From: a virus
Taxonomy: Duplodnaviria > Caudoviricetes
DNA length: 52,946 nt
IMG/VR virus record: IMGVR_UViG_3300042465_001424
Coordinates: 1 to 52,946 of that record
Strand: one strand, 5' to 3'
This document shows positions 1 through 52,946 of this stretch, piece by piece. Within the stretch, counting starts at the first letter, position 1. Every line of letters starts with the position of its first letter. The position numbers and the translations under genes were made by a program. The notes beneath the pieces were generated by a model. That model was not told the DNA's origin and did no database searches. It saw nothing but the letters and a program-made list of their open reading frames with translations.

Positions 1-666
1 ACTACAGCATTTGTGCAGGCAGCGGTTACTGGTTTATTAGAATTCAAAGGAGGATTCAATGCTTCAACTGGAGCAATAACATCAGGTTCTAATAGTGGTC
101 TATTTTTATGGGGAGCAACAAGAGTAGCTTTAGAGATCGGAGACTATTATGTAGCGACTGTCGCGGGGGATTTTTATGGAGACGTGCTTTATCCTTTAAC
201 ACCAGGCGATTCTGTTATAGCTACAGTAGCAAGAGCGGTTAATACTTCATTGGTTACGGATTGGTCTGTAATACAATCGGATACAGATTTAGCTACACTA
301 ACAACAGTTGGTATAGGCAATGTAAATGCTGGATCAGGAATAGCTGTAAGTTACTTAAATGGAACAGCTACAGTATCTACAACCGATTTTGGATTAAGAG
401 GTAAAAAAATTATATTATCTGTTGGAACTGGTATAACAAAAGTTGTGTCGGGGGGATTAACTACATTTACTATAAACTTGGCATCGGCATGGGCTGCGGG
501 GATAGAGGCTTCTAATGTAATATGTGAAGTTATAGATAATGCTTCATTTTTAACAGTATATGCGGAAGTAGGTAGAACATCGGCCGTAAGCACTAATTTA
601 ACGGTATCTATGACTGGTACTGTTGCGGATGGTTTATATTATGTACTTCTTCAAAATATAGAATAA
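1..666 (+). CDS. Tail/tail-fibre-associated structural protein, 5'-truncated
   Basis: Frame is open from the window edge. The G/T/A/V-rich, beta-strand-like sequence lies directly upstream of the tail fibre. Confidence 0.55.
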   Translation, partial: TTAFVQAAVTGLLEFKGGFNASTGAITSGSNSGLFLWGATRVALEIGDYYVATVAGDFYGDVLYPLTPGDSVIATVARAVNTSLVTDWSVIQSDTDLATLTTVGIGNVNAGSGIAVSYLNGTATVSTTDFGLRGKKIILSVGTGITKVVSGGLTTFTINLASAWAAGIEASNVICEVIDNASFLTVYAEVGRTSAVSTNLTVSMTGTVADGLYYVLLQNIE

Positions 667-683
667 TAAAACAATAAAATTAA

Positions 684-3482
684 ATGGCAATACAATTTAT
701 AAAAGGTGTTATTGTAAACGGGGATCTTACGGCTACTAGGCTAATAAAGATTGATGGCACATCCAGTCAATTTTTAAAGGCGGATGGTTCTGTTGATTCT
801 ACTGGGTATTTATCATCTGTAGGTTTAACTATGCCTGTAGCGTTTAGTGTGGCTAATAGCCCTTTGACGGCAAATGGCACTTTAGAGGTTACCGCGATAG
901 GTACTGCTTCACAATATATTAGAGGAGATGGGCAATTGGCTACATTACCAGCGAGTGGTGGTGGCGGTGGTTCATCAGTATTTTATTATCTTAATGGTTC
1001 GGTGGATGCATCGGTTGCTACTTATAAGCAAATGGATAATACTCCTGTAATTGGCGGAGGTACTGATTTTAATTTAGTAGGCAACGGATTAATTGCTCAA
1101 TTCTTAACTGATATTGGAAATCCAAATAGAATACAAATACCAGGAGGAGCTTGGAACTTTGAGATGTTTTTTAATATGTCATCTGTTGGTGGTAATACAA
1201 AATTCTATGTTGAATTATTAAAATATAATGGAGCAACCTTTACTTCAATTGCAAGTAATATTACAGTGCCTGAAGAAATAACTGGCGGTACATCTGTAGA
1301 TTTATATTTAACTTCAATTGCTGTCCCAGAAACTGTTTTATTAACTACGGATAGATTAGCCATTAGGGTTTACATTGTTGATAACTCTGGAGGTAGAACA
1401 GCCACCTTACATACTGAGGATAATACGTTATGTCAAGTAACAACCACATTTTCGGCAGGTGTAACTTCTATTAATGGACTAACTGAGAATACTCAATATT
1501 TAGCGGTTGGAACGAGTGGTACAGACTTTAATATTTCAAGTTTATTAGATACGCACACGTTTAATTTACCAACAGCATCGTCAACTAAAAGAGGAGCATT
1601 AAGTTTTACAGATTGGCTTATTTTTAATAGTAAAATTAGCGGTTTAGGGACAGCAAATTATATTTCTAAATTTACAGCAGTTGGAACAACAATAGGTAAC
1701 AGTTTAATCTATGATAATGGAAGTAATGTAGGTATTGGAACTACTGCTCCATCATCTAAATTAACCGTTACTTCCAGTACAAATGAAGCCTTATATGTAT
1801 ATTCAACTGGGGGAACAGGTGCTACATTAGGCACTTCAGATTATAGAGCATTATACGCGATAAATAATTCTGTATTAAATCCTACTATCTATGCTATAAA
1901 TATTGGAGCAGGCCCTATACTTAGTTTATTTAATAATTCAGCTACAAATGTGTTTCACGTTCTTAATAACGGTAACGTAGGTATTGGAAACACATCACCA
2001 GTTGAAAAATTAGATGTTAGTGGGAATATATTTATGGGAGGTGGTGGAGGTAGAACACTAACCCTCCAAGCCAGCGGTGCTGGGGGTACTGAAATAAAAC
2101 TACTACCAAATACTACAGCAGGTTATGCTAGAATAAACGTAGGTAATACAAATCAGCCATTAGATTTCCAAATGAATAATGCTGATGTAATGAGAATTAC
2201 ACAGGCAGGCAACGTAGGTATTGGAACTACAAGTCCAAGTGCTAAACTTGATGTTAATGGACATATAAACGTAACAAGTGCTGCAATAAATTTTGCAGGT
2301 AGTGGTTCGCCATTAAATACAGACCCTGCAATTTACAGAGTAGGTGGAGTTAATGATTTAGCTTTTGCTATTGGTTTAACTGAAAAAATGCGTATTACAA
2401 CATCAGGCAACGTTGGTATTGGAACGACAAGTCCAGCATATAAATTAGATGTTGCTGGTTCTTCAAGGGTACAAGGGAATTTATATTTGAATGGAAATAT
2501 AGAGTATAACGGTTTAATTGGTTCGGATTTTTATATCAGTACAGTTCAAGGGGGCGGAATGATTTATCAAGCAGACCAAAATGGGCATAGATTTCAAACT
2601 TATTCAGGAGCTTGGCTTGACAGATTAATAATCACAGATGGTGGCAACGTAGGTATTGGAACTACAAGTCCAGTTGTTAAGTTGCATATAACCGCTCCTG
2701 CTACTTTAAGTAATAATATAGAAATGCTTAGAATAACAGATGGTAGTTATGCTGATTTTAAAATATTATTAAATAGAGTATCATCGTTAGCTACATCTAT
2801 AAGTGTAGTAAATACTGCTGCCGGCAATATGTCTTTTGAGACTTCAAACACCGAAAGAATGCGTATCACTTCAGCAGGTAACGTAGGTATAGGAACGACA
2901 AGTCCAAGCGTAGCCTTAGACTTTGGGAATGTAACAGGCAAAGCTTTTCATCTATATACATCAGGTTTAGATTATTATGGGCTTAATATGGCTCAATATG
3001 ATGGTGGAGGTTTTTCTACTAACATATTTTCTGGAAATGGTGGAGATGTAAAAATTAGAACTGCTTCGGGCACTTCTACACAAAGCACTAGAATGATTAT
3101 CACTTCAGCTGGTAACGTTGGAATTGGAACAACAAGTCCAGCTTACAAATTACAGGTTGTAAATTCAGGTAATACATTATTACAATTAAATGGAAATAAT
3201 ACAGCAGGTACAATAGACACAGGATTTACAATAAGTGCTGACGATTCTAAAAATATTTTTTTATATCAAAGAGAAAATGCAAGTACTATATTTGGTACAA
3301 ATAACGCTGAACGAATGCGTATTACTCCTGCAGGCAACGTAGGTATCGGAACTACTAATCCAACAGCTAAACTTCACGTTGTTGGAATGGTTGAATATGC
3401 AACAAATGCTTTGGCAATTGCAGGAGGTTTAACAGTAGGAGCTTTTTATCATACAGGTGGAGTAGTTAAAGTAGTAATATAA
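684..3482 (+). CDS. Tail fibre / receptor-binding protein with 8 GNVGIGTTxP-type repeats
   Basis: Eight copies of (G/S)NVGIG(T/N)TxP, most preceded by a RMxIT-like segment and followed by KL. This shaft repeat is typical of Bacteroidota phage fibres. Confidence 0.8.
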   Translation: MAIQFIKGVIVNGDLTATRLIKIDGTSSQFLKADGSVDSTGYLSSVGLTMPVAFSVANSPLTANGTLEVTAIGTASQYIRGDGQLATLPASGGGGGSSVFYYLNGSVDASVATYKQMDNTPVIGGGTDFNLVGNGLIAQFLTDIGNPNRIQIPGGAWNFEMFFNMSSVGGNTKFYVELLKYNGATFTSIASNITVPEEITGGTSVDLYLTSIAVPETVLLTTDRLAIRVYIVDNSGGRTATLHTEDNTLCQVTTTFSAGVTSINGLTENTQYLAVGTSGTDFNISSLLDTHTFNLPTASSTKRGALSFTDWLIFNSKISGLGTANYISKFTAVGTTIGNSLIYDNGSNVGIGTTAPSSKLTVTSSTNEALYVYSTGGTGATLGTSDYRALYAINNSVLNPTIYAINIGAGPILSLFNNSATNVFHVLNNGNVGIGNTSPVEKLDVSGNIFMGGGGGRTLTLQASGAGGTEIKLLPNTTAGYARINVGNTNQPLDFQMNNADVMRITQAGNVGIGTTSPSAKLDVNGHINVTSAAINFAGSGSPLNTDPAIYRVGGVNDLAFAIGLTEKMRITTSGNVGIGTTSPAYKLDVAGSSRVQGNLYLNGNIEYNGLIGSDFYISTVQGGGMIYQADQNGHRFQTYSGAWLDRLIITDGGNVGIGTTSPVVKLHITAPATLSNNIEMLRITDGSYADFKILLNRVSSLATSISVVNTAAGNMSFETSNTERMRITSAGNVGIGTTSPSVALDFGNVTGKAFHLYTSGLDYYGLNMAQYDGGGFSTNIFSGNGGDVKIRTASGTSTQSTRMIITSAGNVGIGTTSPAYKLQVVNSGNTLLQLNGNNTAGTIDTGFTISADDSKNIFLYQRENASTIFGTNNAERMRITPAGNVGIGTTNPTAKLHVVGMVEYATNALAIAGGLTVGAFYHTGGVVKVVI

Positions 3483-3499
3483 CAAATAAATAAATAAAA

Positions 3500-3832
3500 A
3501 TGACAAAATTTGATTGGATTATTTCAGCAATGGAATGTAAAGTAAAAGAGGACAATTTATCAGATGTGGTAATATTAGTTCATTGGAGGTATAACGCTGC
3601 AAGCGTAGTTGAAGAGAAAGAATACTTTGCTGATACTTATGGAGCAACATCTGTACCAATGCCTACAGGAGAAGATTTTACTCCTTATGCAGAATTGACA
3701 AAGGACCAAGTAACAGGGTGGTTAGAAGGGCTTTTAGACGTACCTGCAATGCAGTTGCAACTAGAGGCAAATATAGAATTACAAATTAATCCTATAGATG
3801 TAACACTTCCTCCACCATTCCCAAATAATTAA
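3500..3832 (+). CDS. Putative tail fibre assembly/accessory protein
   Basis: 110-aa acidic protein (VHWR, FTPYAELT, C-terminal PPPF) immediately after the fibre gene. Function inferred from position. Confidence 0.5.
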   Translation: MTKFDWIISAMECKVKEDNLSDVVILVHWRYNAASVVEEKEYFADTYGATSVPMPTGEDFTPYAELTKDQVTGWLEGLLDVPAMQLQLEANIELQINPIDVTLPPPFPNN

Positions 3833-3837
3833 TACAA

Positions 3838-4023
3838 GTGAGTACCAAAGAAAAGATAGATTTATACTTAAGCAAATGGGTAAGTAGAAAATTGATGGTA
3901 TTTGTAGTTGCATGCTCTGGATTATTTTCAGGGCATTTAACCTCAACCGATTGGGTTATTATTGCAACGGCTTATATTAGCATTCAAGGGTTTACAGACA
4001 TTGTTAAAAAATTAAAAACATAA
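3838..4023 (+). CDS. Putative holin
   Basis: 61 aa, SRKL motif followed by two hydrophobic segments, basic C-terminus, upstream of the endolysin. Confidence 0.6.
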   Translation: MSTKEKIDLYLSKWVSRKLMVFVVACSGLFSGHLTSTDWVIIATAYISIQGFTDIVKKLKT

Positions 4024-4220
4024 TGGATCAGGGTTCAGTACGATTATACATATTAAATGCTTTAACTATTTACTTAAGCTTTACAAAATTGGAGACCACA
4101 CTAAAAATACTATTACTATTAATATCAATAGTATATACTAGTATGAAAATATATGATTGGGTATTAATTAGATTAAATAAAAAAGATGGTAATAACAGTA
4201 AAGAGACTTTACAAGACTGA
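4023..4220 (+). CDS. Putative holin/antiholin (membrane protein)
   Basis: 65 aa with a hydrophobic stretch (LKILLLLISIVYT) and charged tail. Overlaps the endolysin start. Confidence 0.55.
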   Translation: MDQGSVRLYILNALTIYLSFTKLETTLKILLLLISIVYTSMKIYDWVLIRLNKKDGNNSKETLQD

Positions 4221-4572
4221 TAATTCTACAATAGGTGAATTACTAATAGATGGGATATTTGAATGCTTTACCTTAGAAGATAAAGAAAGACCTGTTAAGA
4301 TTAAAGGGGAAACTGCGATACCTAAAGGAACGTATAGAGTGATTATAAATGAATCTAATAGGTTCAAAAGATTATTGCCTTTATTGATCGATGTCCCCAA
4401 TTTTGAAGGGGTTCGTATACATAGTGGAAATTCTAATCACGATACCGAAGGATGCATATTAGTGGGTCAAACTAGAAATAAAAACTATATAGGACAATCT
4501 AGAAAAGCTTTTGATAAACTATTCAAAAAAATGCAAGTCGCAAAAAACATAACATTAACTATTATATCCTAA
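4186..4572 (+). CDS. DUF5675-family protein, putative endolysin
   Basis: Motifs TIGEL, TLED, IPxGTY and IHSGN...TEGCILVG match DUF5675 (His/Cys transpeptidase-like). Lies between holins and spanin. Confidence 0.75.
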   Translation: MVITVKRLYKTDNSTIGELLIDGIFECFTLEDKERPVKIKGETAIPKGTYRVIINESNRFKRLLPLLIDVPNFEGVRIHSGNSNHDTEGCILVGQTRNKNYIGQSRKAFDKLFKKMQVAKNITLTIIS

Positions 4573-5063
4573 TGAAAAGAATTATATTCCTTATATCAAT
4601 GCTTGTACTAATATCTTGTGGCGCTCGTAAAACAAACATTACGAAAACAGATATTAAAAAGGATAGTATTGTTGAAACAAAAGTTATAGTTACAACTGTA
4701 GAAACAAAAGAAAAAACAGATTCTACAAACATAGTTACAACAATTGACAGTAGTGAAATTGTTATAACTCCTATTGATTCAAGTAAAACAATTATCGTTG
4801 ATGGTAAAAGTTATAAAAACGTTGTTTTAAAGATTAAAAAGATTAAAGCTAATAGTTTATACGTAAACAATAAGAAAGAGTCAGAAACAAAGCATATGGA
4901 CTCCACGGCGACTGCTAAGGTAGAAGTAAAAGAACAAGCAACTAATAAAACAAAAGTAATAGACAAAAAAGCAAACTATTGGTTTTTATTTTATTGGTTA
5001 ATATTAATATTAATTTTATATTTATTATGGCGAAACAAACATCGAGTATTCAACGTGTTGTAA
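4572..5063 (+). CDS. Unimolecular spanin (u-spanin)
   Basis: N-terminal lipoprotein signal with lipobox LISC, beta-rich middle, C-terminal transmembrane segment (YWFLFYWLILILILYLLW). Same topology as T1 gp11. Confidence 0.75.
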   Translation: MKRIIFLISMLVLISCGARKTNITKTDIKKDSIVETKVIVTTVETKEKTDSTNIVTTIDSSEIVITPIDSSKTIIVDGKSYKNVVLKIKKIKANSLYVNNKKESETKHMDSTATAKVEVKEQATNKTKVIDKKANYWFLFYWLILILILYLLWRNKHRVFNVL

Positions 5064-5161
5064 AAAGTGTGTCAAGACCTGGAATTCATTCAAAATCTAA
5101 AACTTCGAAACTTAAAACTTCTAAGTTATATAAAAAAGCATATAGCGGACAAGGAAAGTAA
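5027..5161 (+). CDS. Small basic protein (44 aa, MAKQ...YSGQGK)
   Basis: ATG at 5027 is a more plausible start than the 4979 start in the track. K/S-rich. Confidence 0.6.
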   Translation: MAKQTSSIQRVVKSVSRPGIHSKSKTSKLKTSKLYKKAYSGQGK

Positions 5162-5169
5162 AAAATACA

Positions 5170-5189
5170 AAATATAAGTAATATATATA
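5170..5189 (+). promoter_or_regulatory. Candidate late-promoter motif (class B, AAGTAAT)
   Basis: A-rich tract, GTAAT (5178-5182), AT-rich tail, in the gap before groEL. Similar motifs at 8522, 18880, 26123 and 47697 (-). Confidence 0.4.
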
Positions 5190-5215
5190 CTATATCAAAT
5201 TAAATAAAATCAAAT

Positions 5216-6760
5216 ATGTCAGATGCAATAGTAAAGAATCTTAGTTTTGGGTTAGAGGCTCAAAATAAAGTTTTTGAAGGCGTTACAAAATTAACAAAAG
5301 CAGTAAGTTCAACCTTAGGTGCTGGCGGTAAATGTGTAATGTTAGAAGATAGTCAAGGTAGACCAATTATTACAAAAGATGGTGTAACGGTAGCGGATAG
5401 TATTATCTTGTTAGATCCAGTAGAAAATATGGGGGCAAGACTTTTAAAAGAGGCGGCTCGCAAAACAGTTAAAGAAGCCGGAGACGGAACTACAACTGCA
5501 ACAGTATTAGCTCACGCAATTTTAGAGGAGGCTTATAAAGTACAATCTAAAACCAACGCTAGAGAGTTAAAGAATGGGATTGAATTAATGACTGAAGCGG
5601 TTATAACCTATCTAGAGTCTATCGCTGTCCCGGTTACAGGAGATATGATTGACAATATTGCGACTATATCCACAAATAATGATCCAGTGCTTGGTAAAAT
5701 TATTGCCGATGCTTTTAGATCCGTTGGGGAAACCGGTATTGTTATGATGGAAACATCATCAAATGCAGAGACAGAAATAGAAGTTATTGAAGGCGTTCAA
5801 TATGATAAAGGTTTAGTTAATTCAAATTTTATAACTAATCCTAGTAAAAGAACATCAGAGCTAGATAATCCTGTAGTTTTAATTATTGAGTCTCCAGTTG
5901 AAGGTATTAGACAAATACAATCAGTATTAGAATATGTAATTAAAACAAACCGTTCTTTATTGATTATTGCAGATATAGAAACAAATGTTTTATCTGCTTT
6001 AGCAATGAACAAAGTTAAAGGTAATATAAAAGTAAATGTAATTAATGCGCCAACTTATGGTGTTAATAAAAAGGATACATTAGCAGATCTTGCTTTATTA
6101 ACTGGTGCAACAATTATAAACGAAGACTTAGGTGACGATATGGATTTAATCCAGCCAGAGCACTTAGGCACTTGCTTAAAAAGTATTACAGACGATTTTG
6201 AAACTATAATTCAGGTTGGTGGAGTTACTGAAGAAATTCAAGTATTAATTGATTCAATTAAAGAACAACTAGAAGGTAAACTTAGTCCTGGTGAAGTTAT
6301 TAGATTAGAAAAAAGATTAGCTAGACTATCTGCAAAGGTAGCTATTGTAAAAGTAGGTGCTAATTCAGATATAGAATTAAAAGAAAAAGCAGATAGAGTT
6401 GAAGATGCAATTTGCGCAACTAAAGCCGCTATTAAGGAGGGGATTGTACCGGGCGGCGGAATTGCTTTGTTAGATGCGTCAAAAAACTTTGGCGTACCAG
6501 ATATAGGTGGAGAGGTTTTGTTAAAAGCCATTCAAGCCCCGTATAAAACAATATTAAACAATGCCGGTATTAGTTACGCAATAGAGCTCAGTGCTGATGG
6601 ACATGGTTTAAATGTTATTACGGGCGAATATGTCAACATGATTGAAGAGGGAATTATTGACCCATTATTGGTTACCAAATCCGCATTAAGAAATGCATCG
6701 TCTGTAGCTGTTACAATATTATCAACTGATTGTGTAATTAATAACTTACGCGTATCATGA
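5216..6760 (+). CDS. groEL: Phage-encoded chaperonin GroEL (Cpn60)
   Basis: ITKDGVTVA, AGDGTTTATVLA, RVEDAICATKAA, GIVPGGG and GIIDP motifs. No GGM tail. Confidence 0.97.
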   Translation: MSDAIVKNLSFGLEAQNKVFEGVTKLTKAVSSTLGAGGKCVMLEDSQGRPIITKDGVTVADSIILLDPVENMGARLLKEAARKTVKEAGDGTTTATVLAHAILEEAYKVQSKTNARELKNGIELMTEAVITYLESIAVPVTGDMIDNIATISTNNDPVLGKIIADAFRSVGETGIVMMETSSNAETEIEVIEGVQYDKGLVNSNFITNPSKRTSELDNPVVLIIESPVEGIRQIQSVLEYVIKTNRSLLIIADIETNVLSALAMNKVKGNIKVNVINAPTYGVNKKDTLADLALLTGATIINEDLGDDMDLIQPEHLGTCLKSITDDFETIIQVGGVTEEIQVLIDSIKEQLEGKLSPGEVIRLEKRLARLSAKVAIVKVGANSDIELKEKADRVEDAICATKAAIKEGIVPGGGIALLDASKNFGVPDIGGEVLLKAIQAPYKTILNNAGISYAIELSADGHGLNVITGEYVNMIEEGIIDPLLVTKSALRNASSVAVTILSTDCVINNLRVS

Positions 6761-7017
6761 AAGCAATAGGTAGCAACATTATAATATCTGTGAAGAAAAC
6801 AGGTCTTAGTAAAACAGAGGGCGGTCTAATTTTAGCAGAAAAAGATAAAGAGAATATAAGATATAAAGAAGCTATTATAGTTTCTATAAGCGAAGAGATA
6901 AAATCATTAAATGTTGGCGATATTATTTATTATGATAAAAGCGCAGGTCATGGAATAGATTTTGAAGGTAATGATTACAAGGTTATAAAATTGCAAGATG
7001 TTGTAATTGTTTTATGA
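6757..7017 (+). CDS. groES: Co-chaperonin GroES (Cpn10)
   Basis: Mobile loop KTEGGLIL, VGDIIYY, C-terminal IKLQDVVIV. ATGA overlap with groEL. Confidence 0.9.
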   Translation: MKAIGSNIIISVKKTGLSKTEGGLILAEKDKENIRYKEAIIVSISEEIKSLNVGDIIYYDKSAGHGIDFEGNDYKVIKLQDVVIVL

Positions 7018-7460
7018 GAAAGCTAGAGGCAAGGGATGTAAAAAATCTTGGGCTATTAAAACATTATCGTTTAATACGTAGATGGGCTTGTAGAAACAAT
7101 GGTTTAACCGATGCAGATCTGGAGTTATTAATATACTTTGATTGCATGGAGTTTTTCACAAAGCAAGATTATAAGATTGGTACATATGCATATAGTTGGG
7201 ACAATAAACGCTGGAACAATTTGTTAAAAGAAGGGTGGATAGTAGTATGGCGGAATAGAAACCATACAACCCAAAAGTATAACATATATAAAGTTTCATT
7301 TAAGTGTAAACAACTAATAAGTAGAATGTATCGTATAATGCTTGGTGATGAAGATGTGCCAACAAGTAATCATAGAAACACTATAATGCGAGGTAAAACA
7401 TATACCGATAAAGTATTACAAGTTGCAATTAATCACGTTAATAAAGATAAAACAAGATGA
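7014..7460 (+). CDS. Hypothetical protein, possibly winged-helix
   Basis: Basic 148-aa ORF translationally coupled to groES. LTDADLELLIY...LLKEGWI pattern is only suggestive. Confidence 0.5.
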   Translation: MRKLEARDVKNLGLLKHYRLIRRWACRNNGLTDADLELLIYFDCMEFFTKQDYKIGTYAYSWDNKRWNNLLKEGWIVVWRNRNHTTQKYNIYKVSFKCKQLISRMYRIMLGDEDVPTSNHRNTIMRGKTYTDKVLQVAINHVNKDKTR

Positions 7461-7711
7461 TAGACAATACAAATTTACAAAACCCAATTGCCACGGATAT
7501 GAATGCCGTACAGACTCAATCGCCAATTAATCCTAGAATTAAACCTTCTGGAGCACCGGTTGCATTTTCGCCTAAGTCACAAAATACAATTATGAGTGCT
7601 TTTGGAAATCCTGTTGCAAATTCATATGATAGAACTATGGATGGGCCTGTGCCAATTCCTCAACCTATCATTGATTCAAATGTACCAACAAGTAATTTTT
7701 ATAATACATAA
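7457..7711 (+). CDS. Hypothetical protein (P/N-rich)
   Basis: 84-aa ORF with ATGA overlap. Confidence 0.55.
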   Translation: MIDNTNLQNPIATDMNAVQTQSPINPRIKPSGAPVAFSPKSQNTIMSAFGNPVANSYDRTMDGPVPIPQPIIDSNVPTSNFYNT

Positions 7712-7721
7712 ATAATAAACA

Positions 7722-7940
7722 ATGAATATAAACGCAAAAAAACATCCATCTCATCCACTTGATAGAGAAGCCGCTATGAGTGGCGTTGGAGCAACCGCAA
7801 TATGGGACGGTCCTTTTGATTCAACAGGATTGCCTAAAGGTAAAGGATCTAGTTCTGGTAAGAATGGTATTAAACTTAGGTTTGATGAGCCAATCTGTGA
7901 GGGAGGGTCTATTATGCAAAGAGTAAAAGCAAAACAATAA
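7722..7940 (+). CDS. Hypothetical protein
   Basis: 72-aa ORF in the operon with an AT-rich leader. Confidence 0.6.
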   Translation: MNINAKKHPSHPLDREAAMSGVGATAIWDGPFDSTGLPKGKGSSSGKNGIKLRFDEPICEGGSIMQRVKAKQ

Positions 7941-7951
7941 TAAAAAAAGAT

Positions 7952-8200
7952 ATGGCAACTAAAAAAATTGTAGAAAAGAAAACAGGAGAAAAATATACTT
8001 CTAAAGGAGCAAAAGCAAAACACGAAAAGACTGAGTCTAAAGCTGAAATGAAAAAAGAGTATGGCAAGGTTAAATCACCGGTAAAACAAATTAGTGGTGC
8101 AATGGGCGCTGCTAAGTCTGCTGTTAAAACCGCTGTTAAGTCTATTGCTACAGCGGCAAAAAGTAAAGCGGTAACTCCTGCTAAAATGAAGAAGTGCTAA
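7952..8200 (+). CDS. Small K/A-rich basic protein
   Basis: 82 aa with histone-H1-like composition, SPVKQ and TPAKM motifs. Confidence 0.6.
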   Translation: MATKKIVEKKTGEKYTSKGAKAKHEKTESKAEMKKEYGKVKSPVKQISGAMGAAKSAVKTAVKSIATAAKSKAVTPAKMKKC

Positions 8201-8515
8201 ATGGCATTTAAAATGGTTACTCCTCCGTATGGAATGGATAATACTCCAATCTATAGTATGGACATGGAAGATAATATATTGGGCATGGCTCAATCAAATG
8301 GGACCATTTTAATAAACAAAAATATATCTCCATTAGAATTACGTAAAAGTAAAACTATATCTCATGAAAAGGTACATATAAACCAAATGAGAAGAGGTGA
8401 TTTATCTTATACCGATAATGATGTTACATGGAAAGGTAAAAAGTATTCTAGAGCAACTATGGAAGAAGGCAACAAAAAATTACCTTGGGAAATGGAAGCA
8501 TATAAAAAACAATAA
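8201..8515 (+). CDS. Small zincin-like metallopeptidase
   Basis: HEKVH (HExxH) plus downstream PWEMEAY containing a candidate third ligand. Confidence 0.7.
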   Translation: MAFKMVTPPYGMDNTPIYSMDMEDNILGMAQSNGTILINKNISPLELRKSKTISHEKVHINQMRRGDLSYTDNDVTWKGKKYSRATMEEGNKKLPWEMEAYKKQ

Positions 8516-8534
8516 ACACGCGTAATAATAATAT
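8513..8534 (+). promoter_or_regulatory. Candidate late-promoter motif (class B, GCGTAAT)
   Basis: TAAACACGCGTAATAATAATAT in the intergenic gap. Confidence 0.4.
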
Positions 8535-8559
8535 TATATAAATCTAATATTATTTAATT

Positions 8560-8919
8560 ATGAAAAAATTACTTTTGATTACGGCGTTTGCTTTATTAAG
8601 TCTAACAATTTCGGCTCAATCTAAAATTAGTATAGATAATTTAATTGGATATTGGGAACCTAACCGTCACGCTTCACAAACCGTGTTTTGGAAAGATACT
8701 CAGAATAGATTACAACTAGTACAGTTTAGCACTGTAGATGGAGGTATATTAAGACTTATTTCTATGAAGATTGTAAATGATACTTTAGTTGTTAAAACAA
8801 TTAGAGACGAGAATAAATGGGAAGTTGAAAGTTCCTATACATTTATTGGTAAAGACACCTTACAATGCATCGTTAAAGGGCCTATAAATGGTACAATAGT
8901 ATATACAAAAATAAAATAA
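8560..8919 (+). CDS. Secreted/periplasmic beta-rich protein
   Basis: Sec signal MKKLLLITAFALLSLTISAQ with an A/Q cleavage pattern typical of Bacteroidota. LIGYW resembles a lipocalin-like GxW motif. Confidence 0.65.
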   Translation: MKKLLLITAFALLSLTISAQSKISIDNLIGYWEPNRHASQTVFWKDTQNRLQLVQFSTVDGGILRLISMKIVNDTLVVKTIRDENKWEVESSYTFIGKDTLQCIVKGPINGTIVYTKIK

Positions 8920-8941
8920 CTAACAAAAAAAATAAAACAAA

Positions 8942-9403
8942 ATGGCATTTAAACAATCTCCAGGTAGAGGCAACTACGCAAAAACAGGTCATGGACTTCC
9001 TTCCCCTTTAAGACAAGAAGAACCAAAAACAGCTAAAATGAAAGCTCAAGTAGCTAAGAAAGAAGCAGTTGGGCCAACTTACAAAGAACAAACAGCTGCT
9101 GAAAAATTTGCAAGCAAAGCTCCAGGGACTGGATTAATGGGCGGTACTGAAACTGATATTCAATCAGGAATGACTAAAGCAAAAGAGTATGAAAAGAAAT
9201 TAGTTACTCAACCAAGTGGAGATACTTTTATTACAACTAGCGGTGGAAAAACAATTGCTTCAGCAAAGTTTAATCCTCATGGAAATAAAGAAGTAGAAGC
9301 ATTAAAGAAAAAATATGAGTCTGAAAAATCTTCTACTAAAGATGCTAGAAAAGCAAATGTAGTTGCTCAAAATTATAGATTAAAATTAGCAGGAAATAAA
9401 TAA
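8942..9403 (+). CDS. Hypothetical K-rich protein
   Basis: 153-aa ORF starting MAFKQSP. Confidence 0.6.
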   Translation: MAFKQSPGRGNYAKTGHGLPSPLRQEEPKTAKMKAQVAKKEAVGPTYKEQTAAEKFASKAPGTGLMGGTETDIQSGMTKAKEYEKKLVTQPSGDTFITTSGGKTIASAKFNPHGNKEVEALKKKYESEKSSTKDARKANVVAQNYRLKLAGNK

Positions 9404-9436
9404 AAAATAAATAAATAAACAATTAAATTAAATAAA

Positions 9437-9688
9437 ATGGAAATTACAAAACAAATTACAGCGGAGCAATTAGAGAAAATCGTAGCGGGACAAAAAGATT
9501 TGTCAGCAATCTTAACAAACATTGGTGTATTAGAATCGCAAAAGCATTCCCTATTACATCAATTAGCAGATTTAAATAAACTAGTTGAGGATTTCAAAGC
9601 TGAATTAGAAACAGAATATGGGCCAATCAATATTAATTTAGAGGATGGGTCTTATACTGAAATTGAAACTTCAGAAGTAGTAGAATAA
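9437..9688 (+). CDS. Hypothetical coiled-coil protein
   Basis: 83 aa, heptad pattern followed by YGPININLEDG. Confidence 0.65.
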   Translation: MEITKQITAEQLEKIVAGQKDLSAILTNIGVLESQKHSLLHQLADLNKLVEDFKAELETEYGPININLEDGSYTEIETSEVVE

Positions 9689-9915
9689 TGAATTCAATTA
9701 TTCGCAAGATAAGTATTGGAGCAGACTATAAGAATGAGGCAATGCATTATTCTGTAGGGCAAAATGTTTATGGCGGGCACGAAATTTCACATATACTATT
9801 AGAAGAAGAAGATCGTTCATATAATATATATATTAAAAAAGACAATGAGGTAATGCCATGGAAGAAGTTTAATTCTAACATGGCAATATCCGTTGAATAC
9901 GATTTAGAGTATTAA
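9688..9915 (+). CDS. Hypothetical phage protein
   Basis: 75-aa ORF coupled to both neighbours. Confidence 0.65.
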   Translation: MNSIIRKISIGADYKNEAMHYSVGQNVYGGHEISHILLEEEDRSYNIYIKKDNEVMPWKKFNSNMAISVEYDLEY

Positions 9916-9916
9916 G

Positions 9917-10513
9917 GTGAGAGGTGTCTTCGATTTCATAGTTAAACCTGTGGGGTCTAGATATGAAAATAGTATTGAGGTTGAAGGTAAAGAATTAATT
10001 CTTAATACTAAGATAGAAACTTTCAAATCTGTTAACAATATAGCTGAAGTGATTTCAATTCCATTAGCATATAAAACAGATATAAAAGTAGGTGATACCG
10101 TAATTATACATCATAATGTTTTTAGAAGATTTTATGATATAAAAGGTAAACAAAAAAATAGTAGAGCATACTTCAAAGAGGATTTGTACTTTTGTAGCGC
10201 GGATCAAATCTACTTATATAAAACAGATACACATTGGAGATCATTTGGAGATAGATGTTTTGTTAAACCATTAAAAAATATAGACCATTTAAAGCTTGAT
10301 AAAGAGCGTAAACTTATTGGTATATTAAAATATGGTAATGACTCTTTAAAAGAGTTAAAAATCAATCCTGGGGACTTAGTGGGTTATACTCCTTTCGGAG
10401 AATACGAATTCATTATAGACAACCAGAGATTATATTGTATGAAATCTAATGATATTGTTATTAAGTATGGATATAAAGGAGACGAAGAGGAGTATTGTGG
10501 CCGCGGGACATAA
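9917..10513 (+). CDS. Tandem (two-domain) GroES-like protein
   Basis: Two GroES-like units: FIVKP...AEVISIP...IKVGDTVII and FGDRCFVKP...INPGDLVGY...IDNQRLYCMKSNDI. Confidence 0.65.
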   Translation: MRGVFDFIVKPVGSRYENSIEVEGKELILNTKIETFKSVNNIAEVISIPLAYKTDIKVGDTVIIHHNVFRRFYDIKGKQKNSRAYFKEDLYFCSADQIYLYKTDTHWRSFGDRCFVKPLKNIDHLKLDKERKLIGILKYGNDSLKELKINPGDLVGYTPFGEYEFIIDNQRLYCMKSNDIVIKYGYKGDEEEYCGRGT

Positions 10514-10742
10514 AGCAGTTCTTGAGTTAATTAAAGTCGCGGAAGAAGCAATATTAAATAACGGAGAAGATGATTTGAGCGCAGACAAATTAAAGAATGC
10601 CGCTGCAACTAAAAAGCTAGCAATCTTTGATGCTTTTGAAATTCTTAATAGAATAGAAGAAGAGGAGAGAATGTTAGAAGAGAGCGAAAAGGATCCTAAT
10701 ACTAAAGTATTCAAAGGATTTGCAGAAGGGAGATCTAGATAA
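10467..10742 (+). CDS. Putative terminase small subunit
   Basis: Helical 91-aa protein (start at MDIKE) abutting the large terminase. Positional inference. Confidence 0.5.
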   Translation: MDIKETKRSIVAAGHKAVLELIKVAEEAILNNGEDDLSADKLKNAAATKKLAIFDAFEILNRIEEEERMLEESEKDPNTKVFKGFAEGRSR

Positions 10743-12961
10743 TGTACGAGCAAACACTTTACAGAGTGCTGCCAGATCATATAAAACCTGGTGTCATAAA
10801 GAAAACAAATCGTTATAACAATTGGAAGTATGGGTATAATAAAGACCATGATGTGGTTGTTATTAGTAAGACTGGAAAGATTGGTGAAATTATTGAAATC
10901 CAAAATCTAAAAATAGCATTACCATTATTAGAAAATTCATATAAAAAATCTGATAAAAGAGAACAACAATACTGGAAGCAATTAGAGGTTCCTAAAGAAT
11001 TAGAAAAAATAAAGAATGTATTTGATTGGAATAAATATCCTGATACATTTAAAGAGAAGTATTACGACTATATAGACAATGAGTTTAAATATAGGGACGA
11101 GGGTTTCTCATTTTATAGCAATGGTTCTCCAACATATATAACAGGTACACATTACATGTACTTGCAATGGAGTAAGATTGATGTAGGTGCGCCAGATTTT
11201 AGAGAATCTAATAGATTATTCTTTATATTTTGGGAAGCTTGCAAGGCGGATACTAGGTGTTATGGTATGTGCTATTTAAAGAATAGACGTTCTGGATTTT
11301 CATTTATGTCATCTGCTGAATTAGTTAATATAGCTACGATGTCTAGCGATTCAAGATTTGGTATATTATCAAAGACTGGATCCGATGCTAAGACAATGTT
11401 TACAGATAAGGTTGTGCCTATCTCACTTAACTACCCTTTCTTTTTTAAACCTATCCAAGATGGTATGGATAGACCTAAAACAGAACTTGCATATCGAGTA
11501 CCTGCTTCAAAGTTTACAAGAAGAAAGTTAGATAACAGCGAATCTGCGGATGAATTAGCAGGATTAGACACGACTATTGACTGGAAGAATACTGGAGACA
11601 ATAGTTATGATGGTGAAAAATTAAAAATATTAGTTCAGGATGAGGCCGCTAAATGGTTGAAACCTGATAATATTCTTAACAACTGGCGTGTTACTAAGAC
11701 TTGTTTAAGATTAGGTAGCAAGATTGTTGGTAAATGTATGATGGGGTCTACCTCAAATGCATTAGACAAAGGGGGATCTAATTATAAAAAACTATATTAT
11801 GACTCAGATGTTGAGAAAAGAAACCGCAATGGACAGACTAGCTCAGGATTATATAGTTTGTTCATACCTATGGAATGGTCGTTCGAGGGATTCATTGATA
11901 CTTATGGCCTACCTGTATTCGATACGCCAGAAAAACCAATCAAAGGAGTTGACGGGAATGAAATAGATTGTGGAGTTATTGAGCATTGGCAAAATGAAGT
12001 AGATGGTTTAAAATCAGATTCTGATGGATTAAACGAATACTACAGACAGTTTCCAAGAACAGAACAACATGCGTTTAGAGACGAAACAAAACAATCATTG
12101 TTTAATCTTACTAAGATATACGAACAGATTGATTATAATGATGATTTAAGAAATACCGGTGTTCTAACTAAAGGTAGTTTCCAATGGTCAAATGGTATAC
12201 TTGATTCTAAGGTAGATTTTTATCCAAATAAAGATGGTAGATTTCTAATATCTTGGGTACCTCCTAAGCATTTGCAAAACCGCGTAATAATAAAGGATGG
12301 ATACAAATATCCAGGTAATGAACACTGTGGCGCATTTGGATGCGATAGTTATGATATATCTGGGACTGTAGACAATAGAGGTTCTAATGGTGCATTACAT
12401 GGGTTGACAAAATTCTCTATGGAAGATGTACCGCCTAACCATTTCTTTTTAGAATATATAGCTAGACCTCAAACAGCAGAAATCTTTTTTGAAGAAATAT
12501 TAATGGCTTGTGTATTTTATGGTATGCCAATTTTGGCAGAGAATAACAAAGCAAGATTGTTGTATCATTTTAAAAGAAGAGGCTATAGAGGGTTTTCAAT
12601 GAATAGACCTGATAAAATTTGGAATAAATTATCGCCAGCAGAAAAAGAAATTGGAGGTATACCAAACTCGGGCCAAGATATTATACAAGCGCATGCCGCG
12701 GCAATAGAAACTTATATAGAAAACTTTGTAGGTTATAATACTGATTCTCATGGGGATATGTATTTTCAAAAAACATTAGAAGACTGGGCCAGATTTAATA
12801 TAAATGATAGAACAAAACATGATGCTTCTATTAGTTCAGGATTGGCCATAATGGCATGTAATAAGCATATGTATACCCCAACAAGTACCTTTCAAAAAGA
12901 CGCGGTTTCTTTAGGGTTCAAAAGATATAATAATGATGGTCATAGTTCAAAAATAATATAA
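10742..12961 (+). CDS. terL: Terminase large subunit
   Basis: Walker A-like KNRRSGFS, Walker B LVQDEAAKW, coupling motif GST, RNase H-like GCDSYD and terminal HD. Confidence 0.9.
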   Translation: MYEQTLYRVLPDHIKPGVIKKTNRYNNWKYGYNKDHDVVVISKTGKIGEIIEIQNLKIALPLLENSYKKSDKREQQYWKQLEVPKELEKIKNVFDWNKYPDTFKEKYYDYIDNEFKYRDEGFSFYSNGSPTYITGTHYMYLQWSKIDVGAPDFRESNRLFFIFWEACKADTRCYGMCYLKNRRSGFSFMSSAELVNIATMSSDSRFGILSKTGSDAKTMFTDKVVPISLNYPFFFKPIQDGMDRPKTELAYRVPASKFTRRKLDNSESADELAGLDTTIDWKNTGDNSYDGEKLKILVQDEAAKWLKPDNILNNWRVTKTCLRLGSKIVGKCMMGSTSNALDKGGSNYKKLYYDSDVEKRNRNGQTSSGLYSLFIPMEWSFEGFIDTYGLPVFDTPEKPIKGVDGNEIDCGVIEHWQNEVDGLKSDSDGLNEYYRQFPRTEQHAFRDETKQSLFNLTKIYEQIDYNDDLRNTGVLTKGSFQWSNGILDSKVDFYPNKDGRFLISWVPPKHLQNRVIIKDGYKYPGNEHCGAFGCDSYDISGTVDNRGSNGALHGLTKFSMEDVPPNHFFLEYIARPQTAEIFFEEILMACVFYGMPILAENNKARLLYHFKRRGYRGFSMNRPDKIWNKLSPAEKEIGGIPNSGQDIIQAHAAAIETYIENFVGYNTDSHGDMYFQKTLEDWARFNINDRTKHDASISSGLAIMACNKHMYTPTSTFQKDAVSLGFKRYNNDGHSSKII

Positions 12962-12964
12962 TAG

Positions 12965-15364
12965 ATGATTTATACAAATAGTAATAGTTCTTTCCCTAGC
13001 CAGGTGGTACCTGATGAAGAAAAACAAAGTTATGAATATGGTGCTTTAGTTGGCAGAGCTATTGAAAACGAATGGTTTAGAGGAGATCGCGTTGGCGGTG
13101 GAGTTGGAAACCGTTGGGGATCTAACTGGCAAAACTTTCATAGACTTAGACTTTACGCAAGGGGCGAGCAACCTGTACAAAAATATAAAGATGAATTATC
13201 TATAAATGGTGATTTATCATATCTTAATTTAGATTGGAAACCTATTCCTATTATACCTAAATTTGTAGATATTGTCGTTAATGGATTAAGTAATAAGAGT
13301 TATGAGATTAAAGCTTATGCTCAAGATCCTGAAGCAACAAAACAAAAAACAGACTATGCCGCTGGTATATTAAGAGACATGATGGCTAAAGAGTTATTGG
13401 ATGAGATCCAATCAAAATTAGGAGCTAACTTATATAATACGCTTGATCCAAGCAAATTACCAGAGACTACTGAAGAACTTGAAATACATTTGCAATTAGA
13501 TTATAAACAATCTATTGAAATCGCAGAAGAAGAAGTAATTAATCAAATATTAGATACTAATAAATATGATTTAGTTAGTAAAAGGCTAAACTATGATTTA
13601 ACAGTATTAGGTATTGCAGCTGCAAAAACAAATTGGAACCCGGCAAATGGTATTACAATTGACTGGGTAGATCCCGCGACATTAGTTTATTCTTATACAG
13701 AAGATCCAAACTTTGAAGATATTTATTATGTTGGGGAGGTTAAGTCTATTAGTTTAGAAGAATTAAAAAAACAATTTCCACATTTATCTGATGCAGATTT
13801 AAAAGAAATAGAAAAATATCCTGGAGATGTTAATTACACTCGTAATTATTATGGACAGGACCAAAGTGATAATACAGTACAAGTACTTTACTTTGAATAT
13901 AAAACTTATTCAAACCAGGTATTTAAGATTAAACAAACAGAGCAAGGATTAGAGAAAGCATTAGAGAAACCTGATACTTTTAATCCGCCAACAAGTGATA
14001 ACTTTGAAAGAGTATCCAGAACAATTGAGGTATTATATTCAGGAGCAAAGATTTTAGGATTTGAAAAAATGCTAGAATGGAAATTAGCCGAGAATATGAC
14101 TAGGCCCTATGCTGATACTACTAAAGTAGAAATGAATTATGCTATTTGTGCACCTAGAATGTATAAAGGTAAGATTGAATCTTTAGTAAGTAGAATTACT
14201 ACATTTGCCGATATGATTCAGTTAACACATTTAAAACTACAACAAGTACTATCTAGAATGGTGCCAGATGGAGTTTTTGTAGATGTAGATGGCTTAGCGG
14301 AAGTTGATTTAGGGAATGGTACAAATTACAATGCTGCTGAAGCTTTAAATATGTATTTTCAAACTGGTAGTATTGTTGGTAGATCGCAATCGCAAGATGG
14401 CGGAATGAATCCGGGCAAAGTGCCAATTCAAGAATTACAAACATCGTCAGGTAACGCTAAGATAAGTTCTTTAATATCTACTTACCAGTATTACTTACAA
14501 ATGATTCGTGATGTAACCGGATTGAATGAAGCAAGAGATGGTAGTTCACCAGATAGAGACGCGTTAGTAGGATTACAAAAAATGGCTGCCGCAAATTCAA
14601 ATACATCAACTCGTCATATTAAAGACGCTAGTCTATTCTTAACATTAAGAGTATGTGAGAATGTATCCTTAAGGATTAGTGATTCTTTAAACTTTCCTTT
14701 AACAAGACAATCTTTAATTGAAAGTATATCTATATCTAATGTGGAAACACTAAAAGAAATTGTAAACTTAAACTTACATGACTTTGGTATCTTCTTAGAG
14801 TTGGAACCAGAAGATGAAGAAAAAGCGCAGCTAGAACAAAACATACAAATGTCTTTACAGACAGGCAGTATAGATCTAGAGGATGCTATTGATTTAAGAG
14901 AAATTAAAAATCTTAAACTTGCTAATCAATCTTTAAAATATAAAAGAAAGAAAAAACAAGAACAAGTACAAGCAAATCAACAAGCGAATATACAAGCACA
15001 AGCGCAAGCAAACGCTCAAGCATCTGAAGCCGCTGCATTAGCAGAGGTACAAAAGCAACAAGCGTTAGCGCAAACCGAGATTCAAATATTACAATCAAAA
15101 TCTCAATTTGAAATACAAAGAATGCAACAGGAGTTATTGATTGAGAAACAAAAGATGGCTCAGAAGTTTGAGTATGATATGCAACTTGCCCAAGTACAGT
15201 TAGGTATTGCTCAGCAAAAACAAACACAGGCAGAAGATCGTAAAGATCAAAGAACAAAAATACAAGCAACACAACAATCGGAATTAATAGACCAAAGAAA
15301 AAATAATTCTATGCCTAAGGATTTTGAATCTTCTTATGATGATTTATCAGGGTTCGGAATGTAA
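12965..15364 (+). CDS. Portal protein
   Basis: 799 aa after TerL. IPIIPKFVDIVVNG and IRDVTGLNEARDG motifs, long Q-rich C-terminal coiled coil, as in crAss-like/P22-like portals. Confidence 0.85.
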   Translation: MIYTNSNSSFPSQVVPDEEKQSYEYGALVGRAIENEWFRGDRVGGGVGNRWGSNWQNFHRLRLYARGEQPVQKYKDELSINGDLSYLNLDWKPIPIIPKFVDIVVNGLSNKSYEIKAYAQDPEATKQKTDYAAGILRDMMAKELLDEIQSKLGANLYNTLDPSKLPETTEELEIHLQLDYKQSIEIAEEEVINQILDTNKYDLVSKRLNYDLTVLGIAAAKTNWNPANGITIDWVDPATLVYSYTEDPNFEDIYYVGEVKSISLEELKKQFPHLSDADLKEIEKYPGDVNYTRNYYGQDQSDNTVQVLYFEYKTYSNQVFKIKQTEQGLEKALEKPDTFNPPTSDNFERVSRTIEVLYSGAKILGFEKMLEWKLAENMTRPYADTTKVEMNYAICAPRMYKGKIESLVSRITTFADMIQLTHLKLQQVLSRMVPDGVFVDVDGLAEVDLGNGTNYNAAEALNMYFQTGSIVGRSQSQDGGMNPGKVPIQELQTSSGNAKISSLISTYQYYLQMIRDVTGLNEARDGSSPDRDALVGLQKMAAANSNTSTRHIKDASLFLTLRVCENVSLRISDSLNFPLTRQSLIESISISNVETLKEIVNLNLHDFGIFLELEPEDEEKAQLEQNIQMSLQTGSIDLEDAIDLREIKNLKLANQSLKYKRKKKQEQVQANQQANIQAQAQANAQASEAAALAEVQKQQALAQTEIQILQSKSQFEIQRMQQELLIEKQKMAQKFEYDMQLAQVQLGIAQQKQTQAEDRKDQRTKIQATQQSELIDQRKNNSMPKDFESSYDDLSGFGM

Positions 15365-15398
15365 AGAATTTTATTAACCAATTTTATATTATTATATT

Positions 15399-16574
15399 AT
15401 GTCAGAACAAGTAAGACAAGAAGGGGAGTTTAAACTTCAAAAGAAAAAAGCTCCTATGAAAAAGTTAGATAAACCTAATGTAGTTTCAAAAGTAGATTTA
15501 ACAACTAAACCAATTATAGATGCCGTTCAAGAGCAAAGCACAAATGAAAGCGTGTTGGTCAATCAAGAGCCCAAAGTGGGATTGCAAGAAGTGGGCGAAG
15601 GAAACTCCGTCAACATCCAAGTTGCCAATGAAGTTAATCAAGAAGAAGTAGTTACTGTAATTCAAGAGATAACTCAGGAAGAAGTTAATACTGCTGCTGA
15701 AACATTGATTGAAGAAACAAACAAAGCTATTGAAAAGGCTGAAATAACCGGTAAACCATTGCCAGAAAACGTTGAAAAATTAGTTTCTTTTATGGAAGAG
15801 ACTGGTGGAACGGTTGAAGACTATGTCAGATTAAACGCCGATTATTCTTCTATTAGTAGTGAAAAATTATTAAAAGAATATTATAAAAAGTCGAGACCAC
15901 ATTTAGACGCCGAAGAGATTGATTTCTTAATGGAAGATGAATTTAGTTATGACGAAGACGAAGATGATGAGCGAGACATCAGAAAAAAGAAACTCGCATT
16001 CAAAGAAGAAGTTGCAAAAGCTAAAAACTTTTTAGAAGATCTTAAAGGTAAATATTACGAGGAAATCAAGTTGAGACCTGGAGTTACCAAAGAACAACAA
16101 AAAGCTACAGACTTTTTTAACCGATACAATGAAGAACAAACATACGTGGAAACACAACACTCTAAGTTTAAAGACGACACTAAGGGTTTTTTCTCTCAAG
16201 ACTTCAAAGGTTTTGATTTCAAGATAGGAGAAAAGAATTTTAGATATGGCGTACAGAATGCAGAAGTTGTGGCAGATAAACAATCAAACATTACAAACCT
16301 GGTTAAGAAGTTCTTAAACGATAAAGGTGAAGTTACAGATTTGAAAGGATATCACAAAGCTATGTATGGCGCTGAGAATATAGATACTATTGCAAGTCAT
16401 TTTTATGAACAAGGTAAAGCCGATGCGATTAAAGAGGTTGTTGCAAAATCTAATAATACTACAACTACCCCAAGACAAACGTCAACAGGTGAGATATTTA
16501 TTAATGGATTAAAAGTAAAAGCAATTAACGGCGTAGATTCTACAAAATTAAAAATTAAAAAATTTAACAATTAA
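15399..16574 (+). CDS. Putative capsid scaffolding protein
   Basis: Very acidic, helical, located between portal and capsid genes. Confidence 0.6.
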   Translation: MSEQVRQEGEFKLQKKKAPMKKLDKPNVVSKVDLTTKPIIDAVQEQSTNESVLVNQEPKVGLQEVGEGNSVNIQVANEVNQEEVVTVIQEITQEEVNTAAETLIEETNKAIEKAEITGKPLPENVEKLVSFMEETGGTVEDYVRLNADYSSISSEKLLKEYYKKSRPHLDAEEIDFLMEDEFSYDEDEDDERDIRKKKLAFKEEVAKAKNFLEDLKGKYYEEIKLRPGVTKEQQKATDFFNRYNEEQTYVETQHSKFKDDTKGFFSQDFKGFDFKIGEKNFRYGVQNAEVVADKQSNITNLVKKFLNDKGEVTDLKGYHKAMYGAENIDTIASHFYEQGKADAIKEVVAKSNNTTTTPRQTSTGEIFINGLKVKAINGVDSTKLKIKKFNN

Positions 16575-16587
16575 AACTTAAACAATT

Positions 16588-18033
16588 ATGGCAGCAATTA
16601 CGCCTACGTTTGGAAGTATAGTTCCTTCTCAGAAGCAACAAGCTTTAAACACAAATTATTTGAATTTCACGGATCCAACTAATCCTGATTTTTCATCTTT
16701 CGCGCAGCAATACTTACCTGAAATCTACGAAGCTGAAGTAGAGCGTTACGGAAACAGAACTCTTTCTGGATTCTTACGTATGGTAGGAGCAGAAATGCCA
16801 ATGTCTTCTGATCAAGTTATCTGGTCAGAACAAAATAGATTACACGTTGCTTACAATGATGTTGAGATTATCGATGGTAATACCATTAGTATTCCTGTAG
16901 ACGTTACTCCGGCAAATCCTGCTGATTATGTAGCTAACGTGCTTTCTATCAACCAAACAATCGTTATTATGAACCCTGCTACAGGTGTTGAATTAAAAGC
17001 AATTGTAACTAACAAACCAACTGCTGATAATGGGACTGTAGATGTAGCTTCTTATACTACTGCTGCTTTGACTCCAACATTCACTGCTGGTGATTTAGTT
17101 AAAATCTTCGTTTTTGGTTCTGAGTATGCTAAAGGTTCTACTTTGGCTGGAGATGATTACCAATCAATTACACCTTCTTTCACTCAATTTTCTAACTCTC
17201 CAATCATTATCCGTAACAAATATGTTGTTAATGGTTCTGACACTGCACAAGTAGGATGGGTAGAAATTGCAACTGAAGATGGTGCTGGTGGATTCTACTG
17301 GTATTTGAAAGCTGAGTCTGAAACAAGATTACGTTTTGAAGATTATCTTGAAATGTCTGTTGTTGAGGGTGAATTAGCTGCAACTGGTTCTGCTGCTGCA
17401 ACTGCTGGTAAAAAAGGTACTCAAGGTTTATTCTCTGCTGTTCAAGATAGAGGTAATGTATTGAATAACTTTACTGCTACAGGAGGTTTAAATGATTTTG
17501 ATTCAATCCTTAAAAACTTAGATACTCAAGGAGCAATTGAAGAAAACATGTTATTCTTAAATCGTCAAACATCTTTAGACTTTGATGATATGCTTGCTAA
17601 ATTATCTGCTGGATCTGCGGGTGGGGTTGCTTACGGTTTGTTTGAAAACTCTGAAGAAATGGCTTTGAACTTAGGTTTCTCTGGATTCCGTAGAGGTTCT
17701 TACGATTTCTACAAAACTGACTGGAAATACTTAAATGATGCGTCTACTCGTGGAGCTGTTGCAAATTCTGGTATTGATGGTATCTTGGTTCCTGCTGGAA
17801 CTTCTACAGTTTACGATCAAATCTTAGGAACTAATATCCGTAGACCATTCTTACATGTTCGTTATAGAGCTGCACAAGCTGACGATAGAAGAATGAAATC
17901 ATGGGTAACTGGATCTGTTGGAGGTGCTTACACATCTGATCTTGATGCAATGGAGGTAAACTTCTTGTCTGAAAGATGTTTATGTGTTCAAGGAGCTAAC
18001 AACTTTGTATTGTTTACTTCGGTAACAGTATAA
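16588..18033 (+). CDS. Major capsid protein
   Basis: 481 aa, strongly biased codon usage (gct/ggt/act), position after scaffold, TQGLF motif, followed by a terminator. Confidence 0.85.
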   Translation: MAAITPTFGSIVPSQKQQALNTNYLNFTDPTNPDFSSFAQQYLPEIYEAEVERYGNRTLSGFLRMVGAEMPMSSDQVIWSEQNRLHVAYNDVEIIDGNTISIPVDVTPANPADYVANVLSINQTIVIMNPATGVELKAIVTNKPTADNGTVDVASYTTAALTPTFTAGDLVKIFVFGSEYAKGSTLAGDDYQSITPSFTQFSNSPIIIRNKYVVNGSDTAQVGWVEIATEDGAGGFYWYLKAESETRLRFEDYLEMSVVEGELAATGSAAATAGKKGTQGLFSAVQDRGNVLNNFTATGGLNDFDSILKNLDTQGAIEENMLFLNRQTSLDFDDMLAKLSAGSAGGVAYGLFENSEEMALNLGFSGFRRGSYDFYKTDWKYLNDASTRGAVANSGIDGILVPAGTSTVYDQILGTNIRRPFLHVRYRAAQADDRRMKSWVTGSVGGAYTSDLDAMEVNFLSERCLCVQGANNFVLFTSVTV

Positions 18034-18049
18034 ATATTTATTGTAAATT

Positions 18050-18087
18050 TCGCCCTTGTTAAATTACGAGGGCGACTTTTACTTTTT
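18050..18087 (+). terminator. Rho-independent terminator after capsid gene
   Basis: TCGCCCTTGT-taaatt-ACGAGGGCGA stem followed by CTTTTACTTTTT. Confidence 0.75.
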
Positions 18088-18111
18088 AAAAACAATTAAT
18101 TATATTATATT

Positions 18112-18876
18112 ATGTCAAAAACACAAGCCCCTATCGCGGAAGCATGGGAACAAAAAGATAGAACATATTTGTTAACCGGTACTCATAGTCCATTAACATA
18201 CACAATCTCTTCAAGGCATTCAGCAAGATTTCCATTATTATGGTTTGACGCTACAACAGGAGAGCAAAAAGAATTAAGATATGCAACTAATATGAATACT
18301 CCATTTATTGAAGAACAAAAAGGAGAAGCTACATTAGGTCATATTATGTTTAAAAATGGTACTTTGTTTGTGCCAAAAGAGAAACAAAACTTACAAAAAT
18401 TATTATCTTTATATCACCCAATGTTAAATAAAAAATATCGTGAGTTTAGCGCTGTTCAAAAAGCAACAAACGAATTGGATATTTTAGAATTACAAGTTGA
18501 AGCAATGACAGCTGCAATGGGTATGGATATAGATCAAGCTGAAGCGATTATACGTGTTGAGGTTGGATCTAAGGCGTCTAAGATGACTTCTAAGGAGATA
18601 AAAAGAGATTTGTTACTATTTGCCAGAAGTAATCCTAGTTTGTTCTTAGAACTGGCTAATGATGAAAATGTACAACTTCGTAATTTTGCGATTAAAGCAT
18701 GCGAGGCAAATATTATCAAACTATCACAAGATCAAAGAGATTTTAAATGGGCAAGTAACGGCAAGAAATTAATGACCGTTCCATTTGATGAAAATCCTTA
18801 TTCCGCTATGGCAGCATTCTTCAAGACCGATGAAGGCGTTGAGATCTACCAATCAATAGCGAAAAAATTTGAATAA
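18112..18876 (+). CDS. Conserved virion-module hypothetical protein
   Basis: 254-aa ORF right after the capsid gene. Confidence 0.65.
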   Translation: MSKTQAPIAEAWEQKDRTYLLTGTHSPLTYTISSRHSARFPLLWFDATTGEQKELRYATNMNTPFIEEQKGEATLGHIMFKNGTLFVPKEKQNLQKLLSLYHPMLNKKYREFSAVQKATNELDILELQVEAMTAAMGMDIDQAEAIIRVEVGSKASKMTSKEIKRDLLLFARSNPSLFLELANDENVQLRNFAIKACEANIIKLSQDQRDFKWASNGKKLMTVPFDENPYSAMAAFFKTDEGVEIYQSIAKKFE

Positions 18877-18918
18877 TACGTAATATTAATATATAGGCGG
18901 TGGCTTTGGTTACCGCCT
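18872..18918 (+). promoter_or_regulatory. Class B motif (TACGTAAT) followed by a GC-rich hairpin
   Basis: AATAATACGTAATATTAAT, then AGGCGGTGGC-TTTG-GTTACCGCCT (18895-18918) with no clear U-tract. Confidence 0.45.
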
Positions 18919-18941
18919 TAATATTATAATAAAAATAACAG

Positions 18942-19637
18942 ATGGCAATAAATGTAGATACGGTTTATAGAACCGTTTTATTAATTATCAATAAGGAACA
19001 ACGAGGTTATATAACCCCTGATGAATTTAATAAAACAGCAACGCAAGTTCAACTAGAAATATTCAATGAATATTTTGAAAATCTAAATCAGCAAATCCGT
19101 ATACCGGATAATGATACAGAGTATAGCGATCGTGTTAAAAATTTACAACAAAAAATTGCTATTTTCCAAACAGATGGAACTTGTTTGCCTACTACAGGCG
19201 GATTTAACATTCCAGCAGTAACTGACTTTTATAAGTTAGGTACAGTCATTTATAATGATGACAAAGAAATTCAATATGTTCAACCAAATGAATTATTAGA
19301 ATTGAATCTATCTCCAATAACCAAACCTTCTTATTATTGGCCAGTATATACTTATAAAGATTTTATAATTAAAGTATACCCAACAACTATAACTTCTGGT
19401 ATTTCTTGTACTTATGTTAGAAAGCCGGCTAATCCAGTATGGAATTTTGTTCTAGGCACAAACCAGCAATATATATATGATAGCGCTTCCTCTGTTCCGT
19501 TTGATTTGCACCCAATAGAGCAAACAAACTTAGTAACCAGGATACTTTTATATTCGGGCATCGTTATTAAAGATCCTCAAATTATACAAATAGCTGCTCA
19601 ACAAGTACAAGCGGAAACCATTAATTCAAAAAGCTAA
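18942..19637 (+). CDS. Tail ring / head-tail adaptor-like protein
   Basis: NKEQRGYITPDEFN and YVRKPANPVW motifs and position resemble crAss-like ring proteins. Confidence 0.55.
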   Translation: MAINVDTVYRTVLLIINKEQRGYITPDEFNKTATQVQLEIFNEYFENLNQQIRIPDNDTEYSDRVKNLQQKIAIFQTDGTCLPTTGGFNIPAVTDFYKLGTVIYNDDKEIQYVQPNELLELNLSPITKPSYYWPVYTYKDFIIKVYPTTITSGISCTYVRKPANPVWNFVLGTNQQYIYDSASSVPFDLHPIEQTNLVTRILLYSGIVIKDPQIIQIAAQQVQAETINSKS

Positions 19638-19643
19638 TAAAGT

Positions 19644-20861
19644 ATGTCATTCCCAAACAATGGTTTAATCACCGAAACAAATAGACAGTATTACGCAGGG
19701 TCTCAAGGGTTTCAAGCCGATGGAGTTACGGCCTCATTTACTTTTACTTTTGATACCGATTTAATTTTAGGTAATGCATTAGCATGGAACCCATCGACAC
19801 CTGAATATGCGCTAAACAATTTTAAATTATATATTAGCGTAGATGGTTTAATATATACTGAATACATTACCGCATATACTTTAAATAAAAATACAATAAC
19901 ATTCCCTTATGATATAGACCCAGGAGATGTTATAGTTGTACAATTAAAAAGTTTAGATGGCGGGATGTATGGCGATAAAGATGCATATGGCCTTACCGTA
20001 GAAGAAAACTATGGCAGTTATGCTTATATATCTTTAAACGATATTATAAATAATTTTTTAGTTGCTTACGTAGGATCTGGTAAATTAATAGCAGATGTTA
20101 AAAGAACAGATGTTATATTTCATGCAAAAAGAGGATTACAAGAGTTTAGTTATGATACATTAAAAAGTGTTAAGTCTCAAGAATTAACAATACCGCCAAG
20201 CTTAAGTTTAGCAATACCACAAGATTATGTTAACTATGTTAAAATGTCGTGGGTTGATAGTTCCGGAGTAAAACACATTATATACCCAACAACATTAACA
20301 AGTAATCCTACGCAATTACCTATACAGGATAATTTAGGTATACCAATTCAGAGTAACTTTGATGATAATATAGATGGCACATCATTAACTGATGAACGTT
20401 GGAAAACACAAAACAATGGAATAATTGTTAATAATCTTAATTTTATACAAGGTATAAATGGCGGTTATTCTTACGGAAACAATTATGGCAGATTTGGAGA
20501 ACGATATGGATTGGATCCTCAATATGCAAATGCTAATGGTAGTTTTACAATTAATGAAAGAGAAAACAAGTTTTCATTTAGCAGTGATCTTGTGGGCTCA
20601 TTGATTATATTAGAATATATATCTGACGGATTAGCTTATGATCTAGATACTAAGATACCTAAGATGGCAGAAGAGGCTATGTACTTACATATTTTATATA
20701 GTATACTTTCTACTAGAAGTAATGTGCAAGAATATATAGTTCAAAGATTTAAGCGTGAACGTTCCGCAATGTTACGGAATACAAAAATAAGATTATCTAA
20801 TATCAAGTTAGAAGAAATCACTCAGGTTATGAGAGGAAAATCTAAATGGATTAAACACTAA
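19644..20861 (+). CDS. Structural (tail ring-like) protein
   Basis: IPQDYVNYVK and LEYISDG motifs, in the tail module. Confidence 0.55.
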   Translation: MSFPNNGLITETNRQYYAGSQGFQADGVTASFTFTFDTDLILGNALAWNPSTPEYALNNFKLYISVDGLIYTEYITAYTLNKNTITFPYDIDPGDVIVVQLKSLDGGMYGDKDAYGLTVEENYGSYAYISLNDIINNFLVAYVGSGKLIADVKRTDVIFHAKRGLQEFSYDTLKSVKSQELTIPPSLSLAIPQDYVNYVKMSWVDSSGVKHIIYPTTLTSNPTQLPIQDNLGIPIQSNFDDNIDGTSLTDERWKTQNNGIIVNNLNFIQGINGGYSYGNNYGRFGERYGLDPQYANANGSFTINERENKFSFSSDLVGSLIILEYISDGLAYDLDTKIPKMAEEAMYLHILYSILSTRSNVQEYIVQRFKRERSAMLRNTKIRLSNIKLEEITQVMRGKSKWIKH

Positions 20862-20867
20862 AATTAA

Positions 20868-23800
20868 ATGGCAGAAGTAAAAAATAGTTTTTTATCGTCT
20901 AAAATGAATAAAGATTTAGACGATAGACTTATCCCTAATAGTGAATATAGAGATGCCTTAAATATAGAAGTAGGTAAATCTGAAACAAATAATATTGGGG
21001 TATTACAAAACGTATATGGGAATGTTAAGATTACATCGGAAACTAATCCAGATTTGGAATGTATCGGTACTTTTATGGATAATGAAAATAATCGTATATT
21101 CCAATTCTTAACGGACTATATTGATCAATTCCCTAATAATATTACATACCCTACATCGGGGACAATGAAAATAGTAGTATATGATTTTGACGATACTTCA
21201 GCATATATAACATTAGTAGATGGTTTATTTTTAAATTTTGCTAAAAACAAACAATTTAAAATAACAGGTGTAAATTTAGTTGAAGGATTATTATTTTGGA
21301 CTGATAATAGAAATCAACCTAGAAAAATAAATGTTAATTTAGCAAATCCTAATAATTTAACAATACCAACATATTATACGACTGAAGAACAAATTTCAGT
21401 TGCAAAATATGCTCCGGTAGATCCTATAACATTATATAGAAAAATAACTGCAACAGTAAATGACGCTAGTTTAAATCCTATTATAGTTTTAGAGGGGGAA
21501 ATTGCTATTGTTCCAGGAATGACAATAATATCAGAAAACATAACTGGAGCAGACTATATAATAGTTACAGATGTTACTATTGATACAATAGCGTCTACAA
21601 CTACAATAACATTATACGAAGCACCTACGGCTACTATAATAAATGGAGAAGAGTTAACCTTTTTAATATCAACTATGTCGGACAAATCAGATGTGCCTTC
21701 ATGGCCTGGTGATCCAGCCTTTTTAGAAGATAAATATGTTCGCTTTAGTTATCGTTTTAAATACGATGATAATGAGTATTCATTAATGGCTCCATTTACA
21801 CAAATAGCTTATATACCAAAACAAAAGGGCTATTTTATTGCGGGGGACGAAACCGATGCATATAGAAGTACTATTGTAAATTGGTTTGAAAACAATATAA
21901 ACAATATTGAATTAATAATACCATTTCCAGATAAAATAAACAATATACTTAATAGTTACAAAATACAAGAGATTGACATTTTATATAAAGAATCAGATTC
22001 TACCGCTATTAAAGTTTTTGAAACAATACCTATTTCTGCTATAAATATATCTAGTAATAATTATTATATACAACCATATCAATCTCAAAAACCATATAAA
22101 ACATTACCAGAAGACCAAACGGTAAGAGTATATGATAAAGTACCCGTTAGAGCAAAGGCGCAGGAGTCCGCTGGGAATAGAATAATTTATGGTAATTATT
22201 TTGATAAATATACTTGTTTATCTTCTATAAATTATAATATGTCGGTTCAAACTAAATCTTCCGTAGGAACTAATTTTATAGAATACCCAAATCATACATT
22301 AAAAAAGAATAGAAATTATCAGGTAGGATTTGTATTGGCTGATAAATTTGGAAGACAATCCCCGGTTATATTATCAACTGTGGATTTAACAAGTACAAAT
22401 ATTGGCGGTGGTAATTTTGCTAAAGGTTCTACAGTATATTCAGGCTATGAAGATACACTTTTGTTTACAGATGTACGATCTTGGTTTGGAGATGCCTTAA
22501 TATTATATTTAAACGCCCCGATAGATCAAGCAAGATCTATTCCAAGTGGTACGCCAGGTTTGTATGCAATAGCAACGTCAAATTCTGGTTTTGCAATTAC
22601 AGCGTCAACAATAACCGATACAATATATAAATATACTTTAGATACAACGGCTACATTAAATACGCCCCCAGCCAATGGTAATATAATGAGGGGCTTTTAT
22701 ACAGATTACGTTAAAGTTTTATCAAATCCAATACCTACAGTAAACCCTAATGAGTACACAATAACTACAAGTGGTAGAGTTGGTGATATATATAAATATG
22801 TGTCTCAAGCAGGAGGCATAAAAGATATTAAATTTGTTTACGAATACAATCCTATTGGTTGGTATTCATATAAAATAGTTGTAAAGCAACAAGAGCAAGA
22901 TTACTATAATGTATATTTGCCCGGTATGTTAAACGGGTATCCTAAAAGCCAAACCTCAGGGTCTCAAGTCGTATATTCAGGCAGTGGAGTTACTGCAACT
23001 TCAACATTAGAAAACGGTATAAATACCACGCAATTTCCAGTAAGTGAAACTGGTAATACATCTCATATTGTATTGATTAATGACAATATTAATAAAGTGC
23101 CTAGAGACTTATCTGAAGTTGGGCCGGATCAAAAACAATATAGAAGTAGCGTTCAATTATATGGGCGTGTTGAAAACGCAGAAGCAAATATTGAAATAAT
23201 AGGATTACCGCCTGCTTATTCAGCAAAAGTAAGAACTATAGAATATAGTACCACAACCGTTGGACAAGGGGATTTTTCATTAATAAAGCCAGGTGATGGT
23301 ATTCAATGTGTTGAGGCTAATACGCCCGCTCCTAATACAGTTTCCGGAACTACTACGGGTGGTACAATGCCTAACCTTTATAGATGGCTAGGTGATACAG
23401 TGGTAGTGTCTAATGTAATTGTAGGAACTATAGGAACTATAACAATATCTTCACCTAACTGGGTATTGCAAGCAGCACAAAATCCAATTCCATCCCCTCA
23501 GCCGGGGAGTGGTGATTATAGAACTTTTATAATTACTAGAGCAGAAAATAGACAATATTTTCCTACTAGGAAAGCAGATACTGTAATATCTATTGCGTCT
23601 GCGGATGAATTTAATTTTTTAGACAGTTCTGAAGATAATTTAAGCGGAACAGCAGGTTTAAATTTTTATCAATTACAAACGAAACCTCTAATAGGTAGAG
23701 TTTCCACCGTTAATAAAATAGGAGTAATTGCTGCTGATATGATACCGTTTTTAGGAGTATATGAAACAAGACCAGAACAGAGTTTATTAGAATTATTTTG

Positions 23801-26087
23801 GGAAACTGCTACAACAGGATTAATATCTGATTTAAACGCAGATGTACTAACTGGTTTTGATGGCCCTTCTAGTTTTGGAGAGTTTGTATATCGTCATTAT
23901 GAAGATCAAAATCCTTTAGGGACAGATTTAGACCCCGCTAATTACGGGGATCCTAATTCAAAATATATAACAAGTGAATTCTACGTATTAGATCAAACCG
24001 GATTTCCTTTGCCGAACACATCTGTTACTATATTATCTGTAAAAGATAACTCTGGGCCTCCTGGTTTAGACAGGTCTGCTGAGTTTGGTCTTGAAACAAT
24101 TATTGGACCGGTTAATAAATTTAAATTAAAAATTCTTTCTAGATTTGTATTTAATAACAATGCAGCTACCGCTGAAAGTTATACTTTTGTGTTTAATGTA
24201 ATAGACTTAGATGACCCTTCTACGGCGACCAAATTAACTATTAACGGCAGACTACGGAATATTGCGCCTGAGATAACAACTACAGAGACGCTTTATAATA
24301 TAACCCAAGATACAACAAGCATTGTAACTTTAGATGCTGTAAACGGAGCGTATTTTGACCCGTTAGGCCCGCCGCCTATTCCTCCAACAGGCGTAAAAAC
24401 AGGATTGTGGTGGACTATAGTTGGGGGTGATACACCTATACCGTCTTTTTATATAGATCCTATTTCAGGTGAATTAGAATTAAGAAACCCTAGCGTATCG
24501 CTTGGTATATATAATTTAGTTATAAAAGTACAGGACGCGGTTAATACTGGCACAGGCGCAATATTGCCGGTTGAAGGAACAGACTTTGGTACAAAATTCA
24601 ATATAAAAACATTTACAATAAATGTTGGAGACGATCCGGTTCCATTTTGGTTAAGACCTAATTACGCAAGTAATATTGTAACAAACCCAATACCTTGTAG
24701 TGGTCCGACTATAGCTCCTCCTGTTTATGGTATGGCTTATATAGGGCCTAATGCTGAAGTAAACTCCGATTATATGCCTGAAATTCCTTTTTCTGGTAAA
24801 ATATATCAATTTGTTGATAATATAGAGGTTAAAAACGCAACTGCTTCTAGCGAGCCATCAGCAATACCTTTAGGATTAAAGAAAGGTGAATATAGATTTA
24901 GCATAGAGTTACAAGTAGGAGCCCCTAGTATTTGCGGTGGATTAGGGTTTGCCACAATTAAAGCAGAAGGTGAAATATATTTATATAAAAGGATATACAC
25001 GCTTGATGGAACAAATCCATGGGTTTTAAGTGCTAATGAAAATAACTATGGAATAACACCCCCTATATATAGAATAGGACCCTTAGTTGTGTCCACTATA
25101 GATGATGGTAGTGGTGGAATAATTTTTGGTCAACCACAAACATTAACAACTTCTTTTACAGTAGAAGCAGACGAATCTATCTTCCCAGCCATTTATGAAT
25201 ATGCAGTAGGGGTTAAATTAATGCAGGAGCGCTCAAATGCTGATCTGGCAAACCCATGGCTTAGAATATATGGCAACGATGCGAATTACAGTTACAACCA
25301 AACATTGCCGTTTACTCCACCAAGACCGCCAATAACAACCGCCTACCCTTTTTATACTGGTATAGCGGAATACAGTATTAACCCTTTAATTCCAGGTGAA
25401 ACTTCTGCCGTTCCTTATACAACACAAGACGCAATACGTGGTACAGATTTTAATTCGCTTATAAACGACGTTAGTTCTGGTACAATATTGCCTTTAGACG
25501 AATCAGTTAAAATTATTTTAACCACAGCTAATGAACAAATTGTGCCAGGTCTGTTTTACACTTTTACTTCTTCAACTATTTCTACATTTAATGGATATGT
25601 TGCTGGAATAAATATTGATAACAATCCTAATAAAATTGCTTTACAATTATTATTCCCTTATAGTGGAAGCGTGCCTGGTGATTTAGCAGGTGGTAATATT
25701 AAGGTTGAAACAGTGCTTCAAACTGATCCTCCGTCGATAGGTGTATTATATGCAAACACAGTAGAAGGAACAGAGATAAAAAGACTGTATACAGATTCTG
25801 CGTTTACTCAAAAATGGATACCGCCTGTGGCAGATAGATTTTATAATTTCCAAACTATTAAAGATTATAACCCTGGCGATGTTACATTTGGTGGTATGAC
25901 ACCATTAAGATACAGTAAATATCCATATTATTGCGCTAAATTTAATGCGTACGGAGAAGTTATAGATCAAATAGCACCTATGCCAAACGTTCAAACATCT
26001 TGGGAGGGACAAAACCCAGAAAATTCAGGACTAATAGTTCCTGTTGAAAATTATAGTTACAACATGTATTATATATCCACACCGTAA
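20868..26087 (+). CDS. Tail stabilisation/muzzle-like protein (N-terminal part) with accessory domains
   Basis: N-terminal KMNKDLDDRL...YRDALNI and LLFWTDNRNQPRKIN as in crAss-like muzzle proteins. Cadherin-like segment near 24250-24620. Confidence 0.7.
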   Translation: MAEVKNSFLSSKMNKDLDDRLIPNSEYRDALNIEVGKSETNNIGVLQNVYGNVKITSETNPDLECIGTFMDNENNRIFQFLTDYIDQFPNNITYPTSGTMKIVVYDFDDTSAYITLVDGLFLNFAKNKQFKITGVNLVEGLLFWTDNRNQPRKINVNLANPNNLTIPTYYTTEEQISVAKYAPVDPITLYRKITATVNDASLNPIIVLEGEIAIVPGMTIISENITGADYIIVTDVTIDTIASTTTITLYEAPTATIINGEELTFLISTMSDKSDVPSWPGDPAFLEDKYVRFSYRFKYDDNEYSLMAPFTQIAYIPKQKGYFIAGDETDAYRSTIVNWFENNINNIELIIPFPDKINNILNSYKIQEIDILYKESDSTAIKVFETIPISAINISSNNYYIQPYQSQKPYKTLPEDQTVRVYDKVPVRAKAQESAGNRIIYGNYFDKYTCLSSINYNMSVQTKSSVGTNFIEYPNHTLKKNRNYQVGFVLADKFGRQSPVILSTVDLTSTNIGGGNFAKGSTVYSGYEDTLLFTDVRSWFGDALILYLNAPIDQARSIPSGTPGLYAIATSNSGFAITASTITDTIYKYTLDTTATLNTPPANGNIMRGFYTDYVKVLSNPIPTVNPNEYTITTSGRVGDIYKYVSQAGGIKDIKFVYEYNPIGWYSYKIVVKQQEQDYYNVYLPGMLNGYPKSQTSGSQVVYSGSGVTATSTLENGINTTQFPVSETGNTSHIVLINDNINKVPRDLSEVGPDQKQYRSSVQLYGRVENAEANIEIIGLPPAYSAKVRTIEYSTTTVGQGDFSLIKPGDGIQCVEANTPAPNTVSGTTTGGTMPNLYRWLGDTVVVSNVIVGTIGTITISSPNWVLQAAQNPIPSPQPGSGDYRTFIITRAENRQYFPTRKADTVISIASADEFNFLDSSEDNLSGTAGLNFYQLQTKPLIGRVSTVNKIGVIAADMIPFLGVYETRPEQSLLELFWETATTGLISDLNADVLTGFDGPSSFGEFVYRHYEDQNPLGTDLDPANYGDPNSKYITSEFYVLDQTGFPLPNTSVTILSVKDNSGPPGLDRSAEFGLETIIGPVNKFKLKILSRFVFNNNAATAESYTFVFNVIDLDDPSTATKLTINGRLRNIAPEITTTETLYNITQDTTSIVTLDAVNGAYFDPLGPPPIPPTGVKTGLWWTIVGGDTPIPSFYIDPISGELELRNPSVSLGIYNLVIKVQDAVNTGTGAILPVEGTDFGTKFNIKTFTINVGDDPVPFWLRPNYASNIVTNPIPCSGPTIAPPVYGMAYIGPNAEVNSDYMPEIPFSGKIYQFVDNIEVKNATASSEPSAIPLGLKKGEYRFSIELQVGAPSICGGLGFATIKAEGEIYLYKRIYTLDGTNPWVLSANENNYGITPPIYRIGPLVVSTIDDGSGGIIFGQPQTLTTSFTVEADESIFPAIYEYAVGVKLMQERSNADLANPWLRIYGNDANYSYNQTLPFTPPRPPITTAYPFYTGIAEYSINPLIPGETSAVPYTTQDAIRGTDFNSLINDVSSGTILPLDESVKIILTTANEQIVPGLFYTFTSSTISTFNGYVAGINIDNNPNKIALQLLFPYSGSVPGDLAGGNIKVETVLQTDPPSIGVLYANTVEGTEIKRLYTDSAFTQKWIPPVADRFYNFQTIKDYNPGDVTFGGMTPLRYSKYPYYCAKFNAYGEVIDQIAPMPNVQTSWEGQNPENSGLIVPVENYSYNMYYISTP

Positions 26088-26115
26088 AAGACTATAATTA
26101 AACTAAAAACATTAT

Positions 26116-26135
26116 AAAACAAGTGATTATAAAAT
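26116..26135 (+). promoter_or_regulatory. Candidate class B motif (AAGTGAT)
   Basis: AAAACAAGTGATTATAAAAT in the 48-bp gap. Confidence 0.3.
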
Positions 26136-27686
26136 ATGGCTGCAATATTAGAATTAAAATACTTTAACTCTTTTTGGTTAAAGAAACTCGATACAATAGT
26201 AGAGGTAGAAAATACTAAAGGTATTTTAGACGTTGCGGCTAGTGGTACAACTATAGTCTTGACTGAGGATAATGTAAACATAGGGGTAGGGCAAACTGTT
26301 TCTTGGGTTGTCCCCGCTCCGTTGCCAAATCCATTCCCAACAGTTTATAAAAAAATTAACGATCATGAATTTATATTAAGTGAATCAGTAACAATTGATG
26401 ATGCCACAGAATTATCATTCGGTCCAATACAAGATTTTACATACATACCTGCTGCATATGAACCGGGATTAACAGATTGGTATATAGAAGAAGCTAGAAT
26501 ACGCGGGGGATACAATAATACAAACGTAGATCTTGGTGTTAAAGCTTATATTGTTGAAGATAATATTAATCAGCAGCATAGAAAAAGTTCTTTAATATAT
26601 TCCGGAGTATTTAATTCTAGAACTGGAGTAAACAATACAAATCAATTTTCAGTTGGTGAAGATATAACTAGAAGTGTAGATCCATCTGTTGGATCAATAC
26701 AAAAATTATATGCTGAAGACACAAACTTAATTATATTCCAAGAAGCTAAAGTCAGTAGAGCATTGATTGATAAAGATGCAATTTATTCAGCGGAGGGTCA
26801 AGCGATGACTACTTCCGGCGCAATGGTTATTGGTCAAATTCAACAGTATGCTGGTAATTATGGTATAAGCACTAATCCGGAAAGCTTTGCTGTTTATGGG
26901 TATAGAAAATATTTTGTAGATAAAAACCAAGGTTCTGTATTAAGATTATCCCAAGATGGTATAACTGAAATATCAGCATATGGAATGTTAGATTACTTTA
27001 GAGATAATTTATCATCAATTGGTAGTTCTGGTAGTGTAGTTGGTGGATGGGATATGTATAACAAGCAATATGTTTTATCATTGCAACCGCCTAATACAGT
27101 GGAATATCAAACATTGTCATTTGATGAAGATTGTACAGGTTGGACAAGTAGATTTTCATTTAAACCGGATTTATCAGGAAGTTTAAGAAATAACTTTTAT
27201 ACTTTTAAACAAGGTAATATATGGAAACATTATGCTGATCCAGCTACAACCGGTATAAACTATTGCCAATTTTATGATAATCCAATACCATATGACGCAA
27301 CAGTTACTTTAATATTTAATCCTGAGGTTTCAATGTCTAAAAACTTTAATACATTGAATTACGAAGGATCCTCGGGATGGGCCTTAACAGAGTTGTATTC
27401 AAATTCTGATATAGCCACCCAAATCTTTAAATCATCAAATGCATTGACGTTAGCGGAAATAGAAAATCAATTGTTTACAAACAATTTCAAAAGAAAAGAA
27501 AACAAATATTTTGGTACTATTATAAATATAACCCCTCCAACATATGGTGAAGTTATTTATGGTAATTCAATGAATGGAATAAAAGGGTTTTACTCTACAG
27601 TTAAAATGGTGTTTGTAAATCCTTTAACGCCAACCGCTGCAGAATTATATTCTGTATCATCAAATTATGTAATGTCTTCATATTAA
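26136..27686 (+). CDS. Tail stabilisation/muzzle-like protein (C-terminal beta-propeller part)
   Basis: GSIQKL, YGISTNPESFA, YFVDK...VLRLSQDGITEIS, GWTSRFSF motifs. Confidence 0.65.
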   Translation: MAAILELKYFNSFWLKKLDTIVEVENTKGILDVAASGTTIVLTEDNVNIGVGQTVSWVVPAPLPNPFPTVYKKINDHEFILSESVTIDDATELSFGPIQDFTYIPAAYEPGLTDWYIEEARIRGGYNNTNVDLGVKAYIVEDNINQQHRKSSLIYSGVFNSRTGVNNTNQFSVGEDITRSVDPSVGSIQKLYAEDTNLIIFQEAKVSRALIDKDAIYSAEGQAMTTSGAMVIGQIQQYAGNYGISTNPESFAVYGYRKYFVDKNQGSVLRLSQDGITEISAYGMLDYFRDNLSSIGSSGSVVGGWDMYNKQYVLSLQPPNTVEYQTLSFDEDCTGWTSRFSFKPDLSGSLRNNFYTFKQGNIWKHYADPATTGINYCQFYDNPIPYDATVTLIFNPEVSMSKNFNTLNYEGSSGWALTELYSNSDIATQIFKSSNALTLAEIENQLFTNNFKRKENKYFGTIINITPPTYGEVIYGNSMNGIKGFYSTVKMVFVNPLTPTAAELYSVSSNYVMSSY

Positions 27687-27691
27687 ATTAA

Positions 27692-28162
27692 ATGGATAAA
27701 CTAGAGGTATACAAGGAGCATCGTATAATAAGCAAAGACTTTATTAATAAGGTTGAAACATTAGAAAACGCAATGCTTGCTAGTGACGATGTTAGAATCG
27801 CTAAAGGTAATTCCGATATGTTTCCATTAAAGCATTCATTTTCAGAAGGAGTATACATACGTGAAATGTTTATGCCACAAGGAGGATTAGTAATTGGTAA
27901 ATTATACAAAATATCACACACGTGGTTTTTGTTATCTGGGGAACTCGAGGTTGCAACAGATGAAGGAACTGAGTATTATATAGGCCCTTGTTACGTTAAC
28001 GCGCCAGAGGGGACAAAAAGGGTGTTACACGCGGTATCAGATGTAATATTTGTCAATGTATACCCTAATCCCGAAAATATAACAGATACAGATAAATTAG
28101 AGGAGATATTAACATGCTCCTCATATAAAGAATACGAAGAATATAAATTTTTAAAAGAATAG
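27692..28162 (+). CDS. Cupin-like (double-stranded beta-helix) protein
   Basis: HSFSEGVYIREMFMP...G...H...LSG...PEGTKR pattern. Confidence 0.6.
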   Translation: MDKLEVYKEHRIISKDFINKVETLENAMLASDDVRIAKGNSDMFPLKHSFSEGVYIREMFMPQGGLVIGKLYKISHTWFLLSGELEVATDEGTEYYIGPCYVNAPEGTKRVLHAVSDVIFVNVYPNPENITDTDKLEEILTCSSYKEYEEYKFLKE

Positions 28163-28165
28163 CCT

Positions 28166-28915
28166 ATGTCAATGGTAGTAGCCGGATGTATTGGAGCAGC
28201 CGGAAGTATAGTTAGTGGAATTATAGGAATGGGAGCTTCTAAATCAGCAGCAAGAGCAGCCGCGAGAGAAAAAGCAAGATTACAAAAACAATTAGATAGT
28301 TTGGAGAATAGTCGCCAAGCTGTTATAAACCCATATGCAGACTTCAAGGATATTAGTGGTTTAGCAACAAACCTATCTGGCATGATTTCTAATCCTTATG
28401 CAAACTTAGGTGTAGCTACTCAAGCATCAAAATTTGAAGCTGAGCAAATAGATATGTCTTTGGCAAATACATTAGATACATTAAAAGAAACCGGAGCAAG
28501 CGCTGGTGGAGCAACTGCTTTAGCTCAAGCGGCTTTAAAATCTAAACAAGGTATTTCTGCTAATATTGAACAACAAGAGGCTTCTAATGAAAAATTAAGA
28601 GCTCAAGGGGAGCAACAAATGGAGCAAATGCAAATGGCAGAGGCTCAAAGAATTCAAGGCATACAGTTATCTGAAGGCCAAAGAATGCAACAAGCTGGAG
28701 CCGCTGGTAAACAATTTATGTTTGGAGCTACGGAAAATAGAGAGCAACAAAAAATTGAAAGAGTTGCTGGTCAATTAGGCGGAGCCGCTGCTCAAGAGGG
28801 ACAAGCTAATACTAATTATATGGGAGCATTGACAGGCATGATAGGAGGGGTTACCTCTATGGCAAGTTCTTATATGGGAGCTAAAGGCACAGCCGCTTCT
28901 GGAAAAGTAGGATAA
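28166..28915 (+). CDS. Putative ejection/pilot protein
   Basis: G/A-rich hydrophobic termini and Q/A-rich coiled coil, typical of internal virion proteins. Confidence 0.6.
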   Translation: MSMVVAGCIGAAGSIVSGIIGMGASKSAARAAAREKARLQKQLDSLENSRQAVINPYADFKDISGLATNLSGMISNPYANLGVATQASKFEAEQIDMSLANTLDTLKETGASAGGATALAQAALKSKQGISANIEQQEASNEKLRAQGEQQMEQMQMAEAQRIQGIQLSEGQRMQQAGAAGKQFMFGATENREQQKIERVAGQLGGAAAQEGQANTNYMGALTGMIGGVTSMASSYMGAKGTAASGKVG

Positions 28916-28943
28916 ATAAGATCAAACATAATAAATATAATAT

Positions 28944-30395
28944 ATGAGTGCATATACAAATCCTGAAACATACATTGATACCCAATCCGCTCAACATTTG
29001 CAAAATCTACAGTCTACTATAGCTGGATCATTTGCAAAAGTAGCAGAGTCTTATGCGTCAAGGCAACAAATGTTAAAAAAAGAAAAAGAAGAAAATCAAA
29101 AAATATTGAAGGCTAACGATATGAAAGCCCAAGAATATTCGTTTTCTTTATATACTGATTTAGCAAAAACTGGGGAGGGAGATAAGTCTATTGATTGGGC
29201 AAAAACATTTAATCCATTAATAGAAGAATCTGTTACTTTACGTTCAGGTTTATTGAATGGGACATTACCGGATAAGCAGACAGCGGTAAAAAGGTTGGCG
29301 CAAATACAAGCGTCAGTTGACGGAGTAACTGGTAGCTTGGCTAATTTATCAGCAGCTGGCACTACATATAAAGATGCATTAGTTAAAGGGATAAGTGCTC
29401 AGGGTGGATTATCTTCTTGGAATGATCCTAAAGTTGCATCGGCATTAGATGTATTAACTCAGAGAGTGCCCGGGAATAAAGAACCATTTTTTAAAGATAA
29501 TGACCCATCAAAATTAATGTGGAGGGTTACGGATGACAAAGGAGGATTATTATATGAGTTCGATGCTTCCCAACTGGATAAAATATCTAAAGGACAGGGG
29601 TTAATAAAAACAATACCAAATCAAATAGAAGCATTTGATACTTTAAAGACTACTAATACTGGTATATTTGGAACTACGCAATCTAAAGTTGGTGGCAAAG
29701 AAGTAACAATACCTAATGGACAAGTTAATCCTGAGTTTTTAAAACCAGATCAAAAAGAAGTTGTTGTAATGCAAAGTGAAGGCAAGAAGATAACTAAGAT
29801 GGTTCAAGAAGTTGATTTAGATATGGTTCGTAGGGATGGTAATTTAAATACAACTTTACAAGCGCAGGCTGAAGGATTACTTGCTGATCAAACCTCTGCT
29901 ATAGATTTTTACAATGATATAATTAGTGATGATAAAGGATTATACAAAGGTACTGGTTTTAATTTTGATCCTAGACAGCCTTTAGACGATGCTGGTAAAA
30001 AGAAATTTATAGATGATTATAAAGAATATTTTATACAAACTCAAGTTACTAAAACGCAAGATGTAATTAAACCCGGCGAAGATACATTTACAACCACTTA
30101 TGAAACGCCAAAACCTAGCAAAGCAAAAGGAGCGGCGGGAGCAAAAGAAACGGCTGCACAAATTAGTCAAAAAACATTAGATCAAAAAGTTAAAGATCTT
30201 ATTAGCACAGGAAAAGGAGCTGTTATTGGTAAAGGCGGAAGAACGCTTACTAAATTAGATGGCAAATGGTCTGTAATAGGAAGTGATGGATTACCTGTCG
30301 CAGGTTCTGAAAATATAACAAATCCTACAGTATTAGCAACTTTCTTAGGAGGTAGTGCTAAAAAGAAGGCATCGAAAAAAGTTGAATTACCTTAA
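28944..30395 (+). CDS. Putative internal virion protein
   Basis: 483 aa, between the pilot-like and giant proteins. Confidence 0.5.
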   Translation: MSAYTNPETYIDTQSAQHLQNLQSTIAGSFAKVAESYASRQQMLKKEKEENQKILKANDMKAQEYSFSLYTDLAKTGEGDKSIDWAKTFNPLIEESVTLRSGLLNGTLPDKQTAVKRLAQIQASVDGVTGSLANLSAAGTTYKDALVKGISAQGGLSSWNDPKVASALDVLTQRVPGNKEPFFKDNDPSKLMWRVTDDKGGLLYEFDASQLDKISKGQGLIKTIPNQIEAFDTLKTTNTGIFGTTQSKVGGKEVTIPNGQVNPEFLKPDQKEVVVMQSEGKKITKMVQEVDLDMVRRDGNLNTTLQAQAEGLLADQTSAIDFYNDIISDDKGLYKGTGFNFDPRQPLDDAGKKKFIDDYKEYFIQTQVTKTQDVIKPGEDTFTTTYETPKPSKAKGAAGAKETAAQISQKTLDQKVKDLISTGKGAVIGKGGRTLTKLDGKWSVIGSDGLPVAGSENITNPTVLATFLGGSAKKKASKKVELP

Positions 30396-30413
30396 TTAAA
30401 AATATAATAAAAT

Positions 30414-33400
30414 ATGCCTATATATACTTATAATGGAGCAATGTTTACGGAAGAAGAAGTAATTAGTAAAGCAGAAGCAAAAGGGCTTGATCTGGAAGCT
30501 TATATTAATAAATTTGGTATAACTAAAGAGGAAGATGAAACCGTTGAGGAGCCGGGAAAGCCAAAACCTGTTGCAAAAAAGGGTGCGCCTGCAACAGCAA
30601 AAGGTACGGCGTCCAAATTGGTAAAACCTTCATCGGAGTTAAAATCTGATATATGGGGAGAAGACAGATCTAAACCTGAATTTTTACAAGAAATACAAAA
30701 AGTATCTCAACCCGATATAAAGTTTCCAAAACCTGTTAGTGTTAAAAAACCAAAACAAGAATTAAAATCTATATCTGAATACCAATCAAAAGTAAAAAAA
30801 GAAGAAGAAAGCGGGTTTTCTAATTTTCTTAAAGAATCATTTGATTCCGGAATTTCTACAATTGTGCAATCTGTTTATAAAGCTCCTGAGTTTTTATATG
30901 ATGCCACTGCTGCATTTATTACAGATCCTATTGCTAATTTAGCAAATGATATTATAGGGGTTGAAAGACAAGATTCTTCTTCGGAAAAAATAATGGAAAC
31001 ATTCGGAATTAAAAACATTCCGGCAGATATTTTACAAAAAAGAATTAAGGAATCAAATAAAATAATACAAGATTATAGTGCTAAAAACGGGGTTGATCCT
31101 TTAACTGCTATAGAGAATGGAAACTATTTAGGAGCAGCAAAACTAGTTGCAGGCGGAACAATTCAATCAGTTCCTATGATGGCGGCAGCTATGTTTAGTG
31201 GTGGAAGTTCAACTGCATTAGCTGGAATATCTGCATCTACAGCAATTTCAAAAGCGGAACAATTAAAAATAGAACAACCTGAAATGGACGTTCAAACTAG
31301 AACTATAAATGCCGCGGCGTCTGGATTGCTGGAAGGATATTTAGGCAATTTATTTACAGGTGCTTCTGGAGCAGTTGTAAAAAGAATATTAACTGATAAA
31401 GGAACTAAAGAAGGGGCAAAAGTTATTTCTAATGGCTTAATGAGTACATTAGAAAAAGCCATTGAAAAAAACCCAATGATTGGTGTACTTGGCGAGGTTG
31501 CTGAAGAAAGTAGTGTTGAATTAGGCAATCAATTAAATGATATAAATTCTGGAATTAGAAAAGAATTAGATTATAGATCAATTACTAATGCCGGTATTAT
31601 TGCAACAGGAATGGCTGGTACAAATACTGTGCCTGTATATGGGGCAAAAGGTTATATGAAAATGGCTGAATATAATCAAGTAAAAGCCATAAACAAAGAA
31701 ATTAATACCTTAACAAATCAATTATCTAATCCTTATATTAATGATTCAGATAAAAAAATAATTTCATCGCGAGTTAATAGACTTGTTGATGAGAATAAAA
31801 CTATTGTAGGAACTAGTCTGGAAAAAATTAAAGCATTACCTGAAAATATAAAAACAGAAATAAATACTATTAATGCAGATTTAGATGATATTAAAAGTAA
31901 ATATTTAGACTTAGCAGACAATGACGCCATACCGTTGGATGTTAAAGCAGCAATGGGTGAAGAATTAAAACTTCAAGGTAAACAATTATATGATAGAAAA
32001 AATAGTATCATTGAAGGTAATTATATATATGAAGACTTTAATAAATTACCAACTGAAGAACAAATTAGAATTAAAGATGTAGCAACTCAAAACTTAGTAG
32101 CAGATTCTGAATTAACTGGTAAACCAAAAACTAGTTTTGCCGATGAAGAAATAAATAAAGAAGCCGTAACTATATATAATAATGAAGTAAAAGCAAAAGA
32201 TTTTGTTTCTGATGTAGAAAAAACAAAAGTTGCTATACAAGCTATTGGTCTTGGTGAAGATGTAGAAATGCCTGAATTAAATTCTGCTAATGATGTTATT
32301 AATTATCTATCAACTAATACTACATTAGACAAGAATACTATAGAAGACGTTGCAGATTCTTATGGTGCATTTATTCCTTTGCCAAATGGTAAAGAAGTAT
32401 TAATTATAAATAAAGAAGCTGCTAACATGGATCAGGTGGTTACAACCGGTCAACATGAATTTTTACATAAACTTATATACAAGGCGGTAAAAGATAATAC
32501 AGATTTACAAAAACAAATAGGGTCTCAATTATATAATCACATTGAGAACTATATTGGTACAGAAGAATTTAATAATACTGAATTTAAAAGTAGATACGAT
32601 GCTTATAAGAATGATTTTGAAAATACTAAATTAGAATTAGATAGTAAAGTAACTAAAGCTAAAGACTTTTTTAATAAAGGACTTATAACTCAAGAAAGAT
32701 ACGACCAAGCCGTAACAGACGCGGATAATGCAACCGCTAAAGCTGAAGGTAAATATCTAGAAGAAACATTGCCATTATTGTCTGAATCATTATCAAAAGG
32801 AGACATAAAATATAATGAAACATTCTTTACTAAAATAGGTGATATATTACGTAGAGTATTCCAAAAATATGGACTAAGCAAAGTAAAGTTTAATACGGGT
32901 AAAGATGTGTTTGATTTTGTTAGAGACTATAATAAAAGTTTTGAAAAAGGTCAATTTACTAAAGCGTTTAAGGCGTTAGCGAAAGAAGGCGTTTATAAAG
33001 GATCTATAGCAAAAGGTAACATTCCAGCAAAGCCAACCGCCAAACCAGAAGTTAAATTATCTAAAATACAAATTGATAAACTTAAACAAGATTTAGTTGA
33101 TTTAGAAGATGAATACGACGAAGGCTACGGAGATATTGATGAGGAAGAATATAAGAATAGAAAAGCCAATATAGAAGGTAAACTTAAAACGGCCGTTAAA
33201 TTAGAAGAAAAAGGTGTTCCTGTTAAGGAAGTGAAAAAAGAAGTAACTGAAGAAGATGAGGTTAAAGAAATAATAAAAAATGCTCGTGGTTCAATATCTT
33301 CAGATAAAGTACAACAAATATATGAATCTAAAGGCGTAAATGGTTCAGCAGAAATAATAAGACTATTTGAGCCTATAACTAAAAAGATTGTTGACAAGCG

Positions 33401-36400
33401 TAGAGATGCTCCGGGTTTTGATAGAGAATTATTAACTGACGAGATAAATACAGGAGTTGGTGGAATTTTAGATTTAATAACTAAATATAAACCTGAATCT
33501 GGTATACCATTAGCTGCTTATATAAATAAGTATTTGCCAGTTAGAGCAATTGCTACTTCAAAAAGAATATTAGATCAACAATTTAATAAGGACGCATCGG
33601 AAGAAAAGGGGCTAATAGCAACTGAGACAGCTGATCAAAACTTTATTGAAACAACAAAAGAAAAACCAAAGTATAAGAATGCATTAGAGTCAAAAGTTTT
33701 TGAACCGGAAGTCTTAAAAACTATAAACGATAAGATATTAACAGTAGTTAGAACTTTAAAATCTAAAATTGATGAGCCTATTTCATTGAATAAAACTATT
33801 ACCCCATTAATTGCTGAAATTAGAGACGAAATTGGTAAGCAAGTTGATATTGATGTTAAAACCGCAATGGGCGGCAAAAAAGACAATCAATTAAAAAATT
33901 GGATGTTAAAGAACAAAAAATATGTTCTTGAAAATATGACTACTACTTGGTTAATGGGTAAAGATGGTCAAGGAGGAATGCCGATTGCGGTTCAAAAACA
34001 AATTGACGGAAGATGGGTTAATTTTCCTGAATGGGCTGGTAAAAAAATTGATAGAGAAAAAACAACTACAGATCAAGCTGGTAGAACTTCTGGCGCTGAA
34101 TTAACTAGAAGATTGCCAAGTGTTAATAATAATATATCTGATGCTGATTACTTAGAACAAGTAATAGGGACTGATGGTAATCCTTTACGTGGCAGAAAAG
34201 AATCATTAGCAAAAGCAATAGCTGAAGAATCGACATTTGATATTATTAATGATGATTTGCAAAATGATGGGCCTATTTCAGAAGCTTTAATAAAGAATCA
34301 GGAAAGACTTGGGGTTCAATTAACAAACAATATTACTAATGAATTTGCAAAGCAAACAGAAAGAGGTAACATTAAATTCTCTAAATCTTTAATAAAAGGA
34401 ATATCTATATCTCAAGATAAGTTAGGCAAAGATATATTCAACGCTAAAACAATTGAAGATGAAGCAAAGGTAATAAGTAAATGGATTGCCAGCGATGGTA
34501 GATCATTAAGAACTTTTGCAGCCATGATTGGTAAACAATTAAGCAAATTAAAAACTAATAAAGGGTTATTTGAAAATATAATATTACCAACAATAAAAAC
34601 TTATTCAAAGTTTGAAGGGTTAGTTGGTAAAGACTCTTATAGATTAGGAGAGGTTTCAAGAGGTATATCTATATTCTTTGGGGAAGAAAAAGTGCCTTTA
34701 TGGAAAGACATTGATGAGATAAAAAATAATTGGGGAAGAAGCGCTCCTATAATGGAGAAGGAAGCAATAAGCGCAAATGATCAATTGTTTGATATAATTA
34801 ATTACTTTAAAAATAACAATTATTCCAATGAAGATTTTGAAGGGTATTTACAATTTTTACGAAAAGATCAAAGAGGCTTAATACGAAAACTTTCAAAACC
34901 GGGTATTGCTGTTATAGGTTTAAATAAAAAACAAAAGCCATACTTAGAGCATAATATGCCGGTACAAAATATTGTTGAAAAAATTCTTGATTTTTATGAC
35001 AATAAAATTACAGAAGATCAATTAAGAGAATTTATTGATAAAGGAAAAGTAAACCTTATTCCAGATGAATTAAATAAACTTTTACCAAATTATGAAGTTG
35101 ATAAAAACAGAATGGAAGACCCAACTGTTTTATTATATTTACAAAATTTATTAGATAAAGGTTTATCTATTTATAATATAAAAGCGGAATATGGATCTAA
35201 AGCTAACTTCAATGCGTTAGTTAAAATTGCTCAATCAAAAGTAAATTCAAAAGAAAATTTACAAAATATATATAATACTATTGCAATAGAAAATTCTTTA
35301 GATGTTAAAAAATCTATTAACCCAAAAGGTATTTCGGTATTTGATTTCGATGACACCGTTGGCATGACTAAAAGTAACGTGTTATACGCGATGCCAGATG
35401 GCACTTTTGGTAAATTAAATGCGGAAGAATTTGCAAAAGAAGGTTCTAATATGCTACAAGAAGGAGCTATATTTGATTTCTCTGAATTTAGCAAAGTTGT
35501 TAATGGCAAACCAGGTCCAATGGTTGAAAAGATGAAGAAGATGATTGGCAAGTTTGGTCCTGAAAACTTCTTTATACTCACGGCTCGCCCTGCTAATGCC
35601 GCGGGTCCAATACATGAGTTTTTATCTTCTATTGGTATTGATATACCTTTAGAAAATATAACTGGCTTAGGAAGCAGTTTAGCGCAATCAAAAGCAGATT
35701 GGATGACAGCGAAAGCAGCAGAAGGATATAATGATTTTTACTTTTCCGACGATGCAATCCAGAATGTTGATGCTGTTAGAAATGCTTTAAACGTTCTTGA
35801 CGTTAAATCAAAAATACAGCAAGCTAAAATTAAATTTAGTAAAACTATATCGCCTGAATTCAATAAGATTATTGAGGAGAATAAAGGTATGGAGCACTAT
35901 AAAGTGTTCTCGGATATTGTTGCAAGAAGAAGAGGTAAGTCTAAAAACAAGTTTGATTTTTATGTTCCACCATCTGCTGCTGATTTTGAATTATTATTGT
36001 ATAACTTCTTAGGTAAAGGTGAACGTGGAGAAGAACATCAAAAATTCTTTAACGAAGCATTACTTAAACCGTATGCAAATGGTAATGATTTGATGGATGC
36101 GGCAAGACAATCTATTAAGAAAGATTATAAAGCATTGTTAGATTCATTCCCAGACATACGTAAGAAAATGGAAACATTAACTCCAGACGGAGATTATACT
36201 TACGATCAAGCAATACGTATTGCAATGTGGAACGAAGAAGGCGTTGAAATACCTGGTATATCCGAAAGAGATTCAAGAAAATTAACAGATTTGGTAAACA
36301 ATGATCCTGAGCTAGCTGCGTTCAAACAAGGCTTAATAGTTACTGGCAGACAAGGTAAAGGATGGATTAACCCTACTGAATACTGGGACGCAAATACTAT

Positions 36401-38075
36401 CATTGCGGATCTACATGGTTTAACAGAAGGTGAAGGACGTAAGAAATTCCTTGCTGAGTTTATTGACAATGCTGAACAAATGTTTGGAACATGGTCTCAA
36501 GGAAAATTGGTTGGCCCTAACATTAACAAAGTAGAAGCCGTATATGGTTCGAATGTAAGAGAAGCTATTGAAGATGTACTGTACAGAATGACAACTGGTA
36601 AAAACAGAAGCCAAGGCAAGGATAAAGAAACAAGCGCTTGGAGTAATTGGGTGAATGGTTCTACTGGAGCTATTATGTTCTTAAACACTAGATCTGCCGC
36701 ATTGCAATTAATTGGGGCAGTCAATTTCTTAAACTTAAGAGATAATAATCCTTTTAACGCTGGTAAAGCATTTCTAAATCAACCGCAATATTGGAAAGAT
36801 TTCTCACGTATTTGGAATTCAGATAAAATGAAAGAAAGACGCGGTGGATTAAAAGAAGATGTTGCCGCTGCTGAGATTGCAAATGCCGCCGCGGGTAGTA
36901 AAAATAAACCTGCTGCTGTTATAGCTTACTTATTAAAAATCGGTTATACGCCGACGCAATTAGCAGATAGTTTTGCTATTGCCTCTGGGGGTGCTCCATT
37001 TTATAGAAATAGAATTAAATCTTATTTGAAAGAAGGATTAACAGAACAAGAGGCGGAAGATGCGGCTTGGAATGATTTTACAAAAGTATCAGATGAAACA
37101 CAACAATCAGGTGATCCTAGAGATATATCAAAACAACAAGCGAGTGGAGCGGGAAGGTTATTATTAACATTCCAAAACACGGCAATGCAACAATCTAGAA
37201 TTGTTAAAAAATCTTATTTAGATCTAAGAGCTGGTAGAGGTAATGCTAAAACACATATTTCAAAAATAGTATATTATTTGGCAGTACAAAATACATTGTT
37301 TGCTGTGTTGCAACAAGGATTATTTGCGGTTGCCTTTGATGATGATGATGAAGAAAAAGATACAGAAAAAGAAAAAGTCAAAAAGAAAACAACTAATGAA
37401 AGATTAATAGATGTCGCTGACGGTGTGTTGGATACAATATTAAGAGGAACCGGATTTGCTGGAGGAGTTGTTTCTGTATTAAAGAACATGACTAAAAAAT
37501 ACCTCGACGAAAAAGATAAAAACTTTAAAGCAGATTATGCTAAAGTTGTATTAGAAGGGGCTAACATATCACCGCCAATTGGATCTAAACTTAGAAAAGT
37601 ATATACTGGACTTCAACAAACTAAATTTGAAAAAGACCTTATAGACGCAAGAGGTTGGGGTGTTATGCAAGATGGAAGAGTTCATTTAGGGCCAATGTAT
37701 GGAGTGGCTGGAAAACTTGCTGAAGCAACAACTAACTTGCCAATTGATAGGCTTGTAAACAAAATTGAAAATATATCTCAAGCAATGAATTCTGAAAATC
37801 AAGCATGGCAAAGAGTTGCTGTAGGAGTTGGGTTTACACCTTATTCAGTTGGTATAGAAGAATCAAAAGGTGATGTAGAAATTAGAGCAAAAGCAAAAGA
37901 AATACGTAAAGAAGAAGGATTAATAAAAAGCGAAGAAACAAGAGAACGTAAAAAAGATTCTATTAGAGCTTTACCAATTAGGGAACGCATTAGAATAAAA
38001 AGAGAGGATAGACTTAAAAGAAGAGAAAACGAATTTAAACGCAGGGAAAGAAAAGCAAATAGAAAAATGGGTTAA
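30414..38075 (+). CDS. Giant polyvalent internal virion protein (zincin, sigma-70 region-2-like and HAD phosphatase domains)
   Basis: 2553 aa. HEFLH at aa 681, sigma2-like segment at aa ~981-1046, HAD motifs DFDDT (aa 1644), ILTAR, K, FSDD. Last gene of the virion module. Confidence 0.7.
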   Translation: MPIYTYNGAMFTEEEVISKAEAKGLDLEAYINKFGITKEEDETVEEPGKPKPVAKKGAPATAKGTASKLVKPSSELKSDIWGEDRSKPEFLQEIQKVSQPDIKFPKPVSVKKPKQELKSISEYQSKVKKEEESGFSNFLKESFDSGISTIVQSVYKAPEFLYDATAAFITDPIANLANDIIGVERQDSSSEKIMETFGIKNIPADILQKRIKESNKIIQDYSAKNGVDPLTAIENGNYLGAAKLVAGGTIQSVPMMAAAMFSGGSSTALAGISASTAISKAEQLKIEQPEMDVQTRTINAAASGLLEGYLGNLFTGASGAVVKRILTDKGTKEGAKVISNGLMSTLEKAIEKNPMIGVLGEVAEESSVELGNQLNDINSGIRKELDYRSITNAGIIATGMAGTNTVPVYGAKGYMKMAEYNQVKAINKEINTLTNQLSNPYINDSDKKIISSRVNRLVDENKTIVGTSLEKIKALPENIKTEINTINADLDDIKSKYLDLADNDAIPLDVKAAMGEELKLQGKQLYDRKNSIIEGNYIYEDFNKLPTEEQIRIKDVATQNLVADSELTGKPKTSFADEEINKEAVTIYNNEVKAKDFVSDVEKTKVAIQAIGLGEDVEMPELNSANDVINYLSTNTTLDKNTIEDVADSYGAFIPLPNGKEVLIINKEAANMDQVVTTGQHEFLHKLIYKAVKDNTDLQKQIGSQLYNHIENYIGTEEFNNTEFKSRYDAYKNDFENTKLELDSKVTKAKDFFNKGLITQERYDQAVTDADNATAKAEGKYLEETLPLLSESLSKGDIKYNETFFTKIGDILRRVFQKYGLSKVKFNTGKDVFDFVRDYNKSFEKGQFTKAFKALAKEGVYKGSIAKGNIPAKPTAKPEVKLSKIQIDKLKQDLVDLEDEYDEGYGDIDEEEYKNRKANIEGKLKTAVKLEEKGVPVKEVKKEVTEEDEVKEIIKNARGSISSDKVQQIYESKGVNGSAEIIRLFEPITKKIVDKRRDAPGFDRELLTDEINTGVGGILDLITKYKPESGIPLAAYINKYLPVRAIATSKRILDQQFNKDASEEKGLIATETADQNFIETTKEKPKYKNALESKVFEPEVLKTINDKILTVVRTLKSKIDEPISLNKTITPLIAEIRDEIGKQVDIDVKTAMGGKKDNQLKNWMLKNKKYVLENMTTTWLMGKDGQGGMPIAVQKQIDGRWVNFPEWAGKKIDREKTTTDQAGRTSGAELTRRLPSVNNNISDADYLEQVIGTDGNPLRGRKESLAKAIAEESTFDIINDDLQNDGPISEALIKNQERLGVQLTNNITNEFAKQTERGNIKFSKSLIKGISISQDKLGKDIFNAKTIEDEAKVISKWIASDGRSLRTFAAMIGKQLSKLKTNKGLFENIILPTIKTYSKFEGLVGKDSYRLGEVSRGISIFFGEEKVPLWKDIDEIKNNWGRSAPIMEKEAISANDQLFDIINYFKNNNYSNEDFEGYLQFLRKDQRGLIRKLSKPGIAVIGLNKKQKPYLEHNMPVQNIVEKILDFYDNKITEDQLREFIDKGKVNLIPDELNKLLPNYEVDKNRMEDPTVLLYLQNLLDKGLSIYNIKAEYGSKANFNALVKIAQSKVNSKENLQNIYNTIAIENSLDVKKSINPKGISVFDFDDTVGMTKSNVLYAMPDGTFGKLNAEEFAKEGSNMLQEGAIFDFSEFSKVVNGKPGPMVEKMKKMIGKFGPENFFILTARPANAAGPIHEFLSSIGIDIPLENITGLGSSLAQSKADWMTAKAAEGYNDFYFSDDAIQNVDAVRNALNVLDVKSKIQQAKIKFSKTISPEFNKIIEENKGMEHYKVFSDIVARRRGKSKNKFDFYVPPSAADFELLLYNFLGKGERGEEHQKFFNEALLKPYANGNDLMDAARQSIKKDYKALLDSFPDIRKKMETLTPDGDYTYDQAIRIAMWNEEGVEIPGISERDSRKLTDLVNNDPELAAFKQGLIVTGRQGKGWINPTEYWDANTIIADLHGLTEGEGRKKFLAEFIDNAEQMFGTWSQGKLVGPNINKVEAVYGSNVREAIEDVLYRMTTGKNRSQGKDKETSAWSNWVNGSTGAIMFLNTRSAALQLIGAVNFLNLRDNNPFNAGKAFLNQPQYWKDFSRIWNSDKMKERRGGLKEDVAAAEIANAAAGSKNKPAAVIAYLLKIGYTPTQLADSFAIASGGAPFYRNRIKSYLKEGLTEQEAEDAAWNDFTKVSDETQQSGDPRDISKQQASGAGRLLLTFQNTAMQQSRIVKKSYLDLRAGRGNAKTHISKIVYYLAVQNTLFAVLQQGLFAVAFDDDDEEKDTEKEKVKKKTTNERLIDVADGVLDTILRGTGFAGGVVSVLKNMTKKYLDEKDKNFKADYAKVVLEGANISPPIGSKLRKVYTGLQQTKFEKDLIDARGWGVMQDGRVHLGPMYGVAGKLAEATTNLPIDRLVNKIENISQAMNSENQAWQRVAVGVGFTPYSVGIEESKGDVEIRAKAKEIRKEEGLIKSEETRERKKDSIRALPIRERIRIKREDRLKRRENEFKRRERKANRKMG

Positions 38076-38107
38076 TAAGAATAGGCACCATACCTAGCGA
38101 TCCATAA

Positions 38108-38148
38108 ATAAAAAAGGGACACTTTAATTAGTGCCCCTTTTTTTTATT
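38108..38148. terminator. Bidirectional Rho-independent terminator
   Basis: AAAAAAGGGACACT-ttaatt-AGTGCCCCTTTTTTTT between the convergent gene arms. Confidence 0.85.
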
Positions 38149-38151
38149 TAA

Positions 38152-38370
38152 TTAAATTTCTAATTTGGGTTCTTCAGATTTCTGTATTTCTTCTTGGGCT
38201 CTGGCGGTCATTGCTTTGATAGCATCGTCATATCCAGGCATAAGCTTTACAGTTTCTAAAGTTCCGGCTGCAAGAACAGTTAAATGTTTTTGTTCTTCCA
38301 TCACTTGTTGTAGAACTCTAATAAGAGCCTCTGCTTTGTTTTTCATTTCAACTAAAGATTGTTCTTTCAT
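38152..38370 (-). CDS. Hypothetical protein
   Basis: 72-aa helical ORF, last gene of the - strand arm. Confidence 0.6.
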   Translation of the reverse strand: MKEQSLVEMKNKAEALIRVLQQVMEEQKHLTVLAAGTLETVKLMPGYDDAIKAMTARAQEEIQKSEEPKLEI

Positions 38371-38379
38371 ATTTATTTA

Positions 38380-40248
38380 TTAAGTTATTTCACAACCAGA
38401 TGGTCCACATGCAACTGACTCACTAAAATTAGTATTATCTTGGATCTCTATAACTTTAGACAAATCAATATCTTTAAGTTTTAACATCATCTCTTCGTAT
38501 ACTTCTTTAGTGCAATCTTCAAATGGCGTTTGCTTATATGTTCCACCGTGATACGGCAATACGGACAATCCATTATAGTAATCTTTATTTGCCCACATCC
38601 ACTCACCAATGATTTTCCATTCATCGTCTCTCACTGAAACCGTACAAGAAACATTGTGGGTATTGTTACCTTTAGTATGCCCTTGTTTAACCCAATCCTT
38701 AGAAATTAATTTAACACGTTCAAGCAAATCTAATGTTGATTCATATCGTGTTATAGCACCATTAGGAGCCTTCTGTGGAACAGAAATGACTGCTTGTAAT
38801 GTTGGATTAAAATATTCATCTTCAAGCAATTCTGGATGATTTATTGCAAGATAAGAATATATTGCTTCATTTTTACCTAAGCGCATGCGACGTATGTAAT
38901 AATCGTTATGCCAAGCATGAATACCGCTGCTAGTACCCAACACCAAAGAAGTAGTTCCAGCGGGCTTGACGGCCGTCGTTCTAGCTGCCCTGTTGATGTT
39001 AAGGGCGGCAGAAATGACATTATTTGTATCTTTAACCACTTGAGCAGCTTCTTCATAATTTAAATTTAAGTTTGACTCTGATGCAATACCTGTCATTGAT
39101 ACACCAAGTAAAGCGTCTTTTTCTGTATTCTTTCTCCATATATCACGTAAGTAATGGAAGTCTGAATACGATGCCTGTAATGTTCCTAAGAATGAAGCAG
39201 CCGATGACCTTGCGTTAAAATCTTCTTGGCTTTCAATATCAGACATATTAATTTCCGTTAAGTTACAGAACTGATAAGGACGTAAAGCAATCTCACAACA
39301 AGGATTAGTACCCCAATCTTTATCATTAGTAAGGTAAATGCCTGGCTCGCCTGATCCAGAAGCTTCAATACGTTCCCAAACTTTATCAAATGTTTTCTTA
39401 TCAATTTTGTGTCTTAAAAGTACTACTGAATTATTTGATCTACCTCTTTGTGGATTATCTTCCCACCAGTTTCCGGCCTTGCAATTTAACATTGCATTAC
39501 TGTCTAAGTCAAACAACGAAATCATTGCTGCTCTACGGATACCTCCAGCTAAAACGGCATCCGCAATATGACACTGAATATCGTGACACTCAATATCTGT
39601 AAGTTTAGATCTATCCTCTTTCGTTCTTAGAATAGCTTCAACTTTTACTAATGCAATTCTTAATGGTTCTGGGCCTGGAGCTTTACCTCCAGCAGTCACA
39701 AGCAATGCACCCTTCTGTCTTATATCAGAAAGATCAAACTCTATATGAGAGGTCATTGCCCCAGTATAAGATTTAAACAAAGTTTTAATTGCGTCTGCCC
39801 AACCAATAATAGAATCTTGAACTACATACTTTTTCTTGCGATCATAATTAGGTTTTCTAATTTCAGGCAACTTCTCAATTTGATGTTGTTGGACCGAATA
39901 ACCAACGCCGGTACCTCCAAGCAATAGAAACATAGTCTCAGAAAAACTATGAATACTATCAATAGGTAGGAAAGCACAGTTATAAATGCGAGCATTATTA
40001 AGCTCAATAGCTTTACCACCAAACTGTAAGCTTCGCATTGAAGGTAAAACCTTTTTAGTAAATACAAAATTTTCATAAATAGCTTCTATTGATTCTTTCA
40101 TTGCGGGAAACTTTGCAATATGCATGTCTCTATTCCTTGTGACTAATTCTTGCCACGTTTCTCTTCTTTCTTTGTTTGGCAAATATTTTGCATACTTTGT
40201 ATATACAGTTATATCCGATAAAATTTGCTTGTCTAAGCTTAAACTCAT
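38380..40248 (-). CDS. nrdJ: Class II (adenosylcobalamin-dependent) ribonucleotide reductase
   Basis: LPSMR, YNC, GGIRRAA, TNPCCEI, VKPAGT motifs and C-terminal CGPSGC. No NrdB gene in the window. Confidence 0.9.
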   Translation of the reverse strand: MSLSLDKQILSDITVYTKYAKYLPNKERRETWQELVTRNRDMHIAKFPAMKESIEAIYENFVFTKKVLPSMRSLQFGGKAIELNNARIYNCAFLPIDSIHSFSETMFLLLGGTGVGYSVQQHQIEKLPEIRKPNYDRKKKYVVQDSIIGWADAIKTLFKSYTGAMTSHIEFDLSDIRQKGALLVTAGGKAPGPEPLRIALVKVEAILRTKEDRSKLTDIECHDIQCHIADAVLAGGIRRAAMISLFDLDSNAMLNCKAGNWWEDNPQRGRSNNSVVLLRHKIDKKTFDKVWERIEASGSGEPGIYLTNDKDWGTNPCCEIALRPYQFCNLTEINMSDIESQEDFNARSSAASFLGTLQASYSDFHYLRDIWRKNTEKDALLGVSMTGIASESNLNLNYEEAAQVVKDTNNVISAALNINRAARTTAVKPAGTTSLVLGTSSGIHAWHNDYYIRRMRLGKNEAIYSYLAINHPELLEDEYFNPTLQAVISVPQKAPNGAITRYESTLDLLERVKLISKDWVKQGHTKGNNTHNVSCTVSVRDDEWKIIGEWMWANKDYYNGLSVLPYHGGTYKQTPFEDCTKEVYEEMMLKLKDIDLSKVIEIQDNTNFSESVACGPSGCEIT

Positions 40249-40264
40249 AATTATTTTTTAGTTT

Positions 40265-40447
40265 TTAGTTATCTATTTCTAATGCGAAATCTACGAATGG
40301 CAAATAAAACACATGAGTACTAAATGTAGGTTCCTCATATGTTCTAAACCCAAATAATATACCTGGATATAATCCAACTGATATACTCCAATACTTATCT
40401 CTTGGAAATTCCGGTTCTTGTTCTGGCAATTCTTTTTTCTTTGTCAT
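40265..40447 (-). CDS. Hypothetical protein
   Basis: 60-aa ORF with ATGA overlap. Confidence 0.55.
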   Translation of the reverse strand: MTKKKELPEQEPEFPRDKYWSISVGLYPGILFGFRTYEEPTFSTHVFYLPFVDFALEIDN

Positions 40448-40890
40448 TTGTTTTTGGTTTTTAAAATTAATTCAATTGTAATATCACATTCTGATTGTTT
40501 CTGTGGCTTGTATAATGTTCTAGTGTCGTTATTATCCATCATCCACTTTTTAAATAGTTTCCATCGTAAAGGAAAAGATTCATTTGCACGCCCTTTAGTT
40601 TCTATTATAAAGTCTTTACCAATAAAATCTGGTGTATACTTTAAGTTTAAAACCTTTTTGTTTCCTCTGTCTATAAAATCGCCTTTACCGTTTGATTGTT
40701 TTTCTATCGAAGCGTTCTCAAAAGTAAATGAAGGCAGAAGTTCAAATGTTCTACCTTCATATTCAAAGTCTATATTAGCATCTTTCAATGCTTTATACAT
40801 ATACTTCTCTAGGCAAGAAGCAAATGTAACCCCGTCATATATTACCTTCTTTGCTACAACGGGGCCTTTCTTTCTTTTAATTTTCTTCAT
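40444..40890 (-). CDS. PD-(D/E)xK endonuclease, T7 endonuclease I-like
   Basis: FASCLE...FEYE...YTPDF...IETKG. Confidence 0.75.
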   Translation of the reverse strand: MKKIKRKKGPVVAKKVIYDGVTFASCLEKYMYKALKDANIDFEYEGRTFELLPSFTFENASIEKQSNGKGDFIDRGNKKVLNLKYTPDFIGKDFIIETKGRANESFPLRWKLFKKWMMDNNDTRTLYKPQKQSECDITIELILKTKNK

Positions 40891-41287
40891 CCGGGTGTCT
40901 AAAGTTTAAATGTCCGTTGGCTGTGTCAGATATAAATCTTATTGGTTCATCTATAGTAAATGAATAATGATCACCACGACCATTCCCAGGCTTCGAACGG
41001 TTCTTTTTTTTTACACGAATTTCAAATGCATCTATAACATCTATTTCGTTCAGTTCTTTTAGCAATGCTTTTTCTTCACGCAATGTAGATATTTCCTCTT
41101 TTAAACGCTGAAGATATAATGTAGCATCCATTAACTCTTCTTGCAAATGATTTAGCCAAACAAATACATCAGATTGATCATTACGCAATGTTTTACCGTA
41201 TTTTTTAAATCCAACATCAGATCTATCTACAAATTTATTTACTACAGATTGTACAACAGGATCTCTAAACTTAATTTCTTGTTTCAT
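40877..41287 (-). CDS. All-alpha NTP pyrophosphohydrolase-like protein
   Basis: GFKKYG...WLNHLQEELMDATLY (EExxD motif). Confidence 0.55.
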   Translation of the reverse strand: MKQEIKFRDPVVQSVVNKFVDRSDVGFKKYGKTLRNDQSDVFVWLNHLQEELMDATLYLQRLKEEISTLREEKALLKELNEIDVIDAFEIRVKKKNRSKPGNGRGDHYSFTIDEPIRFISDTANGHLNFRHPDEEN

Positions 41288-41288
41288 A

Positions 41289-42104
41289 TTATAGTGTTTC
41301 TTTTACAAATGTACCGTTAACCATTTTGCCCTTACGGCTTGAAATTACTGAATAAGCTGATGTAACACAGTCTTCAATTTTTAATCCTTCTAACGCAGCT
41401 AGATTAGTTAATACAACAACCATATCGCCAATAGCATCAATGAATTCTGGTTTGTCATTTTTTAAGATTGCTCTTGCTAGTTCGCCAGATTCTTCTAATA
41501 GTTTTATATATTGCGTTTTAGTATCGCCATTTTTATATATACCTCTAGTTTCAGCCCACAATCTAATAAGATCATAAACATTGCCAGGATCAAAATAACT
41601 ATTATCTTTTTCGGGTTGAGGCTTATGCTCTATAGCCATTGATTTTTTGCCTAATGATTGTGCAAATTCATCTAATGCTTTATTATATACGTAAGATCTA
41701 GCCGGGTTAAACATAGAAGTACTAGCATTTTTAGTTATCCATTCTGCCAAATCATCTGTTAAAACATATTTGCCAAAACCAGTTTCTATTTTAATTCCTT
41801 TGTTGTCCATTAGATTGCCCTTAAGTTTATTAACTGGACATGGAAAAGTTGTTGTTTGTTCTGTTACGTTTAATACCATTTTATTTAATTGTTTTTGAGT
41901 TAAATTCTTATAAGATTGCCTATCTATTTTATAACCGTAGATAGATTGAAGTTCTAGTTCTCGATCTGATATATAATTTATATCATCACTAGTCTCTAAA
42001 ACTTCATATTCATGTTCTTTATAGCCTTGCTCACGCGTAACCCTTTTATTAAGATTACGTGTAACGCCGATCTTTTTACCAAAAATGTGATAGAGAAAAT
42101 ACAT
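41289..42104 (-). CDS. GIY-YIG-like + MazG-like fusion protein
   Basis: N-terminal YFLYH..KIGVTRNLNKR. C-terminal KLLEESGEL...DAIGD MazG motif. Confidence 0.7.
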   Translation of the reverse strand: MYFLYHIFGKKIGVTRNLNKRVTREQGYKEHEYEVLETSDDINYISDRELELQSIYGYKIDRQSYKNLTQKQLNKMVLNVTEQTTTFPCPVNKLKGNLMDNKGIKIETGFGKYVLTDDLAEWITKNASTSMFNPARSYVYNKALDEFAQSLGKKSMAIEHKPQPEKDNSYFDPGNVYDLIRLWAETRGIYKNGDTKTQYIKLLEESGELARAILKNDKPEFIDAIGDMVVVLTNLAALEGLKIEDCVTSAYSVISSRKGKMVNGTFVKETL

Positions 42105-42112
42105 ATATTAGA

Positions 42113-42898
42113 TTAAATAGCCACTTTTGCTGAAATAATAGGGCCGTGTTTATAATTAAGCAGTGTTAATGCTCCGTTTTCGTAAATGTACTCTGGAAGG
42201 TCAAAAGTTTCTTGTTCAAAATATTTGCGTATAGCATCATGTTGATTGTCATAAATATGTGCATCTACAATCTGAACTTCCAATAAATTAGCTTTTAAGT
42301 TTACTTTTTCAGAAACATACAAAAGTATCTTAGTAAACAAAGCAATATCATAAGGTATGCCTAAAAATAAATCCCCCGATCTTTGTACAACAAACATATT
42401 AAGTTTGCCGTTATTCACAAAGAATTGGAAATATAAATAACATGGAGGCAATCGCATTTGATCTAATTGAGCAGGATTCCATAAACTTATGATGTGTCTA
42501 CGACTGTCTGGATCGTCAATTAAATTTTTAATAAGCATTTGCATCTGATCTATATTTTGATCGTTAAAATTGCGCATTTGATGCCCATAAACGGGTCCAA
42601 GATCTCCATTCTCATCAGCCCAAGCGTCCCATATCTTTACCCCTGCATCTCTGAATCTTTGTATATTAGTTTCGCCATTAATAAACCATTCAAATTCTGT
42701 ATCAAAAGTTTTTTGAAACATCTTTCTACCGGTTATAACAGGAAAGTATTTTGATACATCTAATTTTAAAGACGCATTGAATATGGAACTACATCCAATA
42801 CCTGTGCGATCGTCCCGATGAACACTTGAAAAAAAACACCTCTGTAATAAAGCTTTGTATTGAAATTCGTATCTTTCCATCATATTAAAATAATTCAT
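42113..42898 (-). CDS. thyA: Thymidylate synthase
   Basis: DRTGIG, LGPVYG, SRRHI, LPPC, QRSGDLFLGIPY, HIY. Confidence 0.95.
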   Translation of the reverse strand: MNYFNMMERYEFQYKALLQRCFFSSVHRDDRTGIGCSSIFNASLKLDVSKYFPVITGRKMFQKTFDTEFEWFINGETNIQRFRDAGVKIWDAWADENGDLGPVYGHQMRNFNDQNIDQMQMLIKNLIDDPDSRRHIISLWNPAQLDQMRLPPCYLYFQFFVNNGKLNMFVVQRSGDLFLGIPYDIALFTKILLYVSEKVNLKANLLEVQIVDAHIYDNQHDAIRKYFEQETFDLPEYIYENGALTLLNYKHGPIISAKVAI

Positions 42899-43217
42899 TA
42901 TCTAATGATTGTTTTTTTACTTTTGTTTCTTTCTTTGGAATAACAAGCATAGGCTCTATCTTTATATCATTGTTATATTTGTTATAATAATAAAGATAAA
43001 ATCTATACATTTGTTTCCATACATCAATCTTTTTATAAGTTGATGGGCTCAGACTTGATTTGCCATTCATTGTAATGCAAATGTACCATTCTAATGTAGA
43101 ATTTGCATAAGGAGCTATATAAATACCATTATCAATGCACCATTTAAAAGCGCTGAACTCTGATGGGTTAGCTGTATAATTGCCCATGTCTATTTGGGAT
43201 TTCTTTTTATAACCCAT
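42885..43217 (-). CDS. Hypothetical protein
   Basis: 110-aa ORF in the operon. Confidence 0.6.
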   Translation of the reverse strand: MGYKKKSQIDMGNYTANPSEFSAFKWCIDNGIYIAPYANSTLEWYICITMNGKSSLSPSTYKKIDVWKQMYRFYLYYYNKYNNDIKIEPMLVIPKKETKVKKQSLDNELF

Positions 43218-44921
43218 TTATTCCCAAGGCATTTTTTCTTCAGAACTTATTGCCGGTATATGAGGGATAAAACAACCTGACGCTGGTTCCCATTTAAAAT
43301 GGCATTCAGCCCCATTCTCACCTAAGTTTTGAAACTTACATTTAAGAATCTTTACTTTAACAGTTTTGTCTTCATAGTTTCTGTGAACTAATAAACCATG
43401 ATAAGATGCATCGTACCATTCGCCGCCGCCTTTAATATTGTACATTGTAGGCTCTTCAATATTACCTTTTGAATCTTTGTACATTTTAGTAGGGTGAGCT
43501 ACAATCATAACTAGTACGTCATACTTCTTAGCAAAGATTTCTATCTGGCTTAAGTACTCTAATGTATAAACATTGACATCGCCAGAGGCATCTGCAGATC
43601 TTACTTTGTTAAATGGATCAATGACTAAGCATTTAATTCCTTTACGTTTAACTAGCTCAGCTCCTTTACGTAATACAGATTCTAATGTATAACGTTCCAT
43701 GTCAATAAAGAAATAATTATCATTAACATGATCCGCTACTTGATTCCACTTTTCAGTTTTAATATCTTCAACTCCCGGCATGCCTTGCCATGTTTTACGC
43801 ATTAACTTATGAGCATGCAAATATGTTGGATGATTCTCTGGAGAAGCATAAGCAGTTTTCCAACCATACTTCTCATTATAACCAACAACCATTTGATCTA
43901 CAAAATCAGATTTACCACTGCTGGGTATACCAGTAACAGTAATAAACTGGCTAGTATAAGTTGAAAAAATACTATCAAAATTATCCAACCCAACTTGGAA
44001 ACCTGGTTTAAAACCATTTCGCACAAAGTCCGTGACTTCATCTTCAATGTCTCTGAATGTGGTAACGTTTTCAAGCGGTACAGGCTTTGATCTTGATATT
44101 CTTTGTGATAATGCTTCTTTGCCGTATTTAATTAAGTATTCGTTTGCATCTTTACAATCATCAAACGTTGCAATATAACAAGTTTCTGATCCTAGTCTTC
44201 TTACTAATTCAGTCTGCAAAGCTTGACCAGCCGCGTCTGAATCAACTGCAATAATAATCTTTGTTTTGTCTTCAAAATAATCAATACAATTATCTAAGTA
44301 CTCAAGATTGTTTGTGCCTAATGTTGCGCCGTTTGGAACAGATATTGCATTAGTGATTCCTGCTTCATGTAATGCTAACACGTCCATTTCGCCTTCAACA
44401 ATTACACAATATTCAAATCCTACAATGCTGTTAATATTATAGAATACTTTTTCAGCTCCCTTGAATAATTTAAAATGCTTGTGTCCATCTCTGTATTTTA
44501 CATTGATAAGTTGATCGCCAATGAAATAATTGAAATGTATAGCATTTTCAGTCTTACCAGTTTGAGGCATAAATTCAGGCCCCTCTGTAACTTGTAACTC
44601 TGTTAATGTTTGCTCTGATATTCCTCTACTATTAAACCATTCAACAACTTTTGAAGTAGCCGGAAGTAAAAGCGATGTTGGTCTAACATAAACTTTTTCG
44701 CTTGCTCCTTTACGTTGATAGGTATGTAATTGAAAAGTCTTACTACAGTTGTGACAAGTTCCTATACCACGTTCCCAGTCATAAGAAGCACACTTTGCTT
44801 TCTCATTCTTAGGTTTTCTGTCTGGCGAGCATATTGGACAAATGCCTTGAGACTTTCCTTCTTCAAGCTTATGTTGATTGAATTGGTCAATCAAAAAACC
44901 ATTTATCTCTGTTGTTTGCAT
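43218..44921 (-). CDS. Primase-helicase (T7 gp4/Twinkle-like)
   Basis: CPIC...CHNC zinc finger, TOPRIM EGEMD and DSD, Walker A GIPSSGKS, VIDP, AHP. Confidence 0.92.
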   Translation of the reverse strand: MQTTEINGFLIDQFNQHKLEEGKSQGICPICSPDRKPKNEKAKCASYDWERGIGTCHNCSKTFQLHTYQRKGASEKVYVRPTSLLLPATSKVVEWFNSRGISEQTLTELQVTEGPEFMPQTGKTENAIHFNYFIGDQLINVKYRDGHKHFKLFKGAEKVFYNINSIVGFEYCVIVEGEMDVLALHEAGITNAISVPNGATLGTNNLEYLDNCIDYFEDKTKIIIAVDSDAAGQALQTELVRRLGSETCYIATFDDCKDANEYLIKYGKEALSQRISRSKPVPLENVTTFRDIEDEVTDFVRNGFKPGFQVGLDNFDSIFSTYTSQFITVTGIPSSGKSDFVDQMVVGYNEKYGWKTAYASPENHPTYLHAHKLMRKTWQGMPGVEDIKTEKWNQVADHVNDNYFFIDMERYTLESVLRKGAELVKRKGIKCLVIDPFNKVRSADASGDVNVYTLEYLSQIEIFAKKYDVLVMIVAHPTKMYKDSKGNIEEPTMYNIKGGGEWYDASYHGLLVHRNYEDKTVKVKILKCKFQNLGENGAECHFKWEPASGCFIPHIPAISSEEKMPWE

Positions 44922-44946
44922 TTATTTAATTTAATTGTTACATATA

Positions 44947-44980
44947 TATTATCAAATTACAATCGTGTTTAGATTGTAAG
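44947..44980 (-). promoter_or_regulatory. Class A promoter-like repeat, copy 1
   Basis: TTACA-atct-AAACACGAT-tgtaatt-TGATAATA upstream of the primase-helicase. Confidence 0.75.
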
Positions 44981-44999
44981 AACTACTTATTCTAGATAG

Positions 45000-45022
45000 A
45001 AAAACCCCAATTAATGGGGTTT
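45000..45022 (-). terminator. Rho-independent terminator
   Basis: AAACCCCA-ttaat-TGGGGTTTTT on the - strand, just upstream of class A copy 1. Confidence 0.7.
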
Positions 45023-45034
45023 AACTAACTACAA

Positions 45035-45130
45035 AAAGCTGTCCAGACTAGATCCTACTTTCGCTGTCTAGAGTTCGTCCTGCTTTAAAAAAAAGACTTA
45101 TATGCTGATCTTACGGTAAGCATTATAAGT
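45035..45130 (-). ncRNA. Candidate structured RNA (two hairpins)
   Basis: Stem ACTTATAATGCT...AGCATATAAGT and stem AAAGC/TCTAGAC...GTCTGGA/GCTTT. The G-U pairing works on the - strand. Confidence 0.35.
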
Positions 45131-45147
45131 ACAATTATATTTTAGAA

Positions 45148-45690
45148 CTATCCTATATAGTTATCGCTTTTTCTCAAATTGTCTATTGCGAATAAAGGTT
45201 GGATATTTGAATAATGTGAATATATAAATAACTCTTCATTAGTTTTACACCAACTTAAAGGAACTATATGATCCAAATGCCATTCACTCATGTTATCCCA
45301 ACTCATTCCATTAACAAATTTTGATTCTATATATTTAAAAAATTCAGTATGAGAACAACCTAATAACGTACTAGAATTTACTCTTTTGTTTAATAAAGAA
45401 TATGCGGCTGTTCTTATTCTATGCTTTAATTTCCTAGCCGGATCTTGCATTTTTTTTCTATTAGCATCCTTATAGTTTAATCTAGCATATTTTTCTCTAC
45501 CTCTTTGCTGTTCAGCTTTTACAAAGCGTGGATCACCTATACGTTCTTCGTAATTTTTAGATCGTTGTATTTTTACACACACTTTGCATCTGTGTAACAC
45601 GCCGTGCTCACCGGATGTATGCTTATAAAAATTAGATAAACTTAGTGTATTTTTACACCCTATACATTCTATTTCCATGTTTGTAATCAC
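45148..45690 (-). CDS. HNH endonuclease
   Basis: N-terminal CxxC...CxxC. C-terminal WHLDHIVP...HYSNIQPL...NLRK. Confidence 0.85.
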   Translation of the reverse strand: MITNMEIECIGCKNTLSLSNFYKHTSGEHGVLHRCKVCVKIQRSKNYEERIGDPRFVKAEQQRGREKYARLNYKDANRKKMQDPARKLKHRIRTAAYSLLNKRVNSSTLLGCSHTEFFKYIESKFVNGMSWDNMSEWHLDHIVPLSWCKTNEELFIYSHYSNIQPLFAIDNLRKSDNYIG

Positions 45691-45696
45691 TTAAAG

Positions 45697-46011
45697 TTAA
45701 AAAGGGAGATCGAAATCAGGAGCAGGAGCTCGTTGTGCAGGTTGTGATTGTCCACCATCAGTTCTTGGAGCAACTGCAACGTTGTCTCCATTCGTCCATA
45801 CTACTTTTACATTTCCAAGATAAACTTTTGCTGCTTTCGCGTCACGTTCTTCTTTTGATTGTTCTACTAAAATTGGACCTTGATTTCCAAATTGATCAAC
45901 TTCGTCATTAATTGTAATTGTAATTGGTAAGTACTTTCCTTTAGCACCATCAATAATTTTGTGCTTAGGAATTTGATTTAAATTTATGGATGCTTTCAAT
46001 ATTGTAGCCAT
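45697..46011 (-). CDS. Putative single-stranded DNA-binding protein
   Basis: 104 aa, GAKGKY and YLGN motifs, flexible tail ending DFDLPF. Confidence 0.7.
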   Translation of the reverse strand: MATILKASINLNQIPKHKIIDGAKGKYLPITITINDEVDQFGNQGPILVEQSKEERDAKAAKVYLGNVKVVWTNGDNVAVAPRTDGGQSQPAQRAPAPDFDLPF

Positions 46012-46015
46012 TTTT

Positions 46016-46375
46016 TTATAGTTTTAATTGATTATTATTAGTTAAATAGTTCACTGCTTTTAATACTCCTTCAAGATTATCACCTAAAAATCCAATACCA
46101 GAATTACAAGACATACATAGTATTCCTCTTATGTTATTTGTTTCATGGCAATGATCAATATATGTTGATCTCTTATCAAGTATTTCTTTACTGCAACAAT
46201 GGCAATTAGTACTATCCATCAATGATTGGGCTTGATCTAATGTTATTTTATAATTCCTTGCTCTTGATGATAAACATTCGCAAGCTTTACATCTTGATTT
46301 TAATCTACCCGTATCTGTTCTATTATAGAACTCTGTTAATGGTAATTCTAATTTGCAATAGGTGCATGCTTTCAT
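46016..46375 (-). CDS. Endonuclease VII-family protein
   Basis: CHCC...IDHCH...RGILCMSCNSGIG. Confidence 0.85.
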   Translation of the reverse strand: MKACTYCKLELPLTEFYNRTDTGRLKSRCKACECLSSRARNYKITLDQAQSLMDSTNCHCCSKEILDKRSTYIDHCHETNNIRGILCMSCNSGIGFLGDNLEGVLKAVNYLTNNNQLKL

Positions 46376-46376
46376 A

Positions 46377-47108
46377 TTATAATGTTCGAGTTACTAAAAA
46401 TTGGTTAGGATCGAAATCCTCTGTTTTATAAAATAAGTCGTAAGCTTCTACAGCTCGCATAACTTTGTCTTCTCCATTTTGTAAGAATTTATCTGAACAA
46501 TCAAATATTCCTATCTGATGTGTACCTTTGTCTATAGCCATAAAAATCATATCATATCCAAACAGTTTTTTATAAATGTATGCTTGACTATCATAATTAT
46601 ATTTCTTAGCTGAATAAGCAAAGTCTGTTATGTTAGAAGTTGTTTTAAGATCTACAATCAATCCTTCATCATGATTTATAATATCTGCTTTACCTTTCCA
46701 CATTGCTCCGAATAATTCAACAATACCTGGAACTTCATACTCAACATTAAATCCTCTTATAAGATCTTTACAAATATTGTTCGCAAGCATTGTATCCTTC
46801 ATTAATTCAATTCGGTCAGCTTCGTGTTGTAGCAGACATATTTCACCTCCAGATGCTTCTTTGTATATATTTGTATTCCTAGTTGATGCTTTGATAATTT
46901 TGTATTTATCTAGTTTATCAGGTTCAAGTATGGCGGTGTGAAAATAACCGCCAATTACAAAGTTAGGATTAGGATCTTGTGGAGCATTCATTAACGCAGG
47001 ATTAGTAAGCAATGCAGATATGTTTGAGTTGCTTAGAAAATTGCGGCCGAATGTTCCATAATAATCTTCATCGTTTTTTAACTTCTCTAGTATTTCTTCT
47101 TTAGTCAT
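46377..47108 (-). CDS. RecE/Exonuclease VIII-like PD-(D/E)xK exonuclease
   Basis: LSNSNI, FHTAILEP, KGKAD, VDLKTT, YDSQAYIY. Confidence 0.8.
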   Translation of the reverse strand: MTKEEILEKLKNDEDYYGTFGRNFLSNSNISALLTNPALMNAPQDPNPNFVIGGYFHTAILEPDKLDKYKIIKASTRNTNIYKEASGGEICLLQHEADRIELMKDTMLANNICKDLIRGFNVEYEVPGIVELFGAMWKGKADIINHDEGLIVDLKTTSNITDFAYSAKKYNYDSQAYIYKKLFGYDMIFMAIDKGTHQIGIFDCSDKFLQNGEDKVMRAVEAYDLFYKTEDFDPNQFLVTRTL

Positions 47109-47109
47109 A

Positions 47110-47658
47110 CTATAGTTTAGATAAGATTAATTCTGCCTCTTCAGATAATGTATACTTAGCTTTGATTGTATCAAGTTTACCGCCTGTAGTTACAAACTGT
47201 AATGCTTTGTCAAACGCTGCATCACTTACATCAAGTTTTGCTTTTGCAACAGGTTCTGCTTTACCATGATCCGCGTCTTGAGTATCATCAATTAAGAATA
47301 GATTCCCTAATGCATACTTCTTACCATAACTTGACGCTGAACCAAACTTCTGGGGCATTTGCATTCCTTTTTGATCAAGATCAACCCCAACTATAGCTAC
47401 AGCATGTATAGCACTATCTCCATCGGAAATTGTTGCTGTAGACTTTAGTATAGGGAATAATTGATTTGATTCTACAAGTTCTTCGGTTACAATAACTGAT
47501 ACGCCGAGTCTTAATAAAAATGGTTTAGTTGCTTCCAATATATCTTCTGCCGATCTAAAATTGTATTTTCCAAATGAATTAAACCTAGATTTTTTAGACT
47601 TAAATTCAGTCTGTATAATCGCTAGTTTTTCATTTAATGTTTGTTCTGTTTTTGCCAT
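47110..47658 (-). CDS. ERF-family single-strand annealing protein
   Basis: FGKYNFRSAEDIL and QKFGSASSYGKKYAL...DD. Confidence 0.85.
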   Translation of the reverse strand: MAKTEQTLNEKLAIIQTEFKSKKSRFNSFGKYNFRSAEDILEATKPFLLRLGVSVIVTEELVESNQLFPILKSTATISDGDSAIHAVAIVGVDLDQKGMQMPQKFGSASSYGKKYALGNLFLIDDTQDADHGKAEPVAKAKLDVSDAAFDKALQFVTTGGKLDTIKAKYTLSEEAELILSKL

Positions 47659-47685
47659 ATAATTTGATTTAATTGTTTAGTTTCT

Positions 47686-47710
47686 ATATTAATATAATTA
47701 CGTATTTTTT
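47686..47710 (-). promoter_or_regulatory. Candidate class B motif (TACGTAAT)
   Basis: AAAAAATACGTAATTATATTAATAT upstream of ERF. Shares AATACGTAAT with the 18875-18884 copy. Confidence 0.45.
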
Positions 47711-47728
47711 ATTTAATTTACATTTAAC

Positions 47729-48493
47729 TTATAGGTAATCAAGGACTTGAGAGGGTTCTACGTTGTCAATTAACTTTTTAATTGCTTGTTTTTTTATCTC
47801 TGAAATTCTTACATAAGCGCTTGCCCCTTCGATACCTAATTTATCCGCTATCTCATTTGCCGAATACTTATCACAGTCTAATCCATAACTTAATCTTAAT
47901 ACTTCATACTCACGTTCATTTAAGTGTTTAGTCAATAGACTCTTTAAATATAAATTCATAAGGTTTATATTATAAGGCTCAGTTTGATCCGGAATTTGAT
48001 AAAGCATGTTATCTTCGTCGTCATCATTAATCTGTTCATCGATGCTTAAGAATATGGAATTAAAAAACATTGCAACCATCGTATGGTCTTTGCCATTATC
48101 TTTTCTAATTTCATTTAGTTTATGTTCTGGAATCTTAATTGAGCCTCTATTAATATCAATAGCACGTCTAATTGAGCCTTTAATTCTTTTTGATAGAAAC
48201 GACTTAATAGTTTTTTCTTGATCAGTAGAAGCGTTTAATGTATCCCATTCAATTTTATCAACAGCTAGTATTAACCCCATAGATCCATGTTGCATAAGAT
48301 CCGTAATATCTAGTACTCCGCACGCTTGGGTTGTAGTTGAAAACTTCTTTGCAATATTCTCTACCAAAGGTAAAAACTTAGCAATAAGCCGGTCCCTTGG
48401 GTATGATTGAAAATCATTATTTAAACTATCTTTATTAGTTTGTTTAATATCTTCTTTGTATCTAATGTAATTTGGTATATTGTAACTTTTCAT
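47729..48493 (-). CDS. RNA polymerase sigma-70-family factor
   Basis: Region 2 (LPLVENIAKK...DLMQHGSMGLILAVDK...RIKGSIRRAI) and region 4 (LNEREYEVLRLSYGL...EIADKLG...RISEIKKQAIKKL). Confidence 0.9.
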   Translation of the reverse strand: MKSYNIPNYIRYKEDIKQTNKDSLNNDFQSYPRDRLIAKFLPLVENIAKKFSTTTQACGVLDITDLMQHGSMGLILAVDKIEWDTLNASTDQEKTIKSFLSKRIKGSIRRAIDINRGSIKIPEHKLNEIRKDNGKDHTMVAMFFNSIFLSIDEQINDDDEDNMLYQIPDQTEPYNINLMNLYLKSLLTKHLNEREYEVLRLSYGLDCDKYSANEIADKLGIEGASAYVRISEIKKQAIKKLIDNVEPSQVLDYL

Positions 48494-48494
48494 A

Positions 48495-48695
48495 TTAATT
48501 TCTATTTTGTTTTATATTATTTTTCCATTCAATCCAAAATCCAATTGCAACTATTATATTCATCCAAAACGATACAATAATTTCATAAATATCTTTATAT
48601 ATATTCATAGTTAAATGAACATGCCCAATAACCCAGAAAGGTATTGCTAAATTACTTGCAAACCAAGTTATAAAAAATGTTATAAATTGTTTCAT
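48495..48695 (-). CDS. Small membrane protein
   Basis: 66 aa with two hydrophobic segments. Confidence 0.55.
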   Translation of the reverse strand: MKQFITFFITWFASNLAIPFWVIGHVHLTMNIYKDIYEIIVSFWMNIIVAIGFWIEWKNNIKQNRN

Positions 48696-49312
48696 AAACT
48701 TTGGTTTAATAATTCTTTTTCTTTTTTTAATTCATTACCCATATTGCGATGTATAGTTCTTGGTGTACAATCAAAATGATCAGCTAATTTCTTAATTGTA
48801 ATCTTTTGATTCAGATCATGAGTGTATAGCATCGCATCATAAATATCAGATTCAGTAACACGCTTAGTTTTACCAATCATTTTTCCTACTATAGATAACT
48901 TCTCACTCAAAGTTAATTTACAGTTATCCTTAAATATAATCTTACGAGTTTTATTATGAGGAGGTTCATCAAGATCTTTCAAAGAAACATCATACATCAT
49001 GCTCTGCAATAATTGTTCACTAACATTAAATGTTACAAAACCATTTTGTTTATCACATATATGCCTTACTATTGTTTCAAACTCATCCTGATCTACATTA
49101 GGATTCAAATACCATATAACATACAAATGCCATTTCAATGCTTTATATGTTGGTATCTTAGCCTTGCTTCTAAATAGTTCATAACATTCAGTAGTACCAC
49201 TTTCATAGAAAGAACCCCATTCAAATGTTTCAGTTGGTTTATCATTAATTGGTCCACGTCTATATATCACTCTTCGCTTGTTTAAATATTCTATGTTACG
49301 ATTGTATGACAT
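48692..49312 (-). CDS. DNA-binding protein with C-terminal HTH
   Basis: ITIKKLADHFDCTPRTIHRNM helix-turn-helix. Confidence 0.65.
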   Translation of the reverse strand: MSYNRNIEYLNKRRVIYRRGPINDKPTETFEWGSFYESGTTECYELFRSKAKIPTYKALKWHLYVIWYLNPNVDQDEFETIVRHICDKQNGFVTFNVSEQLLQSMMYDVSLKDLDEPPHNKTRKIIFKDNCKLTLSEKLSIVGKMIGKTKRVTESDIYDAMLYTHDLNQKITIKKLADHFDCTPRTIHRNMGNELKKEKELLNQSL

Positions 49313-49351
49313 TAGCTTACTATTTTTTATATTAATTGGCTAGTGTCACAC
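49304..49351. repeat. 13-bp imperfect inverted repeat around a 22-bp AT-rich spacer
   Basis: GTATGACATTAGC ... GCTAGTGTCACAC (11/13 match), overlapping the HTH gene start codon. Confidence 0.65.
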
Positions 49352-49375
49352 TTTATATTACTCTAGTCCTAGTTG

Positions 49376-49609
49376 TTATTTTAAACTGGTTTTAAGTTTA
49401 TTTATTTTTTCTTGTATTTCAGCCATTTTTTCATATTGCTCTGCTTCTAAATAATCAGCCTTAACTAAATTCAACGCAACTATCTCTGCCAGTACAGCCT
49501 CGCGGTCTGTTGTAGTAATGTAATGAGTATTTTTATCCCATTCTTCTTGCTTTTTAAGCATCTTTTGAAATACTAATTCCGCAATTCGTTCCATTTGATA
49601 TTCTGTCAT
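49376..49609 (-). CDS. Small protein with UVR (UvrB/UvrC)-like motif
   Basis: C-terminal LEAEQYEKMAEIQEKINKL. Confidence 0.55.
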   Translation of the reverse strand: MTEYQMERIAELVFQKMLKKQEEWDKNTHYITTTDREAVLAEIVALNLVKADYLEAEQYEKMAEIQEKINKLKTSLK

Positions 49610-49614
49610 ATGTT

Positions 49615-49830
49615 TTATTTTATATTATTATCATTAATTGATCGTGTTTCTATTGTAAGCTTTTTTAGATTAGCTTTTAATTTATTAAACTCTTTTTCTG
49701 TTGAGTTACGTTCATTAAGGCATCGATCACAATATAAATCATTAGTAGGTTTGCCTACAGTAATAATTGTTCTACATAAATGGCAAAGTGTTGCCCCTCT
49801 ACCATTATTAAACTTGTGAATCGGCTTCAT
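49615..49830 (-). CDS. Small zinc-finger protein
   Basis: KFNNGRGATLCHLC...CDRC. Confidence 0.6.
   Translation of the reverse strand: MKPIHKFNNGRGATLCHLCRTIITVGKPTNDLYCDRCLNERNSTEKEFNKLKANLKKLTIETRSINDNNIK
49626..49659 (-). promoter_or_regulatory. Class A promoter-like repeat, copy 2
   Basis: TTACA-atag-AAACACGAT-caattaa-TGATAATA in the 3' end of the zinc-finger ORF, upstream of the operon leading to sigma. Confidence 0.75.
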
Positions 49831-50080
49831 CTCGTCGTTTTAAAATTTCTTTACAGTCTTTAATAGTGTATATACCCTGGGCTGTATTATCTAATGGGAA
49901 TACAAGCGTATTATCAGGTAATCTACTAGCTAATGAATTCATCCACCTACTATTATGCATTGTTCTAAAAAATACTTTTTCAAAGAATGAAGTATCTATA
50001 TAGTCATGTAAATCGCCATTCTCATCTACTAATTTACTTAATTCTACTTGTCGTTGAGGTATTCCAAATGTTGTACTCAT
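49808..50080 (-). CDS. Hypothetical protein
   Basis: 90-aa ORF in the operon. Confidence 0.6.
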   Translation of the reverse strand: MSTTFGIPQRQVELSKLVDENGDLHDYIDTSFFEKVFFRTMHNSRWMNSLASRLPDNTLVFPLDNTAQGIYTIKDCKEILKRRDEADSQV

Positions 50081-50175
50081 TTTTTTTCTTTTTTAATTGT
50101 TTCTTGTTTAGGTTCTTCAGGTCCGCAGTCACAATAAGTTGTATGGCCGCAATAACATTTAGTTTCTTCTTTCAT
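50077..50175 (-). CDS. 32-aa Cys-rich mini-protein (absent from ORF track)
   Basis: MKEETKCYCGHTTYCDCGPEEPKQETIKKEKK with ATGA overlaps at both ends. Confidence 0.7.
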   Translation of the reverse strand: MKEETKCYCGHTTYCDCGPEEPKQETIKKEKK

Positions 50176-50849
50176 ATTTCTACTATATTACCATTGCTTG
50201 TTAATTTTCCAAACTTACCATCTGTCACTACTGATCCATTACTAAACCAAGTATCATAAGCACTTAGTTTTAACATTCCTGCATTAATAATATCTTTGCA
50301 GTTATGAATATGACCAAACATCATATACTTTGGCTGCATTTCCAATACTAAATTCAACAAAGACTTATCGCCACAAGATTCCATATTGTTATTGCGGTCA
50401 AAAGACTTGTCTAAGCAACCTTTAGGCGGCCCGTGAACAACAATTATGTCGCATGGCTCGTGTATAGCAAGCTTCCAGAATCTTTCAAGTTTAACGCGAT
50501 CTTTCATGAACGCCCATTGCCCGAACTGTGGCGTGTGTGGTGATCCAAAGATTTTAATATCTTCAATAGTTACGTATTCATTTTCTAAATATATAATGTT
50601 GTAGTCTTCAAAATCTTTTTTAGTTACTAATCCTTTCTCAATACTAGTATCGTGATTACCTGCTACATAAATTTTATGTTTAATAGGTAATTCTTTATAC
50701 CAATGAATGAATTCTCTAACTTCTGGTTCATTATTGTATGGATCACGTGGATTGCTACAATCACCAGAATGTATCACTAAATCAATTCCTTCAGGAATAG
50801 TTAGTAAGTCATGATACATGTGTGTATCTGATATGTGCCATATTCTCAT
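50172..50849 (-). CDS. Calcineurin-like metallophosphoesterase
   Basis: DTH, GD, GNHD, HGPP, GHIH motifs. Confidence 0.9.
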   Translation of the reverse strand: MRIWHISDTHMYHDLLTIPEGIDLVIHSGDCSNPRDPYNNEPEVREFIHWYKELPIKHKIYVAGNHDTSIEKGLVTKKDFEDYNIIYLENEYVTIEDIKIFGSPHTPQFGQWAFMKDRVKLERFWKLAIHEPCDIIVVHGPPKGCLDKSFDRNNNMESCGDKSLLNLVLEMQPKYMMFGHIHNCKDIINAGMLKLSAYDTWFSNGSVVTDGKFGKLTSNGNIVEI

Positions 50850-51019
50850 AATTCTTTTTCTTCTATGAATTCTTTAAATCCGTTTATAATTGTTGATTGG
50901 TCAAAGGTAGCAGATATTAACAAGCCATAAAATATTTCTATATATTCGTTTACACTAGCATCTTCGTAATTAGTTTCAACAGACATTTTTTTACCGTAAT
51001 TTTCAATTGTTATTTTCAT
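50846..51019 (-). CDS. 57-aa hypothetical protein (absent from ORF track)
   Basis: MKITIENYGKK...EEKEL with ATGA overlaps at both ends. Confidence 0.7.
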   Translation of the reverse strand: MKITIENYGKKMSVETNYEDASVNEYIEIFYGLLISATFDQSTIINGFKEFIEEKEL

Positions 51020-51213
51020 AATTTATTATCTTTTTCTATTAATTTAAATATATAACTCCATACTTCCATTTCAAATCTATCGCGAGCATTTAATTCTAAT
51101 TGCCTATCTTTATCAACTTTCCAATACAAACCTGTATCATTAGCATCTCTTGTTGCTTGTATTAAGCATGATTCAATTTTTTCTCTTGCGGCTTCTTTTA
51201 CTTTATCTTTCAT
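51016..51213 (-). CDS. Hypothetical protein
   Basis: 65-aa ORF in the operon. Confidence 0.6.
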   Translation of the reverse strand: MKDKVKEAAREKIESCLIQATRDANDTGLYWKVDKDRQLELNARDRFEMEVWSYIFKLIEKDNKL

Positions 51214-51214
51214 A

Positions 51215-51688
51215 TTATATAGGTCTTGTGATTATACTTTCGTTTGAGTTTCTTACATTTACTTTTTCTGCTTCATAATAATTCCAGTATGCTTCAACGC
51301 TATCACCAGGAACTTTGTATTGATCAGGCATACATTGAGGCATTGGTGTTAAATCAACTTTAGTTACATTTTTAGGAGACTTGCTTAGTACTCCACCACA
51401 CTTTATAATTGTTAAATGTGTTTTATTATAACGTCTGGTATATTCTTCACCAAGCGCTATCATATGATCATACAACCATTTGTAATTAGAGGTAGACTCT
51501 CGTGCCCATATTGCTGACGGATGATTCTTGTGAGTAACTTTATAAGGAACATCAGCAGATTCGCCATCAGATATTACATGCGCAGTACACAATAATTGTG
51601 CAGATTCTAGGATCATTTTTACTACATGCTTGTTATACATATACTTAGCCGCTTTTTCAGGGTCCGTAGATAAATAAAATATATTCAT
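51215..51688 (-). CDS. Pyrimidine-dimer DNA glycosylase (DenV-like) family protein
   Basis: MNIFYL...KHVVKMILESAQLL...THKNHPSAIW...EYTRRY. Confidence 0.75.
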   Translation of the reverse strand: MNIFYLSTDPEKAAKYMYNKHVVKMILESAQLLCTAHVISDGESADVPYKVTHKNHPSAIWARESTSNYKWLYDHMIALGEEYTRRYNKTHLTIIKCGGVLSKSPKNVTKVDLTPMPQCMPDQYKVPGDSVEAYWNYYEAEKVNVRNSNESIITRPI

Positions 51689-51690
51689 AA

Positions 51691-51834
51691 TTAAAATTTA
51701 GTTATTAATAATTCTTTTGTTTTAAATTGAGGAAATAAAGTTTTATATTTTTTTATTGCTTCAACTTTAGTATAATAGTAATATCTCATTATATACTTTT
51801 CTGATATATAATCATACGGTTGTATTGTTATCAT
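51691..51834 (-). CDS. 47-aa hypothetical protein (absent from ORF track)
   Basis: MITIQPYDY...LLITKF fills the gap between class A copy 3 and the glycosylase gene. Confidence 0.5.
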   Translation of the reverse strand: MITIQPYDYISEKYIMRYYYYTKVEAIKKYKTLFPQFKTKELLITKF

Positions 51835-51859
51835 GATTAAATTGTTTTTGTTACATTAA

Positions 51860-51892
51860 TATTATCAATCTTTGATCGTGTTTAGACTGTAA
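51860..51892 (-). promoter_or_regulatory. Class A promoter-like repeat, copy 3
   Basis: TTACA-gtct-AAACACGAT-caaagat-TGATAATA. Confidence 0.75.
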
Positions 51893-51900
51893 ATTTTAAT

Positions 51901-51973
51901 TAGGAACTAAAAGGGGAATCGAACCCCAAAACCCGTCGGTCGTAACATGCCTAAAAGGCCCAGTACTTAGTTC
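51901..51973 (-). ncRNA. tRNA-like element (atypical or degenerate)
   Basis: T-arm GGGG-TTCGATT-CCCC and acceptor-like stem GAACTAAG/TTTAGTTC at tRNA-like spacing. D and anticodon arms are not canonical. Confidence 0.45.
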
Positions 51974-52033
51974 TTTAACACAACCTCTACACTACCTTAC
52001 CGCGCGGATCAGCAGGACAATTGTGTATAGCAA

Positions 52034-52351
52034 CTATGCTTTCTTAAATCTGTAGAAAGCCAAAACATATTTGTTAAGGAATTTACCTTTAGACGAGGCA
52101 TCTCTCAATCCATTCATTACGTGAGCAGGTACGCTTAGGTATTCGTACTCTCTACCGTTCTTGAATAGAACAAATAATCGTTCAACATTTGGATAGTAAG
52201 CGACTTCTGAGATTGCGCTAGAATTTACTTCTAAAGTTTCAATTAAATTTACATTCATATTATTTGTTTTTAAATTTTTCAAACAATTCTTTCCATTCTT
52301 TTTCTGTTTTAAATTATTGATTTTAAGTGTAATAAACTTATTTTTATACAA
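52034..52351 (-). CDS. KTSC-domain protein
   Basis: SSAISEVAY...LFVLFKNGREYEYLSVP...ASSKGKFLN. True start is probably the internal MNVNL. Confidence 0.85.
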   Translation of the reverse strand: MYKNKFITLKINNLKQKKNGKNCLKNLKTNNMNVNLIETLEVNSSAISEVAYYPNVERLFVLFKNGREYEYLSVPAHVMNGLRDASSKGKFLNKYVLAFYRFKKA

Positions 52352-52368
52352 TAAACTTATAAGGTTTA

Positions 52369-52818
52369 TTATTTCTTTTTAGCCTCTTCTTTTGTAATAA
52401 TTATTTTGTAATTAGGTTTAAGTGGTATTTTTTTCATTCCTATAAATTGATGATATTGTTCTTTAACAGTTTCAATTTTTTCACAACTTTGATTTTTAAC
52501 AAACCATTCAAGGAAGTCATCATCAATAGCTTGTACACCCTCTTTGATTAAGTCTTGGTCTGTGGTTAGGATGATTTTTTTGTAATCCTTTCTTACTTCC
52601 CAATAATCTTTGTCATCAACAACCCCTTTTCTGACTAAACTACCATCTAAATAATAAGATAGTCCAATATATTCATCAGAAGTGATGTGGATGTTAAATC
52701 TTTTGTATTCAGCTCTTTTAGTTGCCATATCTGCCAAGCATAGTCTATCAATTGTATCATACTTTTGTTTAACTAACCTACTTGGTTTGTCTGTTGGCAA
52801 TACGTGTATGTTTTTCAT
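52369..52818 (-). CDS. Hypothetical phage protein
   Basis: 149 aa, MKNIHVLPTDKPSRL...KKIILTTDQDLI...FLEWFVKN. Confidence 0.7.
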   Translation of the reverse strand: MKNIHVLPTDKPSRLVKQKYDTIDRLCLADMATKRAEYKRFNIHITSDEYIGLSYYLDGSLVRKGVVDDKDYWEVRKDYKKIILTTDQDLIKEGVQAIDDDFLEWFVKNQSCEKIETVKEQYHQFIGMKKIPLKPNYKIIITKEEAKKK

Positions 52819-52823
52819 AAATC

Positions 52824-52946
52824 TTATTTGTTTTTAAATTGTTCGTTGTAGTATTGTTCTGCATAAAATCTATCAGACATAACTATTTTATCGCTTTCAT
52901 ATTTTCCATTTTTATAAGCATCAATTATCTGTTGCTTTTCCATTTC
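52824..52946 (-). CDS. Hypothetical protein, 5'-truncated
   Basis: Open frame EMEKQQIIDAY...AEQYYNEQFKNK* running off the window edge. Confidence 0.55.
   Translation of the reverse strand, partial: EMEKQQIIDAYKNGKYESDKIVMSDRFYAEQYYNEQFKNK

Follow-up and report, generated by a model that had tools for sequence, protein, structure and literature searches.

Several bacteriophages act on transcription at the start of infection with proteins that are borne in the particle. This is the case for the virion RNA polymerase of N4 and for the Alt protein of T4: N4 carries a T7-like polymerase and Alt is an ADP-ribosyltransferase modifying the host polymerase, and neither of them is sigma-like. An injected polymerase is used by N4, crAss-like phages and phiKZ; other phages rely on host sigma. 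Giant multi-domain phage proteins were reportedly termed 'polyvalent' by Iyer et al. in 2017. We know of no sigma-like domain in such proteins, and a literature search found none either.

Two described proteins are of particular relevance here. In phi14:2, a crAss-like Flavobacteriia phage, gp66 is a packaged virion RNA polymerase of 2180 aa with the catalytic motif DFDID, which enters with the DNA and starts early transcription (excerpt of bioRxiv 10.1101/2020.03.07.982082). T4 gp55 is a very diverged late sigma factor of the sigma70 family with homology in the region-2 domain only (PMC7892883, in excerpt). Its residues E70, D74 and E77 (i, i+4, i+7) bind the beta' clamp helices, it recognises a -10-like element, and it also has a helix-loop-helix and a clamp-binding tail (PMC7892883). 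The same excerpt gives two known activities for sigma region 2 (sigma2), namely core binding and -10 single-strand binding. In this study we analyzed a window of 52,946 nucleotides from a tailed phage, in which a giant protein probably contains a sigma2-like domain, as judged from a fold search and a transitive profile-profile link.

A giant protein closing the particle-gene block

The features concerned are the following (coordinates in the window, strand, description, basis).

26136..27686, plus strand: particle protein of muzzle-like type, encoded upstream of the giant ORF (Pfam, phrog)
30414..38075, plus strand: giant ORF, 2553 aa (ORF list and translation)
32454..32468, plus strand: HEFLH (HExxH) motif, aa 681-685 (motif scan)
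33249..33578, plus strand: helical sigma2-like domain (counterpart of sigma regions 1.2-2.4), aa 946-1055 (AF2, Foldseek, hhalign)
33354..33551, plus strand: segment noted first (counterpart of sigma regions 2.1-2.4), aa 981-1046 (translation)
33579..33647, plus strand: linker of low model confidence and varying length, aa 1056-1078 (AF2 pLDDT, alignment indel)
33648..34373, plus strand: conserved domain without PDB fold match, aa 1079-1320 (AF2 model 2)
47729..48493, minus strand: ordinary free-standing sigma factor, 254 aa (Pfam, PHROG, hhalign)

By gene order, the giant ORF ends the particle-gene block of the plus strand. It sits after tail-fibre-like genes and the muzzle-like gene, whose product matches Pfam crAss_MUZ_C (3.1e-6; 28 bits, with the cut-off at 27) and phrog_14478, a virion structural protein (1.2e-47). 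The block is conserved and co-oriented with the giant gene in last place in 36 of 37 related loci. Because the giant gene closes this block, its product is probably packaged and ejected together with the DNA. As far as the excerpted description of phi14:2 allows, the giant protein resembles gp66 in its size, and the studied phage has a gene with a crAss-type muzzle C-domain nearby. However, unlike gp66 so described, the giant ORF contains neither a DFDxD nor a DxDxD motif (a scan that was equally negative for a 1739-aa ORF), and the giant protein itself gave no match to RNA polymerase families in Pfam. The sequence-only reading, which had seen no RNA polymerase catalytic motif here, was thus right. 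Neither PF00940 nor PF00623 matched anything in the window, nor in three relatives of at least 94% completeness; the PF00940 control was silent in the control genomes and thus uninformative, which makes the PF00940 negative weak, also as a difference from N4. As neither a motif nor a family of RNA polymerases was found, the phage appears to depend on the polymerase of its host.

The giant-protein family comprises at least 1067 proteins among 8000 scored candidates, with 459 cluster representatives and member lengths of 1400-3300 aa. It belongs to uncultured podophages related to Flavobacteriia phages. No homologue was found by tblastn among 50,697 cultured-phage records, and a PHROGs search with the giant protein gave no match. 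Conservation is concentrated in two blocks, aa ~650-1330 and ~1800-2500, and the sigma2-like part, the linker and the domain at aa 1079-1320 form the most conserved core of the family. With variable inserts around conserved blocks and an HExxH motif the protein is reminiscent of the 'polyvalent' proteins, the defining domains of which were not detected in it by Pfam. The H, E and H of the HEFLH motif are nearly invariant in a 78-sequence alignment; Pfam gave no match. One relative of the giant protein carries Zeta_toxin/AAA_33 labels.

The sigma2-like domain

The 66 residues in which a likeness to sigma-70 region 2 had been noticed are the exact translation of the plus strand at 33354-33551. 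The domain extends past them to about aa 946-1055, and it is always internal, lying 876-1358 aa behind the start of the ORF in 37/37 loci. An AF2 model of aa 930-1330 (model 1) reached an overall pLDDT of only 63.7 and a pTM of 0.43, with a pLDDT of 74-84 in the block of the sigma2-like domain and helices at aa 946-957, 963-984, 986-994, 1004-1013, 1018-1024 and 1033-1055. The model of aa 949-1054 is helical, and Foldseek ranked sigma factors first in both PDB and BFVD. Every PDB entry at ranks 1-27 is a sigma factor or a sigma-holoenzyme, among them the SigE N-terminal domain (8b3z_C; probability 0.97, TM 0.66, rmsd 2.8 over 74 columns), SigA domain 2 (4x8k_A; probability 0.72) and entries of sigma32, sigmaS and SigA holoenzyme. 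The named leading matches in BFVD are phage sigma factors with probabilities of 0.80-0.97; gp55 itself was not matched directly among the Foldseek matches listed. The E-values in the two libraries range from 0.03 to 1.4 and none is <=0.001. The AlphaFold and Foldseek comparison with sigma2 proposed in the sequence-only reading did place sigma factors on top, but at no E-value below 0.03. In contrast, the domain downstream, although modelled better, has no PDB match.

Sequence searches did not recover the likeness. Pfam Sigma70 models had no match on the whole giant protein (E <=10), on aa 880-1320 (E <=1) or, again at E <=10, in 36 aligned relatives, in six proteins of a sister subfamily and in a six-frame search of the window, and a PDB profile search returned no sigma. 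A small sigma2 HMM gave noise: all scores were negative, and the best match lay where it was expected in 20 of 169 proteins. Profile-profile comparison was more informative. Against 30 Bacteroidota sigma ORFs, hhalign recovered the register noted first with a score of 17.2 (P 0.032), a value reached by 0 of 100 column shuffles (maximum 16.0). The register was identical against the family of the phage's own sigma factor (P 0.061), in agreement with the alignment that had been made by eye. Along the protein, the profile of its own subfamily (c0) scores 15.5 against sigma2 at the domain, the third of 54 windows; aa 1306-1435 score 16.4.

The link is clearer in the sister subfamily (c1), which belongs to the same family of giant proteins. 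Its alignment with sigma scores 31.8 (E 2.4e-4), ~12 sd above shuffles with a mean of 10.5 and a maximum of 15.7, and the comparisons together give HH scores of 28-32 with P near 1e-4 and E-values of 1e-4 to 2.4e-4. The match is unique along the c1 proteins: of 53 windows, two reach 27.9 and 28.7, an overlapping neighbour 20 and the other 50 at most 16.5. The two subfamilies are in turn homologous over 112 columns (probability 90%, E 1.7e-6) with the register unchanged, and a merged profile matches sigma with an E-value of 3.7e-4. The HH probabilities against sigma are 1.6% for c0 and 37-59% for the sister or merged profile. What speaks for the sigma2-like domain is therefore the fold search and the link through c1, whereas Pfam and PDB sequence searches found nothing and the c0 score is not the best in the protein.

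In its fold matches, and in HH alignments that span regions 2.1-2.4 in register, the domain resembles bacterial sigma70-family factors (ECF and group 1); unlike these, it has no Pfam Sigma70_r2 match, lacks region 4 and is embedded in a larger protein. All of 36 relatives share L1033, I1037, L1041, R1044 and A1045, and each has an aromatic residue at 1036 (Y in 19, F in 11, W in 6). Acidic residues are frequent at three positions, E1005 (30/36), D1009 (31/36) and E at 1012 (31/36), the last being N in the studied phage. By eye, this i, i+4, i+7 stripe of most relatives is similar to that of gp55, and so is the lack of sigma3 and sigma4, to the extent that gp55 is covered by the excerpt. The region-2.2-like acidic helix, which is the sigma-typical core-binding helix, varies among eight sequence clusters and is not conserved. 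According to the same excerpt gp55 is small, free-standing, made during infection and acts together with gp33 and the sliding clamp; by contrast, the sigma2-like domain lies within a 2553-aa protein encoded in a particle-gene block.

The downstream domain and the phage's own sigma factor

The linker zone has a pLDDT <50 (fragment residues 126-164) and shows an indel in the alignment. The domain behind it is predicted with confidence (AF2 model 2, pLDDT 88.1, pTM 0.84), begins with an invariant KEKPKYKN stretch (nt 33657-33680) and has 12 invariant residues in 65 sequences. Its conservation far exceeds that of the sigma2-like part, and basic and polar residues are among those that never vary. 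Foldseek found nothing in PDB above a probability of 0.06 for it, the entries being a random mix, and hhalign showed no likeness to sigma (probability 0.4%). No sigma3 or sigma4 was found after the sigma2-like domain by Foldseek, hhalign or Pfam r4. A region 4 was considered downstream on a weak hint in nine diverged relatives (P 0.0094); the main family gave no support (P 0.075), and aa 1131-1152 form one unbroken helix in model 2. In the absence of sigma3 and sigma4 the giant protein would contain a sigma2-only module at most.

The free-standing sigma factor of the phage is recognised readily, by Pfam Sigma70_r4 (1e-5) and Sigma70_r2 (2.9e-4), and by PHROG_351 (sigma factor, 1.1e-23), and hhalign aligns it with bacterial sigma at a probability of 90% (E 1.6e-6). 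It has >8000 relatives and was found in 5/5 related viral records checked. Since the phage already possesses an ordinary sigma factor, an injected one is not required.

Possible roles at the start of infection

As a copy of a sigma part is probably present in the giant protein, the phage may enter the cell with a polymerase-docking piece of its own. After entry the sigma2-like domain would dock on the beta' clamp helices of the host RNA polymerase core, in the manner of sigma region 2 and T4 gp55. In this way a small number of polymerases, perhaps just one, might be tied to the incoming genome. The domain might act in initiation as a sigma2-only factor, or it might recruit polymerase, possibly aided by the domain at aa 1079-1320, which may provide DNA binding or an enzymatic step. 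We put forward this explanation as a whole, a very diverged sigma2 of the sigma70 family at aa ~946-1055 of a probably packaged protein docking on host polymerase, only tentatively. Engagement of the polymerase core by the domain, taken by itself, is rather doubtful, and that a particle-borne module engages the host core after ejection is slightly more doubtful again.

It might also be possible, with a small but considerable likelihood, that the fold is real but has been repurposed and makes no contact with RNA polymerase. In that case it could grip single-stranded DNA or the leading end of the DNA, or it could have a structural or packing role within a giant internal protein. The variable core-binding helix, the missing sigma4, the much stronger conservation of the neighbouring domain and the presence of a normal sigma factor would all agree with such a change of function. 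However, the sigma2 activities known from the excerpt of PMC7892883 are those of core and -10 single-strand binding, and the constant aromatic residue at 1036 and the acidic stripe (30-31/36) fit, by eye, a retained sigma-type surface.

That the likeness is due to chance or convergence, with AlphaFold2 and Foldseek over-reading a generic helical bundle, seems improbable to us. The Foldseek E-values, the failed Pfam and PDB sequence searches, the unremarkable rank of c0 and the low overall confidence of model 1 are what one could cite for it. Against this, sigma factors come first in two independent structure libraries while the neighbouring domain yields a random mix, the c1 match stands far above shuffles at the homologous position only, and the register agrees against bacterial and against phage sigma. 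Least likely of all is an unpackaged giant protein that is made late and acts in the infected cell as a tethered sigma-like regulator or assembly factor, for while neither cultured phages nor PHROGs offer a homologue, its gene closes a conserved particle block, and in size and position it is comparable to the packaged giant crAss-like proteins (excerpt of bioRxiv 10.1101/2020.03.07.982082).

Even with another function, a sigma2-like fold would be joined to a strongly conserved domain without PDB fold match, and the giant protein yields a defined 390-aa fragment that is directly testable for polymerase binding. If the protein is indeed ejected and the domain docks on host polymerase, the phage would provide the first known case of a sigma-type factor carried in by the virion. 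A particle-borne sigma-like docking domain would then be a further strategy of takeover beside the injected polymerase, the Alt-type enzyme and the use of host sigma. As such it would explain how the program is started in abundant uncultured podophages of the Flavobacteriia type that apparently have no polymerase of their own.

The giant ORF and its genomic setting

A sequence-only reading had proposed a sigma70 region 2 (sigma2)-like domain in the giant virion protein, possibly injected to redirect host RNA polymerase. The observation holds: translation returns the same 66 residues, at the position from which they had been quoted. The window is the entire viral record, with a completeness of 82% (CheckV) and a G+C content of 33%, and it bears the following features.

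Plus strand: tail fibre, GroEL (5216-6760), large terminase, portal, several virion structural proteins
20868-26087, plus strand: 1739-aa protein matching phrog_14478
26136-27686, plus strand: 516-aa protein matching phrog_14478, with the crAss muzzle C-terminal domain
Plus strand, end of the block: short tail-fibre-like protein, two unknown ORFs, then the giant ORF
30414..38075, plus strand: giant ORF, 2553 aa
33354-33551, plus strand: sigma2-like segment, aa 981-1046 of the giant ORF
33648-34373, plus strand: second domain of the giant ORF, aa 1079-1320
47729..48493, minus strand: free-standing sigma factor, to which the segment had been compared
Minus strand: ribonucleotide reductase, MazG, thymidylate synthase, primase-helicase, exonuclease, Erf, sigma factor

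In related IMG/VR loci the giant gene closes the particle block as well. In 36 of 37 loci it is preceded on its own strand by homologues of the muzzle-like protein, ORF249 and the 1739-aa protein, and in 23 of 37 the reductase follows downstream on the opposite strand. From this gene order we infer that the giant protein is packaged in the virion. The 1739-aa and 516-aa ORFs resemble the N-terminal and C-terminal parts of phrog_14478, respectively, as if a single long structural protein had been divided between them. The portal has relatives in phages of Flavobacterium (68 records), Cellulophaga (15), Tenacibaculum (2) and Maribacter (1) and in one unclassified record, all below 60% identity; in the nearest of these, MW202828, the giant protein has no similarity to that of the window. 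For the phage-encoded GroEL (phrog_5725, 5.7e-129), a copy with 73% identity occurs in a Flavobacteriaceae MAG, on a contig of 117 kb, and this is a hint to the group of the host.

Relatives of the giant protein are numerous among uncultured viruses. A search with aa 900-1400 scored 8000 candidates and placed 1067 of them in the family; the top 120 have lengths of 1421-3293 aa and identities of 60-94%. An exhaustive search with aa 930-1330 gave 459 cluster representatives. No homologue was found in 50,697 cultured-phage records (tblastn, megablast) or in a scan of one genome per species (185,579 species) with A1, the alignment profile of the family. Conservation in 258 homologues is concentrated in two blocks, aa ~650-1330, with a peak at 1050-1300, and aa ~1800-2500; the N-terminus and aa 1350-1800 are variable. 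Pfam and PHROGs gave only sub-threshold, chance-like matches to the whole giant protein and its sub-fragments, Pfam added no annotation in its relatives, and PDB sequence searches with A1 and two fragments gave no result. Short family members are mostly found on short contigs. One relative of 923 aa on a 38-kb contig (P0400) is a putative split form: it begins at the second conserved domain, lacks the sigma2-like part and carries precomputed Pfam labels Zeta_toxin/AAA_33.

Three further sites of the giant ORF were noted. A zincin-like HExxH motif (HEFLH, aa 681-685, window 32454-32468), for which there is no Pfam match, has its H, E and H nearly invariant in a 78-sequence family alignment and might process the giant protein. 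DFDDT (aa 1644-1648, window 35343-35357), in the variable region, is only a lookalike of HAD phosphatase motif I, and we rejected this assignment as Pfam HAD support is absent. A weak Pfam match to Sigma70_r1_1 at aa 1533-1570 (window 35010-35123; E 0.0031, 17.9 bits against a cut-off of 22.5), also in the variable region, is probably due to chance.

Likeness to sigma region 2

The AlphaFold2 model of aa 930-1330, built from 36 sequences, has low confidence as a whole (pLDDT 63.7), but residues 949-1054 form a helical domain in which the pLDDT by block is 74-84. Sigma factors come first in the ranking of its structural matches, though every E-value is at least 0.03. In Foldseek against the PDB no match reached E <=0.001; ranks 1-27 are all sigma factors or sigma-containing holoenzymes, as are about 44 of the 50 matches listed, and the names and lengths of the matched chains suggest that they are the sigma subunits. 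The best local fits are structures of sigma2 only: 8b3z_C (probability 0.97, TM 0.66, rmsd 2.8 over 74 columns) and 4x8k_A (probability 0.72). The named top matches in BFVD are phage sigma factors, with probabilities of 0.80-0.97 and E >=0.03. The neighbouring domain has a much better model, yet its matches were an unrelated mix with probabilities <=0.06.

Direct sequence comparison gave little. Pfam sigma models did not match the whole protein, aa 880-1320, 36 aligned relatives, a six-frame scan of the window or 6 proteins of the sister subfamily, and the family profile found no sigma among PDB sequences. Small in-house HMMs of sigma2 and sigma4 returned noise against the family; the sigma2 model had its best match where expected in 20 of 169 proteins, and every score was negative. 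A profile of the window's own subfamily (30 sequences) aligned to sigma2 at aa 991-1120 with an HH score of 15.5 (P 0.037), third of 54 windows, behind among others a score of 16.4 at aa 1306-1435.

Clearer signals came from the region that precedes the second domain and its invariant KEKPKYKN stretch. This region falls into 8 sequence clusters (164, 25, 25, 16, 2, 2, 1 and 1 members). Cluster c0, which includes the window's own protein, aligns to sigma region 2 in the register of the sequence-only reading with P 0.035 in one alignment and P 0.032 in another, and none of 100 column shuffles of the latter reaches its score. The sister subfamily c1 scores 31.8 against sigma (E 2.4e-4, probability 44%), compared with shuffles of mean 10.5, sd 1.7 and maximum 15.7 and with 11.5 for the reversed alignment. 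Along the c1 proteins two windows over the sigma2-like region score 27.9 and 28.7 (probability 53-59%) and an overlapping neighbour 20; the other 50 of 53 stay at or below 16.5. At this region c0 and c1 are homologous in identical register (probability 90%, E 1.7e-6, 112 columns), and the merged profile of 89 sequences matches sigma with E 3.7e-4. In cluster c2 the upstream part is in register with sigma (P 0.015); cluster c3 is out of register and aligned to region 4 (P 0.25). Because the fold ranking and the transitive link from c0 through c1 to sigma stand together, there is fair evidence for a true sigma2-like domain at aa ~946-1055, and we consider it quite likely. We regard it as probably a genuine sigma2 domain that has diverged very far and occupies a new architectural context.

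The second domain and other readings of the region

Behind a low-confidence linker, the second domain shows the strongest conservation in the family: 12 residues are invariant across 65 sequences, and many invariant positions are basic or polar. Its model is good (pLDDT 88.1, pTM 0.84) and has no fold match in the PDB. A sigma4-like feature might be seen in nine relatives in which this domain is diverged (P0244, P0253, P0254, P0256, P0258, P0259, P0418, P0440, P0443), as they give a weak region-4 alignment (score 25.3, P 0.0094, shuffle maximum 16.3). These nine proteins look ‘sigma2-only’, but what follows their sigma2-like part is again the second domain, in a diverged form (HH probability 80.5%); the main family compares to region 4 with P 0.075, inside the shuffle range, and its model predicts a continuous helix (aa 1131-1152) at the expected turn of a helix-turn-helix. 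We lean against it. For the downstream domain itself, sigma3 or sigma4 was rejected at an HH probability of 0.4%.

Catalytic DxDxD / DFDxD is the signature of crAss-like virion polymerases (bioRxiv 10.1101/2020.03.07.982082), whereas the giant ORF has neither motif, as the sequence-only reading had already noted, and a crAss-type enzyme was thus rejected. PF00623 did not match in the window and three relatives at least 94% complete; a T7-type enzyme was rejected on a weak negative, the absence of PF00940 in the same set, for which the control was uninformative.

The free-standing sigma and a possible role at entry

The free-standing sigma is recognized by Pfam (Sigma70_r4 1e-5, Sigma70_r2 2.9e-4), by a PHROG sigma factor match (1.1e-23) and in comparison with 30 Bacteroidota sigma ORFs (HH probability 90%, E 1.6e-6). 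All 5 related records checked contain it, and it has at least 8000 close relatives, as all 8000 scored candidates passed the threshold; the best 120 of them are all 254 aa long and at least 81% identical. No close relative was found in cultured phages, where the two matching records, both Synechococcus phage S-CBS1, show 35% identity over 39% of the query. This sigma marks an abundant uncultured phage group. A 33-nt motif occurs in three copies upstream of minus-strand genes (window 44947-44979, 49626-49658, 51860-51892; chance expectation 0), one of them upstream of the operon holding the sigma gene, and may be a promoter or operator. The other loci fetched lack a copy of it, so that a link to the sigma2-like finding could not be made.

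According to PMC7892883, sigma region 2 contacts the beta' clamp helices and the -10 element, and T4 gp55, a region-2-only protein able to direct transcription, binds the clamp helices by three acidic residues spaced i, i+4, i+7. By eye, these correspond to positions 1005, 1009 and 1012 of the giant protein, where a predicted helix (aa 1004-1013) has E1005 in 30 of 36 relatives, D1009 in 31 and E at 1012 in 31, with N at 1012 in the window. Position 1036, likewise compared with sigma by eye, holds an aromatic residue in all 36 relatives. Literature searches, mostly at the level of listings and abstracts, gave no paper on a packaged phage protein that has a sigma-like domain.

The injected sigma in its broad form, an ejected module engaging host polymerase, seems rather doubtful as a hypothesis. 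A packaged protein arrives in few copies, so that it is unlikely to block the whole of the host polymerase stoichiometrically, and local action on the entering genome is more plausible. For this reason we favour the possibility that the sigma2-like module of the giant protein would dock the host polymerase core to the DNA as it enters, serving either as a minimal start factor or as a recruiter, and the free-standing sigma might then serve later genes.

What the first reader, a model, noticed from the sequence alone, without database searches (positions are those of the whole stretch)
32454..35843. Recurring [VI]K[FLK]S linkers delimit domains downstream of a zincin motif: possible self-cleaving polyprotein
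Seen: after HEFLH (aa 681) come VKLSK (aa 880), IKFSK (aa 1320), VKKSI (aa 1631) and IKFSK (aa 1806). They bracket the sigma-like segment (880-1320), an unknown segment (1320-1631) and the HAD domain (1631-1806). Established: phage and plasmid polyvalent proteins often carry zincin-like metallopeptidase domains proposed to release cargo domains. Inference: these are cleavage sites or cassette junctions that free individual effectors after ejection.
Basis: partly seen in the sequence, partly recalled or inferred. Interest (0 to 1): 0.75.

Follow-up and report, generated by a model that had tools for sequence, protein, structure and literature searches.

The report
Junction motif in giant phage protein
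A 2553-residue, cysteine-free protein of an uncultured marine-type phage is a chain of exchangeable modules joined by a short conserved Lys-x-Ser-Lys peptide, which may mark the places where the protein is cut into separate tools, although no cutting has been observed.

Summary
A fifth match (2264) lies inside a conserved domain. In the single sequence the repeat is not significant (7 repeated 5-mers vs 4.2±2.2 in shuffles). The signal is comparative. [VI]K[FYW]S[KQ] occurs in 15 unrelated contexts in 253 relatives, against a mean of 2.65 and a maximum of 7 for 40 scrambled orders. It forms conserved islands in low-pLDDT linkers. Homology breaks exactly at 1320 and 1806, loosely at 1631, and not at 880. 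Pieces cut at the motifs recombine as units. HExxH plus a distal Glu are invariant, but a zincin fold or family match was not shown. The HAD phosphatase is confirmed. "Sigma-like" holds only as a weak sigma-region-2-like fold at aa ~955-1055. Best reading (0.45): a polyvalent ejection protein whose junction motifs are processing sites, probably for its own metallopeptidase. Main rival (0.35): uncut hinges and recombination joints. Cleavage is untested. This scan reached a similar reading on other DNA (e1-5895378). New variant of a known kind.

The parts
30414..38075 (+). Giant ORF, 2553 aa (P0001), last gene of the virion-structural block. It has 0 cysteines.
   Evidence: Neighbours are terminase, portal, capsid-type and muzzle-like proteins. 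0 Cys against 20.5 expected from the other 29 ORFs.
30414..32198 (+). N-terminal part, aa 1-595. The first ~45-120 aa are conserved. The rest is variable and includes a Gly/Ala/Ser-rich stretch around aa 240-330.
   Evidence: HSP breakpoints at ~60-140 and 380-660; sequence. Not folded here.
32199..32993 (+). Zincin-like module, aa 596-860. HEFLH is at aa 681-685 (nt 32454-32468). Invariant Glu 784 is at nt 32763-32765.
   Evidence: H, E, H and E784 are invariant in 36 and in 19 aligned relatives. HExxH is present in 248 of 253 and in 96 of 96 relatives. The model shows two short strands before the HExxH helix. No family or fold match.
33051..33065 (+). Motif 1, VKLSK, aa 880-884. It sits at the end of a variable stretch predicted to be disordered (aa 855-884).
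   Evidence: pLDDT <50 for aa 855-884. K881 26/36, S883 35/36, K884 28/36 amid gap-rich columns. No swap breakpoints here.
33276..33578 (+). Helical domain with a sigma-region-2-like fold, aa ~955-1055.
   Evidence: VIA-align: SigB 8x6g_H Z 7.5, rmsd 2.6, 86 aligned. 8 of the 50 rows listed are sigma factors or a pro-sigma on this range. Not supported by Pfam (0 of 36) or by hhalign to the phage's own sigma (prob 0.2).
33579..34370 (+). Most conserved core of the protein, aa ~1056-1319. It ends in the invariant R-G-N.
   Evidence: Dense invariant columns in A1, including R1317 G1318 N1319 at 36/36. No known fold found.
34371..34385 (+). Motif 2, IKFSK, aa 1320-1324. This is the sharpest module boundary.
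   Evidence: 51 of 157 internal HSP ends fall in aa 1320-1329. [VI] 162, K 165, S 158, K 105 of 167. Low pLDDT in model 1. In model 2 it starts a helix at pLDDT 57-72.
34401..35243 (+). Exchangeable domain X, aa ~1330-1610. It is alpha/beta and confidently folded; no known fold was found in searches that barely tested this part.
   Evidence: pLDDT ~85-94. It is replaced by unrelated pieces in relatives. No match in PDB searches, which were dominated by the HAD part.
35304..35318 (+). Motif 3, VKKSI, aa 1631-1635. It lies 4 residues before the HAD domain's first strand and is a degenerate copy of the family's K-[FY]-S-K.
   Evidence: pLDDT <50 for aa 1627-1635. S1634 27/31. A motif is found within 45 aa upstream of HAD in 87 of 199 relatives. 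The swap boundary is fuzzy, aa 1580-1640.
35328..35774 (+). HAD-superfamily phosphatase domain, aa 1639-1787.
   Evidence: All 50 rows of the second-look search are HAD-fold proteins, nearly all phosphatases, Z 5.0-7.8. They include T4 Pnkp and Pnkp1 phosphatase domains. Motifs: D1644/D1646/T1648, T1723, K1760, D1779/D1780, conserved in 34-37 of 36-38 rows.
35775..35846 (+). Conserved 24-aa joint, aa 1788-1811. It contains motif 4, IKFSK, at aa 1806-1810 (nt 35829-35843).
   Evidence: V1788, L1792, Q1802 and Q1803 are 36/36, yet pLDDT is <50. The same tail closes two other unrelated cassettes. 46 of 240 internal HSP starts fall at 1770-1819. Synonymous codon diversity is as in the flanks.
35847..38072 (+). 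C-terminal module, aa 1812-2553, the part most widely shared in the family. It has two hydrophobic helices (aa 2289-2307 and 2338-2356), an acidic run, and a basic tail.
   Evidence: In 102 of 108 further viral loci it follows HAD at the end of a giant ORF. No Pfam family in the window's own copy; 5 of the 39 relatives scanned gave only weak or terminal hits, mainly DUF5763.
37203..37214 (+). Fifth regex match, IVKKS, aa 2264. It is not a junction.
   Evidence: It is embedded in the strongly conserved block LLTFQNTAMQQSRIVKK[SA]. The Ser is often Ala. No breakpoints.

Best explanation
The gene encodes a polyvalent internal (ejection-type) virion protein of a ~60-66 kb podovirus related to flavobacterial phages. 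Its order is:
- an N-terminal part;
- a zincin-like module (HEFLH plus Glu 784);
- a sigma-2-like helical domain and a very conserved core;
- a slot holding one to four exchangeable enzyme cassettes, here domain X and a Pnkp-like HAD phosphatase;
- a conserved C-terminal module with hydrophobic helices.

The modules are joined by a short peptide, hydrophobic-K-x-S-K, most often [VI]K[FY]SK. It is kept by selection on the protein, not on the DNA.

Shown: the motif, its conservation, its place in flexible inter-module stretches, and the exchange of modules at it.

Inferred: the motif is a processing site at which the chain is cut, most likely by its own metallopeptidase module. Cutting would occur in the capsid or after ejection and would release the sigma-like, phosphatase and other modules as separate proteins. 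The shared joint also lets cassettes be swapped in frame by recombination.
For: 1. Motif in many unrelated contexts. There are 177 strict matches in 253 proteins, falling in 15 unrelated 40-aa upstream contexts. For 40 scrambled orders of the same residue classes the mean is 2.65 contexts and the maximum 7.

2. Conserved islands in variable linkers. S883 is 35/36 in a stretch where other columns are at most 10/36. K and S after R-G-N are 165 and 158 of 167.

3. Protein-level selection.
- Ser is TCN at site 1320 and AGY at site 1806, and K, F and S codons vary synonymously.
- Synonymous diversity in the 1788-1811 joint is 1.96 effective codons. It is 2.12 in the HAD core and 2.06 in the next module.

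4. Accessibility. aa 855-884, 1317-1330, 1627-1635 and 1780-1812 have pLDDT <50 between better-folded parts.

5. Module exchange at the motif.
- 51 of 157 internal HSP ends fall in 1320-1329.
- The slot between the anchors is 98-1004 aa long in 146 proteins.
- 185 motif-delimited pieces fall in 22 clusters and 26 architectures. The DUF6934-type piece follows four different partners and the HAD piece follows four.

6. Motif specific to this protein. The other 30 ORFs of the window (12,000 aa) have four matches to a looser regex and none with the full KxSK.

7. A candidate protease is always present. HExxH is in 248 of 253 and 96 of 96 relatives, with an invariant distal Glu.

8. Ejection-protein features.
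- It is the last gene of the structural block.
- It has 0 Cys against 20.5 expected, and 233 of 253 relatives also have 0.
- It has hydrophobic helices and a basic tail.
- Giant HExxH proteins sit at the same position in Flavobacterium phage elemoA and in MW202828.1.

9. Precedent in print. Passages of PMC5512222 propose autoprocessing of polyvalent proteins by their zincin-like peptidases.
Against: - No cleavage product has been seen. Nothing here distinguishes a cut site from an uncut hinge.
- The zincin assignment rests on HExxH plus one Glu. No Pfam match (0 of 36 members). No PDB sequence match. No zincin among the 50 listed fold rows. hhalign to the N4 vRNAP peptidase region gives probability 0.8 and E 0.071, though the HExxH helices are the part aligned.
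- The x position varies at site 1320: F 93, Y 18, Q 15, R 11 and others of 167. It does not change in step with site 1806, where F stays while x at 1320 is Y, R, Q, S, A, L or H.
- About ten relatives replace the 1806 motif by LAFFNS yet keep HExxH.
- In the wider family only 34 of 96 long representatives carry a strict motif, while 96 of 96 have HExxH.
- Site 880 is conserved but never a swap point.
- In model 2, IKFSK-1320 begins a helix at pLDDT 57-72.
- The same paper notes that the N4 virion polymerase, which has such a peptidase region, is packaged unprocessed.
Confidence: 0.45

Rival explanations
1. Uncut hinge and recombination joint. The K-x-S-K peptide and the 24-aa tail before the C-terminal module are flexible connectors. 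They may act as helix caps or short docking strands, for example for threading the chain through the tail. Because they are shared, they let cassettes be inserted or lost in frame by homologous recombination. The protein would act as one chain, as reported for the N4 virion polymerase.
For: - Cassettes are bracketed on both sides by the same tail. An example is HAD-...QQARLKFSLT-DUF6934 piece-...QQAKIKFSKT-C module. That is what recombination between repeats would leave.
- Mosaic identity: P0049, P0056 and P0080 are 93-94% identical to P0001 from aa ~1790 on, but 33-57% before.
- The motif starts predicted helices at 884 and 1320.
- The fused form is the rule: 102 of 108 loci.
- The N4 precedent is in PMC5512222.
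Against: - The joint shows no extra DNA-level conservation.
- The two IKFSK copies use different serine codon families, so they are not recent copies of each other.
- A plain hinge does not need K and S kept at 158-165 of 167 in otherwise free sequence.
- Site 880 keeps the motif without any cassette exchange.
Confidence: 0.35
2. The motifs are cleavage sites, but for another protease: a prohead or maturation protease encoded elsewhere in the genome, or a host enzyme. This would resemble the way head proteases trim ejection proteins in T4-like and giant phages. The HExxH module would have another target, such as cell wall or host proteins. This is a sub-case of the cleavage reading and its odds are counted within that reading's 0.45.
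For: - Precedent: SPN3US head and ejection proteins are cut at a defined motif by prohead protease gp245 (passages of PMC10052503).
- The zincin fold is unproven here.
- A preprint on phi24B gives the metallopeptidase of its 2811-aa packaged polyvalent protein a cell-wall role.
Against: - No protease family was found among the other window ORFs.
- The motif is absent from the portal, capsid-type and other virion proteins, which head proteases usually also trim.
- The window is not the whole genome, so a protease gene could lie outside it.
Confidence: 0.12
3. The conserved Ser in a basic context is a site of modification (phosphorylation or similar) or a short linear docking motif for a partner such as portal, scaffold or a chaperone. 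It would be repeated along the chain to anchor or regulate it, with no cutting.
For: - Ser is the best conserved residue at all four sites.
- Some relatives carry P-loop kinase cassettes: Zeta_toxin/AAA_33 in P0183 and P0192.
Against: - Those kinase families act on nucleotides or sugars as far as annotated, not on proteins.
- No partner is known.
- This does not explain why homology breaks exactly at the motif.
Confidence: 0.1
4. Chance recurrence of a lysine-rich tetrapeptide in a long lysine-rich protein.
For: - The regex was defined after the fact.
- Repeated 5-mers are common: 7 observed against 4.2+/-2.2 expected.
- The fifth match at 2264 is unrelated to junctions.
Against: - Conservation across hundreds of relatives.
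- Enrichment in 15 independent contexts against a mean of 2.65 and a maximum of 7 for scrambled orders.
- Coincidence with homology breakpoints.
Confidence: 0.03

Closest known systems
Polyvalent proteins of phages and conjugative elements with a zincin-like metallopeptidase hub (Iyer, Burroughs, Anand, de Souza, Aravind 2017, PMC5512222; passages read)
   Same: - A very large single polypeptide of a phage.
- It combines an HExxH module with unrelated enzymatic and unknown domains that differ between relatives.
- Proposed delivery with the DNA, and proposed self-processing.
   Different: - None of that paper's Pfam families was matched. No MPTase or LPD model hit the window protein or 40 C-terminal modules. 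The Atlas lead to LPD38/LPD39 was not confirmed.
- In the passages read, the paper defines no cleavage or junction motif ('linker' occurs 0 times).
- Here a specific junction peptide and a cassette slot are defined.
phi24B gp47, a 2811-aa virion-packaged large polyvalent protein with LPD5, LPD1, LPD38 and a MuF-C metallopeptidase (bioRxiv 10.64898/2026.04.10.717836; passages read)
   Same: - A giant HExxH-type protein of a podovirus.
- Found in virions but not in the reconstruction.
- Proposed to be an ejection protein.
   Different: - Different domains.
- No sequence relation was tested.
- Its peptidase is proposed to attack the cell wall, not the protein itself.
- No junction motif is described in the passages read.
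Phage N4 virion RNA polymerase gp50 and phage P1 DdrB (as discussed in PMC5512222)
   Same: - Packaged giant proteins with a zincin-like region.
- DdrB is reported to be processed before packaging.
   Different: - N4 gp50 is reported to be packaged unprocessed.
- hhalign of the window's zincin alignment to the N4 region gives only probability 0.8 and E 0.071.
- No polymerase module was found here.
Head and ejection proteins trimmed by a prohead protease at a consensus motif (Salmonella phage SPN3US gp245, PMC10052503, passages read; T4 gp21 and phiKZ-type sites recalled from memory)
   Same: Internal virion proteins carry several copies of a short cleavage motif that defines mature fragments.
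   Different: - There the protease is a separate head protein, and the same motif occurs in many head proteins.
- Here the motif is confined to one protein, and no separate protease was found in the window.
Viral polyproteins cut at a consensus between domains (recalled general knowledge)
   Same: It works like this if the cleavage reading is right: protease and substrates lie in one chain, with a short consensus at domain borders.
   Different: - It is a dsDNA tailed phage protein.
- Its modules are accessory effectors, not the replication or capsid set.
- Cleavage has not been shown.

Membership tests
Polyvalent proteins (Iyer et al. 2017) | Very large multidomain protein of a phage or conjugative element | tested here: met
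   2553 aa in a phage structural block. Relatives are 1400-4400 aa.
Polyvalent proteins (Iyer et al. 2017) | Unrelated catalytic or effector domains combined in one chain, with combinations varying among relatives | tested here: met
   - HAD phosphatase.
- 22 piece clusters in 26 architectures.
- Relatives carry DUF6934, Zeta_toxin/AAA_33 kinase, and domains named cytidylyltransferase-like or deaminase.
Polyvalent proteins (Iyer et al. 2017) | Match to the family's own domain models (MPTase-PolyVal, LPD families in Pfam) | tested here: not met
   - No such Pfam hit in the window protein whole or in six parts.
- None in 36 zincin-region members, 40 C-terminal modules, or 17+16 whole relatives.
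- The Atlas lead to LPD38/LPD39 stays unconfirmed.
Polyvalent proteins (Iyer et al. 2017) | Packaged in the virion and delivered into the host | not testable with these tools
   Indirect evidence only: gene position, 0 Cys, hydrophobic helices.
Zincin (gluzincin-type) metallopeptidase | HExxH motif on a helix | tested here: met
   H681, E682 and H685 are invariant and lie on predicted helix aa 678-692. Present in 248 of 253 and 96 of 96 relatives.
Zincin (gluzincin-type) metallopeptidase | Third zinc ligand (Glu, His or Asp) downstream on a later helix | tested here: inconclusive
   Glu 784 is invariant and helical. Its role as a ligand cannot be checked without coordinates or an experiment.
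Zincin (gluzincin-type) metallopeptidase | Zincin fold or profile match | tested here: inconclusive
   - No Pfam or PDB-sequence hit.
- No zincin among the listed fold rows of a 691-residue multi-domain model.
- hhalign to the N4 region: probability 0.8.
- The domain was not folded alone.
HAD-superfamily phosphatase | Four catalytic motifs: DxDxT, S/T, K, DD | tested here: met
   D1644 37/38, D1646 36/38, T1648 34/38, T1723 36/36, K1760 36/36, D1779 34/36, D1780 36/36.
HAD-superfamily phosphatase | Rossmann-like HAD fold | tested here: met
   - 50 of 50 listed rows are HAD-fold proteins, nearly all phosphatases, on aa 1634-1788. Best: Nir2 C-terminal domain, Z 7.8, rmsd 2.9, 96 aligned.
- T4 Pnkp: Z 6.7, rmsd 2.9, 106 aligned.
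- Z values are middling.
- Pfam gives no HAD hit.
Sigma-70 family (region 2) | Profile match to Sigma70_r2, or to the phage's own sigma factor | tested here: not met
   0 of 36 members hit a sigma family at E <= 1. hhalign to the window's sigma gene gives probability 0.2.
Sigma-70 family (region 2) | Region-2 helical fold | tested here: inconclusive
   SigB Z 7.5, rmsd 2.6, 86 aligned. Pro-sigmaK, sigma28, sigma32, RpoS, sigmaS, a plastid PEP chain and a T4 late-transcription chain are also listed. Z under 8 for helical folds can be a common arrangement.
Prohead-protease-processed head or ejection proteins | Separate head protease gene, and the same motif in several head proteins | tested here: not met
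   No protease family among the window's other ORFs. The motif is absent from them. The window covers about 53 kb of a genome of ~60-66 kb, so a protease gene outside it is not excluded.

The most novel reading that the evidence does not exclude
hydrophobic-K-[FY]-S-K would be the recognition code of the in-chain metallopeptidase of a large, uncultured family of phage polyvalent ejection proteins.

It would be the first defined cleavage consensus for this class. With it, the mature injected proteins could be read directly from sequence in more than a thousand 50%-identity clusters. These proteins include a sigma-region-2-like domain that could redirect host RNA polymerase and a Pnkp-like phosphatase that could undo RNA-damaging defence.

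The same joints would act as in-frame docking points for an integron-like exchange of effector cassettes inside one gene.
Probability: 0.3. Interest if true: 0.75.

Novelty: new variant of a known kind. Interest (0 to 1): 0.6.

Why it matters
Self-processing of polyvalent proteins by their zincin-like domains was proposed in 2017. In my searches I found no paper that gives cleavage sites for it.

This family offers exact residues to test: four in this protein. It also has natural controls: relatives with LAFFNS in place of KFSK, and site 880 without cassette exchange.

If the sites are cut, the boundaries of injected effectors can be predicted in an abundant group of uncultured aquatic phages that has no homologue in 50,697 GenBank phage records. 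The group comprises 1151 representative clusters.

If they are not cut, the motif is still a clear case of a conserved joint that supports in-frame cassette shuffling within a single gene.

Tried and rejected
- Whole-protein Pfam, PHROGs and PDB-sequence searches gave nothing. Pfam on six parts and PADLOC on five parts gave nothing above threshold.
- blastn and tblastn against GenBank phages: no match for the whole protein. HAD plus C-module gave only one weak HAD hit.
- Foldseek against PDB: no match at E <= 0.001 for either model. Profile searches of A1 and A2 against PDB sequences: nothing.
- Fold identity of domain X (aa 1330-1610), the core (1056-1319) and the zincin module stays open. 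The multi-domain models let the HAD part or long helices fill the hit lists.
- ESM Atlas lead to LPD38, LPD39 and DUF5763 for the C-module: not confirmed by Pfam on 40 C-modules. The Atlas gave nothing named for aa 640-1325.
- 'Stand-alone' HAD plus C-module proteins from the search for shorter relatives looked like natural splits at the motif. In DNA they are mostly miscalled starts or cut contigs. In 102 of 108 loci the HAD domain lies more than 1000 aa inside a giant ORF, and the ORF of L050 is open upstream of the called start. One locus (L044) has a frame change ~10 aa before HAD; a single case is not used as evidence.
- Nucleotide-level explanations (slippery site, internal start) were considered and dropped. 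The motif varies at the residue level and its codons vary synonymously.
- Step-wise co-variation of the x residue between junctions, a lead from earlier finding e1-5895378, was not seen between sites 1320 and 1806.
- Cis-autoproteolysis at X-Ser by an upstream fold (recalled: the Nup98 HFS type) was considered and set aside, because the upstream contexts are unrelated.
- Complex prediction of the zincin module (A3) with the 1296-1345 linker (A4) could not be run. The queue was full and the tool then became unavailable, so there is no result either way.
- The profile search of 1.84 billion representatives listed only family members. The weak tail that might link to known zincins is not shown.

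Full report
**What is there**

The finding lies in one ORF, window 30414-38075 on the + strand, 2553 aa.
- HEFLH is at aa 681.
The given coordinates 32454-35843 run from the first His codon to the last Lys codon.

The gene closes a virion-structural block: terminase 10742-12961, portal 12965-15364, capsid-type and ring-type 'virion structural proteins', and a muzzle-like protein with a crAss_MUZ_C match. Replication genes follow on the other strand.

By terminase, the nearest records are ~60-78 kb podoviruses of Flavobacterium, Cellulophaga, Tenacibaculum and Maribacter. In all, 87 records matched; the best was MW202828.1 at 64%.

**Is it more than chance?**

Within the single sequence the case is weak.
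- The regex gives 5 matches against 0.47 expected (0 of 2000 shuffles reach 5), but it was written after looking at the sequence.
- A repeated exact 5-mer is ordinary in a protein this long: 7 repeated 5-mers against 4.2±2.2 in 300 shuffles.

The case rests on relatives. The word-index search found 1465 proteins at E ≤ 0.001 among 8000 scored candidates. A profile of the zincin region found 1151 clusters at 50% identity. 168 viral-contig loci were fetched.

In 253 non-identical giant proteins (701,027 aa), the strict pattern [VI]K[FYW]S[KQ] occurs 177 times. These fall in 15 groups of unrelated 40-residue upstream context. For 40 of the 119 scrambled orders of the same residue classes, the mean is 8.75 occurrences in 2.65 contexts, with a maximum of 7 contexts.

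In an independent set of 96 long representatives, the strict motif occurs 47 times in 34 proteins. The mean over all 119 scrambled orders is 2.7. The one high scrambled order (51) is the conserved block around aa 2264.

**Conservation site by site**
- Site 1320. After an invariant R-G-N (36/36) the next residues are [VI] 162, K 165, x (F 93, Y 18, Q 15, R 11 and others), S 158, K 105. These counts are of the 167 proteins that have the anchor; 86 of 253 lack it and were left out.
- Site 1806. K 158, F 163, S 162, K 139 of 198 with the downstream anchor; 55 lack it.
- Site 880. K881 26/36, S883 35/36 and K884 28/36 form an island at the end of a gap-rich stretch. In that stretch the commonest residue reaches at most 10/36.
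- Site 1631. The family consensus is K-[FY]-S-K four to five residues before the first HAD strand (S 27/31, K 26/31). A motif of this kind lies within 45 residues upstream of HAD in 87 of 199 proteins. The window's VKKSI is a degenerate copy.
- Site 2264. It sits in a conserved block where Ser is often Ala. It is not a junction.

The motif is confined to this protein. The other 30 ORFs examined have four matches to a looser regex and none with the K-x-S-K form.

**Selection acts on the protein, not the DNA**
- Serine is TCN at site 1320 and AGY at site 1806 in nearly all of 43 and 39 distinct codon strings. Lys, Phe and Ser codons vary synonymously. The two IKFSK copies are therefore not recent copies of each other.
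- Synonymous codon diversity in the joint 1788-1811 is 1.96 effective codons. It is 2.12 in the HAD core and 2.06 in the next module.

**Are the motifs between domains?**

Two AlphaFold models were made from alignments of relatives.
- Model of aa 640-1330 (mean pLDDT 69). It has pLDDT <50 for aa 855-884 and 1317-1330.
- Model of aa 1300-1900 (mean pLDDT 72). It has a confident domain at ~1330-1610 (blocks 85-94). pLDDT is <50 at 1627-1635. A HAD domain spans 1639-1777. pLDDT is <50 again at 1780-1812.

All four motifs thus fall in low-confidence stretches between better-folded parts. Two cautions apply.
- In the second model, IKFSK-1320 begins a helix at pLDDT 57-72.
- The stretch 1788-1811 is poorly modelled yet strongly conserved: V1788, L1792, Q1802 and Q1803 are all 36/36.

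**Are segments swapped at the motifs?**

P0001 was compared by BLASTP with 157 other non-identical family proteins.
- 51 of 157 internal alignment ends fall in aa 1320-1329, and 73 in 1320-1349.
- 15 of 157 internal ends fall in 1810-1819.
- 34 of 240 internal starts fall in 1610-1639.
- 46 of 240 internal starts fall in 1770-1819.
- No bin with two or more events lies between aa 830 and 1310, so site 880 is not a swap point.
- The boundary before HAD is fuzzy (aa 1580-1640).

Between the R-G-N anchor and the start of the C-terminal module, the chain is 98 to 1004 aa long in 146 proteins. 12 of 158 lacked an anchor and were dropped.

Cutting these slots at the motif gives 185 pieces of ≥50 aa. 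They fall into 22 clusters (≥70% mutual coverage) and 26 architectures.
- The ~185-aa piece, which has a DUF6934 match, follows four different partners.
- The HAD-only piece follows four different partners.
- A 363-aa piece follows two.

Inserted cassettes are bracketed by the same tail on both sides (…QQARLKFSLT / …QQAKIKFSKT).

Identity jumps show recent exchange. P0049, P0056 and P0080 are 93-94% identical to P0001 from aa ~1790 on, but 33-57% before.

**What the modules are**
- *HAD.* All 50 rows of the second-look structural comparison are HAD-fold proteins, nearly all phosphatases, on aa 1634-1788. Nir2 C-terminal domain scores Z 7.8, rmsd 2.9, 96 aligned; T4 Pnkp Z 6.7; Pnkp1 Z 6.9. The four HAD motifs are conserved. 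Relatives pair this domain with P-loop kinase cassettes (BFVD names). A Pnkp-like role is a reasonable inference but is not shown.
- *'Sigma-like'.* aa ~955-1055 aligns to region 2 of SigB (Z 7.5, rmsd 2.6, 86 residues). It also aligns to seven further sigma or pro-sigma chains among the 50 rows. Z is middling for a helical fold. Pfam finds no sigma family in 36 members. hhalign to the phage's own sigma gene gives probability 0.2. This is a lead, not a membership.
- *Core and domain X.* aa 1056-1319 is the most conserved part of the protein, and aa 1330-1610 is confidently folded. Neither has an identified fold. The searches were dominated by other parts of the models.
- *Zincin.* H681, E682, H685 and E784 are invariant. 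HExxH is present in 248 of 253 and 96 of 96 relatives. Two short strands precede the HExxH helix in the model. However, no Pfam, PDB-sequence or fold match to a metallopeptidase was obtained. hhalign to the peptidase region of the N4 virion polymerase gives only probability 0.8 and E 0.071, although the aligned part is the strand-loop-HExxH stretch.
- *C-terminal module.* It is the part most widely shared in the family. It has two hydrophobic helices, an acidic run and a basic tail.
- *Cysteine.* The whole protein has no cysteine, against 20.5 expected from the other 29 ORFs. 233 of 253 relatives also have none. That fits a protein that must travel unfolded and work outside the cytoplasm's reducing conditions. 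This is inference.

**Context in relatives**

Flavobacterium phage elemoA has a 3694-aa 'structural protein' with HEIFH, and MW202828.1 has a 3859-aa ORF with two HEFGH. Both lie at the same genome position.
- They have no significant similarity to P0001 (best E 0.46).
- They have no recurring junction motif.
- The family itself has no homologue in 50,697 GenBank phage records.

**Reading**

Shown:
- a modular giant protein;
- a portable K-x-S-K joint under protein-level selection;
- cassette exchange at two or three of the joints;
- an ever-present HExxH module.

Inferred, and my best explanation at 0.45: the joints are processing sites, most likely for the protein's own peptidase. This is the role Iyer et al. 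proposed for polyvalent proteins (PMC5512222, passages read).

Against this reading:
- there is no observation of cutting;
- the zincin fold is unproven;
- the x position varies and does not co-vary between junctions;
- natural variants without the motif exist (LAFFNS);
- the strict motif is found in only 34 of 96 wider relatives;
- N4's polymerase is reported to be packaged uncut.

The main rival (0.35) is an uncut hinge that doubles as a recombination joint. A separate protease (within the 0.45), a modification or docking motif (0.10), and chance (0.03) follow.

**Comparison with what is known**

The closest known kind is the polyvalent protein class. A packaged example in a podovirus is phi24B gp47 (preprint, passages read). 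Motif-guided trimming of ejection proteins by a head protease is known in SPN3US (PMC10052503, passages read).

What is new here is a defined junction peptide, a defined cassette slot, and a large uncultured family that carries them. Three literature searches returned no paper that defines cleavage sites for polyvalent-protein peptidases. Most listed papers were seen only as search listings. PMC7077304 and PMC8776804 were checked by passages and say nothing on this protein.

I took from it the cysteine check (confirmed here) and the in-step co-variation test (not seen here).

**Open**

The N-terminal 595 residues and the C-terminal module were not folded.

Noticed in passing
window 5216-6760 (+): The phage encodes a GroEL-type chaperonin (PHROG 5725, E 6e-129; Pfam Cpn60_TCP1).
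   Followed up: no
window 47729-48493 (-): There is a separate phage sigma factor gene (Sigma70_r2 and r4). The giant protein also carries a sigma-region-2-like fold. hhalign finds no relation between the two (prob 0.2).
   Followed up: partly
window 20868-26087 and 26136-27686 (+): Two adjacent ORFs (1739 and 516 aa) match different parts of the same 1474-position PHROG 14478. The second has a crAss muzzle C-terminal domain. This suggests a muzzle-like tail protein that is split or extended.
   Followed up: no
window 30414-38075 (+): The giant protein has no cysteine in 2553 residues (20.5 expected). 233 of 253 relatives also have none.
   Followed up: partly
L170:16564-27648 (Flavobacterium phage elemoA) and L001:741-12320 (MW202828.1): Giant ORFs of 3694 and 3859 aa with HExxH motifs lie at the same genome position. 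They have no detectable sequence similarity to the window's protein and no junction motif.
   Followed up: partly
L044 ~13360-13750: One viral contig has a frame change about 10 residues before the HAD domain and a ~100-aa insertion inside the HAD domain. It could be a sequencing error or a natural split.
   Followed up: partly
P0183, P0192; BFVD rows A0A218MLT5, A0A6J5MBE6, A0A6J5KPZ7: Relatives of the HAD plus C-terminal module carry other enzyme cassettes: a Zeta_toxin/AAA_33-type kinase, and domains named cytidylyltransferase-like and dCMP deaminase.
   Followed up: no
L054, L067 C-termini; P0349 aa 3342-3369: Some relatives end in a short DUF5763 Cys-rich element (…C..K…C…YCYYHD). It is absent from the window's protein.
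   Followed up: no
window 1-52946: No tRNA or tmRNA gene was found. GC is ~0.29-0.37, and GC skew switches sign at ~38 kb where the gene orientation flips.
   Followed up: no

Follow-up and report, generated by a model that had tools for sequence, protein, structure and literature searches.

How does a phage begin transcription when it carries neither a gene for its own RNA polymerase nor promoters of the host type? The question is raised by a stretch of 52,946 nucleotides (the window), which makes up 82% of the ~66 kb genome of a podovirus-like phage. The primary sigma factor of Bacteroidota reads unusual promoters, and for the start-up of polymerase-less phages in these bacteria, host-type promoters or an ejected polymerase are known. 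The large clade represented here appears to use neither of them. The region studied is best explained as the transcription programme of a phage without its own RNA polymerase gene and without host-type promoters. Having two promoter kinds of its own in place of host-type ones, along with a pair of sigma-like proteins of which one lies in a giant, probable virion protein, the phage may seize the host RNA polymerase at the entry of its DNA. The two promoter classes specific to the phage, taken with this pair of proteins, make the start-up question directly testable.

From the relatives of the phage alone, we infer that the host is probably a flavobacterium. The Flavobacterium phage elemoA and MW202828 have the same genome layout as the window and are devoid of the class A element, the sigma gene, and the sigma-like module described below. 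Another relative, G002, is complete and collinear with the window. Searches of the window for tRNA genes and Rfam families gave no match, and a tblastn search with the sigma protein and three segments of the giant protein found no close match among 50,697 isolate phages.

The class A element is ~44 bp long and has the form TTACA-N6-AYACGA-N9-GATAATAT-N2-ATGTAAC, with the upstream TTACA ~20 bp from GATAAT. The three copies present in the window align over ~44 bp, all on the minus strand. Copy 1 (~51850..51893) lies before a DenV-like gene, copy 2 (49616..49659) opens the gene run containing the sigma gene, and copy 3 (44937..44980) precedes the primase-helicase operon. Just before copy 3, a terminator-like hairpin (45002..45022, minus strand) closes the run of the sigma, ERF, and exonuclease genes, so that a terminator is followed by a candidate promoter at this site. 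The core pattern ACACGA-N9-GATAATA matched the minus strand three times (44947-44968, 49626-49647, and 51860-51881) and the plus strand of the window not once, and its reversed version also gave 0 matches. The class A motif described in an earlier note on this DNA was thus confirmed. Complete relatives contain 9-13 copies each, found on the early strand only, with 0 matches for the reversed-pattern controls. The same was seen in 20 of 20 further records, in which 154 exact matches were confined to a single strand per record (controls 0). The genes placed behind class A include those for the primase-helicase and nucleotide metabolism. An N4-like hairpin promoter was rejected as a general trait of class A, since the hairpin TTACAATC...GATTGTAA of copy 3 is absent from copies 1 and 2 and from other positions in the relatives. 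Sigma-54 and ECF promoters were ruled out by the spacing, as judged by eye.

The consensus of the Bacteroidota sigmaA promoter consists of TTG at -33 and TAnnTTTG at -7 (PMC9723704). The TAnnTTTG box was found in none of the 21 regions upstream of genes in the window and in 0-2 of the 30-43 such regions in each of six relatives, the reversed-motif control giving 0-3. For the window and the six relatives, the numbers of regions with the box (of 21-43) were 0, 0, 1, 2, 1, 1, and 1. Meanwhile, the relatives devoid of the sigma gene do have such boxes (elemoA in 15/34 and MW202828 in 8/23 regions). The matches to TTG-N17-21-TAnnTTTG sit in coding sequence, and the divergent junction of G002 has none. 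The pattern TTGACA-N17-TATAAT occurred 79 times in 38000-52946 versus 79.8 expected from shuffles, which is no enrichment. Class A itself contains no TAnnTTTG box and does not have the -35/-10 spacing of the sigma-70 type. Assuming that the host is a flavobacterium, as taken from the relatives, class A would not be of the host type. The condition set in the earlier note, a class A that host sigma does not read, is supported for this assumed host in so far as the box is missing from the window and at background in the relatives. The alternative it had left, read-through from a host-type promoter outside the window, is made less likely by G002, in which the early strand opens at the divergent junction with two tandem copies of class A. 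No RNA polymerase family was detected among the 48 ORFs of the window or, using Pfam only, among 30 further ORFs of G002.

The stand-alone sigma gene (47729..48493, minus strand) codes for a 254-aa protein with regions 2 and 4. It matched the NCBIfam model TIGR02937 over aa 33-241 with 59.1 bits (cut-off 42.9), Pfam Sigma70_r4 with 25.4 bits (cut-off 24.1), and PHROG 351 'RNA polymerase sigma factor' at 1e-23, while the 21 bits obtained for Pfam Sigma70_r2 are under the cut-off of 24. The gene product is a true member of the sigma-70 family, and both binding to the core enzyme and promoter-specific initiation are predicted for it. There are at least 8000 homologues; the matches listed are 254 aa long and 80-100% identical. 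The gene lies 1.1 kb downstream of class A copy 2, in the run begun by this copy, just as the earlier note had placed it. Directly upstream of it, no conserved promoter-like sequence was found in 17 relatives; the sequence there is coding and differs between loci. Between copy 2 and the sigma gene lies the gene for a 206-aa protein (48692..49312, minus strand) with a weak C-terminal HTH (HTH_11, E 0.0015, below the cut-off). This protein, which is kept in G002, is a possible co-regulator.

The second element, class B, has the form ACGTAAT-N8-TATA and occurs after the sigma gene and ahead of three late genes. One copy (47685..47703, minus strand) stands directly after the sigma stop codon, 27 nt before the start of ERF, and contains the exact 17-mer ACGTAATTATATTAATA at 47687-47703(-). 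At the same position after sigma, 13 of 17 relatives have ACGTAATTATA. On the plus strand, copies were found 22 nt before the GroEL/GroES operon (5178..5194; kept in G002) and 22 nt before gene 8560 (8519..8538; kept in G002, G004, and G005). A variant with N7 (18878..18896, plus strand), followed by a hairpin, lies 47 nt before gene 18942 and is shared by G002-G005 and also by the distant G028. The pattern GTAAT-N8-TATA had six matches in the window versus 1.83 expected, and none of 100 shuffles reached six. Three of these matches are intergenic and face a gene (5178+, 8522+, and 47685-), and three are inside coding sequence. These counts confirmed the earlier observation of class B right after sigma and before late genes. 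The copy after sigma is missing in the distant clade. The first class B pattern tried showed no excess over chance. The strict 17-mer was also rejected as a multi-copy class, as each genome has one exact copy and the matches with three mismatches equalled the controls; the gapped form was used instead.

The giant ORF (30414..38075, plus strand) codes for 2553 aa and is the last gene of the structural block. The genes ahead of it are those for the terminase, portal, structural, and crAss-muzzle-like proteins, the muzzle-like domain being two genes upstream. No Pfam or PHROG family was found for the whole protein. Its residues 251-593 match a syntenic 3694-aa protein of elemoA (pairwise E 3e-9) annotated as 'structural protein'. 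Its metagenomic homologues (>1250) are 1404-3504 aa long and vary in domain content. An HExxH motif (aa 681-685; 32454..32468, plus strand), the signature of zincin-like metallopeptidases, is present; the H, E, H, and downstream E are each at least 90% conserved among 43 homologues, a similarity at the motif level, since this region matched no profile. At this level, the protein shows features of polyvalent proteins, namely a large multidomain build and a zincin-like HExxH with a downstream Glu. Its position and synteny indicate that this polyvalent-type protein is probably a virion or ejection protein. A DxDxT motif resembling HAD phosphatases (aa 1644-1648; 35343..35357, plus strand) was noticed by eye, without profile support.

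The sigma-70 region 2-like domain of the giant protein (aa ~955-1064; 33276..33605, plus strand) was found by fold and language-model searches. The structure modelling covered aa 940-1340, and the AF2 model of the domain had a mean pLDDT of 80. The best VIA-align matches were SigB (Z 7.8, rmsd 2.7, 87 aligned), sigma32 (Z 7.7), and pro-sigmaK (Z 7.7), although helical bundles can by chance attain Z-scores of this size (7-8); the T4 gp55 complex 7d7d_F (Z 7.1) and 7s01_A (Z 6.1) were matched as well. Foldseek searches of PDB and BFVD placed sigma factors on top with weak E values of 0.02-1.5. In the ESM Atlas, the domain scored 0.97 to clusters labelled 'Sigma-70 region 2', which supplied 27 of its 30 matches, and the 166 shared features are just below the 170 typical for pairs of the same family. 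Aligned by hhalign with the phage's own sigma, the domain fell into the correct register with P 0.0084, though at a Prob of only 4.8%. The segment KYKPE..G.PLAAYINKYL..R.I aligns to sigma regions 2.2-2.4 and persists in a homologue with an overall identity of 31%. Within the close clade, no other part of the giant protein is as well conserved as this module (70-95% identity). Meanwhile, the sequence profiles gave no Sigma70_r2 match at E up to 10 (Pfam, seven segments) and no NCBIfam match. Searches of PDB sequences with the single giant sequence and with the 43-sequence profile found no sigma, and the full-length hhalign made no sigma call. Region 4 was not recognisable in the module. A binding prediction for aa 947-1069 together with residues 200-380 of the F. 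johnsoniae beta' scored 0.14 against a mark of 0.32, which speaks neither for nor against binding. The three structure searches and the language-model search support a predicted region 2-like fold at aa ~955-1064. The virion sigma-like domain proposed in the earlier note is thus favoured by fold and language-model searches, but not by sequence profiles, and its virion status is drawn from position and synteny. Directly after it lies a conserved orphan domain, dom2 (aa ~1080-1320; 33651..34373, plus strand; AF2 pTM 0.80), which contains invariant residues. The fold search with dom2 reached Z 4.5 at best, which is no match, and listed winged-helix/HTH rows that were weak; the ESM Atlas had no match for it.

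The co-occurrence of these elements across relatives, a check named in the earlier note, was observed: all 25 close relatives examined contained class A, and 19 of the 20 tested for sigma had it, all of a single clade. Such co-occurrence within a clade is shared ancestry and is silent on which factor reads which motif. G019, G027, and G028 all keep ACACGA-N9-GATAATA, and their stand-alone sigma is 60-74% identical. For the giant's module, identity falls to 28-31% in G027 and G028, and dom2 was not detected in G019. In a distant clade, a fixed class A accompanied by a sigma at 74% and a module at ~30% leans against a relay in which the module reads class A.

This relay, in which an ejected sigma-like module would read class A and the encoded sigma class B, is nevertheless the leading, if tentative, model. 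The giant protein would travel in the capsid and leave it together with the DNA, perhaps being cut by its own zincin-like domain. Its module would then bind the host core RNA polymerase and initiate at class A with no need for newly made protein. Transcription from class A would yield the encoded sigma, which would redirect that core enzyme to class B and turn on the recombination and late genes. The points of the earlier note that were checked for the relay (a non-host-type class A for the assumed host, no host-type promoter upstream, and co-occurrence) came out in its favour, but the module diverges under a fixed class A. The absence of host-type promoters, the tandem class A start of G002, the lack of a detected phage polymerase, the sigma-like fold, the KYKPE segment retained in a divergent homologue, the HExxH with its downstream E, the synteny and N-terminal similarity with a structural protein, the injected polyvalent proteins described below, and the strand bias of class A with its controls and the terminator ahead of copy 3 were counted for the relay. 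Counted against it were the empty searches of isolate phages and profiles, the Z-scores in the chance range, the missing region 4 in spite of a multipartite class A, the divergence of the module and the undetected dom2 under a fixed class A, and the reliance of 'not host-type' on an assumed flavobacterial host. The primase-helicase and nucleotide-metabolism genes also need sustained expression, and the ejected molecules would be few.

It is rather unlikely, though a serious competitor, that the host RNA polymerase with a primary or alternative host sigma reads class A and the encoded sigma reads class B in an SPO1-type cascade, the giant's fold competing for core (host shut-off) or being a mere helical scaffold. 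This is the default design among sigma-encoding phages, and it suits the strong divergence of the module under a fixed class A, a host identity that rests on relatives, and sequence profiles in which the giant's domain is not recognised as sigma. It is opposed by a class A without TAnnTTTG and sigma-70-type spacing, by the use of TAnnTTTG in the sigma-less relatives, and by the conservation of the module in the close clade. The two-domain encoded sigma might itself read the multipartite class A and amplify its own operon, as the TTACA ~20 bp from GATAAT would suit it and its conservation (74%), more than that of the module (~30%), goes with the invariant class A. The first round would then come from the ejected module, a packaged sigma protein, or leaky host transcription. 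The reader of class B would be a factor with region 2 only, like T4 gp55, for which the giant's module is a candidate, or another regulator such as the 206-aa HTH protein. The gp55 fold match (Z 7.1) and the absence of the post-sigma class B in the distant clade also speak for this reading. We regard it as improbable: it needs a third reader or becomes circular, with the giant gene itself part of a late operon that class B precedes, and no other conserved promoter kind precedes sigma. Finally, the position and size of the giant gene, the muzzle-like domain two genes upstream, and the long, phage-specific class A recall N4-like and crAss-like virion polymerases, so that the giant could be a cryptic polymerase of this type whose sigma-like fold recognises class A as its promoter. 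This is very unlikely, as the giant contains no DxDGD, none of its seven segments matched a polymerase family even at E up to 10, and the full-length profile of 43 homologues found no polymerase among solved structures.

Sigma cascades acting on the host core enzyme are known from SPO1 (gp28, then gp33/34) and T4 (gp55). Here too, as predicted from the genes, an early-made sigma-70-family protein would turn the host core to later promoters, as the SPO1 cascade does (PMC13401047). In SPO1 and T4, however, the early promoters are read by the host primary sigma, whereas no host-type promoter was found here, and a second sigma-like domain lies within a giant protein of the structural block. The phage also shares with N4 and crAss-like phages a giant protein at the end of the structural block and phage-specific early promoters. 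In the crAss-like phi14:2, gp66 is a virion RNA polymerase. The N4 vRNAP is a virion polymerase ejected with the DNA (PMC13434306), and N4-like polymerases carry a fused zincin-like peptidase domain (PMC5512222), which the giant resembles at the motif level. In contrast to them, the giant has no detected polymerase motif or family, only the predicted region 2-like fold, and would therefore still need the host core enzyme. AR9 gp226 (PDB 7s01, matched at Z 6.1), a sigma-like specificity subunit of a phage multisubunit polymerase, uses a remote region 2-like fold for promoter recognition, as is proposed for the giant's module, but its partners are phage-encoded beta/beta' homologues, which this phage does not encode. 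The ADP-ribosyltransferase Alt of T4, which is injected and modifies the host RNA polymerase (PMC5512222), is packed in the capsid and acts on the polymerase from time zero, to the benefit of phage early promoters, as proposed for the giant; it is, however, an enzyme acting on host-type promoters, not a specificity factor for non-host-type ones.

Injected polyvalent proteins are processed by zincin-like peptidases and 'jump-start transcription' (PMC5512222). The giant resembles the polyvalent proteins (Iyer et al. 2017) in its very large size, multidomain build, HExxH...E, and variable length and content, and its co-delivery with DNA is presumed. As the word 'sigma' occurs 0 times in the main text of PMC5512222, a sigma-like domain is not among the domains described there, and it would be a new function among injected polyvalent proteins; the supplements of that paper could list more domains. 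The literature search for a virion-borne sigma returned only virion polymerases, T4, and SPO1. We consider it possible, short of probable, that this phage delivers a sigma-like specificity module instead of a polymerase, capturing the host core at time zero on promoters that the host would be unable to read, before the conventional encoded sigma takes over. If true, it would stand as the first case of a virion-borne sigma, a lighter parallel to the virion polymerases of N4 and crAss, and classes A and B would serve as compact orthogonal promoter-factor pairs in flavobacterial genetics.

Three metatranscriptome runs contained 8-10% of the words of 43000-52900; the matches came from contigs of relatives, mostly 88-95% alike, in which no transcript starts were visible. 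The phage is uncultured, and its clade is plentiful in marine and freshwater metagenomes.

The window, with an estimated completeness of 82% in its IMG/VR virus record, carries two opposing gene blocks. The + strand (1–38075) encodes a tail fibre, GroEL/GroES, terminase, portal, structural proteins and a crAss-muzzle-like protein, and ends with an ORF of 2553 aa, while the - strand (52818 down to 38380) holds the early and DNA-metabolism genes, namely a DenV-like glycosylase, a phosphoesterase, a sigma factor, ERF, an exonuclease, endonuclease VII, a primase-helicase, ThyA, MazG and ribonucleotide reductase. The complete relative G002 (66,285 bp, with terminal repeats) is collinear with the window and has an additional ~13 kb (42.5–55.9 kb). 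Since the terminase and portal DNA is 67–69% identical to that of Flavobacterium (elemo), Cellulophaga, Tenacibaculum and Maribacter podoviruses, a flavobacterial host was assumed; this likeness is the sole basis of the assumption.

The sigmaA of Flavobacteriaceae reads TAnnTTTG at -12 to -5 (PMC9723704). Upstream regions containing this motif were counted together with a reversed-motif control, using the flavobacterial consensus for a host deduced from relatives. The motif occurred in 0 of 21 regions in the window (control 1), 0 of 33 in G002 (control 0), 1 of 32 in G003 (3), 2 of 37 in G004 (0), 1 of 43 in G005 (2) and, in the distant clade, 1 of 30 in G027 (2) and 1 of 35 in G028 (1). The counts were 15 of 34 (control 3) in the Flavobacterium phage elemoA and 8 of 23 (control 0) in 50 kb of the 60.8 kb of MW202828, two relatives in which HMM searches revealed neither a sigma factor nor a sigma-like module, and which have no class A element. 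The full TTG-N17-21-TAnnTTTG pattern matched only within coding sequence in the window's clade, and sigma-70-type sites were not enriched (79 versus 79.8 expected). Under the assumed flavobacterial consensus, host-type promoters are thus predicted to be missing from this clade.

The three copies of the early-strand element, class A, in the window share TTACA-N6-AYACGA-N9-GATAATAT-N2-ATGTAAC and end 15–30 nt before an ATG. The core ACACGA-N9-GATAATA matched three times on the - strand of the window; the + strand and the reversed pattern each gave 0. With at most one mismatch, five larger relatives contained 9–13 copies on the early strand and 0–1 on the other (controls 0). The exact AYACGA-N9-GATAATA was present in all 20 further records, at 1–13 copies each (154 in total) and on one strand only per record, with controls again at 0. 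The distant clade retains the element (exact copies: 7 in G028, 5 in G027). Class A has variants, TTGATAAT versus GGATAAT, as in G019. Copy 3 directly follows a terminator-like hairpin closing the preceding operon. The earlier note had kept open a host-type promoter upstream, outside the window; in G002, by contrast, two tandem class A copies head the early strand at its divergent junction. We conclude that class A is a predicted general early promoter, which would also drive the primase-helicase/nucleotide-metabolism operon.

The ORF at 47729-48493 (-) scored 59.1 bits over aa 33-241 with NCBIfam's curated sigma-70 model, above the cut-off of 42.9; Pfam region 4 was above threshold and region 2 slightly below. 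At least 8000 homologues were scored, all with E ≤ 0.001, and the best 120 listed were all 254 aa long and 80–100% identical; no close homologue was found in isolate phages. That this gene sits in a run led by class A, as claimed earlier, agrees with the relatives. Because the nearest class A is 1.1 kb (window) or 1.6–4.6 kb (relatives) upstream, and in 17 relatives the sequence directly before the gene is coding, variable and free of any conserved element, the predicted mode of sigma expression is read-through from class A.

The second motif, class B, had been placed directly after the sigma gene, and a copy was indeed found there in 13 of 17 relatives, though it is absent from G028. Each genome has a single exact copy of the 17-mer ACGTAATTATATTAATA, directly after sigma, and matches with three mismatches were no commoner than controls. 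The gapped form GTAAT-N8-TATA gave six matches in the window against 1.83 expected, a number reached in 0 of 100 shuffles. Three of the six are intergenic and aimed at a gene (5178+, 8522+ and 47685-), and the other three fall inside coding sequence; at 18880 (+) there is an N7 variant. The three late-strand sites are kept at orthologous places in G002–G005, two of them also in the distant G028, and each genome has 3–5 copies. Class B is real but sparse, and as a predicted promoter it is compact, like a -10-only promoter.

Sequence profiles gave no sigma match for the 2553-aa ORF (30414-38075 (+)). Its residues 940-1340 fall into 457 representative clusters and are 70–95% identical among the best 120 of at least 1250 homologues. 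The AF2 model of the sigma-like domain, built from 43 sequences, had a mean pLDDT of 80. Foldseek against PDB returned almost exclusively sigma factors, but with E of 0.1–1.5. When model residues 16-125 were compared with 48,161 chains by VIA-align, sigma region 2 domains ranked first (Z of 7.8 for SigB, 7.7 for sigma32 and pro-sigmaK, 7.6 for SigI6 and 7.1 for the T4 gp55 complex), Z-scores of a size that may arise by chance for helical domains. Phage sigma factors also came first in BFVD (best E 0.02), and in ESM Atlas 27 of 30 matches belonged to 'Sigma-70 region 2' clusters, with a score of 0.97. An hhalign comparison with the phage's own sigma aligned the expected helices (P 0.0084, Prob 4.8%), and an HMM of the domain hit, after the giant proteins, region 2 of stand-alone sigmas (E 0.05–1.2). 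These models point to a domain that very probably has the sigma region 2 fold. The 240 aa following it form a confident fold (pTM 0.80), which had no fold match (best Z 4.5) and no ESM Atlas match. An HExxH with a downstream E is conserved in the ORF. At aa 1644 (35343-35357 (+)) there is a DxDxT motif, typical of HAD phosphatases; the region resembles a small HAD fold by eye, had no profile support and may be an extra effector domain of a polyvalent protein.

The ORF closes the structural block, and elemoA and MW202828 have giant genes at the same place (3694 and 3859 aa), the former annotated as 'structural protein'. Residues 251-593 match the elemoA protein (pairwise E 3e-9); the MW202828 protein gave no significant match. 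Gene position and synteny make the product a candidate virion protein.

Early and late promoters are both predicted to be phage-specific. Because of this, and because the one encoded sigma itself lies behind class A, a class A reader must be present at time zero. The giant protein would supply this reader, so that the encoded sigma could be made and in turn read class B; we regard this relay as quite possible, somewhat short of probable. By analogy, it is in line with the picture drawn in PMC5512222, where injected polyvalent proteins 'jump-start transcription' and are believed to undergo processing by zincin-like peptidases. The literature searched contained no virion-borne sigma, and that paper, supplements apart, does not use the word 'sigma' in its main text. 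Sigma cascades in phages are already known, as are transcription proteins ejected with the DNA; a virion-borne sigma, if true, would vary both.

Several points count against the relay. The virion location of the giant protein is deduced from position and synteny, no region 4 is recognisable in the module, and the module changes at a far higher rate than the element it would read: identity in G027 and G028 is 28–31% for the module and 74% for the sigma, with class A unchanged, and in G019 only the sigma-like part was detected (39% identity), yet ACACGA is retained. The stretch KYKPE..G.PLAAYINKYL..R.I, equivalent to sigma regions 2.2–2.4, survives this divergence. Reading of class A by a host sigma is somewhat less likely than the relay; the constancy of class A beside a diverging module leaves room for it, and the scarcity of TAnnTTTG speaks for phage-specific promoters. 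A scheme with class A read by the encoded sigma and class B by a gp55-like factor is rather improbable; the sigma is the better kept of the two proteins in the distant clade, and its own gene lies behind class A. A cryptic virion polymerase in the giant protein is very improbable: RNA polymerase families were found neither in 48 window ORFs nor, with Pfam only, in 30 further G002 ORFs. The co-occurrence proposed in the earlier note holds, as all three features occur together; it reflects shared ancestry, and motif readers are therefore not assignable from it.

Although the phage has a primase-helicase, ERF, an exonuclease and genes of nucleotide metabolism, the scanned ORFs of the window and of G002 40–56 kb yielded no DNA polymerase family; replication may rely on the host polymerase. 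The genes for GroEL, GroES and a second, longer GroES-like protein (198 aa) lie at 5216-7017 and 9917-10513 (+), a set also common to elemoA and MW202828. The C-terminus encoded by 26136-27686 (+) scored 28 bits (cut-off 27) against PF25729, the C-terminal domain of the crAss-virus muzzle protein; the tail of this clade is therefore linked to crAss-like phages, which eject cargo proteins.

Three metatranscriptome runs from two studies, marine and freshwater, contain relatives' contigs, mostly 88–95% alike to 43000-52900; these may stem from RNA or carried-over DNA, which contigs alone cannot tell apart. At the G002 divergent junction, missing from the window (48.46–48.83 kb; L023 8460-8830), three ACAAATAATAAAG.AAGGGGT repeats and a GCGTAT(A/G)G repeat cluster sit upstream of the first class A copies and may be an origin or packaging region. 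Just upstream of class A copy 1 there is a GC-rich stretch (51894-52033 (-)) in which GGGGTTCGATTCCCC, with TTTT after it, mimics a tRNA T-arm perfectly. Neither ARAGORN nor Rfam gave a match there; the stretch may be what is left of a tRNA, an unusual tRNA or a terminator. The elemoA early region has a tRNA-Ala. The arms of long hairpins in G002 (L023 7620-7680 and 8880-8940) are formed by AAGTGYGACRYTAG, a half-copy of which lies at 49340-49353 (-), past the small ORF that follows class A copy 2 and ahead of the 206-aa HTH gene; its count in the window is not above chance. Finally, several relatives, but not the window, have a stem-loop between the sigma stop and class B (loci L005, L006, L007 and L017 at about 10770-10815; L001, L004 and L014; L009 and L010). 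Its loop is conserved (AAAATATACTAAATA) and its stems vary with pairing kept (GTCCCA/TGGGAC, TGTAGCA/TGTTACA and TGTTAGC/AGTTAACA), and it may act between sigma and ERF as an attenuator or a site of processing.
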